From contig CALSSJ010000007.1 of NCBI GenBank assembly GCA_943788985.1, positions 10,268 through 74,267 on the forward strand: a DNA stretch of 64,000 nt, in the 5' to 3' direction. Under the pieces are notes generated by a model that was not told the DNA's origin, did not search any database, and saw only the letters and a list, made by a program, of their open reading frames with translations. Below, piece by piece: positions 1 through 64,000 of this stretch. The stretch comes from an uncultured Lentisphaerales bacterium. Its GTDB lineage: Bacteria > Verrucomicrobiota > Lentisphaeria > JABSQK01 > UBA12247. Each line of letters opens with the position of its first letter. Position 1 is the first letter of the stretch. The translations under genes and the position numbers were made by a program.

Positions 1-606
1 ATTCTATCATCGGGCCTCATACTCACAGCTGGGGCCTAAACTGCAGAGCTATTTCCGAGACGGCGAATTGCAATCATCATGCTTGGCCGGGAGTATGGCC
101 AGTCGCATTGGAATGAAACCACCTTGAGCTCCCGTAGGCAAGGCATTGGGGACCAAGCAGAGGCCGTCGCTGTGGAATCAGTGCCTGCTTCGCTCGAAGA
201 GCACTACTTATGTCTTTCGGATGACCACATCCTGGCGGTCGCCAATCAGCCCCACGTCATTGTCTTCTGCCTGCCCTTGCCCGAGGCCCCTCGAGAACTG
301 GCATACCTGACCGAAGGTGTTGGGCCAGATGGTGGCCTCAAGCTCATTCTCCCGCTTTCGCCGGTCCTCAGTCTCGGCAACCTGTTGGCAGTCGGATAGA
401 TCGACAGCGCTCTGTGTCACAAGCCGGGCTTCCAGTATCAGCTCAATGCCTTGATTCCTGCTGGCCATGCCACAGACTTTACCGAGGCGTTTCTCATTGT
501 GCACCCAGACAATGTCAGGGACATCGCGACTGAGCGGCCATCTCTGCTCTCGCCCCTCACAATCGACCAGACCTTCCTCGAGCAACTGAGAGCGGAGTCA
601 GAATAG
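1..606 (+). pseudogene. Possible degraded gene of unknown function (3' part only)
   Basis: ORF 79..399 ends in TAG, but the same frame stays open and protein-like (IDSALCHKPGF...EQLRAESE*) to 606. There is another in-frame TAA at 37-39. No recognisable family. Confidence 0.25.
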
Positions 607-903
607 TCCAATTGCGGCCAGCTGGTGTTTCCTCTATGTTCTCTCAAGGCAGTTCACCGCCCCCACCATGGATCGGCTCGAGCTGGCCCAGAAACCCTGT
701 GACGCGATCCCACTGTCAGCCTAAATCAAGGGCGAGAGCCGCCACGCGCCTTAGCACCGTCTGACTCCAAAGATCGTTCACAGACGCCCTAGCCGAGCCT
801 ATCCGCCTGCCCGAGTTACTTGGTTAGCCGCTCAGCTACTCGGTGGGCCAGTTTTAACCGGCCCCACGGCAGGCGCCACGCGGGGCGGGAGCGCGCCTAA
901 TGG

Positions 904-1024
904 GCAGGACTCGGTGACTTGATGACTTGGTGACGCTCGATAACATCATGACTGGGCTGACGCCGTGGCTACGACTGCTGGTCGGGAGTCATGGCGTTCC
1001 CAAACCAACAGGTCCCATTCGATC
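904..1024. repeat. Solo, diverged copy of the ~177-bp palindromic repeat found in tandem at 63476-64000
   Basis: GCAGGACTCGGTGACTTGATGACTTGGTGACGCTCGATAACATCATGACTGGGCTGACGCCGTG...GACTGCTGGTCGGGAGTCATGGCGT aligns with the tandem unit, with a ~26-bp deletion between two GTCGGG direct repeats. Confidence 0.9.
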
Positions 1025-1044
1025 ACGCCGCAAGGCGTCAGTGC

Positions 1045-1971
1045 TCAACTGAGCTGCGCTAAGTCCTCGTCGCTAAGCCGCAAGTCGGCCGCGGCCAGAT
1101 TCTCATCGAGCTGCTCGACTGTGCTCGCGGAGTACAATGGGATCACTGGCGCTGGGCGCTGTTGCAGCCAAGCGAGTACGACCTGACCCGGTGTCACCCC
1201 GTGTGCTTTTGCGATCTTCGCAAGCACCGTCAGGCGCCCTTGGTTCTCCGGGGTCTTGTACGGCTTCGGAATCGCTCGGTCGGGGCGCTGATAGGCCCCT
1301 TTCAATAAGGGCGAGTAGGCGACGCGGGTCACGCCGATTGCGGACTCCGCATCATCATGTTCCTCGTTGGCTGGTGGCCAGGGGTGGTAGCTGCGACCGC
1401 GGACTGGGCGCAGATACGTGTACTTGCTCTGGTGCGCGCAGAGTGCCTCTCCGGCACGGTCAGCCACCAACGCCAGGCGCCACGCCGCGAAGTTACTGAT
1501 ACCAAGGTGCAGAATCTTCCCCTCGCTGCGCAGCTGCTGCAAGGCGCCGAGCCACTCCGCGATCGGCACCTCGCGGTCATCTAGATGCGCGTAATACAAA
1601 TCTATGTGCGAAGTTCGTAATCGTTTAAGGCTCGCTTCGCACTGCGCGCGAATCCACTCGGGGCGCAGCCCTTGGGGAATCCCCGGCGTGTCAGCGGAAG
1701 GTTTACAGCCAAAGCCAACCTTGGTGGCCAGCACCACGTTGTCCCGCTCTTGGTTCTCGGCAAGCCAGCTTCCGACCCTGCCCTCGCTATCGCCTGCACG
1801 CCCATCTTGGACCCACCCCGCATAGACATTAGCCGTGTCTAGGAAGGTGCCCCCAGCATCGCGAAAACGCGTCAGCAACGCGGCAGCGTGCGGCGCAGTT
1901 CCGAAATACATGGTGCCGAGACAGTGCGCGCTGACCTTTGGACCGGTGATCCCTAATTGAAGTGATTGCAT
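1045..1971 (-). CDS. Aldo/keto reductase
   Basis: Motifs CLGTMYFG, FLDTANVY, VVLATKVG, SLKRLRTSHIDLYYAH, LGISNF, AYSPL. Start placed at ATG 1971 (MQSLQLG). Confidence 0.92.
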   Translation of the reverse strand: MQSLQLGITGPKVSAHCLGTMYFGTAPHAAALLTRFRDAGGTFLDTANVYAGWVQDGRAGDSEGRVGSWLAENQERDNVVLATKVGFGCKPSADTPGIPQGLRPEWIRAQCEASLKRLRTSHIDLYYAHLDDREVPIAEWLGALQQLRSEGKILHLGISNFAAWRLALVADRAGEALCAHQSKYTYLRPVRGRSYHPWPPANEEHDDAESAIGVTRVAYSPLLKGAYQRPDRAIPKPYKTPENQGRLTVLAKIAKAHGVTPGQVVLAWLQQRPAPVIPLYSASTVEQLDENLAAADLRLSDEDLAQLS

Positions 1972-2064
1972 CACGATCGCGACAAACTCCGGCATTTGTA
2001 CTTGATATCTTGTTCCCGTAACAAACATTAGCCGCTTTCGTAACACACTGCGCATTGTAGGCCT

Positions 2065-2940
2065 ATGAAACCTTTCCTCTTCTGTTTTTTCTTGATCTCC
2101 TTGCTGGGATCAGTAGCCGTGGCGAGTACGCCAACCTTGACCGCAGCCGACATCGATGCGGAGATTTCTGCCGCTGAGCGCCAAGTCGAGCAACTGCGCG
2201 CGCAATTCACCAACGCTCTGAACCAGGAAGGCGCAACGATCGAGAAACTGCTCGAGCCGGGAGCGGATGGCAAAGCCATCGCTGCCGAGTTGGACCAAAT
2301 TCGGGCGCGAGCAGACAAACTGCAGGAAGGCTTACGTCTGGCAGAGAAGAATGTCGCCGAAGTGAAGAAGGGGCGCAAGAAGCGAATTGCCTCGGCCTTG
2401 GAGCTCGAACGACGCAAGGCAGATGCCAAAGCCCGCGCGGAAACTGAGCGGCTCGAGCAGGTTCAAGCACAGCGCAAACGTGAGGAAGCAATCGCCAAGT
2501 CTCGGCGCATGAAGCAGGAAGAAGCGGTGCGCGCAAACACCAAACGCCACAACACCAAGATCTCAGACAAGGCACTTCGCGAGGCCGCGATCAAGAAACG
2601 GGTCCATGAGCTTCAGCAGGCTGCTCAAGCCAAGGCGGAGAAAGCCGCAGCCAAGCGCCGCGGCAAGGCCAAAAAGGAAGTGGCTAAGGTGGGTAAGGTT
2701 CGTAAGAAAGTCGACGCACAGCGCGATGCCCGTGAGGCAGAGCGCGCGGCCAAGCGTAAGCAAAAGGAAGATGTAAAAACAGCCAATGAAATGCGCAAGG
2801 ATGCGGAGGCACAGATGAGTCGTCAGAACTCATCCGCCGCGAAGGTTGCGGCTCAGAAGCTTCGGGAAGCAGAAGCCAGCATGAAAGCTGGCGAGCAAAA
2901 GGCCCCGGAGAAAAAGAAGAGTTTCTGGAAACTCTGGTAG
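2065..2940 (+). CDS. Secreted Lys/Ala/Glu-rich coiled-coil protein
   Basis: Signal peptide MKPFLFCFFLISLLGSVAVA, then a long charged helical region ending KKKSFWKLW. Confidence 0.75.
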   Translation: MKPFLFCFFLISLLGSVAVASTPTLTAADIDAEISAAERQVEQLRAQFTNALNQEGATIEKLLEPGADGKAIAAELDQIRARADKLQEGLRLAEKNVAEVKKGRKKRIASALELERRKADAKARAETERLEQVQAQRKREEAIAKSRRMKQEEAVRANTKRHNTKISDKALREAAIKKRVHELQQAAQAKAEKAAAKRRGKAKKEVAKVGKVRKKVDAQRDAREAERAAKRKQKEDVKTANEMRKDAEAQMSRQNSSAAKVAAQKLREAEASMKAGEQKAPEKKKSFWKLW

Positions 2941-2956
2941 CCCTGCGGGCATGTTC

Positions 2957-3576
2957 TCAGTGGTCTAAGCGCTTCGAACGTTGTCTGGCCTTCGCCAGAT
3001 CAGGACGCTTTCTGAAAAGCAAGTCCCGCCTCAGCAGATACTGAGTGGAACAGTAGCCCTCGAGCAGAATCATGCGGAGTCGTGATGCCCCTTCGTAGGC
3101 GCTCTCCCCGGCGGAAGTCGTCGCCCGAAGATCATCGTGCTGAGCTTTCGGCATCACCCGCGGCAGATGAATCGGCTCAGACACAATCACCGCGGTTTCG
3201 AACCGGTGCAATGCCATCGCTCAGAGTCGAGCTCGACGTATAGATTCTCCGCGGGCACGCCGTGATTGTGCAACCACCGAGCTGCGGTCTCGGCACAGGT
3301 GTACGGCTCATCCGGCGTGTGGTCCCCTGTCGTAATCATGGCTTTGACTAGCCCTTGATCGTAGAGGCTTTTCGCGTACTTGACCCGACGCTCGAAATCC
3401 GGCGTGAGCTTCCCCTTTCGGGTTGCCGCTCCCAAGACGATGACGCAGTCGCTGACGACAGGAGGAGCCGGCACGTAAAAGTGCCTGCGGAGACACCAGT
3501 AGGCCGATGTTGCGATCAGCATGCTCGCCGAGACTAGGATCAACCAGCCATGGCAAAATACCCGCTTGCATCGCAT
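2957..3576 (-). pseudogene. YdcF/DUF218 (ElyC/SanA-like) protein, split by frameshift/deletion near 3215-3225
   Basis: N-part has a TM helix, DCVIVLGA, RVKYAKSLY, MITTG and EAETA-like motif. The C-part in another frame has AVIVSEPIHLPR. The usual S-x-x-T-x-E-N segment is missing at the junction. Confidence 0.7.
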
Positions 3577-3581
3577 GCGCC

Positions 3582-5219
3582 CTACTCAGTGGGTGTTTGA
3601 AGAATCAGCTCGTGCTGCTCCACGTACTCAGCCAGCGGTTGCCCGGTAAAGTCCACGTGCCCATCCAGAAAAAGTACATTTACCCCTGCTCCGTGGCTGC
3701 CCGGGACATCGTGGGCGATGATCACCTTTCCTGGAAACTCCACGTCCATTTCCACGCCAACTCCCGCATAAACGTACCCCTGCTTACTTCTCGGGCAGGT
3801 CACCGCTCCGCCATCCAAGTAGGGCTTTAAGCTGCTGAGGTCCCTGGGCAGCGTGGAATTGTTATCCAACGCAAACATCTGTACAGCCACGCCAAGTTGC
3901 TTTAGGTGTCCCTGGCAGACGGCTCGGCTCGAACTCTTGTCCGCTTGGCCTATCGCTGGCACAACGGTCGCTGCTACGATGCCAAACGGCACCATGGCGA
4001 GCCGCCCAACCGCAGCGGCGGCCAAATTCTGGTCGGCGATGACCGTACTCACGTAGAGGTCATCACGCACCTCGTTGATCCCGTACATCTGCGGAAAGGT
4101 TCCCCACGTAGCCATACTCTTCCCGACCATTCCCATGCCGCGCTTGCCCGCCTGTGATGCATAGACGGAAAAGATAATCTTCTTGTACTCCTTCCCAAAT
4201 CGCTCGCTGAGAAATGAGAGCCCGACAGCAGGTGTCGGCGGTAGATGCGCTGCCAGCATCTGGAATTCCGGTGCCTCCTTCAGCCCTGGCTTGTCGCCTC
4301 GCTTCACGGCCAGAGCATTGGTCAGCAATGGTTCGTTTGAGGCAACGAACAGCAGACCGTTTCCGTAGGCAAAGGTAGGCTTCAGAGCAATGGGCAACGG
4401 CATTGGAAAGTTCACTGACCGTATCTCAAAGCCATCGACCGCTGACTTCTCGACCTTTGGCGCGTCCTTCAGGACTGTTTCCAGGTACTCAAAGATCGTG
4501 CCGTCCTCCACACTCAGCACGAGCATGAACTCGATAGCGGGAATCTCCATTTTTGGGGCGCCACGACCTGCCTTCCATTCGGTTACTTTCGATGCATCAA
4601 TCGTCAGGCATATGCCCTGGTTAAGGTTTGCGGAGCGAACCATCGCCTCCACGTCGACCCCCTTCACTTTGAGATCCTTCATCGCCGTCTCGAAGCTCTC
4701 ATTCTGCTCGGCAAGCAGCGGATTTTCCAGGATCTCAATCACCCAATCCCAGACCTTTCCGAGATCTGCGGTGCCAAAGGAAGCGACGACAGCATCCTGT
4801 GGCACATAATCCAGCAAGTCCTGCGCCCTAGCATCCGGCGCCAGGCTCCACAGCCGCGAGGGCTCCGCATCCAAGTTGCGGGCGATGACATATCGGTGGC
4901 GAAAGAGCTCATCGACCTTCACGACACTTCCGCCAAACGCACCAAGATCGCGCAAGCCCATGTCCCCCACCACGTCCAGAGCCAGCTTGATGCCCCCCTC
5001 CACATCCTCGCGCATGTCCTCTTGCTGCACAGTCATAGCCAATCCGAGGGAACTGACCGCCTCGGAGAAGGCCTCGTACCATTTTTCGGCGCTCATATAC
5101 AGATAGAACTCACCACCTGGATCGAGCTCGTTGGTCACGCGTTGATACGGGGTTTCTGCCGTGCAGACCGAAGCAGCTACGATGAAACAGAGAAGAGAGA
5201 GATGGGCTAGGTGTCGCAT
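3582..5219 (-). CDS. Exported protein with C-terminal prepilin-like/H-X9-DG-CTERM domain
   Basis: Signal peptide from ATG 5219. C-terminal ...VVPAIGQA...CQGHLKQLGVAVQMFALDN...HGAGVNVLFLDGHV is the PVC H-X9-DG pattern. Confidence 0.8.
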   Translation of the reverse strand: MRHLAHLSLLCFIVAASVCTAETPYQRVTNELDPGGEFYLYMSAEKWYEAFSEAVSSLGLAMTVQQEDMREDVEGGIKLALDVVGDMGLRDLGAFGGSVVKVDELFRHRYVIARNLDAEPSRLWSLAPDARAQDLLDYVPQDAVVASFGTADLGKVWDWVIEILENPLLAEQNESFETAMKDLKVKGVDVEAMVRSANLNQGICLTIDASKVTEWKAGRGAPKMEIPAIEFMLVLSVEDGTIFEYLETVLKDAPKVEKSAVDGFEIRSVNFPMPLPIALKPTFAYGNGLLFVASNEPLLTNALAVKRGDKPGLKEAPEFQMLAAHLPPTPAVGLSFLSERFGKEYKKIIFSVYASQAGKRGMGMVGKSMATWGTFPQMYGINEVRDDLYVSTVIADQNLAAAAVGRLAMVPFGIVAATVVPAIGQADKSSSRAVCQGHLKQLGVAVQMFALDNNSTLPRDLSSLKPYLDGGAVTCPRSKQGYVYAGVGVEMDVEFPGKVIIAHDVPGSHGAGVNVLFLDGHVDFTGQPLAEYVEQHELILQTPTE

Positions 5220-5317
5220 GACGCGCTCCGCAAGGCAGCGGTTGTCTGGCCAATGTGGTCGATGTTCTACCAAAACGCTAGCTCCCGCCGTCAAATCCGC
5301 CCTGCTGATACAGGCTG

Positions 5318-6007
5318 CTACAGAGCGCTCCAACGCAGCGCCTTGACTGGCACGTGAAACCAGTGGTTGTCCGTGGGCAGGGCCACGCGAATCACACGCC
5401 CTGCCTCTGGGTCGGCAGCAGTCCACGCACCGTCCCCCAGATAAATCATGACGTGTACGCCATCTTGGGTGATAGCGAGGTCACCAGGTAGTAACTCAGC
5501 GCTCTCCTGCAGGGCAGCGACATTCTCTGCAGACGCCAGCGCGACCGTCAGCCCTCGATAGCCGTCCCGCAAGGCACGAGCAGTACAGTCATTCCACCAG
5601 AGTGATGCAGCGCTCCGGAGGCAGGTACCATTCACCGTCTGCATCCCGGTGAGAAACTGCCCGACAATGAACCCCTGCCGAGCCAGGCCAGAGCAATCGA
5701 TGCCCAGCATATTTTCGCCGCCCCAGACGTAGCGGGCATGGCCGTGCAACTGCAGGGCGCTCAGATAATTGCGCCGCAAGGCCTCCTGATTCACGGTCCG
5801 CCCAGGCAAAGCCAGCAGCAGCAGACACACTGCGCCTAGACCAAGCAGGCCGAGCCTGAGCCGGCGCCGTTCCCAGCCAAGGTGCAGGAGAATCAAAAAG
5901 ACCAGCACAGCGCCGGATAGAGTCAGCATTCGCGTAATTCCAGTCTGGACCGGAAACAACAGCAGCAGCACCCACAGCAGCACAGTCCAAGTCGCAAACT
6001 TCTTCAC
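5318..6007 (-). CDS. Membrane-anchored NlpC/P60 family cysteine peptidase
   Basis: Three N-terminal hydrophobic helices, YVWGGE...GIDCSGL, PGDL, HVMIYLGDG. Confidence 0.85.
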   Translation of the reverse strand: MKKFATWTVLLWVLLLLFPVQTGITRMLTLSGAVLVFLILLHLGWERRRLRLGLLGLGAVCLLLLALPGRTVNQEALRRNYLSALQLHGHARYVWGGENMLGIDCSGLARQGFIVGQFLTGMQTVNGTCLRSAASLWWNDCTARALRDGYRGLTVALASAENVAALQESAELLPGDLAITQDGVHVMIYLGDGAWTAADPEAGRVIRVALPTDNHWFHVPVKALRWSAL

Positions 6008-6780
6008 TCCGCGGCCTTCAGCCGAGCCGTCACTGGTTCGTGCTGGTTGGCGACATGGACCGTGAGATGCGCCGGAAGGAGCTCCTTGGCCATAGCCTCG
6101 ACCAACGCAGGATCGTTACATTCATCACTAAGATGGGTGAAAATCACATGCTGCGTCTTGGCCGTTGCCGACTCCGCAACACAGGTCAGCGATGTCTGAT
6201 TGTCGAGATGCCCGCGCTTGCTGCGGATTCGGTGAATCACCCGCGGTGGCCGCTTGCAGCGCTGCAGCAGATCGGGGTCGTAGTTCGACTCAAGTAGAAT
6301 CACGTCAGCGCCACTGAGCTTGCGCGGCACCAGCTTCCCCAGATAGCCAAGGTCGGTGGCAAGCGCGACGGTAGCCCCATTACAGCCCAGGCGATAACCG
6401 ACAGGATCTACCGCATCGTGACATACCGAGAAAGGGTCCACACGGAATGCTCCGATGGTGAACTCGACCCCATTCGGGAAAATGTGAACCTCGTTCGGTG
6501 CTTTCTTCAGAACGTGCAGCCTCTCAGCCGTGAGCGCGTTCATATACGCAGGCAACTCGTGTCGATCCGCGAAGACCCGCAAACCACGCACGTGGTCCTC
6601 GTGCTCGTGCGTAATGAGGATGCCAGTAATACCGGCTACCGCCAGATCTGCAGCTGTCAGGCGCCGCTCTGTCTCTTTGGCCGAGAAGCCGATGTCGACC
6701 AACAGCAACTGATCATCACAACGCAGCACGACAAGGTTTCCGGCGCTACCGCTACCGAGGACATGGACTTCGGTCTTCAT
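6004..6780 (-). CDS. MBL-fold metallo-hydrolase (YycJ/WalJ-like)
   Basis: LGSGSAGN, THEHEDH, HDAVDPVG, ATDLG, LESNYD, GHLDN, HLS motifs. Confidence 0.9.
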   Translation of the reverse strand: MKTEVHVLGSGSAGNLVVLRCDDQLLLVDIGFSAKETERRLTAADLAVAGITGILITHEHEDHVRGLRVFADRHELPAYMNALTAERLHVLKKAPNEVHIFPNGVEFTIGAFRVDPFSVCHDAVDPVGYRLGCNGATVALATDLGYLGKLVPRKLSGADVILLESNYDPDLLQRCKRPPRVIHRIRSKRGHLDNQTSLTCVAESATAKTQHVIFTHLSDECNDPALVEAMAKELLPAHLTVHVANQHEPVTARLKAAE

Positions 6781-9020
6781 AAGCGCTGGAGGCGATCAGC
6801 GAGCAGGCTGAAACGCGGGGTCACGCGGGCATTGTCAACAGCTTGTGCCAGCGCCTTTGGCGAGCCGATCAGGATCAGCAGACGTCTGGCTCGAGTCATG
6901 GCGGTGTACAGCAGCTTACGCCGTAACATCACATAGTGCGCCATCAAAATTGGCACGACCACCGCCGGAAACTCGCTACCCTGTGACTTGTGAATCGTGG
7001 TGGCATAGGCCAGTTGCAGTTGGTCAGCCTCCTCCCAGGCGTAGGTCGCCGCGTGACCTTCGTAGGAAACCGTCAGCTGCTTGAGTTCCGGGCGAACTTC
7101 GATGATGTGGCCGATGTCTCCGTTGAAGACGTGTAAATCATAATTGTTCGAACGCTGCATCACCTTATCTCCAAGTCGGAAGCGCGTTTCGCCGAAGGGC
7201 ACAAAAATCTGCCCCTCTCGGTGCGGATTCAGTAACCCCTGCAAGTGCTGGTTGATCCGGCTGACGCCGACGTCTCCGCGGTTCATCGGACTCAGAACCT
7301 GAATGTCACGCTCGGCGACCATGCCGAAGCGCTGCGGAATCCGATCGCGCACCATGGTCCCGATCAAGGAAACCACTTGCTGCGGGTCTTCCTGTTCGAC
7401 CCAATAGTAGTCGAGCAATTCCGGTCCCTCGACCGGGCGCGTGTAGGGAAGCTTCCCCTCATTGACGCGATGTGCGTTGCGCACGATCAGGCTTCCAGCC
7501 CCTTGCCGATAGACGCGCTTGAGCTCGGTTACGGCAAAGCGATCACAGCGGATCAGGTCGCGCAGCACGGAGCCGGGGCCAACCGATGGCAGCTGGTCGC
7601 GATCGCCGACCAGCACGACGTGAATCCCGGGGCTTATGGCTGCGAACAGCGCCACCGCTAACGGCAGGTCCAGCATCGAGACCTCGTCCACGATCAGCAA
7701 ATCTGCGGGAAGGGGATTCTCGGCATTGTGCGAAAAGCCCATGATCTCGGGATCCCAGCGCAACAGGCGGTGGATGGTCTGCGCGTCCTTGCCGCTCGAC
7801 TCTGCGAGGCGCTTGGCCGCGCGGCCGGTCGGTGCGCACAGACTGATGCGTAGCGACAGCTCTCTCGCCGCCTGTACGATGGTGCGAGTCACGGTGGTCT
7901 TGCCCACGCCTGGGCCACCCGTGATGATGGACAGGGAGTGAGAAAATGCTGCAGAGACCGCATCCTGTTGCTCCTCGTTCAGCCGCTGCCAGCTCTGTGA
8001 CTCTACCCGGGGCGCTCCCCCCACGCCCTCAAGCTGCGGCCCAGGTAGAAAGCACCCCAGCATTCGTACCAGCGCCTGTTCCGCCTCATGGAGCCGGGCT
8101 GGAAAAACCAGTGGCTCGTCGCCGCCATCATCACTGACCACTGCAGCACCGTCCGCGACAGCTCGTTCAATCCCAAGCTGGACCTTGTCCTCACCGACCT
8201 CCAGCATGGCCGCGGCTCGCTCCTCAAGCAGGCTTATGGGCACGCACGTGTGCCCCTGCTGTTGTGCGAACTCCGCAAGAACGTGCGCGACACCAGCACC
8301 CAGCCGAAACGGATTGTCCGCCTCGATATCCAAGTGGCGCGCGACCACATCCGCCATACGAAACCCAATACCGCGGACATCCGCAGCCAGCCGATACGGA
8401 TTCTCAGCGATGCGCGTGGGCGCCGCCTCGCCGTAGACCTTAATCACCCGATTTGCGTAAGCCTTGGACAGCCCGATCCCTTGGAGGTGGGAGAGCAACT
8501 CACGTTGGCCGCTCTGCGCATGCCACGCTTCCCGGATCTTGTGAATCTTGTTCTTCCCCAGACCGGGTACCTCCGAGAGGCGCCCGGAAAACTGATCGAG
8601 TACACGGAAGGTATCGGTCCCGAACTGGGCGACGATTCTCTCGGCCATCTTCGGGCCCACTCCAGGCAGGACACCGCCAGCCAAGTAGCGCTGCATTCCC
8701 TCGGTGGTCTGCGGTAGCACCACACGCAAGTCCGCCACGCGCAGTTGCTCGCCATAGGCGCGGTGTCTCTCTCGTTTCCCCCGTGCTGCCACGTGCTGCC
8801 CAACCTGCAAGTCGGCGACCGCACCAATCAACACATGTTCGGTGTCGTCCGAATCGACCACGCGCACGACCGCGTACTCGCCATCTTCGCTCGCATAGAC
8901 CAGCGCGACCACTTCCCCGCGTACGCCGTGCTCCAGGGGAGATTCTGCGGCTTGGCTAAGCGGCAGCTCGCCCTGCTCATCCGGGCTCACGGAGTCCCCG
9001 GCCGCAGTTCCTGCCGCCAA
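6777..9020 (-). CDS. recD2: ATP-dependent RecD2-like DNA helicase
   Basis: HhH repeats (GVGPKMAERIV, GIGFRMAD), Walker A TGGPGVGKTT, DEVSM, GDRDQLPSVG, TIHKSQGSEF, YTAMTRAR. Confidence 0.95.
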   Translation of the reverse strand: MAAGTAAGDSVSPDEQGELPLSQAAESPLEHGVRGEVVALVYASEDGEYAVVRVVDSDDTEHVLIGAVADLQVGQHVAARGKRERHRAYGEQLRVADLRVVLPQTTEGMQRYLAGGVLPGVGPKMAERIVAQFGTDTFRVLDQFSGRLSEVPGLGKNKIHKIREAWHAQSGQRELLSHLQGIGLSKAYANRVIKVYGEAAPTRIAENPYRLAADVRGIGFRMADVVARHLDIEADNPFRLGAGVAHVLAEFAQQQGHTCVPISLLEERAAAMLEVGEDKVQLGIERAVADGAAVVSDDGGDEPLVFPARLHEAEQALVRMLGCFLPGPQLEGVGGAPRVESQSWQRLNEEQQDAVSAAFSHSLSIITGGPGVGKTTVTRTIVQAARELSLRISLCAPTGRAAKRLAESSGKDAQTIHRLLRWDPEIMGFSHNAENPLPADLLIVDEVSMLDLPLAVALFAAISPGIHVVLVGDRDQLPSVGPGSVLRDLIRCDRFAVTELKRVYRQGAGSLIVRNAHRVNEGKLPYTRPVEGPELLDYYWVEQEDPQQVVSLIGTMVRDRIPQRFGMVAERDIQVLSPMNRGDVGVSRINQHLQGLLNPHREGQIFVPFGETRFRLGDKVMQRSNNYDLHVFNGDIGHIIEVRPELKQLTVSYEGHAATYAWEEADQLQLAYATTIHKSQGSEFPAVVVPILMAHYVMLRRKLLYTAMTRARRLLILIGSPKALAQAVDNARVTPRFSLLADRLQRL

Positions 9021-9352
9021 TAGGCATCAGTCAGGAAGGCGGCAAATCTCTCCGCGGGGTAGATCGTTTCGCCCAGCGTAAAGTCCAAAACCACCGGTGG
9101 CATGGCCTCGGCATCATAGCGCACTTCCAAGCGCTCCCAACGATATTTAAGGCCACCAGAGACCCTTACGTAGATTTCGGTCTCCTCACTCACTCTCTCC
9201 CAAGACACGTTGTCCAGCAAGTCGCCGTAGGCTGCCTCTAGGGTCATGCCCTCCTGGAAGCTGTGCGCCTGGATCTCCTCAACCGGCTTCCGGCAGCCAA
9301 GCAGGCACAGGCCGAGAGCTACGACTATCCAGATGCCGCGGGAATCTCTCAT
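8987..9352 (-). CDS. Putative lipoprotein, unknown function
   Basis: Lipobox-like LCLLGC after a hydrophobic stretch; overlaps both neighbours in the operon. Confidence 0.7.
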   Translation of the reverse strand: MRDSRGIWIVVALGLCLLGCRKPVEEIQAHSFQEGMTLEAAYGDLLDNVSWERVSEETEIYVRVSGGLKYRWERLEVRYDAEAMPPVVLDFTLGETIYPAERFAAFLTDAYWRQELRPGTP

Positions 9353-10035
9353 TGGGCACCCTCCGCAAGCTGTTTTGCCACGCGCTCGCGCAGTGCCGTG
9401 ATCAACTCGGTACGGTAGGGCAGCTCCTTGAGCTTGGCATTGACCGCTTTTAAGTCGGTTTCGGCGGTCTCAATACCCCGCAGGACCGCCACGCTCATGT
9501 CTCCTGCGTTGAGTCTTGTCCGCAGCTTAGCAAGCTTTCCAGCCACCGTATTCGCCTGCAATGACAGTGCTTCTCGGAGTCGTTCTGTCTTCTGAAGCTG
9601 GGTCAACTCCTGGCTCGCCAGCGCCAGAACCGGCTGGCTCGGTAACGCACCTTTCAACGCAGCGGCTTCCTGGCTGCGTTCCTGAAGGTTCCGCTTGCTG
9701 AGCTCTCCAACTACCCCATCTACGAGCCATTGCAGCAGTGTGGTGGTCGTGGAGGAGGTGGCGGCGAACCCGAAGGCATCCACGCTGTGGTCTACCGCCC
9801 CCGAAATCTCTTTCCAAGAGCCATCCTTGAGACGACGTGCCAGTGACCTGAACGGAATAGCCTTCTCCTTCGGAGCCTTGCTCGCAAAGTACTGACAGAG
9901 CGTAGCACAGCCGTCCACATCGCCGGTACTCTTGGCGTAGTCGACCAGCAGTTGAAGCCGGCTGACCAGCGAACGGTCCGCCGCGGTTCCCGCCAGCGCT
10001 GCGAAAAGTACGAGTAAACAGCAATAGCGCCTCAT
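9349..10035 (-). CDS. Exported helical hypothetical protein
   Basis: Signal peptide MRRYCCLLVLFAALAGTAA; ATGA overlaps with both neighbours. Confidence 0.7.
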   Translation of the reverse strand: MRRYCCLLVLFAALAGTAADRSLVSRLQLLVDYAKSTGDVDGCATLCQYFASKAPKEKAIPFRSLARRLKDGSWKEISGAVDHSVDAFGFAATSSTTTTLLQWLVDGVVGELSKRNLQERSQEAAALKGALPSQPVLALASQELTQLQKTERLREALSLQANTVAGKLAKLRTRLNAGDMSVAVLRGIETAETDLKAVNAKLKELPYRTELITALRERVAKQLAEGAQ

Positions 10036-11267
10036 GTGGAGCTTCGCGAGCCAATCTCGCGATCAATAAACAGCAGGTAGGCGATCACGATTGCACCCGC
10101 GATCAGCAACATCGCATAGATCGATGAAAGCCCCACGTAGGCCGCAGGGATCGGCTTATGGCTCGTGAGCGCATCGGCCATCCAGAACTGCTGCCAGTTC
10201 GGAATTACTGCGTGGAGAAACGTCATCACACTGTTGCGGATGACACCCACAGGCTTGGCCAGCATCGCCATCAACGGGCTGGGTGGTCGGGATGCCACGT
10301 CGGAGAAGAAGACGATGACCGCTCGGCCGATGCAGCAAAGCGAGACGAGCGCGAACCCCGCATGCACCTGCCAGCGCCTGCAATCCGCCCGCTTGCGACG
10401 ATCATACCGCTTGAGAGCTGCCACCCAGGCCAGAATGAACAGGGGCAACGCAACCAATGGCCAGAAGTACAATGCATGGGCCAGTTCCACATCGGCCAGA
10501 GCCATGGATACGCCATACACGTGATCCGAGATCAGACCGAGAAAAAAGAACAGCAGGCAACAACTCACGTTGGTCGTCACCGAGAGCTGAGTGGACAGCG
10601 CGGTCGCGATGGAGCCCATGGCCAGAGCGGCTAGAGCGACCAGAATAATCGCATAGACCACGTCGATCGAGTGTCCGGTTGGGGGGCCGACATACCTTCC
10701 AGAGCTATACCGCGGCAACAACCCGGTAACAGCCATTCCCACGAACGTTGCCGCAAACGTGATTAAAGCCGCTGGCTTCGCGTAGGAAGTCTTGCGGCGG
10801 TAGTTGAACCAACCGGCAACCAGCTGCGCACCCAGATAGGCGGCGACCATGGAATAGAAGACTGTGAAATCGTAACGGTACTGGTCGACCGCGATCTGCA
10901 ACGTGATCAGCAGCGCCATACCCGTAGTGCTGGCGAAAAGCAGCACGGCAGCAAGAATACCGATGAACTTAGCCAGCAGGAATTGGAACCAGCCTACGGG
11001 CTTAGAAAGAATGAGCAGCGCGGTGCCAGACTCGATCTCCAAGTTGATGGCCCGGTTAGCACAGAAGGCCGCGGCGATCCAGCTGCCGAGCAACACCACC
11101 GACAACCCGGCATCGGTCACCAGCTTTTCCTGAGCGCGAAACACGTACTGCGCCATGGGAGGCTGGAGATGGATAATCATCACGCAGCTGCAGAGCATGA
11201 CAGAGTAAACCGGTTGGCGCAACGCCTCGGTAAAGGTCTGACGGGCGATGGAGAGCGTGGGTGACAT
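10032..11267 (-). CDS. ABC-2-type transporter permease-like membrane protein
   Basis: IARQTFTEALRQP, EIESGTALLILSKPV, FLLAKFIG, VIPNWQQFW; many TM helices. Confidence 0.8.
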   Translation of the reverse strand: MSPTLSIARQTFTEALRQPVYSVMLCSCVMIIHLQPPMAQYVFRAQEKLVTDAGLSVVLLGSWIAAAFCANRAINLEIESGTALLILSKPVGWFQFLLAKFIGILAAVLLFASTTGMALLITLQIAVDQYRYDFTVFYSMVAAYLGAQLVAGWFNYRRKTSYAKPAALITFAATFVGMAVTGLLPRYSSGRYVGPPTGHSIDVVYAIILVALAALAMGSIATALSTQLSVTTNVSCCLLFFFLGLISDHVYGVSMALADVELAHALYFWPLVALPLFILAWVAALKRYDRRKRADCRRWQVHAGFALVSLCCIGRAVIVFFSDVASRPPSPLMAMLAKPVGVIRNSVMTFLHAVIPNWQQFWMADALTSHKPIPAAYVGLSSIYAMLLIAGAIVIAYLLFIDREIGSRSST

Positions 11268-11308
11268 TCAGGCGCGGGCCAAAGCCGTCCGTGTAGGAAG
11301 CAGAGCGG

Positions 11309-12136
11309 TTACTTGCTGTCCCAGAACATACGGCTGCGCTTGGCATTGCGATGCCGGTGGATGCGCGGGGATGGCCGATGTGCCGGAGAGACGCGACTCG
11401 CGGAAGGCAACGGTGGCGCATGCGCGTTGGCTTGATATGTCGGGCCTGTCTGCGGGGCCGGTGCAGCCTTCGCCGCAGCTTCGGCCTCCGCCTTGGCTTT
11501 GGCAGCAGCGGCATCAACAGCCTCAGCTTCCAGCTTTTTCCGCCGGTCGATCCATTCTTTTCCCTGGCGACCGTCACCGACGACGTATTCGCCAAAGATG
11601 GTGTGGTTTACCGGCGACACGATGCGCCCGTCAGCGTCGACTTGTTCGATCAGCACCAGGTAATCCAAATGGAGATTCTTCACCTGGAGCAGGTCCTCGG
11701 TGGAGGCTGCAATCTGGCCCCAGTCCTCGTTGTTGATGGCCCACGTCGGAATCTCGGCACCGATCAATTTGTCGTGAAAGGCCTGCGGGGCATACCGCTC
11801 GCTCCCTAAAAACAGAACTTTCTTGGGGCGCAGAAAGCGCACAAACTCGAGAAAGTCCCCATCATCGACTTCAAGCGACTGCCCGCTTGGCGGGACATAG
11901 TAGCAGCGATCATCTTCCGATCCCGTCGGCAACAGCAGCATCGGCTGTTCCAGGCGCTGCTGAATCAACTCAGCCAGCACGCGGGACTCGACGAAGTTTC
12001 CGGTCACCACCAAAGCCTCGATTCGCTTAGGCTTTTTCTTCCCAAGTTTTGGCAACCGCCAATTCGCAGCCGCGTTCGCAGCAAACATCATAAACACAAA
12101 AACTGAGAGGACTCGAAACATTTTCATAACCTTCAC
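11309..12136 (-). CDS. Exported hypothetical protein
   Basis: Signal peptide (...FAANAAA), globular middle, Ala/Pro-rich tail. Confidence 0.7.
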   Translation of the reverse strand: MKVMKMFRVLSVFVFMMFAANAAANWRLPKLGKKKPKRIEALVVTGNFVESRVLAELIQQRLEQPMLLLPTGSEDDRCYYVPPSGQSLEVDDGDFLEFVRFLRPKKVLFLGSERYAPQAFHDKLIGAEIPTWAINNEDWGQIAASTEDLLQVKNLHLDYLVLIEQVDADGRIVSPVNHTIFGEYVVGDGRQGKEWIDRRKKLEAEAVDAAAAKAKAEAEAAAKAAPAPQTGPTYQANAHAPPLPSASRVSPAHRPSPRIHRHRNAKRSRMFWDSK

Positions 12137-12201
12137 CTAAAATCTAACTGGTGCCTACTACCGAATAGGCGTATAGATACACGCCACGGAATAGCGGCAG
12201 A

Positions 12202-13179
12202 ATGCTCGCCATGTATCGTATACTAAAGATCCCTTCGCCCATGTCAACGTTTGGTTATCCAAAACCTTCCCTGTCTGCGGAAAAAGTCTCGCTCCAGCCC
12301 TTTCTGTCACCGGCAGATCGCGTGCGGCGCGCGGCTATCTTCATGAGCGGCTCCGGCGCTAACGCGGAAGCAATTCTGCACGCCCTACAGGCAGACCCGC
12401 ACCCGCAACTCGAGATTGTCGCGCTGGTCACAGACCGGCCGACACGCAGCCGCACCCATGAGATCGGCGCGGCTTTCGGCTTGCCGGTGATCGCTCAAGA
12501 TATTTTTGAGTACTATCGCAGTCATGGCCAGCGACGCGTCACACTTGCCACGGCGGAAGGGTGCGAAATGCGCAACCGCTGGACCGACGCGCTGCGCGAA
12601 CAACTCGTGCCGCTCGCGATCGACTTCGGCATTTTCGCCGGGTTTGTGCCGCTCTGCAATATTGCCGGAGACTTTCCGTGCCTGAACGTCCACCCCGGTG
12701 ACCTCACCGTACTGCGTGACGCCCAACGCTACCTGGTAGGCCTGCATACCACGCCGATCGAACGCGCGATTCTCGCCGACCATGACGCGCTGCGCTCCAG
12801 CGTGATCATCGCCGAGCCGTTTACCGCTGGTGGGGACAACATGGATTCCGGCCCGTTGCTCGGGATCTCCGCGCCAGTTCCGGTGCACCTACAAGGCGCC
12901 GCGCTTTGCGAACTCCGCAAAATCTTCGAGGCCCGACCCGCCATTCGCCCTGCCAAAGGCTATGGTGACCAGTTGGAAGCCATTGCCGATGAGAACCTCG
13001 ACCGGTTGAAACACGGCGGAGATCTCTTACTTTTCCCACGCGTTGTTGCGGAGTTCGCAGCAGATCGCTTTGCTCTGGACGAGTGCCAGGCCCTCCACTA
13101 CGCGAGTGAGGGTACCTGGCGGCCTGTTCAAACCGTCGTCTATCACCAGGACGCCAAGCCACGTACCATTCCACGCTGA
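12202..13179 (+). CDS. Formyltransferase-family (PurN-like) protein
   Basis: [31 protein letters not shown] motifs. Start uncertain (12202, 12211 or 12241). Confidence 0.75.
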
Positions 13180-13186
13180 GGTAGCT

Positions 13187-13777
13187 ATGTCCCGCACCGC
13201 CACAGAGTCCCGCACTACTGCGGAAACCAGTATCGAGATCAGCCTCAACCTCGATGGATCCGGAATTGCGAACATCGCAACCGGAATCCCATTTATGGAC
13301 CACATGCTCACGTTATTCAGCCGCCATGGCTACTTCGACCTCTCCGTCAAAGCCGCGGGCGACTTGGAAATAGATGAGCACCACACCATGGAAGACCTCG
13401 GGCTGGTTCTGGGCACGGTCATTCGCCGGGCGCTAGGGGACAAGAAAGGGATTCGCCGCTATGGCTTCTTCCTGCTGCCAATGGACGAGACGCTCACTCG
13501 CGTCGTCTTGGACCTCTCAGGGCGCCCCTACTTGTCCTACCACGCCACTTGGCCGTCGGACTACATCAAAAGCATGAACGTGCGCCTCTTCTGTGAGTTC
13601 TTCCAGGCGCTGACCAATACTTTGGGCGTAAACCTACACATTGACGTGATTCGCGGCGAGGATGTCCACCATATCGCTGAGTCGATGTTCAAGGGTTTTG
13701 CTCGCGCGTTGGACGCAGCCACGCTCATTGACCCGCGCGAAATCGGTGTTCCTTCCACCAAGGGCTCGCTGAGCTAA
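13187..13777 (+). CDS. hisB: Imidazoleglycerol-phosphate dehydratase
   Basis: [52 protein letters not shown] upstream of ATG 13187. Confidence 0.97.
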
Positions 13778-13836
13778 CAGCCTGACAGGGTGCAAGAACT
13801 GCGCCAAGACAGCCTAGCCTTGTCACGGAATCGAGA

Positions 13837-13954
13837 TCGTTGTCGTTGTCAGCGAATGCGGTTGTCGTTGTCGTTGTCGTCACTCTATCCTTCCGGGACG
13901 CAACACGAATACGACATCCGCGACGCTGATACCGACGAAGATGAGAGGGAAGGA
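13837..13954. repeat. Intergenic hexamer repeats (TCGTTG)n with a degenerate inverted arm
   Basis: TCGTTGTCGTTGTC...GTTGTCGTTGTCGTTGTCGTC followed by an ACGAC/CGACG-rich arm, downstream of hisB. Confidence 0.55.
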
Positions 13955-14609
13955 GACCCTTGGGCCCGTTCGTAGCGGCATTCACTACTCTGCGGCGCTA
14001 CTCTTTCCTTTTCCGCCGGACGACCGGCTTGCGCCCCTGCGTGTTCTGGGAGAAAGTCGTCCGCCTGTAGTGCCTCCCCGAGAAACACGGGCACTGCCGC
14101 TTACGGCTCGGCTTGCTCAGGTGCAGCAGGCGCCAAAGCAGCCGACAGCGGCGATCGATGAAACAATAGTTGTGTCCCGATCCTGAACATCGTCTGGAAG
14201 CTAATCAAGCGCAGGGCGATTTCATCAAGATCCCGTTCCGAACTTCCTCTTCCTCTGCGATTTTCTCGGTCAATCCTGGGTCGAATTTGGCACTGAAGAT
14301 CGACTTTCGCTCGCGCTTCTTTTCTTCCTTCTTGTCTGGCTTCTTCTCCTGAGGCTTGGGTTGGTCCTTGAGCTTTGGTTTCCGAGCCAAGGCGGCGGCT
14401 GCGGGCTCACGGTCGCTTTAGTAGTCCCGCCAGCGTTGCCACAGGCGCACTGCCGGATAGACCACCCCAATCAGACCAATCATTGCCAGCACAAGATAGA
14501 CAGCAAAACTCTGATCATTCTTGACAGATATCGAGGCAAAAACGAGTCGAAACTCGACGCGATCCACCTTGTTATGTATCGCCATCCGAGAGGCGCTTGT
14601 AATCTGCAA
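13885..14609 (-). pseudogene. Degraded gene for a membrane-anchored, charged low-complexity protein
   Basis: ORFs 14418..14609 (TM helix) and 14205..14390 (Lys/Glu-rich) share a frame, separated only by TAA at 14418-14420. A shifted frame continues through another TAA into ORF 13885..14094. Confidence 0.4.
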
Positions 14610-14637
14610 AGCGAATAGCTCGTTGCTGCGCGAGCTC

Positions 14638-15441
14638 TCACCTCGAAGCTTTTTCCGACATTCGCTCTGCGATGATCACCACAACCAAAGGAATTGCCGC
14701 CGCGAGCGGATAGAGCTCCCGCCATTCAGGGCTGTGATACGGCATGCGCGCAGCGATCTCCAACTCCGAAAGCACCGGCAGCGGGAGCGGCGATGGCTCC
14801 GCGACTTGAACGATGCGCAAACCGGCAGCAGCGACCTGTGAGACCAATTCTCCAATTGGTTGCACGCGCGCTGCGATAAACGCATCACTTTCCTCACAGA
14901 ACCGAACGTCCGCTGGCGGGTTGTAGTAGTCCCGTACGAACATGCCACTGCCCTCATCATCGATGTCGAGCCACTCTGCCGCGAACAGCGGATGGCCAGT
15001 GGTCAGGACCAAATGTCCGCCAGGTCGGAGCAGCGCAGCCATCGCCCCAATGACTTCTTCGGGAGCTTCCGCGAAGGGCAGGGCGTAGGTGCTGTGGACT
15101 AGGTCGAACGTGGGAGTAAGGGGAAACGGCAAGCGCTCCATACCCGCCTGCACCCAGCAGACTCGATCTGCCCCAGGCAACTCGCGGCCATGTTGCAGCT
15201 GGCGCCGTGAGACATCCAGAGCCGTACACCGCAAGCCCAGACTGGCAAGATAGATGCTGTTCTGCCCAGCTCCTGCGCCGATCTCAAGCGCTGTCTGACC
15301 GCCTTGTAGCGGAGGGAGCAGTCCTAATTCTTGGTCCCCGGGGAGCAGCGGCCCATAGTGAAAGTTGTCTGTGGCGATTCGGGTGACCGCCTGGTACTCA
15401 TGGGACAAGGCGTCCCAGTATTGCTCGTTGGCTGCGGTCAA
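14638..15441 (-). CDS. Class I SAM-dependent methyltransferase
   Basis: ALEIGAGAG, ALDVS, FDLVHS, LLRPGGHLV. Confidence 0.9.
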   Translation of the reverse strand: MTAANEQYWDALSHEYQAVTRIATDNFHYGPLLPGDQELGLLPPLQGGQTALEIGAGAGQNSIYLASLGLRCTALDVSRRQLQHGRELPGADRVCWVQAGMERLPFPLTPTFDLVHSTYALPFAEAPEEVIGAMAALLRPGGHLVLTTGHPLFAAEWLDIDDEGSGMFVRDYYNPPADVRFCEESDAFIAARVQPIGELVSQVAAAGLRIVQVAEPSPLPLPVLSELEIAARMPYHSPEWRELYPLAAAIPLVVVIIAERMSEKASR

Positions 15442-16106
15442 TCGCCTGCTCTGCCACGCGGACGCTGCGGTCGATCTGGAGCACCTCCACCTCGGCGTGG
15501 TGGGCTACTACGGTCTCCGTCACTGCGACGAAAACCGCCTTTTCCACCGCCACCGCCACCGCCACTGCTGCTGCCACCACTGCTACCTCCGCGGTAGTCA
15601 GACCGGCCTTGTGGCCTAGAACCTCCGCGTTCGTCCCGTCGACTATCCCCACGATCATCCCGGCGACTGTCGCCGCGGTCATCTCGTCTAATGTTATCCC
15701 GGCGGTCGTCACGTCTATCATCTCGGCGATCACTCACGGGGCGGCGCGGTGGCGCTGCCTCTTCGCGCGCTTCCTTGCGCTGCTCGGCACAAATCCGGGT
15801 CAACTCCTGCGCCTCGTTCAACAGCTTAGGCAAGGCGCCCGTAGCCGATAGCCGGGCTTCAATGGCTAGCTCAAGCCAATACGCGGTCTCATCAGCAGCA
15901 GTCTCTGCTTGGCTGTAGCGCGATCCACGTTCGAAGCGATTGCGCATGGCGGCGCGTACATGGGCCCCGATGGCCGTACCGATCTGCAATAATTGCACAC
16001 GAATCAATCGCGCTTGGTGAGAGTCGGGTAGCTTCTCCGCCTGACTCATTATGGCCAGGGCAAATGCCTTGGAACGTACGTCCAGTTGAAGATTGTCGTC
16101 ATTCAT
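15438..16106 (-). CDS. Four-helix-bundle (23S rRNA IVS protein/Avd-like) domain with Arg/Asp/Gly-rich tail
   Basis: RSKAFALAI...QLLQIGTAIGAHVRAA...ADETAYWLELA...LLNEAQEL fits the four-helix-bundle family; then RRDD repeats and an RGG/poly-Gly tail. Confidence 0.8.
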   Translation of the reverse strand: MNDDNLQLDVRSKAFALAIMSQAEKLPDSHQARLIRVQLLQIGTAIGAHVRAAMRNRFERGSRYSQAETAADETAYWLELAIEARLSATGALPKLLNEAQELTRICAEQRKEAREEAAPPRRPVSDRRDDRRDDRRDNIRRDDRGDSRRDDRGDSRRDERGGSRPQGRSDYRGGSSGGSSSGGGGGGGKGGFRRSDGDRSSPPRRGGGAPDRPQRPRGRAGD

Positions 16107-16182
16107 GCTTAAAAATCCTTATGTGACTGACGCAGGGGTCAGGAATCAGGGAGCGTATCAGGCGCTGAACCTGCAGGCTCCA

Positions 16183-16410
16183 TCAGCGGTCTTCGGTCTC
16201 ATGCTCCCGCTCATCGCGCTTGATCAACATCGCCGCAGTGCGGGCCGAGATGTCAGTCGGGGTTGTGCGTAGCGTGGTCTTCTCGATGTAGGAGGTACGA
16301 TCACGCAGCAGCTTTCTGGCAAACTGCTCCACCGAAACAGCGTGGAGCTTGGCCACTTTCGTGTAGTGGGCGTATTCTTCTCCGGGCACTTCTATGACAA
16401 TCTGCTTCAT
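16183..16410 (-). CDS. Small hypothetical protein, possibly ribbon-helix-helix-like
   Basis: 75 aa; the pattern MKQIVIEVP-helix-SVEQFARKLL resembles RHH. Confidence 0.55.
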   Translation of the reverse strand: MKQIVIEVPGEEYAHYTKVAKLHAVSVEQFARKLLRDRTSYIEKTTLRTTPTDISARTAAMLIKRDEREHETEDR

Positions 16411-16552
16411 GGGCCTGCGTTTCGTGTTTCAAGAACAGGGTTCAGCTGCGGAATTCAGCGCTCTGCGACTACTGTATCTGAAGCGCACGCCCGCGCGCTG
16501 CGAACTCCGCAAATTGGCTCGCACGCTACTCAGCGCCGTGATCAACGCGGGC

Positions 16553-17554
16553 TCAACCCGCCGTCTCTTCCTGCTGGGCCAGCACTCTCTGTGCTAGCAT
16601 TTCCCGCAGTGTCTGCTCCAACCCTTCCGCTGACTGGGGACGATCATCCGGCTCACGGCAGACCATGGATGTGATCAACTCGACAAGGTCTGGCGAAACC
16701 GAGTCTAGTCCGGTGACTGAACGATGCAGGCGAAACTCACTGACATGCTGACGCAGCAGCGAGTTTGCCTCGCGAGCCGCAAAGTAGGTGGTGCCTACCA
16801 GCATCTGATACAGGACCATGCCGAGGCTGTAGATTTCGGCCTGAATACCCTCGCCATCTCCCATGAGCCGTTCCGGCGGCACGTAGACCGGCGAGGCCTC
16901 GATCACCTCGCCCAAATCACGCGCCGCGACAAAGCACGGGATGCACAACCCAAAGTCGAACAGCATGGGAAGGCCTTGTTCGTTAATCATCACATTGTCA
17001 GGCTTCACGTCGCGAAACAGGTAGTTGAGCGAGTGAATGTGGCGAATCGCACTGACCAGATCTGCGGCAATCGTCAGCGCCTCGATCTCATCAAGCCGAC
17101 CGCGTCGCTCGATCCGCTTTGTCAGCGTTTCCCCACGGATGTACTCACTGGCCATATAGAACTCGTCCTGATGCCAGCCATGGCAGACTACATTGGCAAT
17201 ATTTGGGTGCCCGCTGAACCGCGTTGCCATCTGGGCTTCTCGCTGTAAAGAGTGACTCAACCGGCGTCGATTCTTGCCCCGCTGCGGCACCAGCTTGATC
17301 GCGTAGATTGAGCGACGATGAATCTCATGAAACGCCTTGTACACAACGCCCATCCCCCCGCCGCCAACGACTTGGAACAACCAAAACTCCGCGACTGGCG
17401 TCGGCACCAGCAGCACATTCCCGCAATCAGGACACGACACCATCTGCAACGGGTGCGTGTGCTGTAAGGACATCGCCAGCTCACAGTACGGGCACTCAAA
17501 AATCCCGTTGTGAAAGTTGTCAATGATCTCGGCGGGCGTGGGACCGGTAGCCAT
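16553..17554 (-). CDS. Ser/Thr protein kinase with N-terminal Zn-ribbon
   Basis: CPYC...CPDC, GGGGMGVVYKA, AIK, RDVKPDN, DFG, YVPPER. Confidence 0.92.
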   Translation of the reverse strand: MATGPTPAEIIDNFHNGIFECPYCELAMSLQHTHPLQMVSCPDCGNVLLVPTPVAEFWLFQVVGGGGMGVVYKAFHEIHRRSIYAIKLVPQRGKNRRRLSHSLQREAQMATRFSGHPNIANVVCHGWHQDEFYMASEYIRGETLTKRIERRGRLDEIEALTIAADLVSAIRHIHSLNYLFRDVKPDNVMINEQGLPMLFDFGLCIPCFVAARDLGEVIEASPVYVPPERLMGDGEGIQAEIYSLGMVLYQMLVGTTYFAAREANSLLRQHVSEFRLHRSVTGLDSVSPDLVELITSMVCREPDDRPQSAEGLEQTLREMLAQRVLAQQEETAG

Positions 17555-17561
17555 GGTGCGA

Positions 17562-17960
17562 CTATCGCGTGCCTAATTCCTGGCGGATAAGCTCTGCGAG
17601 GTTCGCAAGCTCCGCCGGGTCAGCGGCGGCTGCGTTGGCAAAGTTAAGATCTGTCACCTCTTGAATCGGGACGAGGTGCAAGTGCGCGTGCGGCACTTCT
17701 AGGCCAGCCACCATCAGGCCGACCTTCCGACAGGGCACCCCCCTTTCTAGTGCCTGCGCCACAGGCCGCGCAAAAACCATAATCTCGCTCAGCAACTCAT
17801 TCCCCATCTCGAAAAAGTGATCAATCTCAACTTTAGGAATGACGAGCGCGTGACCTCTGGCAATCGGCCGGACGTCTAGGAATGCGAGAAAGCGATCGTC
17901 CTCCGCAAGCCGATGGCAGGGAATCTCACCGTGAATGATGCGGCTGAAAATTGTGGTCAT
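17562..17960 (-). CDS. HIT family nucleotide-binding protein
   Basis: TIFSRIIHGEIP, GHALVIPK, histidine triad HAHLH; start ATG 17960. Confidence 0.93.
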   Translation of the reverse strand: MTTIFSRIIHGEIPCHRLAEDDRFLAFLDVRPIARGHALVIPKVEIDHFFEMGNELLSEIMVFARPVAQALERGVPCRKVGLMVAGLEVPHAHLHLVPIQEVTDLNFANAAAADPAELANLAELIRQELGTR

Positions 17961-18116
17961 ACAGCTTCCCTCGATTTGCTTGCGTTCTTCGATACGGTAG
18001 CTGATTCCACGGGGCTGCGCAAGGCAGAAGTCAGGGATGCCGCTTTTCCGGTTTGCGCACTTCGTCAGCGGCGCTATTCTGCATTGCAACCGCATACCGA
18101 CCCACGGCCGCACGCA

Positions 18117-20003
18117 ATGTCTGCATTTCTTGACGCCATACAGTCCCGCACCCTAATCTGCGACGGTGCGACGGGCTCGCTAATCTTCCGCAAAACCGGA
18201 AGACTTTCCGAGCAGAACCACGTCTATGAGTCCTTCAATGCCGATCAGCCCGACCTCCTACGGGATGTACACTGCGCCTATGTCGAAGCTGGCGTGGACT
18301 GTCTCACCACCAACACGTTCGGCGCCAATCCACGGGTCCTGCGGCGCTACGGCCTGGAGCATCGTACAGCTGAGTTCAACACCACCGGGGTCATCCTGGC
18401 CCGTGAAGCCTTTGCCCGCTACGACCGTCGAGGCTTCGTCTTGGGCTCCATCGGCCCCACCCCTTCGTCTGCCTGCACGAGTTCCAGACTCAAGCGGATC
18501 TACCACACCCAGGCTACCACCTTGGCAGATGCTGGCGTCGATGCCTTCCTACTCGAAACATTTGCCAATCTCGACATTCTCAGCGGGGTCATAGAGGTCC
18601 TCCAGGGCGTATCGACTGAGATTCCCATTATCGCCCAGGTCACATTGCGCATTCCCCATGGCCACGCAGAAGGCCATATCAAGGCCAAAGCTTTGCTGGA
18701 TAAGATCGCATCCTCGGGCGTAGCGGTGGTGGGGGTCAACTGCTGTTCCCCGAGCGAAGTAGAGGGCTTCGTGATTGAACTTGCCGCGGAGCGCGACCGC
18801 CGGAAGCTGGACCTAAGCCTCTCGGCCATGCCCAATATCGGCACTCTCCAGGGGGAAGGAAACCGCCTGGTGAACCTCTCCAACCCAGAGTACATGGGCC
18901 GCCAGGCACGCACTCTCTGCGACCTAGGCGTTTCGTTGATCGGCGGCTGCTGCGAGGTCCACCCCGAGCACATTCGCGAAGTTCGCAACTATGTGCAATC
19001 GCGCCAACCTGGCGGGAGAGAGGCCTACCAAGCTGTAGTTTTTGCCGGTGGCCACAAGCCCGCGGGCCCCACTCGCAAACAAGAGAACGGCCCCTTCTCA
19101 CGAAAGCTTTTCAACAACGAGTTTGTTGTCAGTGTCGAGCTGCTACCACCACGAGGCACAGCGCCCAAAACCGTCGACAGCAAGATCGCCTTTGTTTCCG
19201 AAATGGCCGAATCCGGCCTCGCAGATGCCATTGACATTACCGATGGCTCGCGCGGGATTCCCCTGATGCCACCCGGTGATTTCGCCATGCTATGCCGCCA
19301 GGGAATGGCAGATCCCAGTGCCCTCGAAATCATCCCGCACTTTACCTCGCGGGATCTGAACACGCTGGGTATTCAAAGCCGGCTCATCGGCTATCACTGG
19401 AACCACCTGCGCAATGTCCTCTTTATCACCGGCGATCCGCCTAAAATGGCACCAGACTACCCCGCCTCCACGGGCGTGTTTGATCTCGACAGCGTCGAAC
19501 TCGCGCGTATGACTCATCTCGGGCTCAACGCCGGGCTAGATTTTGGCGGACGCCCCCTCTCGAAGCAATCCCTCCCCTGCCAGTTCACAATCGGGAGCGG
19601 CTTCGAGCCTGAAGCGGTTGACCTCGACGCTGAGGTCCAAAAACTCGAGCGTAAGATTGACGCCGGTGTCGACTACTTCATGACCCAACCTGCCTTTCAT
19701 CGCGAACCGCTGGACGTGCTCACCCCCTACCGGGACAGAACCAAGGTCTTAGTGGGAGTTATGGTGCTAAGCAGCCTGGCGCAAGCACAGCGCATTGCCG
19801 CCGTCCCCGGCGTCGTCCTCCCCCGGCACATTTTGGACACGCTCGCCCAATACGACTCCGCCGAGGACCAAGCCAAGGCCGGGATGGACCTCGCGGTTGC
19901 CCAGGCCGCCTGGGTGCGCAGCAACGGCTGGGACGGCCTTTACATCATGGCACCCGGCAGTCACAAGAAGATCTTAGATATTTTGCGGAGTTCGCAAAGC
20001 TAG
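18117..20003 (+). CDS. yitJ: Bifunctional homocysteine S-methyltransferase / 5,10-methylenetetrahydrofolate reductase
   Basis: DGATGS, TNTFGAN, GVNC, IGGCC in the N-half; SVELLPPRG, ITGDPP, YFMTQP in the C-half; start ATG 18117. Confidence 0.9.
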   Translation: MSAFLDAIQSRTLICDGATGSLIFRKTGRLSEQNHVYESFNADQPDLLRDVHCAYVEAGVDCLTTNTFGANPRVLRRYGLEHRTAEFNTTGVILAREAFARYDRRGFVLGSIGPTPSSACTSSRLKRIYHTQATTLADAGVDAFLLETFANLDILSGVIEVLQGVSTEIPIIAQVTLRIPHGHAEGHIKAKALLDKIASSGVAVVGVNCCSPSEVEGFVIELAAERDRRKLDLSLSAMPNIGTLQGEGNRLVNLSNPEYMGRQARTLCDLGVSLIGGCCEVHPEHIREVRNYVQSRQPGGREAYQAVVFAGGHKPAGPTRKQENGPFSRKLFNNEFVVSVELLPPRGTAPKTVDSKIAFVSEMAESGLADAIDITDGSRGIPLMPPGDFAMLCRQGMADPSALEIIPHFTSRDLNTLGIQSRLIGYHWNHLRNVLFITGDPPKMAPDYPASTGVFDLDSVELARMTHLGLNAGLDFGGRPLSKQSLPCQFTIGSGFEPEAVDLDAEVQKLERKIDAGVDYFMTQPAFHREPLDVLTPYRDRTKVLVGVMVLSSLAQAQRIAAVPGVVLPRHILDTLAQYDSAEDQAKAGMDLAVAQAAWVRSNGWDGLYIMAPGSHKKILDILRSSQS

Positions 20004-20024
20004 TCGAGAGCAGGAGGAGCCATA

Positions 20025-20404
20025 ATGGCAGAGTTACGCGATGAAGTCTATCACCCAAAGGGTGAGTTCAATGGCAACATTGACTTCCTCCTGACCCCAG
20101 ACACACCAATGGCTCCGGAAGAGATTCCGGACAGTGTCCCGGTCCTAGGCCCTAACGGCCGCTCCTTCGAAGTTCTTCGCTAAGGGCGCAAAGACGCTGC
20201 CTGCGCGCTGACTCTCTAGGCGGAGCCCCCTTTTCCGAGCAAGGCAACACCGTTGAGGTTTACCTGGGAGAGGCCCACGTCGGGTCGCTGACGCTCCGGC
20301 TCGAAGTCGGCGAAGAACAGCCAGCGGGAAATGCTGGCTGCAGCAATGCCATAATTGTGCTCGGCCTGACCTGCTGCGCTGCCCTACGCGCCTTCCTCCA
20401 ATAG
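20025..20404 (+). CDS. Small hypothetical protein (52-aa ORF 20025..20183, probably frameshifted into a frame ending at 20404)
   Basis: Strong SD AGGAGGAG at 20012-20019 before ATG 20025. A shifted frame stays open to TAG 20402-20404 and ends in a hydrophobic helix. Confidence 0.45.
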
Positions 20405-21151
20405 CTCAACTAGCTTCGCGGTCAGCGTCGGCGCGGCATAGTAGTCCAAGCGCCCCCAGATAGGACGCTCCCGCACACACTCCACCCGCAAGTGATCTCC
20501 CAGGCCCGTCCACGCCCTCGTAGCCTTGGCGGCCAGGACCACCGCCGTTATCGAGCCCTCCCCGTGCGCCGCCAATTGCTGCTCGAGACTCAAGCCCTCC
20601 AAGCCACGAGCCAGCTCTCCAGACACCCAGATGCCATCCAGGTCGACTGGCTCGCCAGCAGCCCACGCTCGGCGCAATTCCCGCTCACTTGTGCTGGCTT
20701 GACCGGCTCCTGCCATTTCCTTGATAAGCCTTCGACGGATCAACTCGCTCACCAATGCCCCGCCCTTAAGTAACGGGCTAATCAGGATCTTCCGCGCTGC
20801 CGGTAGCTCTAGCGCCAGATTGGCCCCTAAACGCAATCCCATCGCAACCTGTAAGTCTGCAGCGGACGAGCTGACCAACAGCTCCCACGCACGAGCTGCA
20901 TCCGCCTGCCAATCCGCCAATGAGATTTCTCGCAGGTCACCAAAACTATCGCCTGTTCCAGCAAGGTCGATGTGCAGCACATCACACCCATTGCGCGCCA
21001 AGGTTCGTGCCAAGTGGCAGAGATAGCGATGGGTCGACCTCCGCTCTTCGCCGAATGCCGGCAACAACAGGATTGCCCGCTTTGCCGACTCCGCCCGATA
21101 GAAGCTGGCATACAGATCGCCGTCCGCTAGATAGCCTCGCTCAACCTCCAC
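20384..21151 (-). CDS. Alpha/beta hydrolase (exosortase A-associated hydrolase 2-like)
   Basis: LLPAFGEE, IDLAGTGDSFGD, GLRLGA; GTG start at 21151 overlapping the upstream stop. Confidence 0.8.
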   Translation of the reverse strand: MEVERGYLADGDLYASFYRAESAKRAILLLPAFGEERRSTHRYLCHLARTLARNGCDVLHIDLAGTGDSFGDLREISLADWQADAARAWELLVSSSAADLQVAMGLRLGANLALELPAARKILISPLLKGGALVSELIRRRLIKEMAGAGQASTSERELRRAWAAGEPVDLDGIWVSGELARGLEGLSLEQQLAAHGEGSITAVVLAAKATRAWTGLGDHLRVECVRERPIWGRLDYYAAPTLTAKLVELLEEGA

Positions 21152-22056
21152 CGCACGCCCCCAGTAACCTCTGCGCATCTGCCCGGCTGGGAAGTGCATC
21201 GTCCGCCTCCCTGCTCGCCTTGACTGCCGCTGCTGCCGTCGCAAAACGCAAGGCTGCCCGAGTGTTCAGACCTTCCAACACAGCCACTGCGTAAGCGGCG
21301 TGGAACACGTCGCCGCATCCAGTAGTATCTCTTACCTCTGCTTGTATCGCACCAAGATGCTCGACGCGCTCCTGGCCACGATCCCAATACCAGCACCCGC
21401 TTGCGCCGTCCGTTACCGCGATCATCGCATGCTGCGAACTCCGCAACTCTCGAACCGCCTCTGCCGCGCTCCCCGCTCCGCTCCAGTCGCAGGCAAACTG
21501 CGCCGGCAGGATCAGATGATCAACCAGACCAATTAACTCCCCCAACTGCGATCCGACGCGGCGCTCGATATCGCCGAGAATGGGAACACCGGCGGCCTTC
21601 GCAATCTTCGCAGCGCGCACCATTCCGGGCACCCCAAAGTGATCCACCAGCAACATGCGCGAGCCTTGAATGATCTCTGCCGGTGGTTCGCCTAGCGCAG
21701 CCCCCCGTGCCTCCGGCACATCAGCCAGGATCGTTCGGGACCCCGTTACTGCATCCACCAGGATGACCGCGTGAACCGGTTGAGCCGTGGTCTCGCGTAG
21801 GGCGTGGGACACATCTACCCCCCCCCGCCACTAGTGAAGCGAGCACATAGGCTGAGCGGTCTGACCGGTCCAGCGCCCCCGCATACGCACAACGTAGCCC
21901 CATCCCTGCAGCGGTAAGAAGCGCGCGCCCCGCAAGCCCACCACAGACCCGCAAATGGCGAGTCATATAGGTCTTCGTGTCCGCAGCAGGGAAGTTCGGC
22001 AGGTAGGCAAGCTCGTCAACTGCTGTGGCACCGAGAGCGAGAAGGTCATATTTCAC
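21141..22056 (-). CDS. PfkB family carbohydrate kinase, frameshifted at a G9 tract (21818-21826)
   Basis: N-half (LGATAVD, CGGLAG) and C-half (VTDGASG, DTTGCGDVFH) lie in different frames that switch at the homopolymer. Confidence 0.85.
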
Positions 22057-22220
22057 TGCAAGAACCGACAGATTGATTGAATCAAAATTCAGCATTATAG
22101 TCCGCCGTGCAAAATGCACGGCGTTGCACCAAGTGGGCTTGTGGCTCAGGGGCTCGAATGCCCTAAGATCCACCACTCAATACCCAGCAGCCGGCTCCGA
22201 AATCGACGCATCGGCAGGGC

Positions 22221-22257
22221 AAAAAAAGGTCCCACGCCGTGGGGACAGCGTAGGACC
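22221..22257 (-). terminator. Rho-independent terminator of the rRNA operon
   Basis: Minus strand GGTCCTACGCTGT-CCCC-ACGGCGTGGGACC followed by T7, just downstream of 5S. Confidence 0.85.
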
Positions 22258-22274
22258 GGGGGGGAAAGAAAAAA

Positions 22275-22391
22275 GGCTGGCGACGTGCTACTCTCCCATG
22301 ACATTGCGTCATAGTACCATCGCCGCTGTGGAGCTTAACGACCGTGTTCGGGATGGGAACGGGTGTGGCCTCCACGCTATGATCACCAGCC
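22275..22391 (-). rRNA. rrf: 5S ribosomal RNA
   Basis: Conserved CCCGTTCCCATCCCGAACAC and GGGAGAGTAG on the minus strand; terminal helix; ends approximate. Confidence 0.95.
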
Positions 22392-22555
22392 AAAAACCTA
22401 CAATTGGGTGTCGGACGGGAGCTTTCGCCCTGTCTCGTCAACGAACACCCTACACTTCACAATTTCACAACATATTTGCCTATGAGTAAGGCACTTTCTA
22501 GTTTTATTATTCGGCGCACTACTTTTTCATAGTCGCAATGCGACGAAGAAAAAGG

Positions 22556-25442
<2,887 letters not shown>

Positions 25443-25518
25443 ACCAAAAAGTCTTCTTAGACCTTACAAATAGTCAAATTGCTATGAGATTGTTTTGTTA
25501 ATTGTAGGTTTTCTTTTC

Positions 25519-25530
25519 TTTCAAAGAACA
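25519..25530 (-). promoter_or_regulatory. boxA antiterminator in the 16S-23S spacer
   Basis: Minus strand TGTTCTTTGAAA, matching the leader copy. Confidence 0.75.
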
Positions 25531-25762
25531 CCACCGCTTGCCCACGTATGAACCAAGCGGAAAATTGTCAGCGTATCACGGCCATTGCGGCTGGCGATAC
25601 GGAACTGCCGAAGTCTAGCTTCAGCGGGTGTTCCTCAACAGCTGAGAAGTACGATATACAACTTGATGTCGTTGCCGACACCCACACCCAAAGATTGCTC
25701 CTTGGGGCTTGACCATCGAGGGGCTTTTCTGTGTGCAGAAAAACTGATCCTCGTGCTCCTTA

Positions 25763-27273
<1,511 letters not shown>

Positions 27274-27404
27274 AAAAGTATAGAACCAAGGCTGTTATAC
27301 CTTGATAACTTCGTTTGAAAAATTGAGTCTAGTGCATCGACCTACTGGCTGCAGGTCGATACGACTCATTTTGGTTATTGACGTTGTATATCGTACGTCT
27401 CATC

Positions 27405-27416
27405 TGTCAAAGAACA
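27405..27416 (-). promoter_or_regulatory. boxA antiterminator in the rRNA leader
   Basis: Minus strand TGTTCTTTGACA, ~130 nt upstream of 16S and adjacent to the 16S processing-stem arm. Confidence 0.75.
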
Positions 27417-27721
27417 CTGCCATTTTCGTCTGGCAAGCGTGTAAGATGCTCGTCATTTTTGAAGGCGCAAGCCGTTCTTCACCAGAAAGACAAATTTGGT
27501 CGCTTTTGGCTCAATTTAGCGTGTCATGATGCGGCGACGGCCTTCTGGATGCAGAGAGGCGAGGCGCCACAGTACCCAAGACGGCAATCGCCAGATTGCG
27601 CTGGTATTGGTCGCTGCATCAGACGAATGATTCAGGCTGATTCCAGCAATGCCGCTTGCCCCATCAGGAGGCGGGTTCTAGAGTTACTTTTTATCGCAGC
27701 CGATTCAGGTCCTCCTAGGAT

Positions 27722-29080
27722 ATGCCCCTCCCCCTCGCCATCTTCCTGCTGGTAGCTCTCACTGCGACTTCTCTAGTCCTCGGGCTGCTTTGCCTGCGCT
27801 TCACTCGGCGACTCGGTCAAGCCGAGCGAGCCACCGAGCGGGCGCTCAAAGCCTGGGGGGAAGTTTCTAAGGCAATCAGCGAAGCGGTTGAGGATAATGC
27901 GGATAGCGCGCTCTGTCGCTTGGCGCGAACAATATCCAAGAGCCTGAAGTCGCCACACGTGTTTGTCCTGCGCAAGTTGGACGACACCATCCAGGAGCTC
28001 TATCCAGCGCATCACAACCTCGACGAACTGAAGCCTTGCGAGCGATCATCCTGTTCGTTCTTCTGGTCCGAGCGTCCCTTGGTCTTTGATCGCCCGGCAT
28101 TCGAGGCCTGGCTACCATCGTTCAAACTGCCGGCAGATGACCTGCACGGGCTGTTCTGTCGGGTAGGCGACGGCGACGCACTGTGCTACCTGCTGGTGCT
28201 GCGGCCCAAGGGTGATCCCGCTTTCAGCAAGGCCGAGGCGGAGCGCATGCAGCGAATCCTGCGAATCGCCAATGTGCTCTTATTGATGCATGCTGGCCGC
28301 AAGCGAATTGCGGAGCTGGAGCAGCAGGTAGCGCAGGCGAGGGAGGAAGGTATGCTGGAGATTTCCACCGGCGTTATTCACAACGTAGCCAACGCGATTA
28401 CCCCCATTGCCCTAGCGCTACAGGGTGAGGGCGGAAAGGATTTGGAAGATTGCCTGGCGGGGATCGGCTACGTCAACGAGCAACTTGCGAACCCAGATGA
28501 CGACACGGGCCTAGACCCTTGCGCAGTCTTGGAGGAAACAGCGGCCGCACTAGAAAAGCACGCGGATTCCTGGACCTTCGCTGCCGATAAGATTCAAGAA
28601 GTGTCCGAACTCATTGCGCTACAACAACGTTACATTGGTGAGTTGGGTACCGAGGGCATCGTCAGCATTGACCAATTGGTCCAAGAGATTCAGCGTCTCT
28701 GCGTTCTTGCAGTCGAAAGCCACGGCCTAAGCCTGAAGATAGAGTCTGACGCGACGAAGGAGTTTCTGGGCGACGCGGCGGAGCTTCGCTTCATGATCCT
28801 GCGCATGATCAAAGTGGCAGTCGAGTCCTGCGACGCAGCAGGCTGCTCTGGGGACATCACGATTCGCGCGCGGGATTGTAATAGCGAAGACGCCGTCCAG
28901 ATCGAGATTGAGGACCAGGCACCCGGATACTACTTCAAGGAGAACGGGTCAGACTCACGGACGCGGGAGTATCTTACCAGCCAGCAGTCGCTGGTCAAGT
29001 ATGATGCCAAGCTGGAGGTACAGGGCGGCATTTCCGGCACGCGCGTGCGAATTACTCTGCCAGTGTATCAGGGAAAGTAG
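27722..29080 (+). CDS. Membrane sensor with GAF-like domain and degenerate histidine-kinase module
   Basis: N-terminal TM, GAF-like region (PAFSKAEAE), H-box TGVIHNVAN, HATPase-like end (IEIEDQAPG...GTRVRITLP). Confidence 0.7.
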   Translation: MPLPLAIFLLVALTATSLVLGLLCLRFTRRLGQAERATERALKAWGEVSKAISEAVEDNADSALCRLARTISKSLKSPHVFVLRKLDDTIQELYPAHHNLDELKPCERSSCSFFWSERPLVFDRPAFEAWLPSFKLPADDLHGLFCRVGDGDALCYLLVLRPKGDPAFSKAEAERMQRILRIANVLLLMHAGRKRIAELEQQVAQAREEGMLEISTGVIHNVANAITPIALALQGEGGKDLEDCLAGIGYVNEQLANPDDDTGLDPCAVLEETAAALEKHADSWTFAADKIQEVSELIALQQRYIGELGTEGIVSIDQLVQEIQRLCVLAVESHGLSLKIESDATKEFLGDAAELRFMILRMIKVAVESCDAAGCSGDITIRARDCNSEDAVQIEIEDQAPGYYFKENGSDSRTREYLTSQQSLVKYDAKLEVQGGISGTRVRITLPVYQGK

Positions 29081-29245
29081 AAAAAGTAGACGTGTATGCA
29101 ACTTGGGTAAAGCATCAGGCTCTTGGAACTCGCGCAACTTGGCGCAAGCTACAGTCAGATGCTTTGCGTTCTTTCGCAGCCATGCCGCCAACGCGACTGG
29201 GATCTAACTAGGCGCTTGCCTGGTGCTGTGCTCAACCACGGAAAC

Positions 29246-29280
29246 GACGATTGATGGACGCTGACCGCCCATCAATCGCC
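29246..29280 (-). terminator. Hairpin terminator between convergent genes
   Basis: Inverted repeat CGATTGATGG / CCATCAATCG about 20 nt after the stop of the EF-hand gene. Confidence 0.65.
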
Positions 29281-29299
29281 TTTGGCTTTTAGCGTTCGC

Positions 29300-29770
29300 T
29301 CAGTTTTTGCCGCGCTCGCGCTTAAATCCGCGGCGTTTTTCAGCCATGGCCCCGAGCTCCTCAGCATCAATTGCACCATCGCCATTGGCGTCGATCTTAT
29401 CAAGATGGTCCTGCATCATTCCGGGGATTTCATCGCCCTTCAAGACACCGTCGCCATCCGCGTCTTTGGCCATCATGCGTTCCACCATCTCTTCAGGTGA
29501 AGGGGGCTTCGGGCGTAGCTCTTCGCGGCTCAGAGCGCCGTCTCCATCCCTGTCCAAGGTCAGCAGCGCAGCAGATGCGTTCGCGATCTCAACTGCGGAC
29601 ACCGAGCCATCCTTGTCGGCATCCAGTGCAGCTACCATCGGGCTTCCGCCTCCTCGGGGGCCGTGCATCCCACGCTTGCCTTTGTCTTTGCGCTTGCCTT
29701 CGTCCTTGGCACTGGCACCGCAGGCCAGCAGAAATGCGATCAATGCGAGAAATGTGAGTGACGTACGCAT
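29300..29770 (-). CDS. Secreted EF-hand Ca-binding protein
   Basis: AAGGAG SD, signal peptide, four EF-hand loops ([36 protein letters not shown]). Confidence 0.88.
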
Positions 29771-29833
29771 AATGGCAGTCTCCTTGTTGGGTGGTTGTTC
29801 AAACCGGTATACGTAGCTCAAGGCCATTTCGTA

Positions 29834-30397
29834 TCAGGCTCGTCCTAGGAACTTGGCAGTGCGGGTGTCCACCTTGATCACCTCTCCCGCTGCCAGGTAC
29901 TCCGGAACCTGTACGATCAGGCCAGTCTGCAAGGTCGCTGGCTTGGTCCGTGCTGTTGCGGATGCCCCCTTCATGGCTGGCGTAGTCTCTGTCACCTGCA
30001 GGTCAATGGTGTCTGGCAGCTCCAGCCCACGTACGGCCCCGTCAATTACCAGTGCGTTCAGTTCCATATCTTCAAGCAGGTAGTTCAGCTCCTCCTCCAG
30101 CGTATCTTCAGGCATCTGAAAGTCGCTGTAGTCTTCTAGGTCTAGGAAGAAGCACGTTCCCTGCTTCCGATACATGTACTGAACCGGCCGCTTGTCGACC
30201 TCGACCTCTTCGAACGACTGGTCTCCCTTGCAGCTCTCACTCCGGTTCTGCCCGGAGAGCAGATTCCTCGCCCGGAACTTGTACAGCATGGTACCGCCGC
30301 GCGCCGACGGCGAATGCGCGGTGATCTGCTGAATGACATGCGGCTGCCCAGCGAGCGTGATCGCGTCGCCCTTTTGAAGTTGGCTTGCTTGTTTCAT
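29834..30397 (-). CDS. yeiP: Elongation factor P-like protein (EfpL/YeiP type)
   Basis: EF-P fold motifs (QYMY, KPATLQTGLIVQVP, IKVDTR) with loop SPSARGG instead of PGKG. Confidence 0.85.
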   Translation of the reverse strand: MKQASQLQKGDAITLAGQPHVIQQITAHSPSARGGTMLYKFRARNLLSGQNRSESCKGDQSFEEVEVDKRPVQYMYRKQGTCFFLDLEDYSDFQMPEDTLEEELNYLLEDMELNALVIDGAVRGLELPDTIDLQVTETTPAMKGASATARTKPATLQTGLIVQVPEYLAAGEVIKVDTRTAKFLGRA

Positions 30398-30867
30398 TGT
30401 ATGTCTCCCTGTTCATCCCATTCACAAATACAGCCTATCGGCATCCAGAAGGAGTCGCCTTCTGCAGCGACATCCACCCATAAACCATCATCATAGGTCG
30501 CTAGATAGTGCTCATCCTCACCATAATTATTCGGCTGCCCATCCATCCAACCGGTAAACTCCCAGGCGGCCCCGTTGATCCAGCGCCAGTTGTCCTCTCG
30601 TTCTTCATCCGACGCCCCCAACGACAAGTAACGGCCCGCGGCGAGCTCCGCAATAAATGACTGCTCCCCGGCACTTTCGATCACCGCCAGGTATCCGCCC
30701 AGACTTTTGCAGTGCGCCCTCTTCTGATGCCACGAACCAGCCATTTCAAATACCTTGTAGCGATGGCCCCCATGCTCCACACTTCCTTGCAGCGCCTCGG
30801 CGTCTGGCCGCTTCAGAGTGGTGCAACCGCAGGCCAACAAGGCCACAACAACAAGCCAGCGCATCAC
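30394..30867 (-). CDS. C-type lectin domain lipoprotein
   Basis: Lipobox LLACGC, CKSLGGYLAVIES, WRWING, W..GQPNN, WVD, ICEWD. Confidence 0.85.
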   Translation of the reverse strand: MMRWLVVVALLACGCTTLKRPDAEALQGSVEHGGHRYKVFEMAGSWHQKRAHCKSLGGYLAVIESAGEQSFIAELAAGRYLSLGASDEEREDNWRWINGAAWEFTGWMDGQPNNYGEDEHYLATYDDGLWVDVAAEGDSFWMPIGCICEWDEQGDIQ

Positions 30868-31994
30868 CCCACCTCCTTCATTGCTGCCACCATCCGCGCC
30901 AGAGCCTGCTCCAGCAGCGCCTTGCGACAGCCGAAATTCAGTCGCACAAAGCCTGGTTGGCCGAAATCCTTCCCGTCCGACAAGCCTACGCCCGCCCGCT
31001 CAAAAAACGCATGCGGATACTCCATGCCTGCGCCCCGGCAGTCCAGCCAGGCCAAATATGTGGCTTCGCCCGGCAGATAGCGGACACCCGGCATTGCGGA
31101 CACCGCATCCACCACCAGCTGCCGATTCACTCGCAAGTATGCCAACAACGCCTGCCGCCACTCCTCGCAGTCTCGATAGGCCACCTCACAGGCGACAAAT
31201 CCCGGCGCACTTACTTCCGCCAGCAGGCCACGGCCAGACCGCACGAACTTTCGCCGCAGCGCCCGGTTCGGGATCACAGCGAAGGCGCAGCACAGCCCCG
31301 GCACGTTGTAGGTCTTGCTGGGCGCCATCAGCGTGATCGTACGATCTGCGATCTCCGCAGAGAGCGAGGCGATCGGCAGATGTTGCACGTCATCCAGGAG
31401 CAAATCACAGTGAATCTCATCGGAGCACAGCAACAGATCCCGCTCCAGGCACAACTCGGCGACCTGCTCCAGCTCAGGACGGGTAAATACCCGGCCCGTC
31501 GGGTTCTGGGGATTGCAGAACATGAAGGCGCTGCAAGCCTCGCGAATCTCGGACAGATCCAACGCGTAGCGCCCCTCCTCGATCGCAAGCGGATTCCGCA
31601 CCAGCGTCCGGCCAGCATTTCCTGGGGCCGTAAGAAAGGGCGGATAGATCGGTACATTCGAGATTGCTCCTGAGTTCAGCTCGCCACTGATTCGCGTGAC
31701 CACATTCAGCGCCGGAACCAGCCCGGGAAGCCAAACCAGAGCGTCCCCATCGATCTCCCACGCATAGCGCTCCTTAAGCGCGGCCACCATGACATCACGC
31801 AGCCCAGATGTCGCCACGCAGTAGCCCGGGACCCCGTCCAAAGCCCAGCGCTCCAGTGCGCTCACGATCTGTGGCGGAGGCTGAAAGTCCATATCGGCAA
31901 CCCACAAAGGCAGGATATCCCGCCCCTGGTACTTCGCCCACTTCAGGCTGCCCGTGTGCTGCCGCGACGGCGCGCGGTCGAACCATTCGGTCAC
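30864..31994 (-). CDS. PatB/MalY family PLP-dependent C-S lyase
   Basis: SLKW, PLWVADMDF, CNPQNPTGRV, SDEIHCD, APSKTYNVPGL, RLNFGC; start placed at GTG 31994. Confidence 0.92.
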   Translation of the reverse strand: MTEWFDRAPSRQHTGSLKWAKYQGRDILPLWVADMDFQPPPQIVSALERWALDGVPGYCVATSGLRDVMVAALKERYAWEIDGDALVWLPGLVPALNVVTRISGELNSGAISNVPIYPPFLTAPGNAGRTLVRNPLAIEEGRYALDLSEIREACSAFMFCNPQNPTGRVFTRPELEQVAELCLERDLLLCSDEIHCDLLLDDVQHLPIASLSAEIADRTITLMAPSKTYNVPGLCCAFAVIPNRALRRKFVRSGRGLLAEVSAPGFVACEVAYRDCEEWRQALLAYLRVNRQLVVDAVSAMPGVRYLPGEATYLAWLDCRGAGMEYPHAFFERAGVGLSDGKDFGQPGFVRLNFGCRKALLEQALARMVAAMKEVG

Positions 31995-31995
31995 G

Positions 31996-33369
31996 TTATT
32001 CGCCCCAAAACTTCTGGCCCCAGCTCGAGTCACGGTCACCCGTGCTCACCGAAAGGGCTTCCATCCGTTCGCTTAGTTCGCTGCGCAGCGCAGCATGGTC
32101 TGCGGACTCCGCAAGATTCTCACACTCCCAGGGATCCGCCTCGAGGTCAAACAGCTGCACCGTCTCGTTTCCATCCACCCGACAGCGAATCAGCTTGTGT
32201 TGCGGAGTTCGCACCGCCCGGTGCAGCTGCGTATACGCCAGATACACCTCTTCCCGCAGAGGCTCGTTGCGAAACAGCGACTTCCCCTCCACACTCTCCG
32301 GAACCGGCAGCCCCGCCAAGTCACACAGCGACCCGAAGATCTGGTAGAGAAAGGCAAAGTCATCACGTGTTTCCCCCTCGGGAACTCCCGGGCCCGCAAA
32401 AATAAGCGGCACACGCACGGAGTGATCGTACAGATTCTGCTTCCCCAGCAGACCATGCTGCCCGACAGCCAAGCCGTTGTCCCCAGCGAACACAATGATC
32501 GTACTGTCAGCCTTTCCCGTTGCTTCCAGCGCCTCCAAGACCTTACCGACACGCGCATCCAGGTGCGTGATCATCGCGTAGTAGTCCGCCAAGTGCTCGC
32601 GCATCTCCTGTTCCTTGCGCGGATACTGGGCCAGAACCTCGTCGCGAATCTGATGAACTCCTAGATCAAACGGATGCACCTGCCAGAAGTTATCAGGCAG
32701 CGTCAGCGCATTTTCGTCGTACATGTCCCGGTACTGCTGCGGCATGCTCCGCGGATCGTGGGGGGCCAGGTAGGAAACATAGGCAAAGAACGGATCCTCG
32801 CTGTCGTATCCTTCCAGCCAGTCGGACACCGCGCCGGACAGCAGGTCCGTGGAGTGGGTACCGCCGTTGATATGATCGCAGCCACGATGCGCAACTTCCT
32901 TAGTCTTGAACGGGTCGACAATCAACGGGCAGGTCCCGTCGAAAGCACCAGTCGGGTCGTAGTCATACGCGGGCACGTTCCAGTGATCCGCCATGCCGCC
33001 AAAGAAGATCTCTCCCCCATCGCTGAAACTGCGCGAGTAGGAATTCTTGCCATTGTGCCATTTACCGGTCCCAAACGTCTGGTAGCCGTGTGCGCGCAAG
33101 TGTTCGCCCAGCGTCGTATGCTCCTGCGGGATGTGACTCCCACCGTCTGCGAGACGGAACAGCGAGCGACCGGAGTGCAGCATTGCACGGCTAGGCATAC
33201 ACACCGCGCCAGACGTCCCCCCGGGAATGTGCGCATGCGAGAAATGAGTGCCGCGAGCGAGCAGGGCATCCAAGTTCGGCGTCTTGATATCTGGATGACC
33301 GGCCGCAGCAATCGTATCGAAACGCTGGTCATCGGTGAAGAAAAACAGAATATTGGGGCGATCCGGCAT
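31996..33369 (-). CDS. Sulfatase (formylglycine-dependent)
   Basis: PNILFFFTDDQR, CMPSRA (CxPxR), GKWH, APHDP, DNG, GKQNLY; GGAGG before ATG 33369. Confidence 0.93.
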   Translation of the reverse strand: MPDRPNILFFFTDDQRFDTIAAAGHPDIKTPNLDALLARGTHFSHAHIPGGTSGAVCMPSRAMLHSGRSLFRLADGGSHIPQEHTTLGEHLRAHGYQTFGTGKWHNGKNSYSRSFSDGGEIFFGGMADHWNVPAYDYDPTGAFDGTCPLIVDPFKTKEVAHRGCDHINGGTHSTDLLSGAVSDWLEGYDSEDPFFAYVSYLAPHDPRSMPQQYRDMYDENALTLPDNFWQVHPFDLGVHQIRDEVLAQYPRKEQEMREHLADYYAMITHLDARVGKVLEALEATGKADSTIIVFAGDNGLAVGQHGLLGKQNLYDHSVRVPLIFAGPGVPEGETRDDFAFLYQIFGSLCDLAGLPVPESVEGKSLFRNEPLREEVYLAYTQLHRAVRTPQHKLIRCRVDGNETVQLFDLEADPWECENLAESADHAALRSELSERMEALSVSTGDRDSSWGQKFWGE

Positions 33370-33505
33370 ATGGCCTCCAGAGTTTTCTCTCGCAGGAAGC
33401 CCATACCATCGCGCGTTCTTAAGGAAAAGAAATCTGCGAACTCCGCAAACGCTCGACTTTGCGGTATCGTATGACCGAAACCCATCCCCTCCCGGAGCTC
33501 GATCC

Positions 33506-34237
33506 ATGACTCGCTTCCTCTTCCTGCTCGCTGCCATCTTCGTTGCCACCCCCTTCGTACTCGCAGATCGCGAGGATCGTAACGAGCACCGAGACCGCGG
33601 CCAGCGCGATTGGCATGACGAAGAGGAGCGAGAGGATGACATGGAGCGCTGGGGGGATGAAGACGAAGAGTGGGACGGGGACGACCTCTTCGAGCTCTTG
33701 GAGCAAGATCCAGCCCAAGCGATTGTGCAAATGGGCGCCTCAGCCGGGCTAAAGCCCGAGCAGGTACGCGCCTTGCTCGCCGATGCGATGCCACATCTGG
33801 TCAAGCAACTCGAGAAAGAACTGCGCAAGAACCCAGAGGAGGCCTTTGAGCTCCTCGAAGAGCTCGAGCGACTGTTCCATGAGTTCCAAGAACTGCGTGA
33901 AGTAGATCCAGAACTGGCGAATCGCCGCGCCGAGTATCACCGCCTGAAATACATGGCGCGCGGCATGGGGGCGCACGTCGAGCGTCTACGACGCCAGGCC
34001 CGACGAAATGCGTCGCCGCAAGTCAAGGAGGCAGCCGCCCACCACGAAGCACAACTCCGCAAGATGCTGAATCGTCTCTTTGAGCTTCGCCAGGAGCACA
34101 CCACCTATGAAGTACAGGACCTTGAGGCAGAGATCGAGGAGCTGAAGGAGCTCAAGCAAGAGCGCACCGAAAACCGCGAGGCCATTCTCGAGGGCCAGTT
34201 CCGCAAGCTCACGAGACGCAGCACGGATGACTGGTAG
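33506..34237 (+). CDS. Secreted acidic helical hypothetical protein
   Basis: Signal peptide from ATG 33506, Asp/Glu-rich segment, long coiled coil. Confidence 0.75.
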   Translation: MTRFLFLLAAIFVATPFVLADREDRNEHRDRGQRDWHDEEEREDDMERWGDEDEEWDGDDLFELLEQDPAQAIVQMGASAGLKPEQVRALLADAMPHLVKQLEKELRKNPEEAFELLEELERLFHEFQELREVDPELANRRAEYHRLKYMARGMGAHVERLRRQARRNASPQVKEAAAHHEAQLRKMLNRLFELRQEHTTYEVQDLEAEIEELKELKQERTENREAILEGQFRKLTRRSTDDW

Positions 34238-34410
34238 CGTGGAGTGTGATGGGGCAAGGTGGCCACTCTCTTGCGCGGAGGGCTTACTAGAGGCAGAGGC
34301 AGAGGCAGAGGCGGCCGGGTAAAAACCTCCGGAACCTGCGTCTGGTTGCAACCACCGTGCTGACAACTACCGTACCGGCTTTTCAAATCTTGATATCCTA
34401 GTTGAAAGCG

Positions 34411-36069
34411 ATGGCTGGTAAGAAACCCTCCAAGCGCGAAAAGCGCCAACAAAAGAGCCGAGCAGTCCAGGCCAGAAACTCCTGGCGTATTCGCATCTCC
34501 ACCTGGTTGGGTGGTAAGGAGCAGCGTCGGCTGATGCTGAAGCCCGCTGCGCGCTGGAGTGTCCTGATCGTCGGCCTGCTGTTGATCGGCGTCTGGCAGA
34601 ACTCGTTCGCACGCAGCCATGAAAAGCTTGACCGTAATTATGCGCTGCGCGCTTCGTCAGGAATTCATCAGCAGACCCGGCTGCTTTACTTTCTCTATTT
34701 TAAGGGCTTGTTTCCCGTAGCAACTGAGGTGCCTGATGAGGACCTCGAAAAATCTCTTGCTGGCGCTGACAGCGAGATCGCCGAGAATGGCGACAAGCTG
34801 CTGACTGAAGTTGGCCATAGCACGCGCTACGGCGAGCTGGGCAAGACCTACCTCTATCTTCCAAGCATCTGGCGCAACGGCTGGGACGAAGAGCCGAACA
34901 TGCGTGTGGCCAGCGGCACCGCATTCGCCGTTGCCCTTATGGGGCTCTTTCTCGCATTCTGGCTAATTCGACGACCAGTCTTGGGCACCTTCCTCGTGAT
35001 TTTTATCGGCTCTAATCCCTTTCAGCTTTTCGAGATCTACGGCCGGCAACACGTACCGACCTTCTGGTTTCCTGACGGTCATGATAACATTTTCTGCTGG
35101 GTCATTATTACCGCAACAGCCGTTCTTGCCTTGAACCTACCGCTATTTTCCAGTGGCCAGCGCAAGCTCTATCGCTGGTGCGCACCCGTCCTGACAGGCA
35201 TCTTGGTTGCCACAATTGGCACCCTGCGCAGCGAGCCCGTTGCCCTCGTCGGCACCGCAGCCTTCTGCTATCTGTTCGTCGCCCACAAGCGCAGCTGGCC
35301 AGTCAGGATCGGGATGCTGGTTGTCCTGTTGGCCGCCTTCTCGCTCACCAGCCGTAGCTGGGGCTCATTCTTCAAGGGAAAAATCAAGGCAGCCGAGCAA
35401 GTGGTCGAGGAAGCTGGCGGCCATGTCTACCCCGGCCCACGCGACATCAACCACCTGTTCTGGCATCCAATCTGGGTGGGGCTGGCAGACTTCGATCTCG
35501 GCACAGATTGGAAGGATCACAAGTCTTCGGACTTTGCCCTACCCATCCTCAAGGAACAGTACGACATCGAGATTCCGAAGATCGTAGTGCAGAAAGGTAC
35601 GACTTTTGAACGGGCCTATAAGCCGTGGGATGAAGCCGGAAAGTTCTACCGCCAAGCGCACGAACTCGATCACTTCGGCGATGTCCTGCGGGATGACCTG
35701 ATCGAACGCATCAAGAAGGATCCGCTGTGGTATCCGGGCATCCTGTTCAGGCGCAGCAAACGGGTTCTGTCTGAGTCCACGCCAATTCGGCTTGCCTGGG
35801 GCACCTCCGGGATTACGATCCCGTTCAGTGGCTGGCTGGTGCTACCATTTCTTGGACTCCTGGTCTGGTGCCGGTCCTGGGTCCCTCTCGCCACTATTTT
35901 GGTGTTAGCAGGCACCTCCGCTACTGCGGTCGCCGTATTCTCAGGCGGTAATACGGCATTCTATTCGACCTTTCACATTGCTGCGATGGCAGCAATCTGC
36001 TCCTGTGCCGTCGAAGCAATCCTGAAATACCTCCGCACCACCAAGCAGGAGCAGGCCGCCCGTGGCTAA
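34411..36069 (+). CDS. Polytopic membrane protein with large soluble loops (possible GT-C-type transferase)
   Basis: About 10 hydrophobic segments and two large loops; overlaps the GT2 gene. The family assignment is inference from context. Confidence 0.65.
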   Translation: MAGKKPSKREKRQQKSRAVQARNSWRIRISTWLGGKEQRRLMLKPAARWSVLIVGLLLIGVWQNSFARSHEKLDRNYALRASSGIHQQTRLLYFLYFKGLFPVATEVPDEDLEKSLAGADSEIAENGDKLLTEVGHSTRYGELGKTYLYLPSIWRNGWDEEPNMRVASGTAFAVALMGLFLAFWLIRRPVLGTFLVIFIGSNPFQLFEIYGRQHVPTFWFPDGHDNIFCWVIITATAVLALNLPLFSSGQRKLYRWCAPVLTGILVATIGTLRSEPVALVGTAAFCYLFVAHKRSWPVRIGMLVVLLAAFSLTSRSWGSFFKGKIKAAEQVVEEAGGHVYPGPRDINHLFWHPIWVGLADFDLGTDWKDHKSSDFALPILKEQYDIEIPKIVVQKGTTFERAYKPWDEAGKFYRQAHELDHFGDVLRDDLIERIKKDPLWYPGILFRRSKRVLSESTPIRLAWGTSGITIPFSGWLVLPFLGLLVWCRSWVPLATILVLAGTSATAVAVFSGGNTAFYSTFHIAAMAAICSCAVEAILKYLRTTKQEQAARG

Positions 36070-37033
36070 TAGGCTCGTCAGCATCGTCGCACCGGTCTAC
36101 AACGAAGAGACCGTCATCGCAGAGTTGGTCCAGCGCAGCTGCGACACCATGAAGCCCTTGACAGGCTATGACTACGAGATCGTTCTCGTAGACGACGGCA
36201 GTCAGGACAACTCACTCGCAGTGATGAAAGAACTAACTGCCCAATACGAGAAACTCAGAGTCGTCGAACTGCGCGGTAACTTCGGCCAAACGCCCGCGCT
36301 GCAGGCTGGCCTGGATGCAGCGCAGGGTGAAATTGTCATCACCCTGGATGCCGATCTCCAGCACTTTCCGGAGGAGATTCCAAACTTCCTCGCAAAGCTA
36401 GATGAAGGCTACGACATGGTCTGCGGCTGGCGTCATAAACGTGCGGAGGGCGCAATTCGGCGTTGGCCGTCCGCTATTGCCAACAAGCTGCTCAAGCGCA
36501 TCGCCCGCGTCGACATTCATGACTTCGGCACGACCTTCCGCGCCTACGACGCACGCATCATCCCCGATCTCCGGCTCTATGGCGAGTTTCACCGCTTCAT
36601 CCCCGTACTGGGCAAGATGGCAGGTGCTCGGATCGCCGAGATCCCGATCAAGAATATCGAACGCCCAGCTGGCGTAAACAACTATGGGATTGGCCGCACC
36701 TTCGGGGTTTTCCTCGACCTGTTCATTCTCTACTTCTTCGTCCGCTACATGGACCGACCGATGCGCGCCTTCGGCAAGCTCGCCGCATTCTGCTTTGCGA
36801 TCGGCAGTGCCAACATCACCTATATGGTCATTGCCGCCGCAGTTAGAGACTTCCCGATGTTCAAAGAGCACCCTGGCTGGTTCATCTTCTCGGCGATGTT
36901 GCTGATGGCCGCCGGACAACTGATCCTGGCCGGCATCCTGGCAGAGATTCTCGTGCGCGTTCACTACGAACACGGGGACCGTCGTGTCTATAAAGTCCGC
37001 AATACATGGCAGGCGAATGACCAGTCGTCGTGA
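36062..37033 (+). CDS. GT2 polyprenol-phosphate glycosyltransferase (ArnC/DPM1-like)
   Basis: SIVAPVYNEE, VDDGSQD, NFGQTPAL, LDADLQH, HRFIP; two C-terminal TM helices. Confidence 0.92.
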   Translation: MANRLVSIVAPVYNEETVIAELVQRSCDTMKPLTGYDYEIVLVDDGSQDNSLAVMKELTAQYEKLRVVELRGNFGQTPALQAGLDAAQGEIVITLDADLQHFPEEIPNFLAKLDEGYDMVCGWRHKRAEGAIRRWPSAIANKLLKRIARVDIHDFGTTFRAYDARIIPDLRLYGEFHRFIPVLGKMAGARIAEIPIKNIERPAGVNNYGIGRTFGVFLDLFILYFFVRYMDRPMRAFGKLAAFCFAIGSANITYMVIAAAVRDFPMFKEHPGWFIFSAMLLMAAGQLILAGILAEILVRVHYEHGDRRVYKVRNTWQANDQSS

Positions 37034-37051
37034 CCTTGCTGTCCGCGTACC

Positions 37052-38964
37052 ATGTGCGGCATAGTCGGCTTTTACTCGAAGACCGGCGCCCCTGCTCCCC
37101 ATGAACCGTTGTGGGGCGGGCTGACCGACTCGCTTGCCCACCGTGGCCCCGACGACGGGGCATACTGGGGCGACGGGCCATTCTTTCTAGGCCATAGACG
37201 CCTGTCCATTATCGGGCTCGAAACCGGTGCCCAGCCCATGCCGTCCGCAGACGGTCGCTACGTTATCGCCTTCAATGGCGAGATCTACAATCATTGCGAA
37301 CTCCGCAAAACCCTCCAGGCACACGGCTGCGAATTCCGCACCGATGCCGATACCGAGGTACTGCTCCACGGCTACCAACGCTGGGGCACAGACCTGCCGA
37401 AGCACCTCACCGGCATGTTTGCCTTTGCCATTGCCGACCGCCTGGAGAACAGCCTCTTCCTAGCGCGCGATCGCTTTGGTGAGAAGCCCCTGCTGGTCTG
37501 GAACGGGCCAGAGTACGTGGCGTTCGCATCCGAAATGCGCCCGCTGGCAGCCTTAAGCGATCTCCCACACGCTGTCGACCGCGTCGCCCTTGGCGACTAC
37601 CTCTGCCTCAACTACGTGCCTGGCGAGCGGACCATGATGGCCGATATCAAGCGCCTGCCAGCCGCCACCTCGCGCCTGTATCGCGGTGGCCGCTGTGAAA
37701 GCGAAGTCTACTGGCAGCCCGAGCCCTGTGATTTGCCGACTTCGATGCCTGACGCGCTGGACGCTTTTCGCGAGCGTTTCGATCGTGCGGTCAAGCTCAC
37801 GCTCGCCAGTGATGTTCCGGTAGGGATCTTTCTCTCCGGAGGCATCGACTCCAGCTTGGTTGCGGAGTCCGCAGCGCGCCAAGGCACGCTCACAAACGCC
37901 TACGTGCTCGACTTCGCAGAGCAGTCCCACTCGGAGAAAGGCGCCGCTGCGATGGTCGCGGAGCGGCTCGGCATTCCGCTGCAAAGCGTAGCGCTTGAGC
38001 CCACGGCAGACATTCAATCGCTCGTGGATCATGCCGATGATCCGCTCGCAGACTCCTCCGCGCTTCCTGTGCGGACCATCTCAGAGCTTGCCGTGCAAGG
38101 CAACAAAGTCGTCCTAGGCGGCGACGGGGCAGATGAGCTTTTCGCCGGATATCTCACCTACCACGCCAGCGAACTTCACCGCCGCTATATCAGCCGCTTG
38201 CCAGGTCCAGTCCGGCGATCCATGGCTTGGGTCGCGCCGCGACTGCCGATCGGAGGCGGCAAGGTCTCGACCAGCTACAAGCTATGGCGCTTTCTCCGCG
38301 CCGCACCACTGCCGACCTCGCTCGCGCATCTTACTTGGAATGGCACCTGGCTGCCCGACCAGGTCAGCGCCTTCATGCGCGACGCTCCCGAAGCTGCGCC
38401 GCTCAGCAGCCTGTATGAAGGCATCGGCCCTCGAGCCCCGACCTACACGCCCTCCAGCGCCGCGACCAGCGGGAGTACCTCTGCCATGATATCCTGGCCA
38501 AGGTCGACCGCATGACCATGTCAGCGGGACTGGAATGCAGAGCGCCATTCCTGAATCACGATCTGGCTAGCTGGGCCTGTAGCCTCCCCCAGTCGATGAC
38601 CTACGCTGGCGGCACCCTGAAGCACTTGCTTCGCACAGCTGCCCACGACATCTATGGGCCTGAGATCAGCGAACGCCCCAAGCAGGGGTTCAGCATTCCC
38701 ATCCACGAATGGCTGCGCGGCCCGATGCGAGATCCACTCACTGAGCTGCTCTCCGAAGAGAGCGTCAATGCCACAGAAGTACTTGCACCCTCGCAGGTTC
38801 AGGATACACTGCGCATGCACTTGAGCGGCAGGCGCTCGTACGGATGGGAACTTTGGGGCCTAGCGGTGTTTGTCGCCTGGCATCGCTGCCGCATCCAGCA
38901 CCGCCCTGAACTGCCAACCGCGACCTCGCGACGCCTAACCATCGCCCGAGAATTCACACCGTGA
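37052..38964 (+). CDS. asnB: Asparagine synthase (glutamine-hydrolysing)-family amidotransferase, frameshift near 38440
   Basis: MCGIVG, HRGPD, FNGEIYN, LSGGIDSS, GDGADELF. The shifted frame gives YLCHDILAKVDRMTM...ECRAPFL...KQGF. Confidence 0.9.
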
Positions 38965-39767
38965 GCAAAGACCAGACAGCCAAAACCATTGACGACTTCG
39001 GCGTGCAATGGACCAACTTCCGGGACAACGATGGCTACTACGGCTCGATCGAGCTGTTCAAGGATGCCTTCCCTCTGGTTCCCGTTGAGGAAATCGAAGG
39101 CCAGCACGTGCTGGATATTGGCAGTGGAACCGGCCGAATCGTAAACATGCTGCTCGCAGCCGGAGCAGGGCACGTCACCGCCGTCGAACCGTCAGACGCC
39201 TACGATGTCATGCTGGAAAACACCGAGCATGCGCGGGAGAAGGTCACTGGCATCCGCTGTCCAGGCAATGAGATCGACCTGGACCAAGCCTGCGACCTTG
39301 TCTTCTCCTTCGGCGTCATCCACCACATCCCCGACCCCAAGCCGGTACTCGAAGCCGCTTTTCGAGCCCTGAAGCCAGGCGGCAAGATCACGATTTGGGT
39401 CTACGGCTGGGAGGGGAATGTCCCCTATCTGGCAGTCGTACTGCCGATGCGGATGATCACCTCTCACCTGCCACATTGGGCACTACAGCTAGTGAGTAGA
39501 CTGATGGACATCCCGCTGGTCATCTACGTCTGGCTTTGCCGCTTCCTGCCGCTCCCGCTGGCAAAATATATGCGCGAAGTCATCGCCAAGCTGACTCCCG
39601 AGAAGCGAGTCTGGAATATCTACGACCAGCTTAATCCAGCCTATGCCAAGTATTATCGCCGACACGAAGCCATCTCTGTACTCGAAGAAGCTGGCTTCGT
39701 CGATGTAGACGCCTTTCATCGTCATGGCTACAGCTGGTCCGTAGTAGGCACCAAGCCGGAGGCATGA
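38961..39767 (+). CDS. Class I SAM-dependent methyltransferase
   Basis: DFGVQW, VLDIGSGTGR, GVIHHIPDP, LKPGG. Confidence 0.9.
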   Translation: MSKDQTAKTIDDFGVQWTNFRDNDGYYGSIELFKDAFPLVPVEEIEGQHVLDIGSGTGRIVNMLLAAGAGHVTAVEPSDAYDVMLENTEHAREKVTGIRCPGNEIDLDQACDLVFSFGVIHHIPDPKPVLEAAFRALKPGGKITIWVYGWEGNVPYLAVVLPMRMITSHLPHWALQLVSRLMDIPLVIYVWLCRFLPLPLAKYMREVIAKLTPEKRVWNIYDQLNPAYAKYYRRHEAISVLEEAGFVDVDAFHRHGYSWSVVGTKPEA

Positions 39768-40522
39768 TGGACCTCGAGCAGAAGCAGGCGCAGCACTACG
39801 ACGCCATCAGCGAAGAATACAACGCCCACTACGGCGATCCCCAGAGCATTCGCTACCGCCATCGCTTCGTCTTTGGCCCCTTATTGCGCGGGCTAGAGCT
39901 CAATGGCGCGACCTTTCTCGACGCAATGTGCGGGCAGGGCGAAGTCTCAGAGTTTGTGCGCGCCCGGGGTGCCAAGCCCATGGGCCTGGATGTCTCCCCC
40001 GAGCAAGTAAAAAGCTACGAGCGCCACTGCCAAGGCAGCACCGGAATCTGCGCCTCCATCCTGGATACCGGACTGGATAGCGAGAGCGTAGACTACGTCA
40101 GCGTCATCGGTGGGCTTCATCATGTCCAACCCGATGTCCCCGGGGCTCTCCGTGAAATCCATCGCATCCTCAAGCCTGGCGGCATGCTGCTCTTCTTCGA
40201 GCCTCACAAAGGATCATTCTTCGACCTGTTGCGCCGCGTCTGGTACGGGCAGGATGGATTATTCGAAGACAACGAAGAAGCGCTCGATATGAAGGCACTC
40301 CGTGCGGAGTTCGCAGACAGCTATCATGTCGACTTCGAGTATTATAAGGGCAACATCGCCTATCTCTTCGTCTACAACTCCATGGTCTTCCGGCTTCCCG
40401 TGGGGGCCAAGAAATACTACGCCCCGCCCTTGCTGTTCCTAGAGCGACTGATCGCCCCCTTCCAGTTTTCCTGGAACTCCTGCTTTGTCATCGGCCGCTG
40501 GCAAAAACGCCCGACGCCCTGA
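39764..40522 (+). CDS. Class I SAM-dependent methyltransferase
   Basis: FLDAMCGQG, GLDVS, GLHH, EIHRILKPGG, FEP. Confidence 0.9.
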   Translation: MMDLEQKQAQHYDAISEEYNAHYGDPQSIRYRHRFVFGPLLRGLELNGATFLDAMCGQGEVSEFVRARGAKPMGLDVSPEQVKSYERHCQGSTGICASILDTGLDSESVDYVSVIGGLHHVQPDVPGALREIHRILKPGGMLLFFEPHKGSFFDLLRRVWYGQDGLFEDNEEALDMKALRAEFADSYHVDFEYYKGNIAYLFVYNSMVFRLPVGAKKYYAPPLLFLERLIAPFQFSWNSCFVIGRWQKRPTP

Positions 40523-40746
40523 AGTGGGAAGGAATTTGGATAGGATCTAATCGGACTGATCGGTTATCCACCGCACCTCCCCGCGCGCCATGCCTGACGT
40601 CCCCAGAATGGAGTATACGTATGCCCACACCTTACGCTCCCACTTGTCACTCCCTCCGACAGTTTTTGGGGCGTCGATTGTCATGATGATCGACTCTACC
40701 CAAGCAAGACCAGCAGTCATGCAGCCCCTCATTGTCGTCTCGCCTG

Positions 40747-40776
40747 ATCAGTGTCCATCGGTGTTCATCAGTGGTT
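40747..40776. repeat. Three imperfect decamer repeats
   Basis: ATCAGTGTCC ATCGGTGTTC ATCAGTGGTT, intergenic. Confidence 0.6.
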
Positions 40777-40827
40777 GATCTTCCCCGCCAGACCCTTTTT
40801 GCGAATCCTTTTGTGGTCGACTTTTCC

Positions 40828-40928
40828 GGGAGCGCGGGCGACTTGCCCGCACTGTAGCAAACCTCTTTGGACGCACAAGGACGAGCCGCAGCTGTGCATT
40901 ATGGGGCAGGCGGGACGCCTGCGCTCCC
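40828..40928. repeat. REP-like inverted pair (REPIN-like)
   Basis: GGGAGCGCGGGCGACTTGCCCGC (40828-40850) and GCAGGCGGGACGCCTGCGCTCCC (40906-40928) are imperfect reverse complements, each with an internal hairpin. Confidence 0.7.
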
Positions 40929-41042
40929 AGGTTGAGCTCACGCTCGGACGCCTCTTACGACGAAATCGCATGAATTAATCGGGCTAAACTCGAACAGACT
41001 GCTAGATTTCGGTATTTTCCGCTAGCTAGACGAGATCAGACG

Positions 41043-42116
41043 ATGAATCAACACCCGACAAATGCTGCTGATGCCTTGGCCTTGATGAAGGAAAAGGTGG
41101 GCTCAGTGATTCCGGAGTTCGAACTCGAGGCTAAGGCCGAGTTGGTCGCGGAGATCGAACGACTCAAGATTGAGCGGAATGCGATTATTCTGGGCCATAA
41201 TTACATGGAGCCTGCGCTGTTTCATACGGTGCCGGACTTTGTCGGCGATTCGCTGGAACTCAGCCGCATCGCCGCGGAAGCGGAGCAGGATGTGATCGTC
41301 TTTTGCGGCGTCCGCTTTATGGCGGAAACCGCCAATATCCTGAACCCAAATAAGACGACGCTCATTCCGGCTCGCAAGGCGGGCTGCTCGCTCGCGGAAA
41401 GCATCACCGCTCAGGATGTGCGGGACCTAAGGAAAAAGTACCCGGGTGTTCCCGTGGTGACGTACATCAATACCTACGCGGATGTGAAGGCCGAGTGCGA
41501 TATCTGCTGCACCTCGGGCAATGCCAATGAGGTCGTAGAATCCCTGGGATCGGAGACGGTTATTTTTCTGCCAGACGAGTTTCTGGCCAAGAATGTGGCC
41601 CGGGAAACGGGGAAGCACATCATCGTACCAACGCGCGATCCCAAGGTGGATGCCGACGTGGACTACCAGATGATCGGCTGGCACGGGCGCTGTGAGGTGC
41701 ACGAGAAGTTCACAGTTGCGGACATCGCAGCGGCACGAGAGAGCTACCCAGATGTGATAGTCCTGACGCACCCGGAATGCCCGCCAGATGTGGTCGAGGC
41801 TTCAGATTTTTCGGCCAGCACGACGGCTATGGTGCGCTTTGTCCAGGCCAGCCCAGCCAAGCACTTTCTGATTCTCACGGAATGCAGCATGGCGGACAAT
41901 ATCGCCGCTGAGAATCCGGAGAAGGAGATGCTTCGCATGTGCAGCATTCGCTGCCCGCACATGAATGAGATCACGCTCGAGGAAACGCGCGATGCGCTGC
42001 GTGATATGCGTTACATCGTCGAGGTCCCCGAGCCAATTCGCACACGCGCCCGTCGTTCCGTGGAGCGCATGCTTGAGATCATGCCCAAACGTCAGGTTCA
42101 CGCGGTCACCGATTGA
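41043..42116 (+). CDS. nadA: Quinolinate synthase
   Basis: ILGHNY, GDSLEL, FCGVRFMAE, GCSLA, YINT, CEVH, HPEC, CPHM. Confidence 0.96.
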   Translation: MNQHPTNAADALALMKEKVGSVIPEFELEAKAELVAEIERLKIERNAIILGHNYMEPALFHTVPDFVGDSLELSRIAAEAEQDVIVFCGVRFMAETANILNPNKTTLIPARKAGCSLAESITAQDVRDLRKKYPGVPVVTYINTYADVKAECDICCTSGNANEVVESLGSETVIFLPDEFLAKNVARETGKHIIVPTRDPKVDADVDYQMIGWHGRCEVHEKFTVADIAAARESYPDVIVLTHPECPPDVVEASDFSASTTAMVRFVQASPAKHFLILTECSMADNIAAENPEKEMLRMCSIRCPHMNEITLEETRDALRDMRYIVEVPEPIRTRARRSVERMLEIMPKRQVHAVTD

Positions 42117-43516
42117 CACCCACCCGGGACTGTTGCCTGGAGTATGCGCTGGCCAGGCTGGGAAGCCAGCGCGGTATGCAGATCACTGGCGCATGTTTGG
42201 GGCTGGTAATCGTTGGGCTCTACCACTGGTTTGATGCCCGGGTTCCGTTTCTGCTGCTGTTCAGTATCCCGACGATATTGATCCTGCTGTCGGCGGTCCA
42301 GACCTTGAGTAAGGAAGAGGACATCACCGACGAATTGCAGCTGATTCGCATTACAGGTGCCCGACCGGTACAGGCCCTGCTGGCCGTGCTGCCTAACAAA
42401 GTGCTTGGCCACTTCGCAACGGTCCTGGCTCTGCTGCCATTTCTGGGGCTGTCCGGCGACAACGTGCTGCGCAACTGGGCGCTGGTCATCCATCTGCTGC
42501 TGGCGACCTTCGCCGTCATATTACTGAGCTGGCTGCTCCGCCTGCTTAGAGTCTTCGTGCGGCTGATGGTGATCGCAATCTTTGGCGGCGCAACGGCTAT
42601 GCTGGCGATCGCGGCGACCGTCTGGATCTACTCCTCCGATGCCTCGGCGAACGCCTGCTTGGTTTGCCTCCTCGGTCACGCAATTGTGATCGGCCTGTAT
42701 TGGGCCGCAGTGAGCCTGTTACAAGAAGGAGCGTACGCCCGCGTGTACGAGACAAAGCTAACGAAGCATACGGGAAAGCGGGAGCAGCGGCGCTCACGAC
42801 GCATCACTGGCTCTCCCGCGGAATGGTACGTCCGCTATCATTGCCTGTGCAGGCTGTCGAACTGGGGACGCTTCTTGATCTGTCTCGCCGGAACCGCAAT
42901 TCTGTATAGATGCGGTAGGGCTGTTGCCGACGCCTCGGCACTGCCGGGCGCGATATTTGGTGTCTCCCTGGCAGCGACGGGCATTCTTGCGCTTGTGTGT
43001 GAGGCCTTGACGCGCTATAACCACCTGAGTCGTCAGCACCACGACCTCCGCGCGCTTCCGCTGCGCGCCACCCCCGAGGCACTCGCGTTGTTCCTGCGTG
43101 ACCCAATTGTTGGGGCACTCAAGGCACTAGCTGTCCCTTGTGTATTCATTGTGACCGGCTCAATTCTCTGCAAAAGCATCATCCCGCCGCTGATCCTCTT
43201 AGTGTTTTTTCAGACCACGGCCGTCCAGTTCACACTGAACTGCTGCTACCCAACCTCCAAAGATCGCACGAGGGCCCGTACCTCCCAGCTTACGGACCCC
43301 GACACTACTAGAATCTTCCATTACATGTGGAGGAAGTTCTGGCACGCTCTTGGCTTTGTCATCCTTTTTATCCCCGGGGTCGGGGCAATCCTTGCTGCAA
43401 TCTGGGCAGTGAGGCTTTGGCGCGAGGGGAAGGCAATTCATGATCAGCCCCGCGACTTCTTGCCGGAGCCTAAGGCTACGGATGGCAAGCTGCCAAAAGC
43501 GGCAGGCGGGCTATAG
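42113..43516 (+). CDS. Hypothetical polytopic membrane protein (ABC-2-permease-like repeats)
   Basis: Many TM segments; two halves containing ELQLIRIT and DLRALPL. Start uncertain (TTG 42113 or ATG 42176). Confidence 0.6.
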   Translation: MTPTRDCCLEYALARLGSQRGMQITGACLGLVIVGLYHWFDARVPFLLLFSIPTILILLSAVQTLSKEEDITDELQLIRITGARPVQALLAVLPNKVLGHFATVLALLPFLGLSGDNVLRNWALVIHLLLATFAVILLSWLLRLLRVFVRLMVIAIFGGATAMLAIAATVWIYSSDASANACLVCLLGHAIVIGLYWAAVSLLQEGAYARVYETKLTKHTGKREQRRSRRITGSPAEWYVRYHCLCRLSNWGRFLICLAGTAILYRCGRAVADASALPGAIFGVSLAATGILALVCEALTRYNHLSRQHHDLRALPLRATPEALALFLRDPIVGALKALAVPCVFIVTGSILCKSIIPPLILLVFFQTTAVQFTLNCCYPTSKDRTRARTSQLTDPDTTRIFHYMWRKFWHALGFVILFIPGVGAILAAIWAVRLWREGKAIHDQPRDFLPEPKATDGKLPKAAGGL

Positions 43517-43524
43517 TCCGCGCC

Positions 43525-44886
43525 ATGAAAATCGCAGCTACCTTCTTTGTGCTTGCACTCGGCATTGCTGCCCCTCATCCGGCGGTGTTGCTGTTCTGCG
43601 GGGTGTTCCTGGTGTTGCTCACTGGCTTCCCGGTGGCTTTTGCCCTTGGTGGCGTCTCGGTGCTGTTTGCCTTCGCCTACGGAAAAACCGCAGCCCTAGG
43701 GTTCCTGCCGCTGCGCATCTGGGGCATTCTTGAGAACTACGTGCTGATCGCGGTCCCGCTGTTCATTTTTATGGGCATCATGCTGGAGAAGTCGGGTATT
43801 GCCGAGGAACTGCTGGAAACCTGCGCACAGTTGCTGGGGAGGATTCGGGGCGGGCTGGCAATAACGGTGGTGCTGGTGGGGGCGCTGCTGGCCGCGTCAA
43901 CCGGGATCGTGGGTGCCACGGTGGTGACCATGGGCTTGTTGAGCCTGCCGACGATGTTACGTCGTGGCTACCATGTGCCGCTGTGTACGGGGACGATCTG
44001 TGCAAGCGGGACATTGGGCCAGATTATTCCGCCCAGTATCGTGCTGGTGCTGCTGGGCAGTCAGCTCCAAGAACCGATCGGCGACATGTTTCTGGCTGCT
44101 GTCATTCCCGGCCTGATGTTGGTGGGCATGTACCTGCTGTGGATTGTGATCTTGGGGGTAGTGCGGCCCGAGTGGATGCCGCTGGTACCTGAGGAAGAGC
44201 GGGCGGAATTCGCAAAGAACGTCTCAGTTGCGAAGATCGCACGCGCGCTGATCCCGCCGGTGCTCTTGGTCCTGGGTGTTCTCGGTTCGATCTTTGCGGG
44301 AATCGCAACTCCTACCGAAGCATCGGCTGTGGGTGTGGTGGGCGCGGGGGTGCTGGCGGCGATTCGCGGCAAGCTGAGCCTGGAAACGCTGCGCGGGGTC
44401 AGCCGCGAGACGGCCTTGCTCACCAGCATGGTCTTTATGATTCTGATCGGGGCGACCGCATTCTCGCTGGTGTTTCGCAGCCTGAATGGGCACGTGCTGT
44501 TGCAGCACACCGTGGAGAACGCCCAGCTCGGCCCGCTTCAGTTCCTACTGCTGGCGATGCTGGTGATGTTTATCGCTGGCTTCTTCATCGATTTCATCGA
44601 GATCATCTTCATCTTTGTGCCAGTGTTGATGCCAATCTGCCAGGCCTTTGGCCTTGACATGATCTGGGTGGGCATCTTGATCTCGCTGAATCTGCAGACG
44701 TCGTTTCTGACGCCACCGTTTGGGTTCGCCCTATTTTATCTAAAAGGCGTCGCACCGCCGGAAGTATCGACGCATCAGATCTACCGTGGGATCATTCCGT
44801 TCATTATTATTCAGGCGTTGGTGGTCGCGGCGGTGTTTATCTGGCCGGAGATAGCGCTCTGGCTCCCAGGCCTGAATGGAGAATGA
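43525..44886 (+). CDS. dctM: TRAP transporter large permease
   Basis: GFPVAFAL, LIAVPLFIFMG, GTLGQIIPPS, ATPTEA, TSFLTPPFG. Confidence 0.93.
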   Translation: MKIAATFFVLALGIAAPHPAVLLFCGVFLVLLTGFPVAFALGGVSVLFAFAYGKTAALGFLPLRIWGILENYVLIAVPLFIFMGIMLEKSGIAEELLETCAQLLGRIRGGLAITVVLVGALLAASTGIVGATVVTMGLLSLPTMLRRGYHVPLCTGTICASGTLGQIIPPSIVLVLLGSQLQEPIGDMFLAAVIPGLMLVGMYLLWIVILGVVRPEWMPLVPEEERAEFAKNVSVAKIARALIPPVLLVLGVLGSIFAGIATPTEASAVGVVGAGVLAAIRGKLSLETLRGVSRETALLTSMVFMILIGATAFSLVFRSLNGHVLLQHTVENAQLGPLQFLLLAMLVMFIAGFFIDFIEIIFIFVPVLMPICQAFGLDMIWVGILISLNLQTSFLTPPFGFALFYLKGVAPPEVSTHQIYRGIIPFIIIQALVVAAVFIWPEIALWLPGLNGE

Positions 44887-45007
44887 ACTTCCACTGTCCA
44901 ACAGCCAGAGGCCGGCCAAGCCAACGAATGTCCAATTTTCAAACAAAGATGGGACCGGCCAGGGGGCACTTGGAGGAGGAGATTTCACCCTTCAAACTTC
45001 AATTTTC

Positions 45008-45487
45008 CTAGAGAAAATTGATGGTCAGCGGGTAGCGCCAGAGGACGCCTTCCTTGGCTTTGATGGCCCCGATAATCGGGTAGACCACGGTGAGGATACC
45101 AAGGATGATCAGCGGGATGAAGCCGATGACAATCAGGCAGAGTAGCCCGGAGACCACGGAATAGAGAAAAAGCGAAATGATCCAGTTTACAATCATTTTC
45201 CCATGCTCATCCACTGCGCTTGAGGTGTCCTTCTTCGCGACCCACATCGCGATGGGGACGATCAGCCCGCCGAGTGGGATCAAGTAGCCAAGCAGCTGTG
45301 TCAGGTGCATGCACAGCAGATATGTGTCTTCGTCTTTCATTAAATCACCCACTCCAGTTCCAAGATCCTTGATCACATCGCGGTCTTCTTTCAACAGCGC
45401 GGCCTTCGCCGTCTCGAACTCCTCGTCAGTCAACGCGCCAGCGGCGTGCAACTCCTGCAGTTTTTCCAGTTCATCGCTCAGGCTCAT
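45008..45487 (-). CDS. SHOCT + DUF4870 family membrane protein
   Basis: DELEKLQELHAAGALTDEEFETAKAALL (SHOCT); HLTQL...HGKMIVNW...GAIKA...YP; GGAGG SD. Confidence 0.85.
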   Translation of the reverse strand: MSLSDELEKLQELHAAGALTDEEFETAKAALLKEDRDVIKDLGTGVGDLMKDEDTYLLCMHLTQLLGYLIPLGGLIVPIAMWVAKKDTSSAVDEHGKMIVNWIISLFLYSVVSGLLCLIVIGFIPLIILGILTVVYPIIGAIKAKEGVLWRYPLTINFL

Positions 45488-45658
45488 CGCCTTCCTCCAT
45501 TCAGTCGCTCAGTTCGCATCCGTGCAGTTACTGTGCAGGCCACAGGTCAATCCGCAAAGCTACGAGGTGATGTTTATCGGTACTGGCATTCAGATCGAGA
45601 CACCGCCGAATCTTACGCGAGGAACGGACGCATTAGTGACGTCTATATATGTGGTGCC

Positions 45659-45736
45659 CAAATGATGTGCCCTCATTTGATTGACAGGTCCGACACGATA
45701 CTGTTTTGGTTTACTCATCTGAGCACAATCTCAGAT
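45659..45736. promoter_or_regulatory. Two inverted repeats flanking a TTGACA hexamer upstream of the transport operon
   Basis: CAAATGA-N7-TCATTTG (45659-45679), TTGACA (45681-45686), ATCTGAG-N6-CTCAGAT (45717-45736). Confidence 0.45.
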
Positions 45737-45801
45737 TCTGCGCCAAATTGATGGTGAAAATTGCCCACGCTCGACAAGATGATTAGCTTGGTTTCTTCCG
45801 T

Positions 45802-47829
45802 ATGACGCTCCGTAATTGGCTACGCGGCGGATCGCTCGGATTTCTGGGCGTGTTCCTAATCACCGGGCTCACCTATTTCAACGACAGCTTGCTGCAAGGC
45901 ACGTTCCTAATCGGGAACAACATGCCGTTCAGTGTCTATGGCACGCTCGTATTGATACTGGTGGCAAACGGAGCGGTTTACGGTGTGGCACGCAAGCTGG
46001 CGCTGACCGGGCCCGAGGTGGCACTGGCCATGGGGCTGACTCTGGCAGCCTGCTGTATCCCGGGCTCGGGGCTGATGCGGACGTTTCCCAGCAGCATTAT
46101 CCTGCCGCATCACTACGCCAAGACCAAGATCGCCTGGCAGAATTCTGATATTCTCTCGTACACACCCAACCAGATGCTTGTGGACGTGTCGGGCGATGAG
46201 AGCGGCGTGCTGCTCGAATATATCCAAGGACGAGACGGCAAGCCCGGAGATCCGCCGTGGGGTGCCTGGATGGAGACCCTGGGATTCTGGATCCCGCTGG
46301 TTCTGCTGATCTGGTTTGCCCTGCTTGGGCTCGCGCTGGTGGTGCATCGCCAGTGGTCGGAACATGAGCACCTGCCGTATCCCCTTGCCACCTTTGTCGA
46401 ATCCCTGCTGCCGTCGGATAACGGGGAGAAGTCCAGCGTCTTTCGCAGCCGGTCGTTCTGGGGTGCCTTCACCGTGGTCTTCCTGATCTACACGAATAAC
46501 TACTTGGTGACGGTCACCGAGATTCCCTGGATTCAAATGAACCTGTCGGTCGATATGCAGACGATCTTTCGCTACTTTGGGATCGTGAGCCCCGGACGAA
46601 TGGGCGCGCTGACCATTTACTTCAGCGTCATCGCCTTTGCCTTTTTCATTGCCACGCACGTCTCGTTTTCGGTCGGGATCTCGGCGTTTCTACACGCCAT
46701 TTTGGTTACAGTGCTGGTGGGAGCTGGTCTAAATATCAACGACGGCGGCTATTTCGCACCGAATCCGCAGAAGTTCATGATCTTCGGGGCATTCCTGATG
46801 ACGGCGCTGATCGTGGTCTATATCGGCCGAGACTACTACAAGCGCGTCGTCATGGCAGCAGTGGGCGCTGGTAAAGGCGGGCAGAAGATTGAGAGACACG
46901 CCATCATTGGCCTCTGGCTGGCCGTAGTTGCGACCATCGTAGCAATCGCCTGGATTACGCAATTGGGGCTGGACTGGCAGATTTCGACGCTGTACATCCT
47001 TTTCACCCTGATGTGTTTCTTTATTCTCTCCCGCATCCTCGCCGAGACAGGGCTGTTTTTCGTGCAGGCGTACTGGCTGCCATGCACCATTCTCATTGGC
47101 GCCCTGGGCCCCCAGGCGCTGGGTACCTCAACCATGATCACGTTACTGCTGCTCAGTATGGTCCTGCTGGTCGATCCGCGGGAGGCGTTTATGCCCTTTA
47201 TCGTGAATGTGTTGCGGGTCTCGGATCGCAAGAAGGTGAAACTTCCAGCCATGAGCGGTGGCATCATGGTCGCAGTGGTAGTCGGGCTGCTATTCTGCAC
47301 TTGGTTGACCGTCGGCCTGCACTACCGCTACGGCGGCCCGATGATGGATGTCTGGGCGACAGCCATGGTTCCGGTAATGCCGTTCGATACCGTCATCAAG
47401 GAGCATCAGCGCCTGGAAGCACAGGGCACCCGTGAACAGGCAGACGCGATTTCTGGCTTTGCCCGGTTTGGCGCGGCCAAACCGCAGGAAACCGATTTCA
47501 GCATCTTCTTTGCCTTGGGAATGGGGCTCGTTTTACTCTGCACGATGGCCCGCTTACGCTGGACCTGGTGGCCGTTGCATCCGGTCGCCTTCTTGATCTG
47601 GGCGAGTATGCCAGCCTATGCCTTTGCCTGGAGCTTTCTCATTGGCTGGGGGATTAAGGCCGCAGTCATGAAGTACGGCGGTGGCACCGTCTACCAGAAA
47701 CTCAAGCCGCTAATGTTTGGCCTGATCGCCGGAGAGCTCGTGGCTCTGCTCATCCCGTCACTCATCAGTATCCTCTGGTTTGTCGTGACTGGTGATAAAC
47801 TCCCACCCTTCAGGGTGATGCCAGGATGA
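45802..47829 (+). CDS. Large polytopic membrane protein, DUF6785/DUF6784-like (OPT-superfamily-like)
   Basis: 675 aa, ~16 TM; motifs RQWSEHEHLPYP, RILAETG, WWPLHP, GLIAGE. Family recalled from motifs, not searched. Confidence 0.7.
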   Translation: MTLRNWLRGGSLGFLGVFLITGLTYFNDSLLQGTFLIGNNMPFSVYGTLVLILVANGAVYGVARKLALTGPEVALAMGLTLAACCIPGSGLMRTFPSSIILPHHYAKTKIAWQNSDILSYTPNQMLVDVSGDESGVLLEYIQGRDGKPGDPPWGAWMETLGFWIPLVLLIWFALLGLALVVHRQWSEHEHLPYPLATFVESLLPSDNGEKSSVFRSRSFWGAFTVVFLIYTNNYLVTVTEIPWIQMNLSVDMQTIFRYFGIVSPGRMGALTIYFSVIAFAFFIATHVSFSVGISAFLHAILVTVLVGAGLNINDGGYFAPNPQKFMIFGAFLMTALIVVYIGRDYYKRVVMAAVGAGKGGQKIERHAIIGLWLAVVATIVAIAWITQLGLDWQISTLYILFTLMCFFILSRILAETGLFFVQAYWLPCTILIGALGPQALGTSTMITLLLLSMVLLVDPREAFMPFIVNVLRVSDRKKVKLPAMSGGIMVAVVVGLLFCTWLTVGLHYRYGGPMMDVWATAMVPVMPFDTVIKEHQRLEAQGTREQADAISGFARFGAAKPQETDFSIFFALGMGLVLLCTMARLRWTWWPLHPVAFLIWASMPAYAFAWSFLIGWGIKAAVMKYGGGTVYQKLKPLMFGLIAGELVALLIPSLISILWFVVTGDKLPPFRVMPG

Positions 47830-48701
47830 GTCGCGAAATGCAGACCGTATCTTGGCTGGGCATATCTATAGACGTACCGGCGGAATGGGAATTGCTCCAA
47901 TTCTCCCGCATGGCTAAGGCCGGAAATCTGGCTTGGGCCGATCGTTATGAGTTTCGCCTGGAGCTGACCTGGAAGGAAGCTGCCAGTGCCCCGGATCTCG
48001 ATCGCATCATGGATGACTATAAAGCAAGCCTGGTGGAGGAAGACCAGCCAGCGCCACAGCCGACATCGTGGGGGACCTGGCAAGGCTTGGTGGATGTCCA
48101 GCCTGGCGGCATGTCCCGATATGGCCATTACGAGGAAAGCGTCGGCCGTCTGTTAGAGCTGGTTTTTCTCTGGGAGAAGGAGCGGGACATGGACTTGGAA
48201 TACGCCGTGCTCAACAGCGTCAAGCCTGTGGACCACTGGCAGGCCTTTGGCTTGGAAGTGCGAACTCCGCAATTCCTGGAAATGACCGAATGCACCGTCC
48301 AGCCGGCCAATGTGCAGTGGACCTTCAGCGACAGTAAAAAGGCCAAGCATTCCTGGCACTTCGAGCGCATGGGCATGCTTGACGCTTGGCTCAACGTCCC
48401 GCTGGCTGCCTGGCTGCTCGGGAAGGAGCCAGTGGACCTGATCGATCGTCAGCCACAAGAAGCTCAGATCGCGGGTCATGACCTTGCCACCGTCACGGGG
48501 TTCGTGCCCGCCCTAAAATTTCCGCAGTTCAGCAAGCGCAGTGGCCGCTTTATCGGCGCGGCATGGGTCTGCCCCGTGGACAACCGCCTGTACTATGCCT
48601 CCATGATCGTGCCGCGTGACTACGAGGCCACGCCACAGCTGTTCGGCGGCAGCCTGCGTTGCTGCCCGGCCTGTACCAGCCATTCATTGGCGGCATCATG
48701 A
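47826..48701 (+). CDS. Hypothetical soluble protein with two similar halves
   Basis: ATGA overlaps on both sides; halves begin WLGISIDVP and WQAFGLEVRTP. Confidence 0.75.
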   Translation: MSREMQTVSWLGISIDVPAEWELLQFSRMAKAGNLAWADRYEFRLELTWKEAASAPDLDRIMDDYKASLVEEDQPAPQPTSWGTWQGLVDVQPGGMSRYGHYEESVGRLLELVFLWEKERDMDLEYAVLNSVKPVDHWQAFGLEVRTPQFLEMTECTVQPANVQWTFSDSKKAKHSWHFERMGMLDAWLNVPLAAWLLGKEPVDLIDRQPQEAQIAGHDLATVTGFVPALKFPQFSKRSGRFIGAAWVCPVDNRLYYASMIVPRDYEATPQLFGGSLRCCPACTSHSLAAS

Positions 48702-49063
48702 CCGAAGATCGCAAAACCTGGCGCCTCATGCTGGCCGGTGTGCCTGTGGCAAACCAAGCCGCAAAAGTCACCTATGTCGACAACTGCGCGCGCATTCTGG
48801 TGAAGCGCCACAAGCCGCATTTCCTGATTGCGCCGCTCTCCTGGGTCATCCGCCCACGTCTTGAGCGCACGGTGGAGCTGGAAGCCCTCGGAACCTACGT
48901 GTACGAGCTCTGTGATGGAAAACGTGATGTGGAACGGATTGTCGATCGGTTCTGCGCGCGGTACAGTCTTACCTTTCACGAAGCACGCGTGCTTGTCACC
49001 AGTTTCCTCCGGGGCTTGGTTGAACGCGGTGTGGTCGTTATCGTCAGTCCGGAGCGTTCATGA
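48698..49063 (+). CDS. PqqD/RRE family protein
   Basis: VELEALGTYVYELCDGKRDVERIV...FLRGLVERGVV matches the PqqD pattern; ATGA overlap at 48698. Confidence 0.82.
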   Translation: MTEDRKTWRLMLAGVPVANQAAKVTYVDNCARILVKRHKPHFLIAPLSWVIRPRLERTVELEALGTYVYELCDGKRDVERIVDRFCARYSLTFHEARVLVTSFLRGLVERGVVVIVSPERS

Positions 49064-50493
49064 AACAGATCGACGTCAAGGATCAGCCAAGTTTGGGCGC
49101 AGCGCGCACCCTGCGCTTGACCATCAATGGCATTCGCTATCGCCTGTTTCGTTCCGCTGTAACCGTGACCGTGATTGTGGTCGCTATCGCCTTCCTCACC
49201 AACAGCCTGGCTGAAGGCTTGGTGCGCCGCGCGGTGGCTGCGGACACCACAAAAGAATTGAAAACAGTCGGCAAGGCCCGCTCTTGGGCGGGACAGCTAC
49301 AGTCCGTGGGAACCCGCACCGGCATCCTGGATGCCTTGGTCGCTGGAGAGCCAATCTTTGGCCCCACCCCAGACGCCACGCTGCTTGGCCAACTGAGCCA
49401 GACCCAGACGCTGATCCAATCACTAGAATCGCTGTCATACGGGCATCGCCGAACGCTCGTGCATAATCGCACAGGCACCACCATGCTGGACTACTTGGCC
49501 ACCACTGATCAACGCGCAGCGACCGAAGCAGCCCTGACCACCAATCGGCGGATTCGCCTCAGCGCCGAGGGGCCCGCCCTGGGAGCAATCCTCGATGCGT
49601 GGCCAACAGTATCCGCAGCGATCGACGCCGAATCAGCGGCCCGCAAAGCCGCGCTGAAGGCCCTAGCCCCCGCCTTGGCCGGGAGTACCCCGCTGGAGTG
49701 CCTGACTGAGGCGGACGGCCCATTCGGCAAGCAGATGCTCGACGCAGGCGTACCATTCCCGAGTGCCGACAGTGCGCTCATCGCGGAACAGGCCAAGGAG
49801 GCGCTCGAGCAAGCCAAGCTCGAGAAATTCATGAGTATGGCCAGCGTACGACAGCGTGTCGCTGCGAGACAAGATCTTCTCCCCAACGATGTGACCGCGC
49901 CATACCTCTGGAAGTCGCTCCGCAGCAAAAAGTTCGCCGATTGGTTTGCGACAGCCTGCGCTGAAGAGGACCCCGAAGCGGTGCTTGCGGGAGAGCGCCT
50001 GCAGGAGCTGGCCGAGCACTACCGCGCCCATCGGCGCCTGGAATCCGCCGCAGCCCTCGGCGCCGGGATCAGTGGTGGTTTTCTTGGCCTTGGCCCGCGC
50101 CTTGGCTGGCTGCTGTTGATCTCCATGATGGTCTGTGGTGTCGGCATCGCTAACGCCATGTTGATGACTGTCACCGAGCGTTTCAAGGAAATTGCCACCC
50201 TTAAGTGCCTGGGGGCGCTGGATGGTTTCGTGATGTTGACCTTCGTGCTTGAGGCCAGCCTACTCGGACTGGCTGGCGGCTCAGTCGGGTCGGTCTTGGG
50301 GATGGGAATTGGGCTCATGCGCATGACCACCGTATATGGTAGCCGCGCGATCAGCGCCGGTAGCGTCACCGAGTTTTTGCTCGGTATTCTCGCGGCCGTT
50401 GCGGTGGGGATCCTGCTGGCCATTGCTGCCGCCATCTATCCCTCGCTTCGCGCCTCGCGCCTCGCCCCGATGGAGGCGATGCGCGTAGAATGA
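49060..50493 (+). CDS. FtsX/MacB-type ABC permease
   Basis: N-terminal TM, large loop, GIANAMLMTVTERFKEIATLKCLGA, YPSLRASRLAPMEAMR. Confidence 0.9.
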   Translation: MKQIDVKDQPSLGAARTLRLTINGIRYRLFRSAVTVTVIVVAIAFLTNSLAEGLVRRAVAADTTKELKTVGKARSWAGQLQSVGTRTGILDALVAGEPIFGPTPDATLLGQLSQTQTLIQSLESLSYGHRRTLVHNRTGTTMLDYLATTDQRAATEAALTTNRRIRLSAEGPALGAILDAWPTVSAAIDAESAARKAALKALAPALAGSTPLECLTEADGPFGKQMLDAGVPFPSADSALIAEQAKEALEQAKLEKFMSMASVRQRVAARQDLLPNDVTAPYLWKSLRSKKFADWFATACAEEDPEAVLAGERLQELAEHYRAHRRLESAAALGAGISGGFLGLGPRLGWLLLISMMVCGVGIANAMLMTVTERFKEIATLKCLGALDGFVMLTFVLEASLLGLAGGSVGSVLGMGIGLMRMTTVYGSRAISAGSVTEFLLGILAAVAVGILLAIAAAIYPSLRASRLAPMEAMRVE

Positions 50494-50533
50494 AGAGGCA
50501 CCTTCCAGAATTCCCCAAGGTAAGGGCGCCGGC

Positions 50534-51328
50534 ATGAGCGAAACATCCACCGAACAGCCAGCAGCGGCTCCTGCTGGCGCTGCTTCTACCGACGCCCCGG
50601 TCATCATTCGGACTGTCCACCTGAAGAAGGAATACGACCGAAAGGGTGTGATTACGCAGGCGCTACGCGGTGTGGACATGACGATCCATTCTTCGGAATT
50701 CATCGCGGTTATGGGACCGTCCGGCTCCGGAAAAAGTACCTTTTTCAATATGATCGGTGGCTTGGACAGCCCCTCGTCTGGCCGTGTCTTCATCGACGAG
50801 GTAGACGTCGCCCAGCTGTCAGCCGGAGAACTCGCGTTTCTGCGCTGCCGCAAGATCGGCTACATTTTCCAGAGCTATAATCTCATCCAGTACCAGACCG
50901 CACTGGAGAACGTCACCACGCCCATGGCTTTCGCGGGAGTAGATCCTGATGAGGCGCGACGCCGTGGCATGGAACTGCTCGATCTGGTCGGGTTGAAAGA
51001 CCGCTGGTTTCATCGCCCTATCGAAATGTCCGGTGGCCAGCAACAGCGTGTGGCCATTGCCCGCTCACTGGCAAATAACCCCATGATCTTGCTGGCCGAC
51101 GAGCCCACGGCCAACTTGGACCTGCGGACGGGCCAGGAAGTGCTAAACATCTTGCAGCGTGTGAACGAAGAGAAGCAGGTGACCATTATTTGTGCCACTC
51201 ACGATCACCGCATGTTGTCTATTTGCGATCGCCTGATCTGGATTCGCGATGGCGGCATCGAGCGCATCGCTCGCCGAGACGAGGTCAACATCGAGGTTGG
51301 CGCCATCGAAGGCGAGGAGGACGAATGA
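50534..51328 (+). CDS. LolD/MacB-type ABC ATPase
   Basis: [46 protein letters not shown]. Confidence 0.95.
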   Translation: MSETSTEQPAAAPAGAASTDAPVIIRTVHLKKEYDRKGVITQALRGVDMTIHSSEFIAVMGPSGSGKSTFFNMIGGLDSPSSGRVFIDEVDVAQLSAGELAFLRCRKIGYIFQSYNLIQYQTALENVTTPMAFAGVDPDEARRRGMELLDLVGLKDRWFHRPIEMSGGQQQRVAIARSLANNPMILLADEPTANLDLRTGQEVLNILQRVNEEKQVTIICATHDHRMLSICDRLIWIRDGGIERIARRDEVNIEVGAIEGEEDE

Positions 51329-54300
51329 AAATCGGTTCTGCCAAAATTCTTGCCGCTTGCCTAAGCCTGTGTCTTTCCCTCTACGCTGGGACATTTAGCG
51401 AGGACACAGCGGCGCTGACTTCCACCCCCACCCGCCTGCTGGGCACCCCTGGCAACGACGCGGCACATGCCTATGTCATCAGCCAGCTCAAGGAAGCAGG
51501 CCTAGCCCCGATTGAACAGCCATTCCGCTTTGCCAAGTATGCCGCCGGGCGTAACGAGTTGGTAGCAGCTGGGAAGTCGCTGCAGTTGCAGCCGATGGCG
51601 CCCAATATGATCATTCCGCCAGTCACACCTCTCGAGGGGGTTACCGGCTGGCTGATTGACGTAGGCGACGGCTCGCTGGCCAACTATCCGCACCCGCTGC
51701 CGGACGGCATGATCGTGGTGATGGACTACGCAAACGGAGACCGCTGGCGTGATGCGTTTCGCTGCGGAGCCCAGGCCGTTATCTTTGTCGGCGCCCCCGG
51801 AGATACCTCGCGCGAATCACAACATTCACTGGCTCCAGCCAACCTCATACGCGCCTACTACGGGGGCCCACGCTCCGCATTGCCCGTGGCACAGACAGTC
51901 ACCTTGCACGTCAGTGCGAACTGGGCACCGACCATCGCGACCAACGTCATCGCAGTCGTACGAGGGACAGATCCCATCTATGACGAGGATCGCGGTCCAG
52001 AGTCTGTGATACTTTCGGCACCGCTCGACTCGTCAGGCGAGGTCCCACACCGCGCCCCGGGCGCACGCAATGCCGCAAACATGGCCGCCTTGCTCCAAAT
52101 CGCCCGCGACTACCAAGCCAATCCCCCGCGGCGCAACACCATCTTCGCGTTCCTGGATGCGGACGCTTGGGGACATCTCGGTGCCGGCTACTTCTACCGT
52201 ATTTTTGAGCGTGAAAAACTGCTTGGAAACGCTGCGCTGAGCATCCGCCAGACCTCTTCCCAGGACGAACAGAGCCATTGGGAAACCGTGCTGGAGCAGC
52301 TAGCCCAAGATGACCCGTTCAGTGGCGACAAAGGCGCGCTGATTCTGAAGGAGATGCAGGACTTGGCGTCCGAGAAAGTCGACCGACTCAACGAGGACAT
52401 CGGCATACTCCGCCTCGCCCAGGAACGGGACAAGGCAGACCATGCAGCCGAGATTGAGGATCTGGCGACGGAGAAAACCGAATGGAATACGATGCGTCGG
52501 TTCGTGGCCACCGAAGACCCAGCAGATTTCAATGAGACCGTTGACAAGCGTCGAAGCCAGCTAATTACTGAGTTTCAGGAAAATATCCAAGCTCGCAAGG
52601 AAGAACTGGCTACGAAAACCCTCGCCCAAGTGGCAGAGGCAGCGGTTTTGGAGCAGGCCGGAGGCCCCTTTGTCTCCCTCCATATCTCACTTGCCCTGAG
52701 CGATGCCAGCGAGCACTGGGGCGTGGCCATCGGCGGCGCTTCGCTCTCGCGCACCGGGTACGATATTGACGGCCTTTATTCGCGCATCGGCGCCGCCTGT
52801 CAGTCCGCCGCCGCAGACTGCGGATCCGAAATGATGGCCGTACAATCGTTCGACGGCAGCCTGGCCAGAGGGGACGCGATCATGGGGACATCCCGCTACA
52901 CGCACAGCGGTGCTATCGCTGGCATGCAGGGAATCTACAACATTTCGCTGGCAACAGTATTCGACTCACGCCCTCGCGAAGGCACCCCCCAGGACACCGT
53001 CGCCGCGCTGAATCTCCCGCGCCTTGCCGCGCTGGCCGCCGACCTGCAGCCCTTCCTGCGCAAGCTGATCGATGAGCCGATGATTTCTAGCGCCCGCGGG
53101 ATTCGCCCAAGCGCCTTCTACCTTTGGCCCGAGTTTGACGGGGATAAGGTTAGGGGCGCGCTGGCGGTAAGCGCCGCAGGCGGCAGTTCGATGCCGAATA
53201 AACGCACGGTAAACGTCATGGTTTGGTCGCAGCTGGGCGATCACGCAGCTGCGATGCAGGCAAAGCACATCCCCGGATTTCACGATGGTTTTTTTGCCTT
53301 TACAGATCACTCGGGTGCCCTCGAAATGGGGCCATTCCCGAGCGTTCGGCGGCCGTCATGGGTCTATGGCTTTGCCGCCACTTTCGACGACCGTGGTGCG
53401 GTCACTCGCGCCCTGGCCGACGACAGCGCCTCCAAGCTTCACGAACGGATGAATCTGTTCGACGTAAGTCATGGCGCCGTTATCCTGCCAGCCACGCTTG
53501 ACGCCACCTTCAAAGCTGACGTGTTGGACGCCAGAACAGACGGAAAGCTTGAGCCAAAACGCAGCGCCGTCCTCACGACCGATGGTGTGACTTCCTGGTT
53601 CTGTCCCAAAAAAATCACGCGCGTCAAGCTCTTCCAGGCGGGCCACCGGGCCACCATTTCTATTCTAGGAGCCGAAGGTGAGGTCGCGACGACCGGAAGC
53701 GCGCTGGGCAAGGGAATCCCAGTATCGGGTAAACTCCCTTCATCTGTGGTCTCGAGCGCAGCCATTGACCTTTGGACCCTAAACGAATCACGCCTAGACC
53801 TGCTACGAAACCGTGGGATCAGTAATCAGTCCCTCGAGGAGCTACACGGCCGAGCACAGGACCTGATTCGGCCAGTTGAGCCGTACACATCCTCCGAAAT
53901 CGAACAGGCCGCGCATTCCATGGCACTCGGGATTCAGCATCGCTCCTACACACCCGTGCGGGCCATGCTGGATGATCTGGTCAAGGCTGTCCTAGTCCTC
54001 CTTGCCCTGAGTGTGCCGTTCGCCTTCTCCCTCGAAAGGCTGCTGCTGGGCTCTACCAAAATTCACAAGCAGATCCTCTGGTTCGTCGGTTTCTTCCTCG
54101 CCACCTTTCTGCTGCTGTATGTCAGCCATCCGGCCTTCGCCATCTCCCAGACACCCGTCATCATCTTTCTCGGCTTCACCATCATTGTGCTCGCTGCCAT
54201 GGTGATCGTGATCATCATGCAGCGTTTTCAGACCGAGCTACGTGTCCTGCAAGGCCTGGAAACCACCGTTCATGCCGCTGACGTCTCTCGACTTGGCACA

Positions 54301-56048
54301 ATCCTGGCTGCGATGAGCATGGGCGTCTCCTCCATGCGTCGCCGGCCTTTGCGCACTGCCCTGACTGCGTTGACGATCATCCTCCTTACCTTCACCATTC
54401 TTGGTTTTGCGTCGTTCGGCGCTGAACGCGCCGTGCTTCAGTTTTACGTGCAGCCAGCTCCTGCCTACCCGGCAGTCAGCACCCACGACCTGTCTTGGGA
54501 GCCCATTCCGGAAGAAACCGCGCGGACAGTGAGCACGCTCTACCAGAACCGAGTAACCGTCACAACGCGCCGCTGGAATAGTGCTGAGCAAAATAAGAGC
54601 CTGCAGGCAGTCCTTGGCACCCCGGACGGCAGCCGCCTCGTAAATTTCGACGGCATCCTCGGCATTGGTGCAGACGAGGCAGCCAGACGGCCCGAGATCG
54701 CAGAAATCCTCAAATCTACGGCTGCCCATGAGCAGAGCGTCTGGCTCACGGCTGCTGCCGCGCAACGCGTCGGGGTAGCCCCCGGTGACTCGGTCATCTT
54801 CAACGGCCAGTCGCTGATTGTCGGTGCGCTGCTGCCCACCGCAAAGCTGACCTCGCTAGAAGACATTGATGGCTCGAGCATCCTGCCTGTCGACTTCTCC
54901 CAAGAAGACCCCATGCAGGCGCCAGCAGCCGAAGATCTCGAAGCTGCTGCGAACGTCGCAAAGTCCTTTACTGCCATCGCCGCAGACGCGGTGGTCATTG
55001 TCGGCACCGAGACTGCCAGAAAACTCAACGCCCCAGTGCGCGGCATCTTTCTCTACCCGGACACACTGGAAACCGCTGACGAGCTCGCGCAGGACCTGGC
55101 ACGCGCGCTCCCTCTTCCTGTGACTGGGACCCGAGCAGATGGCGTCTACCGCAACGTCCTCGGCACCGCCTTGGCTGCCAGCGGCGTCAAATCTCTGTTC
55201 TTCCCCCTGCTTCTGGGCGGCTTGGTGATTTTCGGCACGATGCTCGGCTCCGTCGCGGATCGTAAACAGGAAATTTACACGTTCAGCGCGCTTGGCCTGG
55301 CCCCACCGCACGTCGCCGGGCTATTCTTTGCCGAAGCGCTGATTTACTCCATCATCGGCGGCTCGGCGGCTACCTGCTCGCACAGGGCAGCATGAAAGGG
55401 CTTGAGCTCGTGGCCAATACGGGCATGATCCATCTGCCCGAGATGAACTTCTCCTCGACCAATGCGATCGTGACCATCGTTATCGTCATGGGCACCGTTA
55501 TGATCAGCGCGATCTACCCCGCAATTCGAGCCTCAAAATCTGCCAACCCCGGCGTCTTGCGCTCCTGGAAACCACCCGCACCCGTCGGCGATTGCCTTTC
55601 CCTGACCTTCCCGTTTACCGTCAGCCAGTACGACATTACCGGAGTCGTTAGCTTTCTGCGTGAGCATTTTGACGCCTGTAGCGACGTCGGTATGGGGGCA
55701 TTCATGACCAGATCTTCGTCGCTTAAAAGTCGAGACGACGGCCAATTACAACTCGACGCCCAACTGGCCCTGGCCCCCTTTGACCTTGGCGTCACACAGT
55801 CATTCTCGCTGTTCAGCAAGCCCAGCGATATCGAAGGAATCGATGAAGTGGGAATCGAGATTGTGCGCCAGTCGGGCCAACCGCGCGACTGGGCCCGTCA
55901 GAACAAGGTCCTCTTGGACGACCTTCGGACCCAGTTCCTGCTGTGGCGCGCCCTGCCCAAAGAAACCGTAGAAATGTACCGCCTGCGCACGCTCGAATCG
56001 ATCGGCGGTGGGAGGCAAGCAGCGCAATCTGGAGTGGCCAATGGCTGA
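51325..56048 (+). CDS. ~1570-aa fusion: signal peptide, PA/M28-peptidase-like domain, TM bundle and FtsX permease; frameshift near 55362
   Basis: NVIAVVRG, APGA..A..MAALLQIAR, GTPQDT; RRRPLRTALT, SVADRKQEIYTFSALGL. Restoring one base gives IIGGLGGYLLAQGSMKGL...IYPAIRASKSANP. Confidence 0.85.
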
Positions 56049-58030
56049 CGAAGAAAAAGTTGACCAAGAACTAGAGATGTACCGGGACCTGATGCAGGTC
56101 CCAGACACCTTTGAAGAGGGCTTCAGCTGGAGTTCCATGCTGGGGGCCATGTTCATCGGTCTGGTCATGGTGCCTGGCGCCTTGTACATGGGTCTCTTGG
56201 CTGGTGAAGGCATCGGCCCTGCTGCGCAGTGGGTGACGGTCATTCTCTTTATCGAAGTGGCCAAGCGCGCCCACCGGACGCTCAAGAAGTCCGAGCTGTT
56301 CGTCCTCTATTGGATGGCTGGGGCCGCTATGGGAGCCCCGTTCTCCGGCTTGCTCTGGAACCAATATTTTATTGGCAGCGATGCAGCCGTAAAACATGGC
56401 ATTGCTGGAGATATTCCTGACTGGTGGGCACCCGCAGTCGACTCTGTTTCCTACGCCAAGCGCTCCTTCTTCCATTCCGACTGGCTGCCAGCCATCCTGC
56501 TGATTTTTCTCGGCACCTTTGTCACCAGCCTCAAAAACATGGTGCTAGGCTATGGCCTGTTCCGGATCACCAGCGACATCGAGAAGCTCCCCTTTCCCAT
56601 GGCCCCCATCGGGGCTCAGGGCATCATGGCCTTGGCCGAAGATTCAGACGAGGCCAGCGCCGACAAGGCTGAAGATAGCTGGCGATGGCGAACCTTCGCC
56701 ATCGGCGGCGCAATTGGACTTTCCTATGGATCTGTCCTGTATCTCTTGCCCATCGTGACCTCTGCGCTCACCGGCACCTCGGTGCAGATCTTTCCGCTGC
56801 CGTTCGTGGATTGGAGCCCGACGACCGGCAAGTGGCTACCAGCCGTGGCCACTGGCTGGAGCTGGGATGTGGCGAATATCGTGACCGGTATGGTCTTGCC
56901 ATTTTGGGCAATGGTCGGCAGCTTCCTCGGCCTGGTCTTCACCATGATTCTCAACCCCATCTTGGTCGAGACCAACGTGCTCGACATGTGGACGCCTGGC
57001 GATGGTACCGTGGCCACGTTGTACAAGAACACGATGGACTTCTACTTCAGCTTCGGCATCGGCGTCAGCCTGGCCATCTTTCATCGCCGGCCTCTTCCAG
57101 GTCTTCTACAGCATCAAGCGAACGCGCAGGAAGCGACAGGCTGCGATGGCAGAGCCATCGCGAACGACCAACATCACCGAGCGTGGTGACATCCCCTGGA
57201 AATGGGTCATTATCACCTACGTCGTCACCACCCTTGGCTACATTATGCTCTGTGGCTGGCTGATCGAGTGGCACCGAGGCGTCATGATGGTCATGTTCTT
57301 CCTCGGCTTCGTCTATACCCCGCTTATCAGCTATGTCACCGCACGTCTAGAAGGTATTGCTGGCCAAGTGATCGAGATTCCAATGGTCCGGGAAGCCGCA
57401 CTCATCCTCAGCCAGTACAGCGGCGCGAAAGTCTGGTTCCTACCCATTCCGATCGCAAACTACGGCCAGATGACCATGTTCTACCGCAAGTGTGAGCTAC
57501 TCGGCACCAAGTTTACGTCGATCTGGAAAGCGCAGCTCTTTATGCTGCCGATGATCCTGGTCTGCAGTATCTTCTTCGCCAACTTTATCTGGGGTCTCGC
57601 CCCCGTCCCATCCTCCATCTATCCCTATGCCAACGTGATGTGGGAATTGCGCGCGGAGCAGACCTGTATCATCTACACCTCGACCATGGGCGAGTACAGC
57701 CAGTTCGAGCAGGCCTGGAAGCCCGAATACCTCGCCGCTGGTGCTGGTTTCGGCACCTTACTGTTCTTCGTACTGACCAAGCTCGGGGCGCCGATCTTCC
57801 TGGTCTACGGCGTGGTTCGTGGGCTCGGCCAATCGATGCCCCATGACATTTTGCCGCAGTTTGTCGGCGCTCTCATTGGCCGCTTTTACTTCTACAAGAA
57901 GTTTGGCAAGGCCTGGCTCAGATATATACCCATCATCGCAGCCGGCGTCGGCTGTGGAATGGGTCTGGTGACGGTGCTTGGCATCGGGATCACTTTCCTT
58001 AGTAAGTCCGTCGTCCAACTGCCGTATTGA
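56041..58030 (+). CDS. OPT-superfamily-like membrane transporter, frameshift at 57079-57081
   Basis: FEEGFSW, AQWVTVILFIE, DIEKLPFP, APVPSSIYP; an extra T in CTTTC splits ORFs 56008..57189 and 57002..58030. Confidence 0.75.
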
Positions 58031-58032
58031 TC

Positions 58033-58758
58033 ATGGACCAAGAAGTACTCATCACTATTACCGGCGTGAAGAAAATCTTCACCCTAGGCAAGCTCGAGAT
58101 TCACGCGCTCAAGGGCATCGACCTGACGATTTATCGCGGCGAGTACCTCTCGATCATGGGGCCGAGCGGCTCTGGTAAGTCCACGCTGTTCAATATGGTC
58201 GGCGCGCTCGATACGCCGTCTCTGGGCCAAGTCGAAGTCGCAGGACATGACCTGACCTCACTGAGCAGTCGCGAGCTCGCTTACTTCCGCGGCAATCACA
58301 TCGGCTACGTCTTCCAGGCCTATAACCTGATTCCCGCCTACAACGCGATCGACAACGTCGCCATGCCCCTCATTTTCAGCGGCATGGAGTATGACGAGGC
58401 CTGCGAGCGTGCCAAGCAGGTACTCGGCCGCGTGGGCTTGGGCGAGCGCATGACCCATCGTCCCGACGAGCTTTCCGGCGGGCAACAACAGCGTGTCGCC
58501 ATTGCCCGGGCGCTAGCCAACGAGCCCGCCATTATTCTCGCCGACGAGCCGACCGCAAACCTTGACCTGCAGACCGGCGCCGATATCATCGAGCTGCTCA
58601 AGGAGCTATGCCGCGAGACCGGCAGCACCATCGTCACCACCACCCATGATCACAAGATGCTTTCCGCCAGCGATCGTATCGTCTGGATCAAAGACGGCCA
58701 GGTGGACAAAGTCCAGCTTCGCGACGAGATCGAGATCAAGGTCGGCGACATCCATTAA
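58033..58758 (+). CDS. LolD/MacB-type ABC ATPase (second copy)
   Basis: [46 protein letters not shown]. Confidence 0.95.
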
Positions 58759-58841
58759 GCTGCGACGCAGCTGTAAAATCCCGGAAAACGGGTTCTGGTA
58801 CCTGCTTCCCTTCTGTTCGTAGCCGCTTTTCGAGAAACCGC

Positions 58842-61800
58842 ATGAGAACCATCCTCTCCGTCATTGCCGTGCTACTGGCTTCGGTGAGCCCGCTCTTGGC
58901 GATCAGCGACGGCTTCGAGTCCGGAGACTTTTCCGGGGCAGGGTGGGAGCACGGCTCCCCCGCCGCTAGGACCATCGACAACACACCGACTCGGAAACCG
59001 GTATACCTATTCCGCCACCGCCACCGCGCCTAAAATGGTCAGGAAACCCAGCCTACCGCCTGCGCGTCATCTGCGGAGAAGGACAGGTTCAGTTCTCCCG
59101 CAAGGTCTCTAGCGAGGCCTCCTACGACTACCTGCGCTTCTACCCTGGATGGTGAGTTGGCCGCAAGCTGGAGCGCGCGAGTTGGACTGGCTCACAGTGG
59201 CCTTTTCAGTCTCTGCTGGTTTACACGACTTTCGCTGGGTCTACGAGAAAGATGTTTCAGATGCGGCCGGCGACGACCGCGCCGTGGATCGATGACGTAT
59301 CCTGCGCCCGACCAGGGCGAATGGTCCGCCCATGATACCTTTGCCGCCCCCTCTTGGACGCCGGACGCTGGTCCCAGCAGCAATTCCGGAAACGGGGAGC
59401 GCTCCCCGCCAGCGCCAACGGCAGCGTCACGCTAGCCACGGGCAGCAATGGTGCGAGCAGCAATGGTGCGAGCAGCATCACCAGCACCTCCATGCCCGCA
59501 GAAGTGAAGGCCTGCTGGCCGCCTTTACCTTCATCGGCGAAGGCGAGGCACACGTGCTCTTTGAGCTACTCGATGGCCGCCAGCGTCGCAGTCGAGATTG
59601 GCCCCGATCAGGCTGCCGGCCGAACATTCGGGGACCCGCCCGAATCGTGGGCGGCCAAGATGCAGAAGACGTCTGCGCCGTGGGTAGCAGGGGCTGGCCA
59701 CTCGCGGTGTGCAAGACGGTTTCCAGGCTCAATTCTGCGGCGGCACTCTCATTCACCCCCAGCTGGGTGCTCACTGCCGCGCACTGCATCGAAGGGGGTC
59801 CAGGCCGAAACTGTGGATGTCATTCTGGGCCCGACGCGATCTGTCCTCCTCTGATGGAGAGCGCATCCCCCGTGGCAGAGATCATCCCACTCCCCCGGCT
59901 ACGATCCGGTTACCCCTGGACCGCGATCTGGCTCTGCTGCGGCTAGAAACACCTTCCACCATCACGCCACTGCCTCTGATCACTAGCGCAGATCAATACG
60001 CACCGGGCGTCGTCGCGACCATCCTTGGCTGGGGGAACACTATCGGAAGGGGGCGCTTCGCCCAATCGCCTTCAAATCGCCGAAGTCCCGATCGTATCCA
60101 ACGCGACCGCGAACGCCTCGCCTCTGCTCAGCGGGGTCACCGACAACATGTTCGCCGCCGGTTTCGCAAGCGGCGGGGTCGACACCTGCCAGGGCGACAG
60201 TGGTGGCCCCATCATTGTCCCTGACCGGGCAGTTGTGGCACCCTCGCCGGCGTCACAAGCTGGGGAATCGGCTGCGCCCCAGCCACAAGGACTACGGCCC
60301 TCCTACACGCGCATCGAGAACTTCCTGACCTGGATCAGTGACCACGTCGGCGCGCGCCAACTCACCGCGCGGCTCCTTCAGGGCGACGTCGCCCTTGCGG
60401 AGTCCGCAACCCTCAACACGAGGCGCGGACGCCTTTCGAATCGCCCTGCGCACCGATGACGGCATTCGGCCTCGAACAGAACGGGCTGACCATTTGGGAG
60501 GCAGAGACTGCAGCTTCCGGCACGATTACGGGACTTGCGATCTCCGCACTTTCTGATGAAGGCCCCCACAACCATCTCCCTAGACGAGGTCTCACTCTAC
60601 GATGGCGCTGCCCAAGCGCCGCCTGCGGTCATCCCCTGAGTTCTCGCTGCCCCCCGCGCGCCCATCGGCGGCCAAGTAAGCTGTGATGTCGTGCTTGTCG
60701 GGCCCACCGGCACCTATGCCGTGACCAGCGAACTGCACTACCCCTCTGCCTACCTAACACCGCTGCAGTTGCCCGCCAACATCACCCACCAAGCCCCGGG
60801 AATCCTGAGCGTGGTCATTCCCGAGAGCACGTTGGGCCCGACCACGATCCTCGGCACCGTCTTGTTTTCCGTATCTGCCACTGCCCCAGTCGAGGCAACC
60901 GTACAGACTGCGAACTCCGCAACCACCATCGCCGATTCGATCGAGCAAGGGTCGGCTACCCTGGCCATCATCAACGCCGTGCCGTACGACCTATTCGAGG
61001 CACCGCTGGTCTTGGATCCGTTGAGCGGGACAGTGACCGGATCCGTAGACGGAGCCAGCGCAGAGGATAACGAGCCAACCCACACGAGCTTGGGGAAGGG
61101 CGCTTCACTCTGGTTTTCATGGACCGCACCAGCGGATGGGCACGTGTCCTTCGATACGTTCGGAAGTCTCTTCGACACCGTTCTGGTGGCCTACCAAGGT
61201 GCCGCCTTGGACTCCCTTACCCCGCTCACCGAAAACGATGACGTCTACCAGACCCTGCGCAGCCGCATTGTGCTGCCAGTAAAGGCCCGACAGAATGTCC
61301 GGATCGCCCTCGACCAGGTGTCCCAGGCCAACGCCACTTTTCAGCTACAGCACAGTTTTCGCCCCACCCTGATCCAGGTTGGGGGCACGACCGAAGATTG
61401 GCAGGGAGCCCCGGAATACCAGTGGGAAAGCTTCGGAAATGCCCCCTGGACCGCAGATGCTGGCGCGCTGCGCAGTGGCGCTGCAGGAGACTCTGGGCCT
61501 GAGCGGCATCGAAACCTACGCCGCAGTCGGTACGGGCAGCGTCGAGTTTCGGCTACGCACCAGCTCGGAATTCACCTACGATTTCTTGGTCTTCACCATA
61601 GATGACGTCATCACAGCGAAGTGGAGTGGTGAGATCGCCTGGCAAACCTATACGGCCAACGTGAGCCCTGGCCTGCATCGCTTCTCCTGGATGTACAGCA
61701 AGGACCCCAGCTTCGGTGCCTTTGAGGATGCGGTCTGGATTGATGATATCAGCCTGCCGGCCCCAGACCCGCTCCAGCTAGCACGAACTCCCGGGACGAC

Positions 61801-63304
61801 CTGGCTACATGTCGACGAGGGGAATTCGGTGGTCGCCTCGGTGGGTGTAGAGAATCCAGTCGGACTGCTTTCCTACGAGTGGACCTACGACGGCAACTCC
61901 GTCCCCGGAGACTTGCCCACAACAACCATTTCCCCCGATTTCGATTCGATCACTCACCCTACGCTCTCCGAGACCACAGATTTGGAATGCCATATCACCG
62001 ACCTGGGCACGGGAAAAACCGCAACTCTGAGCTGGGTGGTCACGGTAAACGATCAGGATCAACCGCCTCCAACGCCAACAATCCGCGTGGTCCCGACCGT
62101 CGCCCGCGTCGGATCTGCTGTGGTTGGTGAACTCACTCCAGCACTGGATCTGGACGGGGATGCCGTCCAATACCGCTTTCGTTGGGAAGGCGCAGGCAGA
62201 ACCATCGTCGGTCCCATTCTACCAGCCGGCACCGCGACCCGCGGCCAGGTCTGGCAATTTACGGTCACCCCAGAGACCTTTCCCTATGGCAACCGGGTGC
62301 AGCATGCGGGAGTCACCACCTCGGTGACCTTTGCGAACTCCGCACCAGTTATCCAGGATCAATTCATTGCGATCTCCGCAGCTGTGACTGCACTTGCACC
62401 GGACGCCCATGATCCCGACGGAGACGCGCTCACCGTAGAGATTCTGAGCGCACCGCAGCACGGGACCTGGAACGGCACTCACTACACGGTTGCGAACTTC
62501 GCAGCCTGGGAAGACGAGATCGTCTGGCGGGTGCGAGACACGGAAGGGGCAACCGCGAGCGCAAAGCTTACGCTCTTCCTCGGCGGCTGGCGGCTGCCGC
62601 TGCTGGCAACCGGAGAGCAAGTGGAGATTGGTGCAGCGATCGGCGCCATCGCCGGTGTGGGCGCAGAAGACACGATCGCCGCGACGCCGCTGTTCGCCCA
62701 GGGCAGCGGCAGCGACCTAGACGTGGACCTGCGAGCACTTGGTGCCCCGGCAGTTTGGGAGCTGCCACTCTCAGAGACGACGGTCCTGCAATGGGACCCC
62801 GCGCTGGTTCCACCGCTCGGCCTCACAATCGGGCCCGCGCAGCTGGATATGCGCGCCGTTGCGGAGTTCGCAACCACCGAAAACGCAGTCATTACCACGA
62901 CCGCGCATGAATTCGAGCTCACGCTCCACCCGGGTTGGAACTGGTGCTCCCTGCCGATTCAACCGCTGCAGCCAACCGTGAACGACCTCTTTCCAGCGGC
63001 AAATGTGTACTGTTGGAACGACGGCTGGAAAAGGCCAGCGCTCCTCAATGCCGGGGAGGGCTTTACCGTCTTCGTGCCCGGTGAAGGCTACATAATTCAG
63101 ATCTCAGGCTACGAGAACGCACTCGAGCCCAGCGGAACGGGCTGGCAACTGGTCGGCCCCACCTCGAAACCACCCTACCAGGCGGTGCCAGCCACGGACG
63201 TAAGCGCCGATCCGGTCTGGACGGCAGCCGGCGATGCCTTTGAGCGCGCCGACATGCTCCAACCAGGTACAGCCTACTGGGTCTGGCGCAGCACGGCACC
63301 TTGA
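58842..63304 (+). CDS. Large secreted multidomain trypsin-like (S1) serine protease, broken by many indels
   Basis: Signal peptide. RIVGG, FCGGTLI, WVLTAAHC, DRDLALLRL and DTCQGDSGGP lie in shifting frames. Then a PPC-like domain (SLWFSWTAP...FDTVL), Ig-like repeats and LHPGWNWCSLP. Confidence 0.8.
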
Positions 63305-63475
63305 CTCCCGTGCCCCTCCCTGCCCTGCCCTGCCCGTGCCCTATCTCCGACACGCGCGAGAGGCCGAACCCGCTGCTCTCCCAGGCTCCCACGCGGCTTC
63401 ACGCGACGCGACTCCCGTCGCTGACTGCACTACCGAACTCACGCCTTCTCCCTGAGTGAAAGGCTCGGGTCCCCT

Positions 63476-64000
63476 CATGACTGGGCTGACGCCGTGACGC
63501 ATGACTGCTGGTCGGGCGTCATCATGTCAGGGGCGTCGTCGGGAGTCATGGCGTCACCAAGTCCTATTCCATCAAGCCCAGGCGTGACGGCTCGCGGGGG
63601 GCAGCAGGACTCGGTGACTCGATGACTCGGTGACGCCCGATGACATCATGACTGGGGCTGACGCCGTGACGATGACTGCTGGTCGGGCGTCATCATGTCA
63701 GGGCGGCGTCGGGAGTCTTGGCGTCACCCCAGTCACCAAGTCCTATTCCATCAAGCCCCAGGCGTGACGGCTCGCGGGGGGCAGCAGGACTCGGTGACTC
63801 GATGACTCGGTGACGCCCGATGACATCATGACTGGGCTGACGCCGGGACGATGACTGCTGGTCGGGCGTCATCATGTCAGGGCGGCGTCGGGAGTCATGG
63901 CGTCACCCAGTCACCAAGTCCTATTCCATCAAGCCCAGGCGTGACGGCTCGCGGGGGCAGCAGGACTCGGTGACTCGATCACTCGGTGACGCCCGATGAC
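63476..64000. repeat. Tandem array of a ~176-180-bp self-complementary unit, running off the window
   Basis: Partial unit 63476-63600, full units 63601-63780 and 63781-63956, next unit from 63957. Each has a TGAC-rich left arm and a GTCA-rich right arm. Confidence 0.95.

Follow-up and report, generated by a model that had tools for sequence, protein, structure and literature searches.

A spaced palindromic DNA motif is over-represented throughout the genome of the marine bacterium studied here (G000; 4.58 Mb in 48 contigs, 83.6% complete), and the observation, first made in a 64-kb window, i.e. the whole stretch of DNA analysed, is confirmed. The conserved core of the motif is a 15-bp dyad, TTGCGR-N3-YCGCAA, comprising two 6-nt half-sites around three variable letters. 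Tentatively, by analogy with known systems, it may be regarded as a genome-wide self-DNA tag of the DUS/USS/HIP1 kind, read by a putative dimeric protein; some bacteria use self tags to recognise DNA of their own. No paper describing the motif was found in the literature. The interpretation given in the preliminary description of the window is, as a whole, partly supported.

Three classes of site were counted: the exact 13-mer TGCGAACTCCGCA together with its reverse complement, TGCG-RASTY-CGCA, and TGCG-N5-CGCA (arm sites). The window contains 14 exact copies, against a mean of 0.04 and a maximum of 1 in 100 dinucleotide shuffles, and 34 TGCG-N5-CGCA sites, against a shuffle mean of 3.2. The preliminary description had listed the same 14 exact copies and 17 spacer variants, all of which were found, some of the latter offset by 1 nt; it was right about the enrichment, but its expectation of about 0.003 copies was rough. 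The peptides AEFA, CELR, RSSQ, RTPQ, and ANSA at the exact copies and the intergenic location of two of them, by our own gene calls, agree with what it reported. The rRNA operon (22275-27273) is devoid of copies, as it had noticed, but the depletion is not significant (1.9 expected, P(0)=0.15). Three further TGCG-N5-CGCA sites, absent from the earlier list, begin at 12562, 14872, and 31095. The site within nadA is surrounded by strain differences at 41714, 41732, 41735, and 41738, none of which falls inside it.

Table 1. Motif sites in the window (exact, the 13-mer; a dot, no strand assigned)
Site, spacer	Position	Strand	Context
TGCG-N5-CGCA, ATCTT	1210..1222	.	in gene, peptide LAKIA
RASTY-type, GACTC	1339..1351	.	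peptide DAESA
exact	8265..8277	+	RecD2-like helicase gene, peptide LAEFA
arms-only, AAATG	12562..12574	.	
exact	12907..12919	+	peptide CELRK
exact	13047..13059	-	peptide VAEFA
variant, AACAT	13267..13279	.	
arms-only, ATAAA	14872..14884	.	
exact	16499..16511	+	intergenic by our gene calls
variant, AGGTT	17595..17607	.	
exact	19984..19996	-	end of homocysteine methyltransferase/MTHFR gene, peptide LRSSQ
exact	21433..21445	+	
variant, GACAC	31095..31107	.	
variant, ATCTC	31347..31359	.	
RASTY-type	32101..32113	.	sulfatase gene (31996-33828, minus strand)
exact	32201..32213	-	same sulfatase gene
exact	33435..33447	+	same sulfatase gene
arms-only, GAGGG	36442..36454	.	glycosyltransferase gene
exact	37295..37307	+	asparagine synthase-like gene, peptide CELRK; retained in independent contig L003
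RANTY-type, AATTC	37328..37340	.	
RASTY-type, GAGTC	37861..37873	.	
exact	40303..40315	-	methyltransferase-domain gene, peptide RAEFA
variant, GACAT	41717..41729	.	within nadA
variant, AAGAT	44229..44241	.	DctM transporter gene
variant, GGAAT	44295..44307	.	
exact	48259..48271	+	peptide VRTPQ
variant, AACGT	54948..54960	.	
RASTY-type	60396..60408	.	
variant, ATCTC	60536..60548	.	
exact	60909..60921	+	outside our gene calls
exact	62332..62344	+	Big_9/cadherin-like protein gene, peptide FANSA
variant, ATCTC	62368..62380	.	
RASTY-type, AACTT	62491..62503	.	
exact	62860..62872	-	peptide VAEFA

Genome-wide, the exact 13-mer occurs 424 times (217 and 207 by orientation), TGCG-RASTY-CGCA 850 times, and TGCG-N5-CGCA 1749 times, and the motif is the commonest 10-mer and 12-mer of the genome. 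Inside genes, 358, 738, and 1521 sites of the three classes, respectively, were observed, against 5.1, 12.0, and 225 after synonymous shuffling of the genes and 0.23, 0.57, and 115 after shuffling of the codon order (30 shuffles each); the signal is 62-70 times above the synonymous-codon shuffle, a background of the codon-aware kind suggested earlier, and is not explained by codon usage. In high-scoring genes the copies are spread over all six combinations of frame and orientation, with 19-87 in each. In these genes AEFA occurs 125 times, against 24 expected from amino-acid frequencies, and AFEA 13 times, while 91 of the 125 AEFA are spelled GCG GAG TTC GCA, against 2.2 expected. The flanks of 802 of the 848 sites are unrelated, the surrounding sequence being random past 2 nt. 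The six frames, the codon-aware nulls, and the unrelated flanks mark a DNA-level signal, in keeping with the earlier statement that no protein motif explains the copies.

A few copies are repeat-borne, five lying in a 201-bp tandem repeat (C2:110464-111269) and others in paralogous triplets (C7:72599-72770 and C41:3160-3331). They are what could be cited for there being no feature at all, the copies then resulting from chance, from a bias in codons or dipeptides, from a gene or mobile element that is repeated, or from faulty assembly; but chance and codon bias are excluded by the shuffles and codon-aware nulls, and the contexts are independent. The motif is also carried by independent assemblies, which removes the artefact named as a possible refutation: L003, an independent metagenome contig of 99.55% identity, retains every site, and the whole 20-kb stretch is covered by contigs from four runs of four studies. 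This explanation is refuted, its probability being close to nil.

The architecture of the dyad is strict. Sites are enriched at spacing 5 and at no other (1749 sites against 142-205 at every other spacing), with the half-sites exactly one helical turn apart, and this restriction holds in all six lineages examined (193 against 0-9 in the genus g18, 48 against 1-8 in G321, and 10 against 0-1 in G017; 53 in G032 and 52 in G245). The half-sites vary independently (2x2 table 424/109/239/78, chi2 2.0, p 0.16). The dyad fits a symmetric dimer, as proposed in the preliminary description, but the preferred asymmetric spacer noted there needs no asymmetric reader because independent half-site preferences produce it. 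There is a sharp cliff between the 850 perfect sites and the 283 with a single arm letter changed, the latter spread over 24 possible variants.

What is conserved is the bases, not base pairing: against the 283 sites with one arm altered there are 26 with both altered and pairing intact, and at arm positions 2-4 one arm is changed in 159 sites and both, with pairing kept, in 5. The R/Y positions show no preference for complementary pairs (G..T 35, G..C 35, A..C 34, and A..T 31 in g18), the commonest form in G000 being the non-pairing A..C. That the motif is recognised by its structure, as a small single-stranded DNA or RNA hairpin, instead of by its sequence is for these reasons disfavoured and very improbable; the single-stranded 15-mers do fold (-4.1 to -5.3 kcal/mol, 5-6-bp stems), but compensatory covariation is absent, and so is a transcribed-strand bias.

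The centre of the dyad, A-S-T in G000, is specific there but almost free in g18, where the bipartite site with its fixed, near-free spacer has the form of a type I/IIB restriction-modification site. The motif might be methylated by a type I or IIB-like enzyme whose specificity subunit is symmetric, and be an epigenetic mark like methylated HIP1, whose effect on transformation is reported to be methylation-dependent (10.1101/2024.09.10.611283); N6_Mtase genes are present in 5/5 motif-bearing genomes tested. The specific centre of G000 is unlike a type I spacer, and its only type I genes are an hsdM in at least six frameshifted pieces and an hsdS reduced to a 132-aa fragment, lying in a 13.5-kb stretch free of sites. 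Neither N6_N4 nor D12 genes were found in G000 or in the three g18 genomes, nor D12 in G477; G000 has one intact C5 methyltransferase, adjoining an HNH gene, but C5 homologues are found in 0/3 g18 and 0/5 f3 genomes. Restriction-modification sites are, moreover, usually avoided, not enriched. The methylation-linked option of the preliminary description finds no support, no link between the motif and DNA methyltransferases having appeared, and this explanation has a decidedly low probability.

As for relatives, which the preliminary description had suggested searching, the dyad is enriched in 28 of the 251 genomes of the class, over a range of 35-68% GC; the ca. 2.5 Mb of G477 hold 1800 arm sites, whereas the backwards control has 19. 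The dyad is conserved across families while its central three letters differ, giving lineage dialects (AACTC/GACTC in G000 and G245, GACTC in G032, and AAATC/AATTC in G321). Individual sites turn over: of the 210 sites of G000 compared with six further motif-bearing genomes, only 7 are matched by a site at the orthologous position, and the residues coded by the motif are less conserved than the remainder of the alignment (0.385 vs 0.449, p 3.5e-4). Within g18, both arms are retained in 8 of 20 sites but in 12% of random windows (p 0.0014).

The main rival explanation, possible but rather unlikely, is an array of sites for a dimeric HTH-type nucleoid-associated or chromosome-organising protein, in the manner of MatP/matS, SlmA/SBS, and Noc/NBS, with site density under selection. 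The strict dyad with its one-turn spacing and independent half-sites, conserved over that whole GC range, agrees with it, as does the lack of any bias to the gene strand (163/193 in G000 genes), to replication by GC skew (115/114/102/93), as had been thought worth checking, or to promoters, the divergent, promoter-bearing spacers being the poorest in sites (0.08/kb vs 0.19 genome-wide). ParB_N is found in 10/41 genomes of the class, none of them motif-bearing, which suggests unusual chromosome handling, and a chromosome-architecture role has been proposed for HIP1 too (PMC5861425). Motif copies in a phage (see below) would fit a host factor acting on any intracellular DNA. On the other side, matS, SBS, and NBS number tens of sites with macrodomain-specific placement, against 850-1800 sites here; their positions are not conserved between lineages, their density changes 18-fold as local GC varies, and an 80-kb part of the chromosome is site-free. 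In G000 a reader of the ParB/Noc family is ruled out, and ParB loss does not explain the motif because motif-free sister lineages are also without ParB.

Accessory islands lack the motif: the 80-kb sulfatase/fucosidase island (C12:1-80000) has 0 sites against 15.7 expected, and the 44-kb contig C35, the first 20 kb of which is a polysaccharide-synthesis and transposase island, has 1. In the lowest GC3 decile site density is 8-fold lower. On one contig of a true phage, with its terminase, portal, capsid, and tail genes, 14 arm sites were counted over 28 kb (0.50/kb vs 0.38 in G000); such copies are not predicted by a drive acting at uptake only and point to an intracellular step or to a prophage of long residence. 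Phage DNA would be rewritten as well if the motif were a by-product of intracellular sequence-specific repair or conversion of near-cognate to cognate sites, which need have no function of their own; the pattern for this is the ratchet model that Elhai reportedly put forward for HIPs. Such a process would also suit the cliff, the build-up of the motif with residence time and its absence from islands, and the location of sites at the least costly protein positions. It is nevertheless improbable: G000 yielded no Vsr gene, no methyltransferase shares the distribution of the motif, no enzyme is known to recognise a mismatch-bearing 15-bp spaced dyad, and the conservation of g18 sites above background suggests retention.

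According to the tentatively preferred self-tag reading, a homodimeric sequence-specific protein common to the motif-bearing lineages would read the dyad on duplex DNA, and tagged DNA would be favoured at some step of DNA exchange, be it uptake or subsequent recombination or processing. New copies would arise by point substitution followed by fixation, accumulating in long-resident DNA where proteins tolerate them and remaining rare in recently acquired islands. In its favour, the copy number is within the DUS/USS range, PilT-family ATPases, secretins, and DprA are present in G000, and HIP1 is a precedent for a palindromic tag. The single enriched spacing, the counts above the codon-aware nulls, the unrelated flanks, the lack of strand, GC-skew, and promoter bias, the site-poor islands, the dialects, and the turnover of positions speak for it as well. 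Against it, the distribution of the motif is not that of the uptake machinery: among 41 relatives, motif-free families included, PilT is found in 41/41, secretins in 41/41, and ComEC in 39/41. No link of the motif to the presence of competence genes, Vsr, ParB, or RecC appeared. The sites are clumped and not evenly spaced (variance/mean 2.0 at 10 kb, 3.2 at 100 kb); this and the phage copies also weigh against it, as does the finding of no local GC3 rise around sites (the mark of a recombination hot-spot), no receptor for the motif, no ComEC in G000 (83.6% complete), and no clear ComEA in G000 or g18, where the HHH_3 matches are in ORFs of ca. 700 aa. Classical DUS and USS, for their part, are not dyads; they are asymmetric, and a minor pilin, ComP, reads them.

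Among known systems, the matS, SBS, and NBS sites are likewise 12-16-bp palindromic dyads, mostly within genes and bound by dimers, and matS has the same arm-centre-arm build; the motif differs in its number of sites, and G000 has no ParB-family protein. With type I/IIB sites it shares the bipartite form and fixed spacing, but it is enriched about 10-95-fold. With DUS of Neisseriaceae and USS of Pasteurellaceae it has in common a density of about 1 per 1.4-5 kb in both orientations, lineage dialects, rarity in acquired DNA, a similar cliff between perfect and one-off words, and copies that fall in coding DNA where they cost the protein least and that alter the proteome (cf. PMC2817400). ComN/PpdA has been proposed as a further minor-pilin reader (PMC12616744). 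The motif differs from both in its symmetry, in machinery that does not separate motif-bearing from motif-free genomes, and in its presence in a phage at host density, and an uptake role here would be by analogy. Whereas HIP1 is a contiguous 8-mer of cyanobacteria, the motif is a dyad of 13-15 bp with a spacer and belongs to a class of Verrucomicrobiota/PVC bacteria; per kb, HIP1 is about ten times as frequent in genomes rich in it, and a search for a cognate orphan methyltransferase found none. HIP1, GCGATCGC, is described as a cyanobacterial palindrome accompanied by alternate highly iterated palindromes, with a debated function as a chromosome-architecture element, the product of a repair ratchet, or a transformation signal (PMC4390886, PMC5861425, PMC13756078, 10.1101/2024.09.10.611283); it is reported to raise transformation of Synechococcus PCC 7002 (10.1101/2024.09.10.611283), and its abundance to co-evolve with genes for type IV pili and competence (PMC13756078). 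Like HIP1, the motif is a palindrome hyper-abundant in genes and spacers alike and in several frames, probably arises by substitution, is not promoter-linked, is kept above chance between related genomes, and is widespread yet patchy over a large clade, some of whose lineages use variant words.

The exact 13-mer TGCGAACTCCGCA or its reverse complement stands at all 14 positions of the window at which the preliminary description had placed it, against a mean of 0.04 and a maximum of one copy in 100 dinucleotide shuffles. The 17 spacer variants that it had listed are likewise present, some of them displaced by a single nucleotide, and three more sites with the same arms are found (see table); sites of the form TGCG-N5-CGCA, called here arm sites, number 34 in the window, with 3.2 expected. 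The host genome assembly (4,582,059 bases, 48 contigs, 58.3% G+C, 83.6% complete) contains 217 and 207 exact copies in the two orientations, 850 sites with the spacer RASTY (TGCG-RASTY-CGCA, RASTY sites), and 1749 arm sites (in 4.58 Mb), and the motif word is both its commonest 10-mer and its commonest 12-mer. The depletion suspected earlier in the rRNA operon, which is complete (5S, 23S, and 16S), is not significant, with 1.9 sites expected there and none found. An assembly or polishing artefact is contradicted by the presence of the motif in independent metagenome contigs. One of them, from the same species (L003), is 99.55% identical to the window over 15,950 nt, with 70 mismatches, and has the same number of sites (4 RASTY and 9 arm sites), while in a 20-kb stretch none of 30 bins is left uncovered by contigs from four runs of four studies. 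The stretch is recovered at no less than half of its words in 18 runs (20 holders in 10 studies, marine and estuary metagenomes of 2014–2025). None of 40 listed differences (201 in total, four runs) falls within 14 sites, a comparison devoid of power since only 0.4 would be expected.

The motif is spread over genes and intergenic spacers alike. According to gene calls made with our own caller (3477 genes, 83% coding, with some errors, a Pfam-supported sulfatase gene of the window having been missed), 356 of the 424 exact copies (84%) are genic and 68 intergenic, matching the coding fraction; among the genic ones, 163 have the orientation of the gene and 193 the reverse. Each of the six combinations of frame and orientation is occupied, with 19 to 87 copies in the 1743 highest-scoring genes, the phase read as Ala-x-x-Ala being favoured. 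Codon usage does not account for the counts: genes contain 358 exact copies, 738 RASTY sites, and 1521 arm sites, far above the 5.1, 12.0, and 225 left by shuffling synonymous codons with every protein kept, and the 0.23, 0.57, and 115 left by shuffling codon order (30 shuffles each). Since there is an excess over both shuffles, codon choice and the proteins themselves are both bent by the motif. The tetrapeptide AEFA occurs 125 times, with 24 expected (AFEA 13 times), and in 91 of the 125 cases it is spelled GCG GAG TTC GCA, for which 2.2 are expected. The 60-nt flanks are unrelated at 802 of 848 sites, the remainder belonging to a tandem repeat on contig C2 and to a few paralogous domains. 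In the C2 repeat and in a triplet of sites that recurs on contig C41 (see table), copies spread through duplication, in these few cases.

The anatomy of the motif is that of a spaced dyad. When the distance between the arms is varied from 0 to 12 nt, a spacing of 5 yields 1749 sites in the host genome and every other spacing 142 to 205. The enrichment is confined to spacing 5 also in pieces of five other lineages: 193 sites vs. 0–9 at other spacings in genus g18, 48 vs. 1–8 in G321, 53 vs. 1–16 in G032, 52 vs. 5–17 in G245, and 10 vs. 0–1 in G017. The arms are preferentially flanked by T at position −1 and A at +13 (65% each in the host, 70–77% in g18), and in the host no flanking preference extends beyond 2 nt. 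The host's spacer consensus is R-A-S-T-Y. The preference for the asymmetric spacer AACTC, noted previously, is only apparent, as the two half-sites are chosen independently of each other: (AAC/GAC) × (GAG/AAG) gives 424, 109, 239, and 78 sites (χ2 2.0, p 0.16). Folding of the single-stranded 15-mers would be possible at −4 to −5 kcal/mol, so that a hairpin might be what is conserved; this reading is rejected as most unlikely, given the absence of compensatory changes. In the host 850 perfect sites are accompanied by 283 with one arm letter altered (24 possible variants), and by only 26 in which both arms are altered with pairing retained, five of these at arm positions 2–4; complementary pairs are not preferred at R and Y in g18. 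Paired double changes being rarer than single ones, it is the bases that are conserved and not a stem. What the lineages all have in common is the core TTGCGR-N3-YCGCAA, a pair of identical half-sites set at a distance of one helical turn, and this build, with its strict spacing, predicts a reader in the form of a symmetric dimer making base-specific contacts.

The distribution of the motif among relatives was surveyed by counting TGCG-N5-CGCA against the same pattern read backwards, with a genome regarded as a bearer at 200 or more sites and at least fivefold the control. None of the genomes compared belongs to the host's own family or genus, and kin among them are not independent of one another. 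The host itself has 1749 arm sites vs. 158 controls. As the preliminary description had proposed checking, the dyad is found in related genomes, in many families of the class: 28 of 251 genomes are bearers. In family f9 genera g15 and g18 have 812–1442 sites vs. 22–116 controls, whereas g21 of the same family is not enriched (19/8 and 20/20). All 12 genomes of f15 are bearers; in f21, G477 (1800/19, in ca. 2.5 Mb) and G513 (597/31) are enriched and G389 and G475 are not, and in f83 the same holds for G469 as opposed to G448 and G463. Other bearers belong to f8, f18, f20, f80, and part of f12, with an intermediate, three- to fivefold enrichment in f3, f16, f76, f79, f82, and the genome G032, while both thresholds are reached by none of 90 genomes of f7, 47 of f6, and 33 of f11. 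In a 401-genome sample of the phylum, more than six copies of the RASTY form occur inside this class only, ca. 270 genomes of other classes having 0–4. The G+C content of the bearers ranges from 35% (G017) through 40% (g18) and 50% (G321) to 64–68% (G245, G032). The motif is a base-specific and spacing-specific dyad conserved over a wide base composition, and its retention across 35–68% G+C rules out compositional explanations.

The central letters form lineage-specific dialects. In genome pieces of 120–800 kb, used for both dialects and turnover, the host and G245 have AACTC/GACTC, G032 and G017 GACTC, and G321 AAATC/AATTC/AACTT, while in g18 the centre is nearly free. Between two g18 genomes, G028 and G025 (53 kb of orthologous DNA, 72–77% identical), both arms are retained at 8 of 20 G028 sites vs. 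12% of random windows (p 0.0014), and G025 has four sites of its own. In comparisons across families, a site at the orthologous place in six other bearers is present for only 7 of 210 aligned host sites. With the dyad shared and its positions so poorly conserved, an old word occupies recent places. Conservation is lower at motif-coded residues than elsewhere in those alignments, a kind of comparison proposed earlier (identity 0.385 vs. 0.449, Wilcoxon p 3.5e-4). Copies arise in situ, at tolerant protein positions. Of 80 loci from a NadA-based metagenome scan, one belonged to a near relative and 79, amounting to 690 kb, contained one RASTY site in all, and a scan of genome contigs gave 26 arm sites vs. 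15 controls in 498 kb, with no motif-rich locus and no close named relative. The nearest named NadA records come from Verrucomicrobia and Kiritimatiellae MAGs (73–74% identity) and a Lentisphaeria MAG (68%).

Along the host genome the asymmetric form shows no orientation bias with respect to local GC skew (115/114/102/93). The density is 0.19 per kb genome-wide and, in intergenic spacers, 0.19 in convergent, 0.16 in tandem, and 0.08 in divergent ones, and since the last are the poorest class, the motif is not a promoter signal. The sites are clumped, with variance to mean ratios of 1.4, 2.0, and 3.2 at scales of 2, 10, and 100 kb. Stretches with less than 56% G+C contain 0.38 sites per 20 kb and those with more than 59.5% contain 6.97 (Spearman 0.56), a rise with local G+C content far steeper than composition explains, and genes of the lowest GC3 decile have an eightfold lower density. 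Local GC3 around the sites, inspected as a mark of recombination, is flat, with no rise. Motif-empty stretches are accessory DNA, so the depletion in foreign islands suggested for inspection earlier does occur: the 53–56% G+C island of contig C12 has no sites vs. 15.7 expected, C35 has one in 44 kb, its first 20 kb consisting of a polysaccharide-synthesis cluster, transposases, and an AIPR gene, and the island of C36 with a decayed type I restriction locus has none over 13.5 kb. As its presence marks resident and its absence acquired DNA, the motif is usable as a binning signature for these genomes from marine metagenomes. The C12 island, whose genes are nearly all transcribed from one strand, encodes sulfatases, alpha-L-fucosidases, GH20, GH95, a rhamnosidase, exo/endo-phosphatase-fold proteins, DUF1559 pilin-like proteins, and a DDE transposase. 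Contig C9 (26 kb), also with no motif sites, carries recBCD genes (see table) and a gene for a 1569-aa protein combining DUF4011, a helicase, and an MTES_1575 nuclease; this contig may have been acquired, or binned in error.

Coordinates of features in the window (w), the host genome assembly (contigs C), and related genomes (G)
Feature	Location	Strand	Remarks
Additional arm site	w 12562		
Additional arm site	w 14872		
Additional arm site	w 31095		
rRNA operon	w 22275-27273	minus	
Sulfatase gene	w 31996-33828		
Site triplet	w 62332-62503		Spacers AACTC, ATCTC, AACTT; span 171 nt; Big_9/cadherin-like protein gene
Same triplet	C41:3160-3331		
Tandem repeat	C2:110464-111269		201-bp unit, one exact copy per unit
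Motif-empty island	C12:1-80000		
recD, recB, recC	C9:1-20000		recC apparently split into two ORFs
Second recC	C10:180442-181464		Full-length
C5 methyltransferase gene	C17:79194-80342		
HNH nuclease ORF	C17		ca. 250 nt downstream of the C5 gene; the two together at locus L001 8195-10276
Decayed type I locus	C36:36244-38978		Locus L269 4244-6978
Second ComEC-like ORF	G002:C43		
Second ComEC-like ORF	G005:C166		
Second ComEC-like ORF	G011:C31		
Second ComEC-like ORF	G013:C375		
Second ComEC-like ORF	G017:C192		
Paired sites on phage contig	G518:C1:16031-16355		Two pairs 18 nt apart, recurring 294 nt apart

Candidate readers and drivers were sought by presence and absence in 41 genomes of the class unless stated otherwise; as the host assembly is incomplete, a gene not found there is not equal to a gene absent. 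The methylation-linked system envisaged in the preliminary description is unsupported among the families searched (C5, N6_N4, D12, N6_Mtase, hsdM/hsdS, and Vsr). The sole intact DNA methyltransferase found in the host is of the C5 type and, together with the ORF for an HNH nuclease domain downstream, probably constitutes a type II restriction-modification pair. It has matches in 18 of 41 relatives, none of them among five f3 or three g18 genomes, no orthologue in 40 relatives (best match 37% identical), and so does not track the motif; a C5 fragment lies on C35. N6_N4 methyltransferases occur in 32 of 41 genomes, with none in the host and in 0/3 of g18, those of the D12 family in one of five bearers, again with none in the host and in 0/3 of g18, and no Vsr was found in the host. 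N6_Mtase is present in all five bearers tested, including g18, the host having fragments only. Near-complete g18 genomes, 35- to 55-fold enriched, have N6_Mtase genes and neither N6_N4 nor D12. A target of type I or IIB-like methylation, which would need an intact methyltransferase and a specificity subunit, is a very unlikely alternative, considering that hsdM and hsdS of the host are only frameshifted pieces, i.e., two hsdM copies in at least six frames and one 132-aa hsdS fragment.

ParB_N (PF02195) is found in 10 of 41 genomes, the hits being for the most part weak and located in ORFs that are long or fused to a methylase, and in none of the host, f3, f8, f9, f12, or any bearer, the near-complete G025 and G028 (two and three contigs) included. 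This excludes a ParB/Noc-like reader, and the class may be largely devoid of a chromosomal ParABS system. As regards DNA uptake, ComEC is present in 39 of 41 genomes and was not found in the host, the PilT family is present in 41 of 41, the host included, and so is a PilQ-type secretin, with no hit above the curated cut-off; HHH_3/ComEA hits in 31 of 41 genomes are mostly Tex-like ORFs, with no clear ComEA, and the host has DprA. None of ComEC, PilT, HHH_3/ComEA, and the secretin distinguishes bearers from the other genomes. In families f3 and f8 the ordinary ComEC of ca. 700–800 aa is accompanied by another ComEC-like ORF, 950–1270 aa long, other families searched having one copy; the extra ORF, being confined to f3 and f8 and lacking in g18, g15, and f12, was dropped as a lead. 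RecC, present in 34 of 41 genomes and not found in the motif-rich G032, does not track the motif either. A search for an autoregulated transcription factor, with the site up to 300 nt upstream, gave 51 site–gene pairs (49 different genes), and a site pair assigned to the gene preceding dprA actually lies at or inside aroB.

A scan of viral sequences with the 15-mer returned 60 contigs, 59 of them with a single, chance-like hit. The remaining one, of 28 kb (CheckV 51% complete), has 14 arm sites vs. one control, i.e., 0.50 per kb vs. 0.38 in the host genome, and its annotated half encodes terminase, portal, protease, capsid, neck, and tail-fibre proteins; the motif can connect phages to these hosts. 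On this single phage contig (G518:C1) the recurrence of paired sites (see table) suggests a repeated gene segment. By analogy, accumulation in resident DNA at low-cost positions, combined with turnover of sites, is the behaviour of DUS, USS, and HIP1, and because the dyad behaves like them, we tentatively rank first its role as a self-DNA tag, read by a putative dimeric protein and acting in DNA exchange. The phage with sites at host density, the clumping of sites, and the lack of a link to uptake genes keep two other explanations alive: an intracellular reader, with the sites serving a nucleoid-protein array, is rather unlikely, and a conversion ratchet is improbable.

Returning to the self-DNA tag, it is possible, if doubtful, that several families of one class of the Verrucomicrobiota (PVC) share it in a methylation-independent form, TTGCGR-N3-YCGCAA with dialects, that its putative dimeric reader biases DNA exchange, and that their phages copy it. 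If true, the dyad would be without precedent in this superphylum as a signal of the uptake or recombination type, and of all such signals it would be the earliest known with the build of a two-half-site operator. Repeated gain or loss of the motif inside single families means that the reader could be identified by comparing genomes, and the sister lineages that lost the tag provide the contrasts (g15/g18 vs. g21, G477/G513 vs. G389/G475, and G469 vs. G448/G463). The function of HIP1-like words and the origin of uptake-type tags are long-standing questions, to which an independent example in another phylum is now added.

In the literature, no paper was found with this motif or a comparable word in these bacteria or joining HIP with Lentisphaer*, and the motif strings were found only inside unrelated primers or not at all. 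The 12 best-ranked of 5,728 matches included no paper on uptake sequences in PVC bacteria, and the term 'DNA uptake sequence' was absent from all 12. A survey of spaced motifs (PMC5217627) does not mention the lineage and has TGCG only within lists of motif pairs derived from the Haemophilus USS. As for HIP1, Elhai 2015 (PMC4390886) links it to a methyltransferase and proposes a repair-ratchet model, and Xu et al. 2018 (PMC5861425) describe it as under selection, periodic, and with no link to promoters. Kamoku and Nielsen (10.1101/2024.09.10.611283) report that HIP1 raises transformation, an effect dependent on methylation, and Rodriguez-Cruz et al. 2026 (PMC13756078) that it co-evolves with pilus and competence genes, methyltransferases not being significant.

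The dyad resembles HIP1 in being a palindromic word far above the codon-aware expectation, in genes and spacers, with sites kept between relatives above background (a small sample, 8/20 in 53 kb). It differs in that HIP1 is a contiguous GC-rich 8-mer (GCGATCGC or an alternate HIP), while here the dyad is spaced and 13–15 bp long, and in that a cognate (orphan) methyltransferase accompanies HIP1 wherever the word is abundant (Elhai 2015), whereas none was found here among the families searched. Unlike matS, NBS, and SBS, whose cognate proteins are MatP, Noc (of the ParB family), and SlmA and which number tens of sites in or out of one macrodomain, it has 850–1749 sites and is excluded from low-G+C accessory islands, as far as the contigs allow one to see. 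Polar signals of the Chi/KOPS type have a replication-skewed orientation and this motif does not, and in contrast to REP and MITE repeats, which are extragenic and conserved beyond the palindrome, it is mostly genic, with random flanks in unrelated contexts. DUS and USS, whose presence on DNA favours its uptake by competent cells, are asymmetric words read by a monomeric pilin receptor, whereas this is a symmetric dyad with independent half-sites; of their apparatus (type IV pilus, secretin, ComEA, ComEC, and DprA), the 83.6% complete host genome shows the PilT family, secretins, and DprA, with ComEC and a clear ComEA not found. Like DUS and USS, the motif is present in hundreds to thousands of copies on both strands, in the DUS-like range of ca. 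one per 1–5 kb, it occupies coding DNA in several frames at tolerant positions and reshapes peptides, it is scarce in recently acquired DNA, and it has dialects between lineages.

Follow-up and report, generated by a model that had tools for sequence, protein, structure and literature searches.

An eight-gene operon for a conserved envelope system with two FtsX-type permeases, two ABC ATPases and a probable divergent OPT-family protein

The 64,000-nucleotide stretch of DNA analyzed here (the window) carries, at 45802-58758, a dense row of genes for membrane proteins and ABC ATPases, which raises the question of whether these genes make up one system and, if so, what that system handles. A functional description of it was not found in full-text literature searches, in agreement with the first-pass annotation, made from the sequence alone, which knew of none. 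The region is a single operon in which eight closely spaced genes encode one conserved envelope system. The open reading frame (ORF) map of the window places genes A to H in the same orientation on the + strand; that annotation had recognized the common orientation but counted seven genes. The short overlaps it had listed are all present in the sequence, namely ATGA overlaps between neighbors at 47826, 48698, 49060 and 51325, with F and G sharing 8 bases at 56041, and gene overlaps in the operon range from 4 to 8 bases. The features are as follows.

Gene A, 45802..47829, + strand: 675 aa, polytopic membrane protein with DUF6785 and DUF6784.
Gene B, 47826..48701, + strand: 291 aa, predicted cytoplasmic protein of no named family, with two tandem domains of predicted PsbP/Mog1 fold.
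Gene C, 48698..49063, + strand: 121 aa, PqqD/RRE-like protein.
Gene D, 49060..50493, + strand: 477 aa, FtsX/MacB-type permease.
Gene E, 50534..51328, + strand: 264 aa, MacB/LolD-class ABC ATPase.
Gene F, 51325..56048, + strand: about 1575 aa after frame restoration, giant M28-FtsX permease.
Frameshift 1, in F, 55361..55362, + strand: one C absent from this assembly.
Gene G, 56041..58030, + strand: about 663 aa after frame restoration, divergent OPT-family polytopic protein.
Frameshift 2, in G, 57078..57082, + strand: one surplus letter in or beside a TTT run in this assembly.
Gene H, 58027..58758, + strand: 243 aa, second MacB/LolD-class ABC ATPase, starting at TTG 58027 or ATG 58033.

Do these genes travel together elsewhere? 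Through B we located 63 related loci, in the PVC group and other phyla and many of them from uncultured bacteria. D, E, F or G is also present at 44 of the 63, in the order B-C-(A)-D-E-F-G-H, a recurrence of A-H far beyond chance, so that the neighborhood survey proposed with the first-pass annotation did find the set co-occurring; seven loci were too short to judge. The most constant neighbor pairs are F-G and D-ATPase, and H-type orthologues follow G wherever the locus extends so far (L038, L050, L058, L061). When all ORFs of the 63 loci were clustered, no further gene family recurred in more than five of them; three larger clusters were excluded as antisense frames over conserved genes, created by the greedy ORF picker. 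In a sample of 201 genomes of the window's phylum, B occurs in 21, the G family in 27 and the A family in 25, and exactly the same 20 genomes hold orthologues of all three (cut-offs of at least 890 bits for G, at least 440 bits for A and E<1e-10 for B). The conclusion that A-H are one conserved, co-inherited system is thus supported.

Both permeases have the FtsX core of four transmembrane (TM) helices with a large extracytoplasmic domain (ECD) between TM1 and TM2, about 290 aa in D and 240 aa in F. In D, which matches Pfam FtsX (2e-12, residues 352-469), TM1 is followed by an Ala-rich extracytoplasmic domain that belongs to no known family and then by TM2-4. Its profile matches MacB-type permeases of the PDB (5xu1_M at 4.2e-19, MacB at 2.5e-18, LolF, YtrF, LolC/E and FtsX), matches that are confined to TM2-4, and NCBIfam MacB and LolCE models score far below their cut-offs (lolCE 38 bits against 362). 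F is much larger. A signal peptide leads into a periplasmic head of about 880 residues, which comprises a PA/M28 'nicastrin-like' domain, a coiled coil and more periplasmic domains; three TM helices, an FtsX-type TM1-ECD-TM2-4 unit and a conserved cytoplasmic C-terminal domain of about 170 aa complete the protein. Pfam detects Peptidase_M28 (24.8 bits, cut-off 21.3) and FtsX in F, and the profile matches MacB, 5xu1_M, LolF and YtrF.

Is the M28 head an enzyme? Aligned with the active M28 enzyme 2ek8, its ligand motifs for the two-zinc site are altered (HHDS to anlDs, GANDD to Garg-a, GAEENG to daqarg), the ligands changing from H to N, from D to G and from EE to A-Q, in an alignment that stops before the last metal ligands. 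The head is catalytically dead, and since the M28 domain lacks the catalytic residues it is probably a binding head and not a peptidase. The first M28 His is retained in a few F relatives. The head profile matches both Nicastrin of gamma-secretase and PA-domain M28 aminopeptidases, and the head, like Nicastrin, is without metal-binding and catalytic residues. The F head differs from Nicastrin in being bacterial, in its fusion to an ABC permease, with a coiled coil and other domains following it, and in having no protease partner.

The ATPases E and H match Pfam ABC_tran (5.2e-31 and 3.7e-34), are 50% identical to each other and, as read from the sequences, both retain the Walker A and signature motifs, the H-loop, and a Walker B that includes its Glu; the motifs legible in both span 22 protein letters (not shown) and THD. 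The best NCBIfam models for the two are LolD, DarD, FtsE, DevA and MacB, headed for E by LolD (TIGR02211) with 215 bits; H scores 238 bits with the LolD model, and both values are below its cut-off of 307.75. E has a median identity of 76% with its relatives. The C-terminal tail that E and H have in common, RDEVNIEVG in E (...RRDEVxIEVG..., kept in 35 loci) and RDEIEIKVG in H (in a pattern of 10 protein letters, not shown), is lacking in four additional ATPases of MacB type that the genome encodes (on C12, C46, C2 and C37) and is, on this comparison, specific to the system.

Of the two polytopic proteins, G is more strongly conserved than any other membrane protein of A-H, with a mean column identity of 67%, and its family forms 380 representative clusters at E<=1e-30 in 1.84 billion. 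G is assigned to the OPT family, as a probable member, because its relatives match the corresponding Pfam model, PF03169: 14 of the 17 rows of an alignment that includes the window's own two G pieces (A2) match at E<=10, the best at 3e-11, whereas the window's pieces and the G of L038 give no match in Pfam. A profile search of solved structures with G also found no OPT chain. The family resembles the OPT/Yellow-Stripe-like transporters (PF03169, TC 2.A.67) in the match to the OPT model, in size and in its many membrane spans, although G is very divergent. Known OPT proteins are proton-coupled importers of peptides or metal chelates that act alone, with no need of an ABC partner, whereas G is always encoded right after an FtsX-type permease. 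Some members of the G family, moreover, carry inserts: of six longer representatives, four contain an inserted beta-propeller or PDZ domain, and in a fifth a propeller match stays below threshold. The insert lies in a K/R-poor loop between K/R-rich loops, and these inserts hint at a periplasmic ligand.

Protein A has strong matches to Pfam DUF6785 (6.8e-75, 252.9 bits, cut-off 25) and DUF6784 (1.9e-20, 73.3 bits, cut-off 26.4), both of which are found in all 20 rows of an alignment of the window's A with 19 relatives (A3). A crude hydropathy profile of A shows 16 peaks, several overlapping. The A and G families are aligned by hhalign with a probability of 14% (E 0.002) around one common E-x-LP[YF]P motif, which weakly suggests that A is a distant member of the OPT superfamily.

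B has no Pfam or NCBIfam match and only 11 protein clusters in 5.8 billion. From its sequence it is predicted to be cytoplasmic, and its AF2 model (pLDDT 92.9, pTM 0.88) predicts two tandem domains of the PsbP/Mog1 fold, an alpha-beta-alpha sandwich. Foldseek matches this model to PsbP, DcrB, Mog1 and Apa (prob 1.00, E 4.6e-5 to 3e-3, target-normalised TM 0.45-0.53), each target spanning about half of B; the matches include PsbP 8z9d_P (4.6e-5), 4rth_B (1.3e-4) and the two-domain TplEi/Tli4 5h7z_B (5.7e-4). The tandem arrangement is that of the type VI secretion immunity protein TplEi, but B, unlike such binders (PsbP, DcrB, TplEi/Tli4), cannot be tied by sequence to any named family and is cytoplasmic as judged from its sequence. 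C matches Pfam PqqD (9e-10, 39.2 bits, cut-off 23.4), with all specific PqqD-type NCBIfam models below their cut-offs. It is present in 53 of the 63 loci (tblastn) and always adjoins B.

Modeling the PqqD-like protein with a partner, a check also proposed with the first-pass annotation, points to B. The predicted B-C complex has an ipSAE of 0.86 (best control 0.19), a mark attained by 116 of 157 solved complexes and by 2 of 215 mismatched pairs; at least 95% of the contacts agree across runs, and partner pLDDT is at least 77. Both proteins contribute invariant residues to the predicted interface, C with W8, E79, F93, H94 and E95 together with the nearly invariant L12. B is therefore the predicted partner of C. 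PqqD-type domains are binders of leader peptides in RiPP pathways; C differs from these RiPP recognition elements (RRE) in that it comes with no precursor peptide and no radical-SAM or other maturation enzyme: no conserved small ORF that could be a RiPP precursor was seen near the clusters, and ORF clustering of the 63 loci gave no recurrent maturation enzyme.

Most of the protein assignments of the first-pass annotation hold up against these results: D as an FtsX permease, a LolD-type and a second ATPase with a distinctive common tail, B as a soluble protein of two repeats, C as PqqD-like and A as DUF6785-like. Its description of two OPT-like proteins is supported for G, through the relatives, and only weakly so for A. 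The fusion of PA/M28 and FtsX domains that it had read in F is there, but not in a single frame in the window.

Which known systems does this set resemble? Type VII ABC systems act by mechanotransmission, in which ATP turnover moves periplasmic domains and nothing passes through the permease. LolCDE likewise combines a MacB/LolD-class ATPase with two different permeases of the FtsX type, both of which have a single extracytoplasmic domain inserted between TM1 and TM2; it has no adaptor or duct gene and does its work at the outer side of the inner membrane. However, LolCDE has one ATPase where the A-H system has two different ones, the extracytoplasmic domains are unrelated in sequence, and all Lol models are far below their cut-offs. 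The A-H system also adds to F the head of about 880 aa, three TM helices and the cytoplasmic tail domain, and to the set the OPT-fold proteins and the pair of PqqD-like and PsbP-fold proteins. MacB of MacAB-TolC and MacB-like pumps (5xu1, YtrEF, LolF) provide the best matches to TM2-4 of D and F, have the ATPase class of E and H and work by mechanotransmission, but here the ATPases are separate genes, not fused to the permease, and the system is heteromeric. No gene for a MacA-type periplasmic adaptor or a TolC/outer-membrane duct was found by ORF clustering at the 63 loci.

We regard as the best explanation, with about an even chance of being right, a type VII ABC motor, heteromeric and coupled to permeases of the OPT fold, that acts on a peptide-like substrate. 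D and F would pair like LolC and LolE and be driven by an E-H ATPase dimer, whose turnover of ATP would move the periplasmic domains of D and F as in other type VII ABC systems. A substrate that is peptide-like or oligomeric would sit in the dead-peptidase head, to be captured or fed onward by these domains; it would then be handed to the OPT-fold permeases for crossing of the inner membrane, and the B-C pair in the cytoplasm may receive it or regulate the motor. We infer the stoichiometry, the physical coupling to G and A, the substrate and the direction; we take import to be more likely than export, D-E might form one pump and F-G-H another, given that F-G and D-ATPase are the most constant neighbor pairs, and a peptide substrate is putative, the M28 head of F being only a fold relative of peptidases. 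If the coupling were obligatory, the system would be a hybrid transporter class, a type VII mechanotransducer built with OPT-fold permeases, in which a nicastrin-like head, driven by ATP to capture substrate in the periplasm, feeds a channel of secondary-transporter fold, and a cytoplasmic RRE-like/PsbP-fold pair either accepts the peptide as it enters or attaches to the conserved beta-strand-like ATPase tails (..RDEVxIEVG..), thereby gating the motor. This extended proposal is possible but doubtful. New here are the two PsbP/Mog1-like domains of B, the predicted binding of B to C, the M28 head free of metal ligands and the system-specific ATPase tail.

Could the system instead be an exporter, or protect the envelope as MacAB, BceAB and DevCA do? 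C with B would then recognize a peptide, G or A would pass it across the inner membrane, and the D/F motor would expel it or handle it in the periplasm. The leader-peptide binding of PqqD-type domains would suit such a role, as would the periplasmic substrates on which MacB-type systems act and the presence of darobactin and bacteriocin export ATPases among the best ATPase models, all of them below cut-off. However, the missing small ORF and the failure of any maturation enzyme, adaptor or duct gene to recur in the 63 loci argue against it; the OPT family is known for import, and the large dead-peptidase head fits capture better than expulsion. We consider export unlikely.

Less probable still is a LolCDE-like handler of lipid, lipoprotein or other hydrophobic cargo, in which a molecule anchored in the membrane is pulled out by the heterodimeric permease and is bound or sensed by the PsbP-fold B and the helix-grip-like cytoplasmic domain of F. 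The Lol comparisons given above, both of models and of extracytoplasmic domains, weigh against it, the fold match does not go beyond what common arrangements produce, and the OPT-fold proteins and the RRE would be left unexplained.

We think it equally improbable that independent transporters (D-E, F-G-H and A) and an unrelated B-C pair merely co-travel on a mobile or often-transferred block. In 12 of the 63 loci B or B-C stands alone despite at least 3 kb of downstream sequence, A shifts position or is missing from the locus in some relatives, and second copies lie scattered in the source genome (F'-G' on C14, D'-E'-H' on C17, A' on C11). Yet a G orthologue, at 65-68% identity, is found elsewhere in each of the five genomes tested in which B or B-C stands apart, and orthologues of A, B and G are confined together to the 20 genomes noted above. 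Moreover, a diverged second version of the set, in another gene order, is found in full or in part in four loci, the fullest in L073 (A'-F'-G'-ORF-C'-D'-ATPase-ATPase) and subsets in L072, L074 and L075. The gene overlaps, which suit translational coupling, also speak against mere co-travel.

The remaining question is whether F and G are intact. In the window F is read in two frames, 51325-55395 and 55392-56048, as is G, 56041-57189 and 57002-58030, each broken by a single-base indel; the first-pass annotation had missed both frameshifts and took F as one ORF of about 1570 aa. Contigs from four other public runs (X2, X4, X5, X12; three DNA libraries and one RNA library, from four studies) have, in all four runs, an extra C behind 55361 (all contigs) and one letter fewer at 57078 or 57082 (all depth). 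F is a single ORF in 35 of 35 relatives, which read through the site of Frameshift 1 without a break, and G is a single ORF in all 26 loci that hold its C-terminal part. F and G are therefore intact in the natural population, and the breaks come either from errors in this assembly or from a minor variant and do not signal gene decay. That the system is decaying in its source organism, with F and G as pseudogenes, is very improbable: both genes are frameshifted in the window, and the C14 copy, too, contains a TGA in frame and shifts its reading frame, but all four runs, the RNA library among them, are intact at both sites in near-identical sequence, and the window departs from all four at clustered positions (56805-57072) in a manner that resembles a poor consensus. 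In the RNA library, contigs match eight stretches of the cluster with at least 99% identity, which hints at expression, although such contigs can contain DNA.

Eight genes, here called A to H, are read in one direction through 45802–58758 of the window, as follows.

A, 45802–47829, plus strand: DUF6785 (6.8e-75) and DUF6784 (1.9e-20) protein
B, 47826–48701, plus strand: no family match
C, 48698–49063, plus strand: PqqD match (9e-10), exceeding the Pfam cut-off
D, 49060–50493, plus strand: FtsX permease (2e-12)
E, 50534–51328, plus strand: ABC ATPase
F, 51325–56048, plus strand: Peptidase_M28 and FtsX, each barely over the cut-off
G, 56041–58030, plus strand: the window's own two pieces without a family match
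H, 58027–58758, plus strand: ABC ATPase

Neighbouring genes overlap or almost abut along the whole run, with ATGA overlaps at 47826, 48698, 49060 and 51325, an F/G overlap of 8 bases at 56041, a TTGA/ATG junction between G and H at 58027–58033, and a sole intergenic gap of 40 bases from D to E. The cluster itself exists as the first-pass annotation had observed it; the annotation's gene number, seven, was wrong, and it had overlooked two frameshifts, one in F and one in G, which are attributed here to the assembly.

The reading frame of F meets a stop at 55395 and resumes from 55392 in a different frame, midway through the FtsX core, and that of G meets a stop at 57189 and resumes from 57002. 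Alignment to relatives places the breaks at about 55362 (F) and 57080 (G). The two halves form a single ORF in all 35 related loci that have the C-terminal part of F, and likewise in all 26 that have the corresponding part of G. The region 55000–57400 is present in 20 listed public sequencing runs from 10 studies of marine and estuary metagenomes, four of them RNA libraries, and we compared the window with contigs, which drop rare variants, from three DNA runs and one RNA library of four separate studies. Each of the four has a C inserted after 55361 and, across the entire depth, one letter fewer at 57078 or 57082, and each of these changes brings back the open frame of its gene. Six single bases, at 56805, 56928, 56958, 57048, 57063 and 57072, also set the window apart from all four runs; they are bunched just ahead of the G frameshift and look like a locally poor or mixed-strain consensus. 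The source is a metagenome-assembled genome, 83.6% complete, in 48 contigs.

A rival explanation is that F and G are in decay in this strain; we rejected the reading as pseudogenes on the run contigs, which are intact at both sites in four of four, and hold it very unlikely. The breaks are in our view flaws in this assembly, or a minor variant that it represents, because the four runs are intact, because window-only differences lie nearby, and because a second F'-G' pair on another contig of the same genome (C14) has defects too. There, G' is interrupted by a single in-frame TGA and F' changes frame at about 57900–58000, which would be either further small assembly errors or a second copy decaying. 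Split genes were also seen among the relatives: F of locus L021 (13780–15741 and 15558–18614), D in two ORFs in L021 and in L050, and B in two pieces in L066. One run (X4) has almost no cover over 45500–50460 (0.16 in one bin), which says nothing about absence, and an RNA-library contig of depth 6.3 lacks one base at 51979; as the DNA runs have no such gap, we treated it as a contig error. In the spacer 3' of H, at 58965–58981, contigs of two DNA runs (X2, X5) are short of 2+1+2 letters relative to the window; in this non-coding DNA the differences may be strain variation or a further assembly flaw.

B is rare, with 11 clusters among 5.8 billion proteins, and a pattern scan with the B alignment found 63 loci, all in metagenome-assembled or otherwise uncultured genome records. 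The taxa named in their titles are Planctomycetota, Verrucomicrobiota (including Opitutales, Kiritimatiellia, Lentisphaeria and Victivallales), Omnitrophota, Sumerlaeia and Fibrobacterota, and the set is thus carried by uncultured bacteria from marine, gut and sediment sources, both within the PVC group and in other phyla. In the ESM Atlas, B matched only unnamed 'hypothetical protein' clusters (Thermodesulfobacteriota, Gemmatimonadota, Armatimonadota), which hints at a range beyond PVC. The gene set was expected to recur in other genomes, and it does: by tblastn with the window proteins, the order B-C-(A)-D-E-F-G-H was found in 44 of the 63 loci, with A ahead of B, between C and D, or not at the locus. 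In twelve loci, each with 3 kb or more of downstream DNA, B or B-C stands by itself among housekeeping genes, and the remaining seven were too short for gene content beyond B to be judged. In all five genomes tested with such a lone locus, a G orthologue (65–68% identity) lies elsewhere. G is always encoded immediately 3' of F, and H follows G in every locus whose fetched DNA extends that far. Clustering of all ORFs of the 63 loci gave no extra family in more than five loci, bar three larger clusters that are antisense frames over conserved genes, picked by the greedy ORF caller. Median identity to the window is 76% for E, 62% for the C-terminal part of F, 56–60% for G, 42% for C, 39% for the N-terminal part of F, 38% for D, 37% for A and 34% for B; the figure for H, 51%, is mixed with E-type matches.

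Co-inheritance was followed in 201 genomes drawn evenly from the window's phylum. Of these, 21 have B, 27 a G-family protein and 25 an A-family protein. Exactly the same 20 genomes are picked out by a B match below 1e-10, by a G match of 890 bits or more (with the G of the window entered as two pieces) and by an A match of 440 bits or more. In the one other genome with B, the B match spans only 47 residues and the G relative scores 486 bits; six genomes have only lower-scoring G relatives, five of them with weak A relatives a few kb off. The co-occurrence in 20 genomes is a pattern and not a statistic, as kin are not independent. We regard it as almost certain that A–H belong together as one conserved system.

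A diverged second version of the system was also found. Four lower-scoring loci have the same gene kinds at 22–57% identity in a different order, and in the window's own genome second copies are dispersed over three contigs, outside the window:

L073: A'-F'-G', a 307-aa ORF without assignment, C'-D'-ATPase-ATPase
L075: F'-G'-A'-D'-ATPase, plus a weak B-like match
L072: A'-F'-G'-C'-ATPase
L074: A'-F'-G' only
C14, 54888–61119, minus strand: F'-G' pair, 27–47% and 35–41% identity
C17, 156369–158936: D'-like FtsX permease of 341 aa, then two ATPases (D'-E'-H') with tails ..EELDFNS.. and ..EEFDLES..
C11, 105066–107441: DUF6785 protein (A') of 791 aa

The set has thus survived an old duplication, and we take this as strong evidence for a joint function of its parts.

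D and F are two unlike type VII permeases. The profiles of both match 5xu1_M, MacB, LolF and YtrF among solved structures, and that of D additionally LolC/E and FtsX, in each case over the TM2–4 core only; the outer domain of D (about 290 residues, Ala-rich) found no match among solved structures in a profile search. Residues 1 to about 300 of F match PA-domain M28 aminopeptidases (2ek8, 1.6e-12; YwaD, 3.5e-8) and Nicastrin (1.4e-7). Relative to the active enzyme 2ek8, the first His, bridging Asp and Glu-Glu of the metal site are replaced and the match stops before the last ligands; the first His is kept in a few F relatives. By this comparison the F head is a nicastrin-like domain that is catalytically dead. 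E and H share 50% identity and both keep all ATPase motifs, as two unlike, competent ATPases; their best NCBIfam models are LolD, DarD, FtsE, DevA and MacB, with every score under the equivalog cut-off. The E tail ..RRDEVxIEVG.. is kept in 35 loci, and the window's H and both complete H orthologues observed (L005, L058) have a tail of this type too. The tail is absent from four other MacB-type ATPases of the same genome (on C12, C46, C2 and C37), and the C17 ATPase tails differ from it too.

G appears from its sequence family to be a divergent OPT protein: PF03169 is matched by 14 of the 17 rows of the family alignment (best 3e-11), two rows being the window's own G pieces. The family is small, with 380 representative clusters at E<=1e-30 among 1.84 billion. 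Against solved structures the G profile gave no meaningful match (complement C2, E 1.4) and the A profile none. A had been taken as a second OPT-like protein, for which the support is too weak (hhalign of A against G, probability 14%, one shared motif). Among six longer G-family representatives, four have WD40, Reg_prop or PDZ, one a sub-threshold Reg_prop and one none; the domains inserted in P0015, P0018, P0023 and P0040 are beta-propellers (WD40 or Reg_prop) or PDZ. The HMM matches of the long relatives are interrupted near profile position 555, which in the G of L038 falls, by crude hydropathy, in a K/R-poor loop between K/R-rich loops; the insert-bearing loop is for this reason probably periplasmic. 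The inserts suggest ligand capture at the outer face.

No signal peptide is apparent by eye in B or C, and therefore both should be cytoplasmic. The model of B (70-row alignment; pLDDT 92.9, pTM 0.88) has two similar alpha/beta domains, each resembling PsbP, Mog1 and DcrB, and as a whole resembles the two-domain T6SS immunity protein TplEi/Tli4. Folds of the PsbP/Mog1/DcrB type are used to bind other proteins. Complex prediction, proposed earlier as a check on the PqqD-like, RRE-like C, returned B as its partner: ipSAE was 0.86 over three runs, and 0.19, 0.04 and 0.02 in the controls. Of 157 solved complexes, 116 attain this mark, as do 2 of 215 mismatched pairs. The runs share at least 95% of their contacts, partner pLDDT is at least 77, and the predicted interface lies on invariant or nearly invariant residues (E22, L24, R40, P160, G183 and D252–R254 of B; W8, L12, E79 and F93-H94-E95 of C). 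The model's confidence supports binding of B to C; we know of no solved complex of this kind. We rejected a RiPP pathway, as neither a precursor nor maturation enzymes turned up in the 63 loci. A search for conserved small ORFs (20–110 aa) in uncovered DNA of these loci and of the window, a weak test, gave low-complexity groups from high-GC frames only and no precursor-peptide candidate.

Type VII ABC systems (MacB, LolCDE, FtsEX, BceAB) are a small, well-studied set doing mechanical work outside the inner membrane, and OPT proteins are regarded as self-sufficient proton-driven importers. LolCDE pairs two unlike permeases, and there are importers whose two ATPases are unlike; by analogy, D-F and E-H would form a single heteromeric motor. 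The periplasmic domains of D and F would capture a peptide-like or oligomeric substrate or feed it to the OPT-fold proteins, and B-C would take the substrate in or regulate the motor. We give this working model, as a whole, an even chance of being right. Transport direction, substrate and heteromeric complex are the parts that we infer. Less likely readings are an exporter or protection system, a handler of lipid type, and independent pumps, which agree poorly with the co-inheritance of the set. The gene set, its conservation and its co-inheritance support the earlier reading of one undescribed envelope system made up of type VII ABC modules and OPT-like proteins.

In the openly available part of the full-text literature (subscription journals excluded), nothing was found on DUF6785/DUF6784 and no system combining FtsX/MacB, OPT and PqqD, the one item found being a transporter census; FtsX with nicastrin/M28 and OPT or mechanotransmission gave, in the same part, only FtsEX-EnvC, M. 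tuberculosis ABC systems and ECOD. A widely conserved operon in which a type VII ABC system is always paired with an OPT protein, with a dead-peptidase head and a cytoplasmic pair of peptide-binding type, points to an unexamined way to couple ATP to transport or envelope work. Experimental handles are the B-C interface, which is modelled with confidence, the tail motif of the two ATPases, and the reading of the F and G frameshifts as non-biological.

The flanks are unrelated to A–H: upstream are NadA, a DctM permease and, on the minus strand, a DUF4870 gene, and downstream are Ig-domain proteins. A promoter and terminator consensus scan of 45300–59400 gave 4 and 8 sites, against a shuffled expectation of 4.6 and 11.6. 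Between NadA and the DctM-type permease, at 42113–43516 on the plus strand, is a 467-aa ORF with no Pfam match, possibly a TRAP small/periplasmic component in fused or divergent form.
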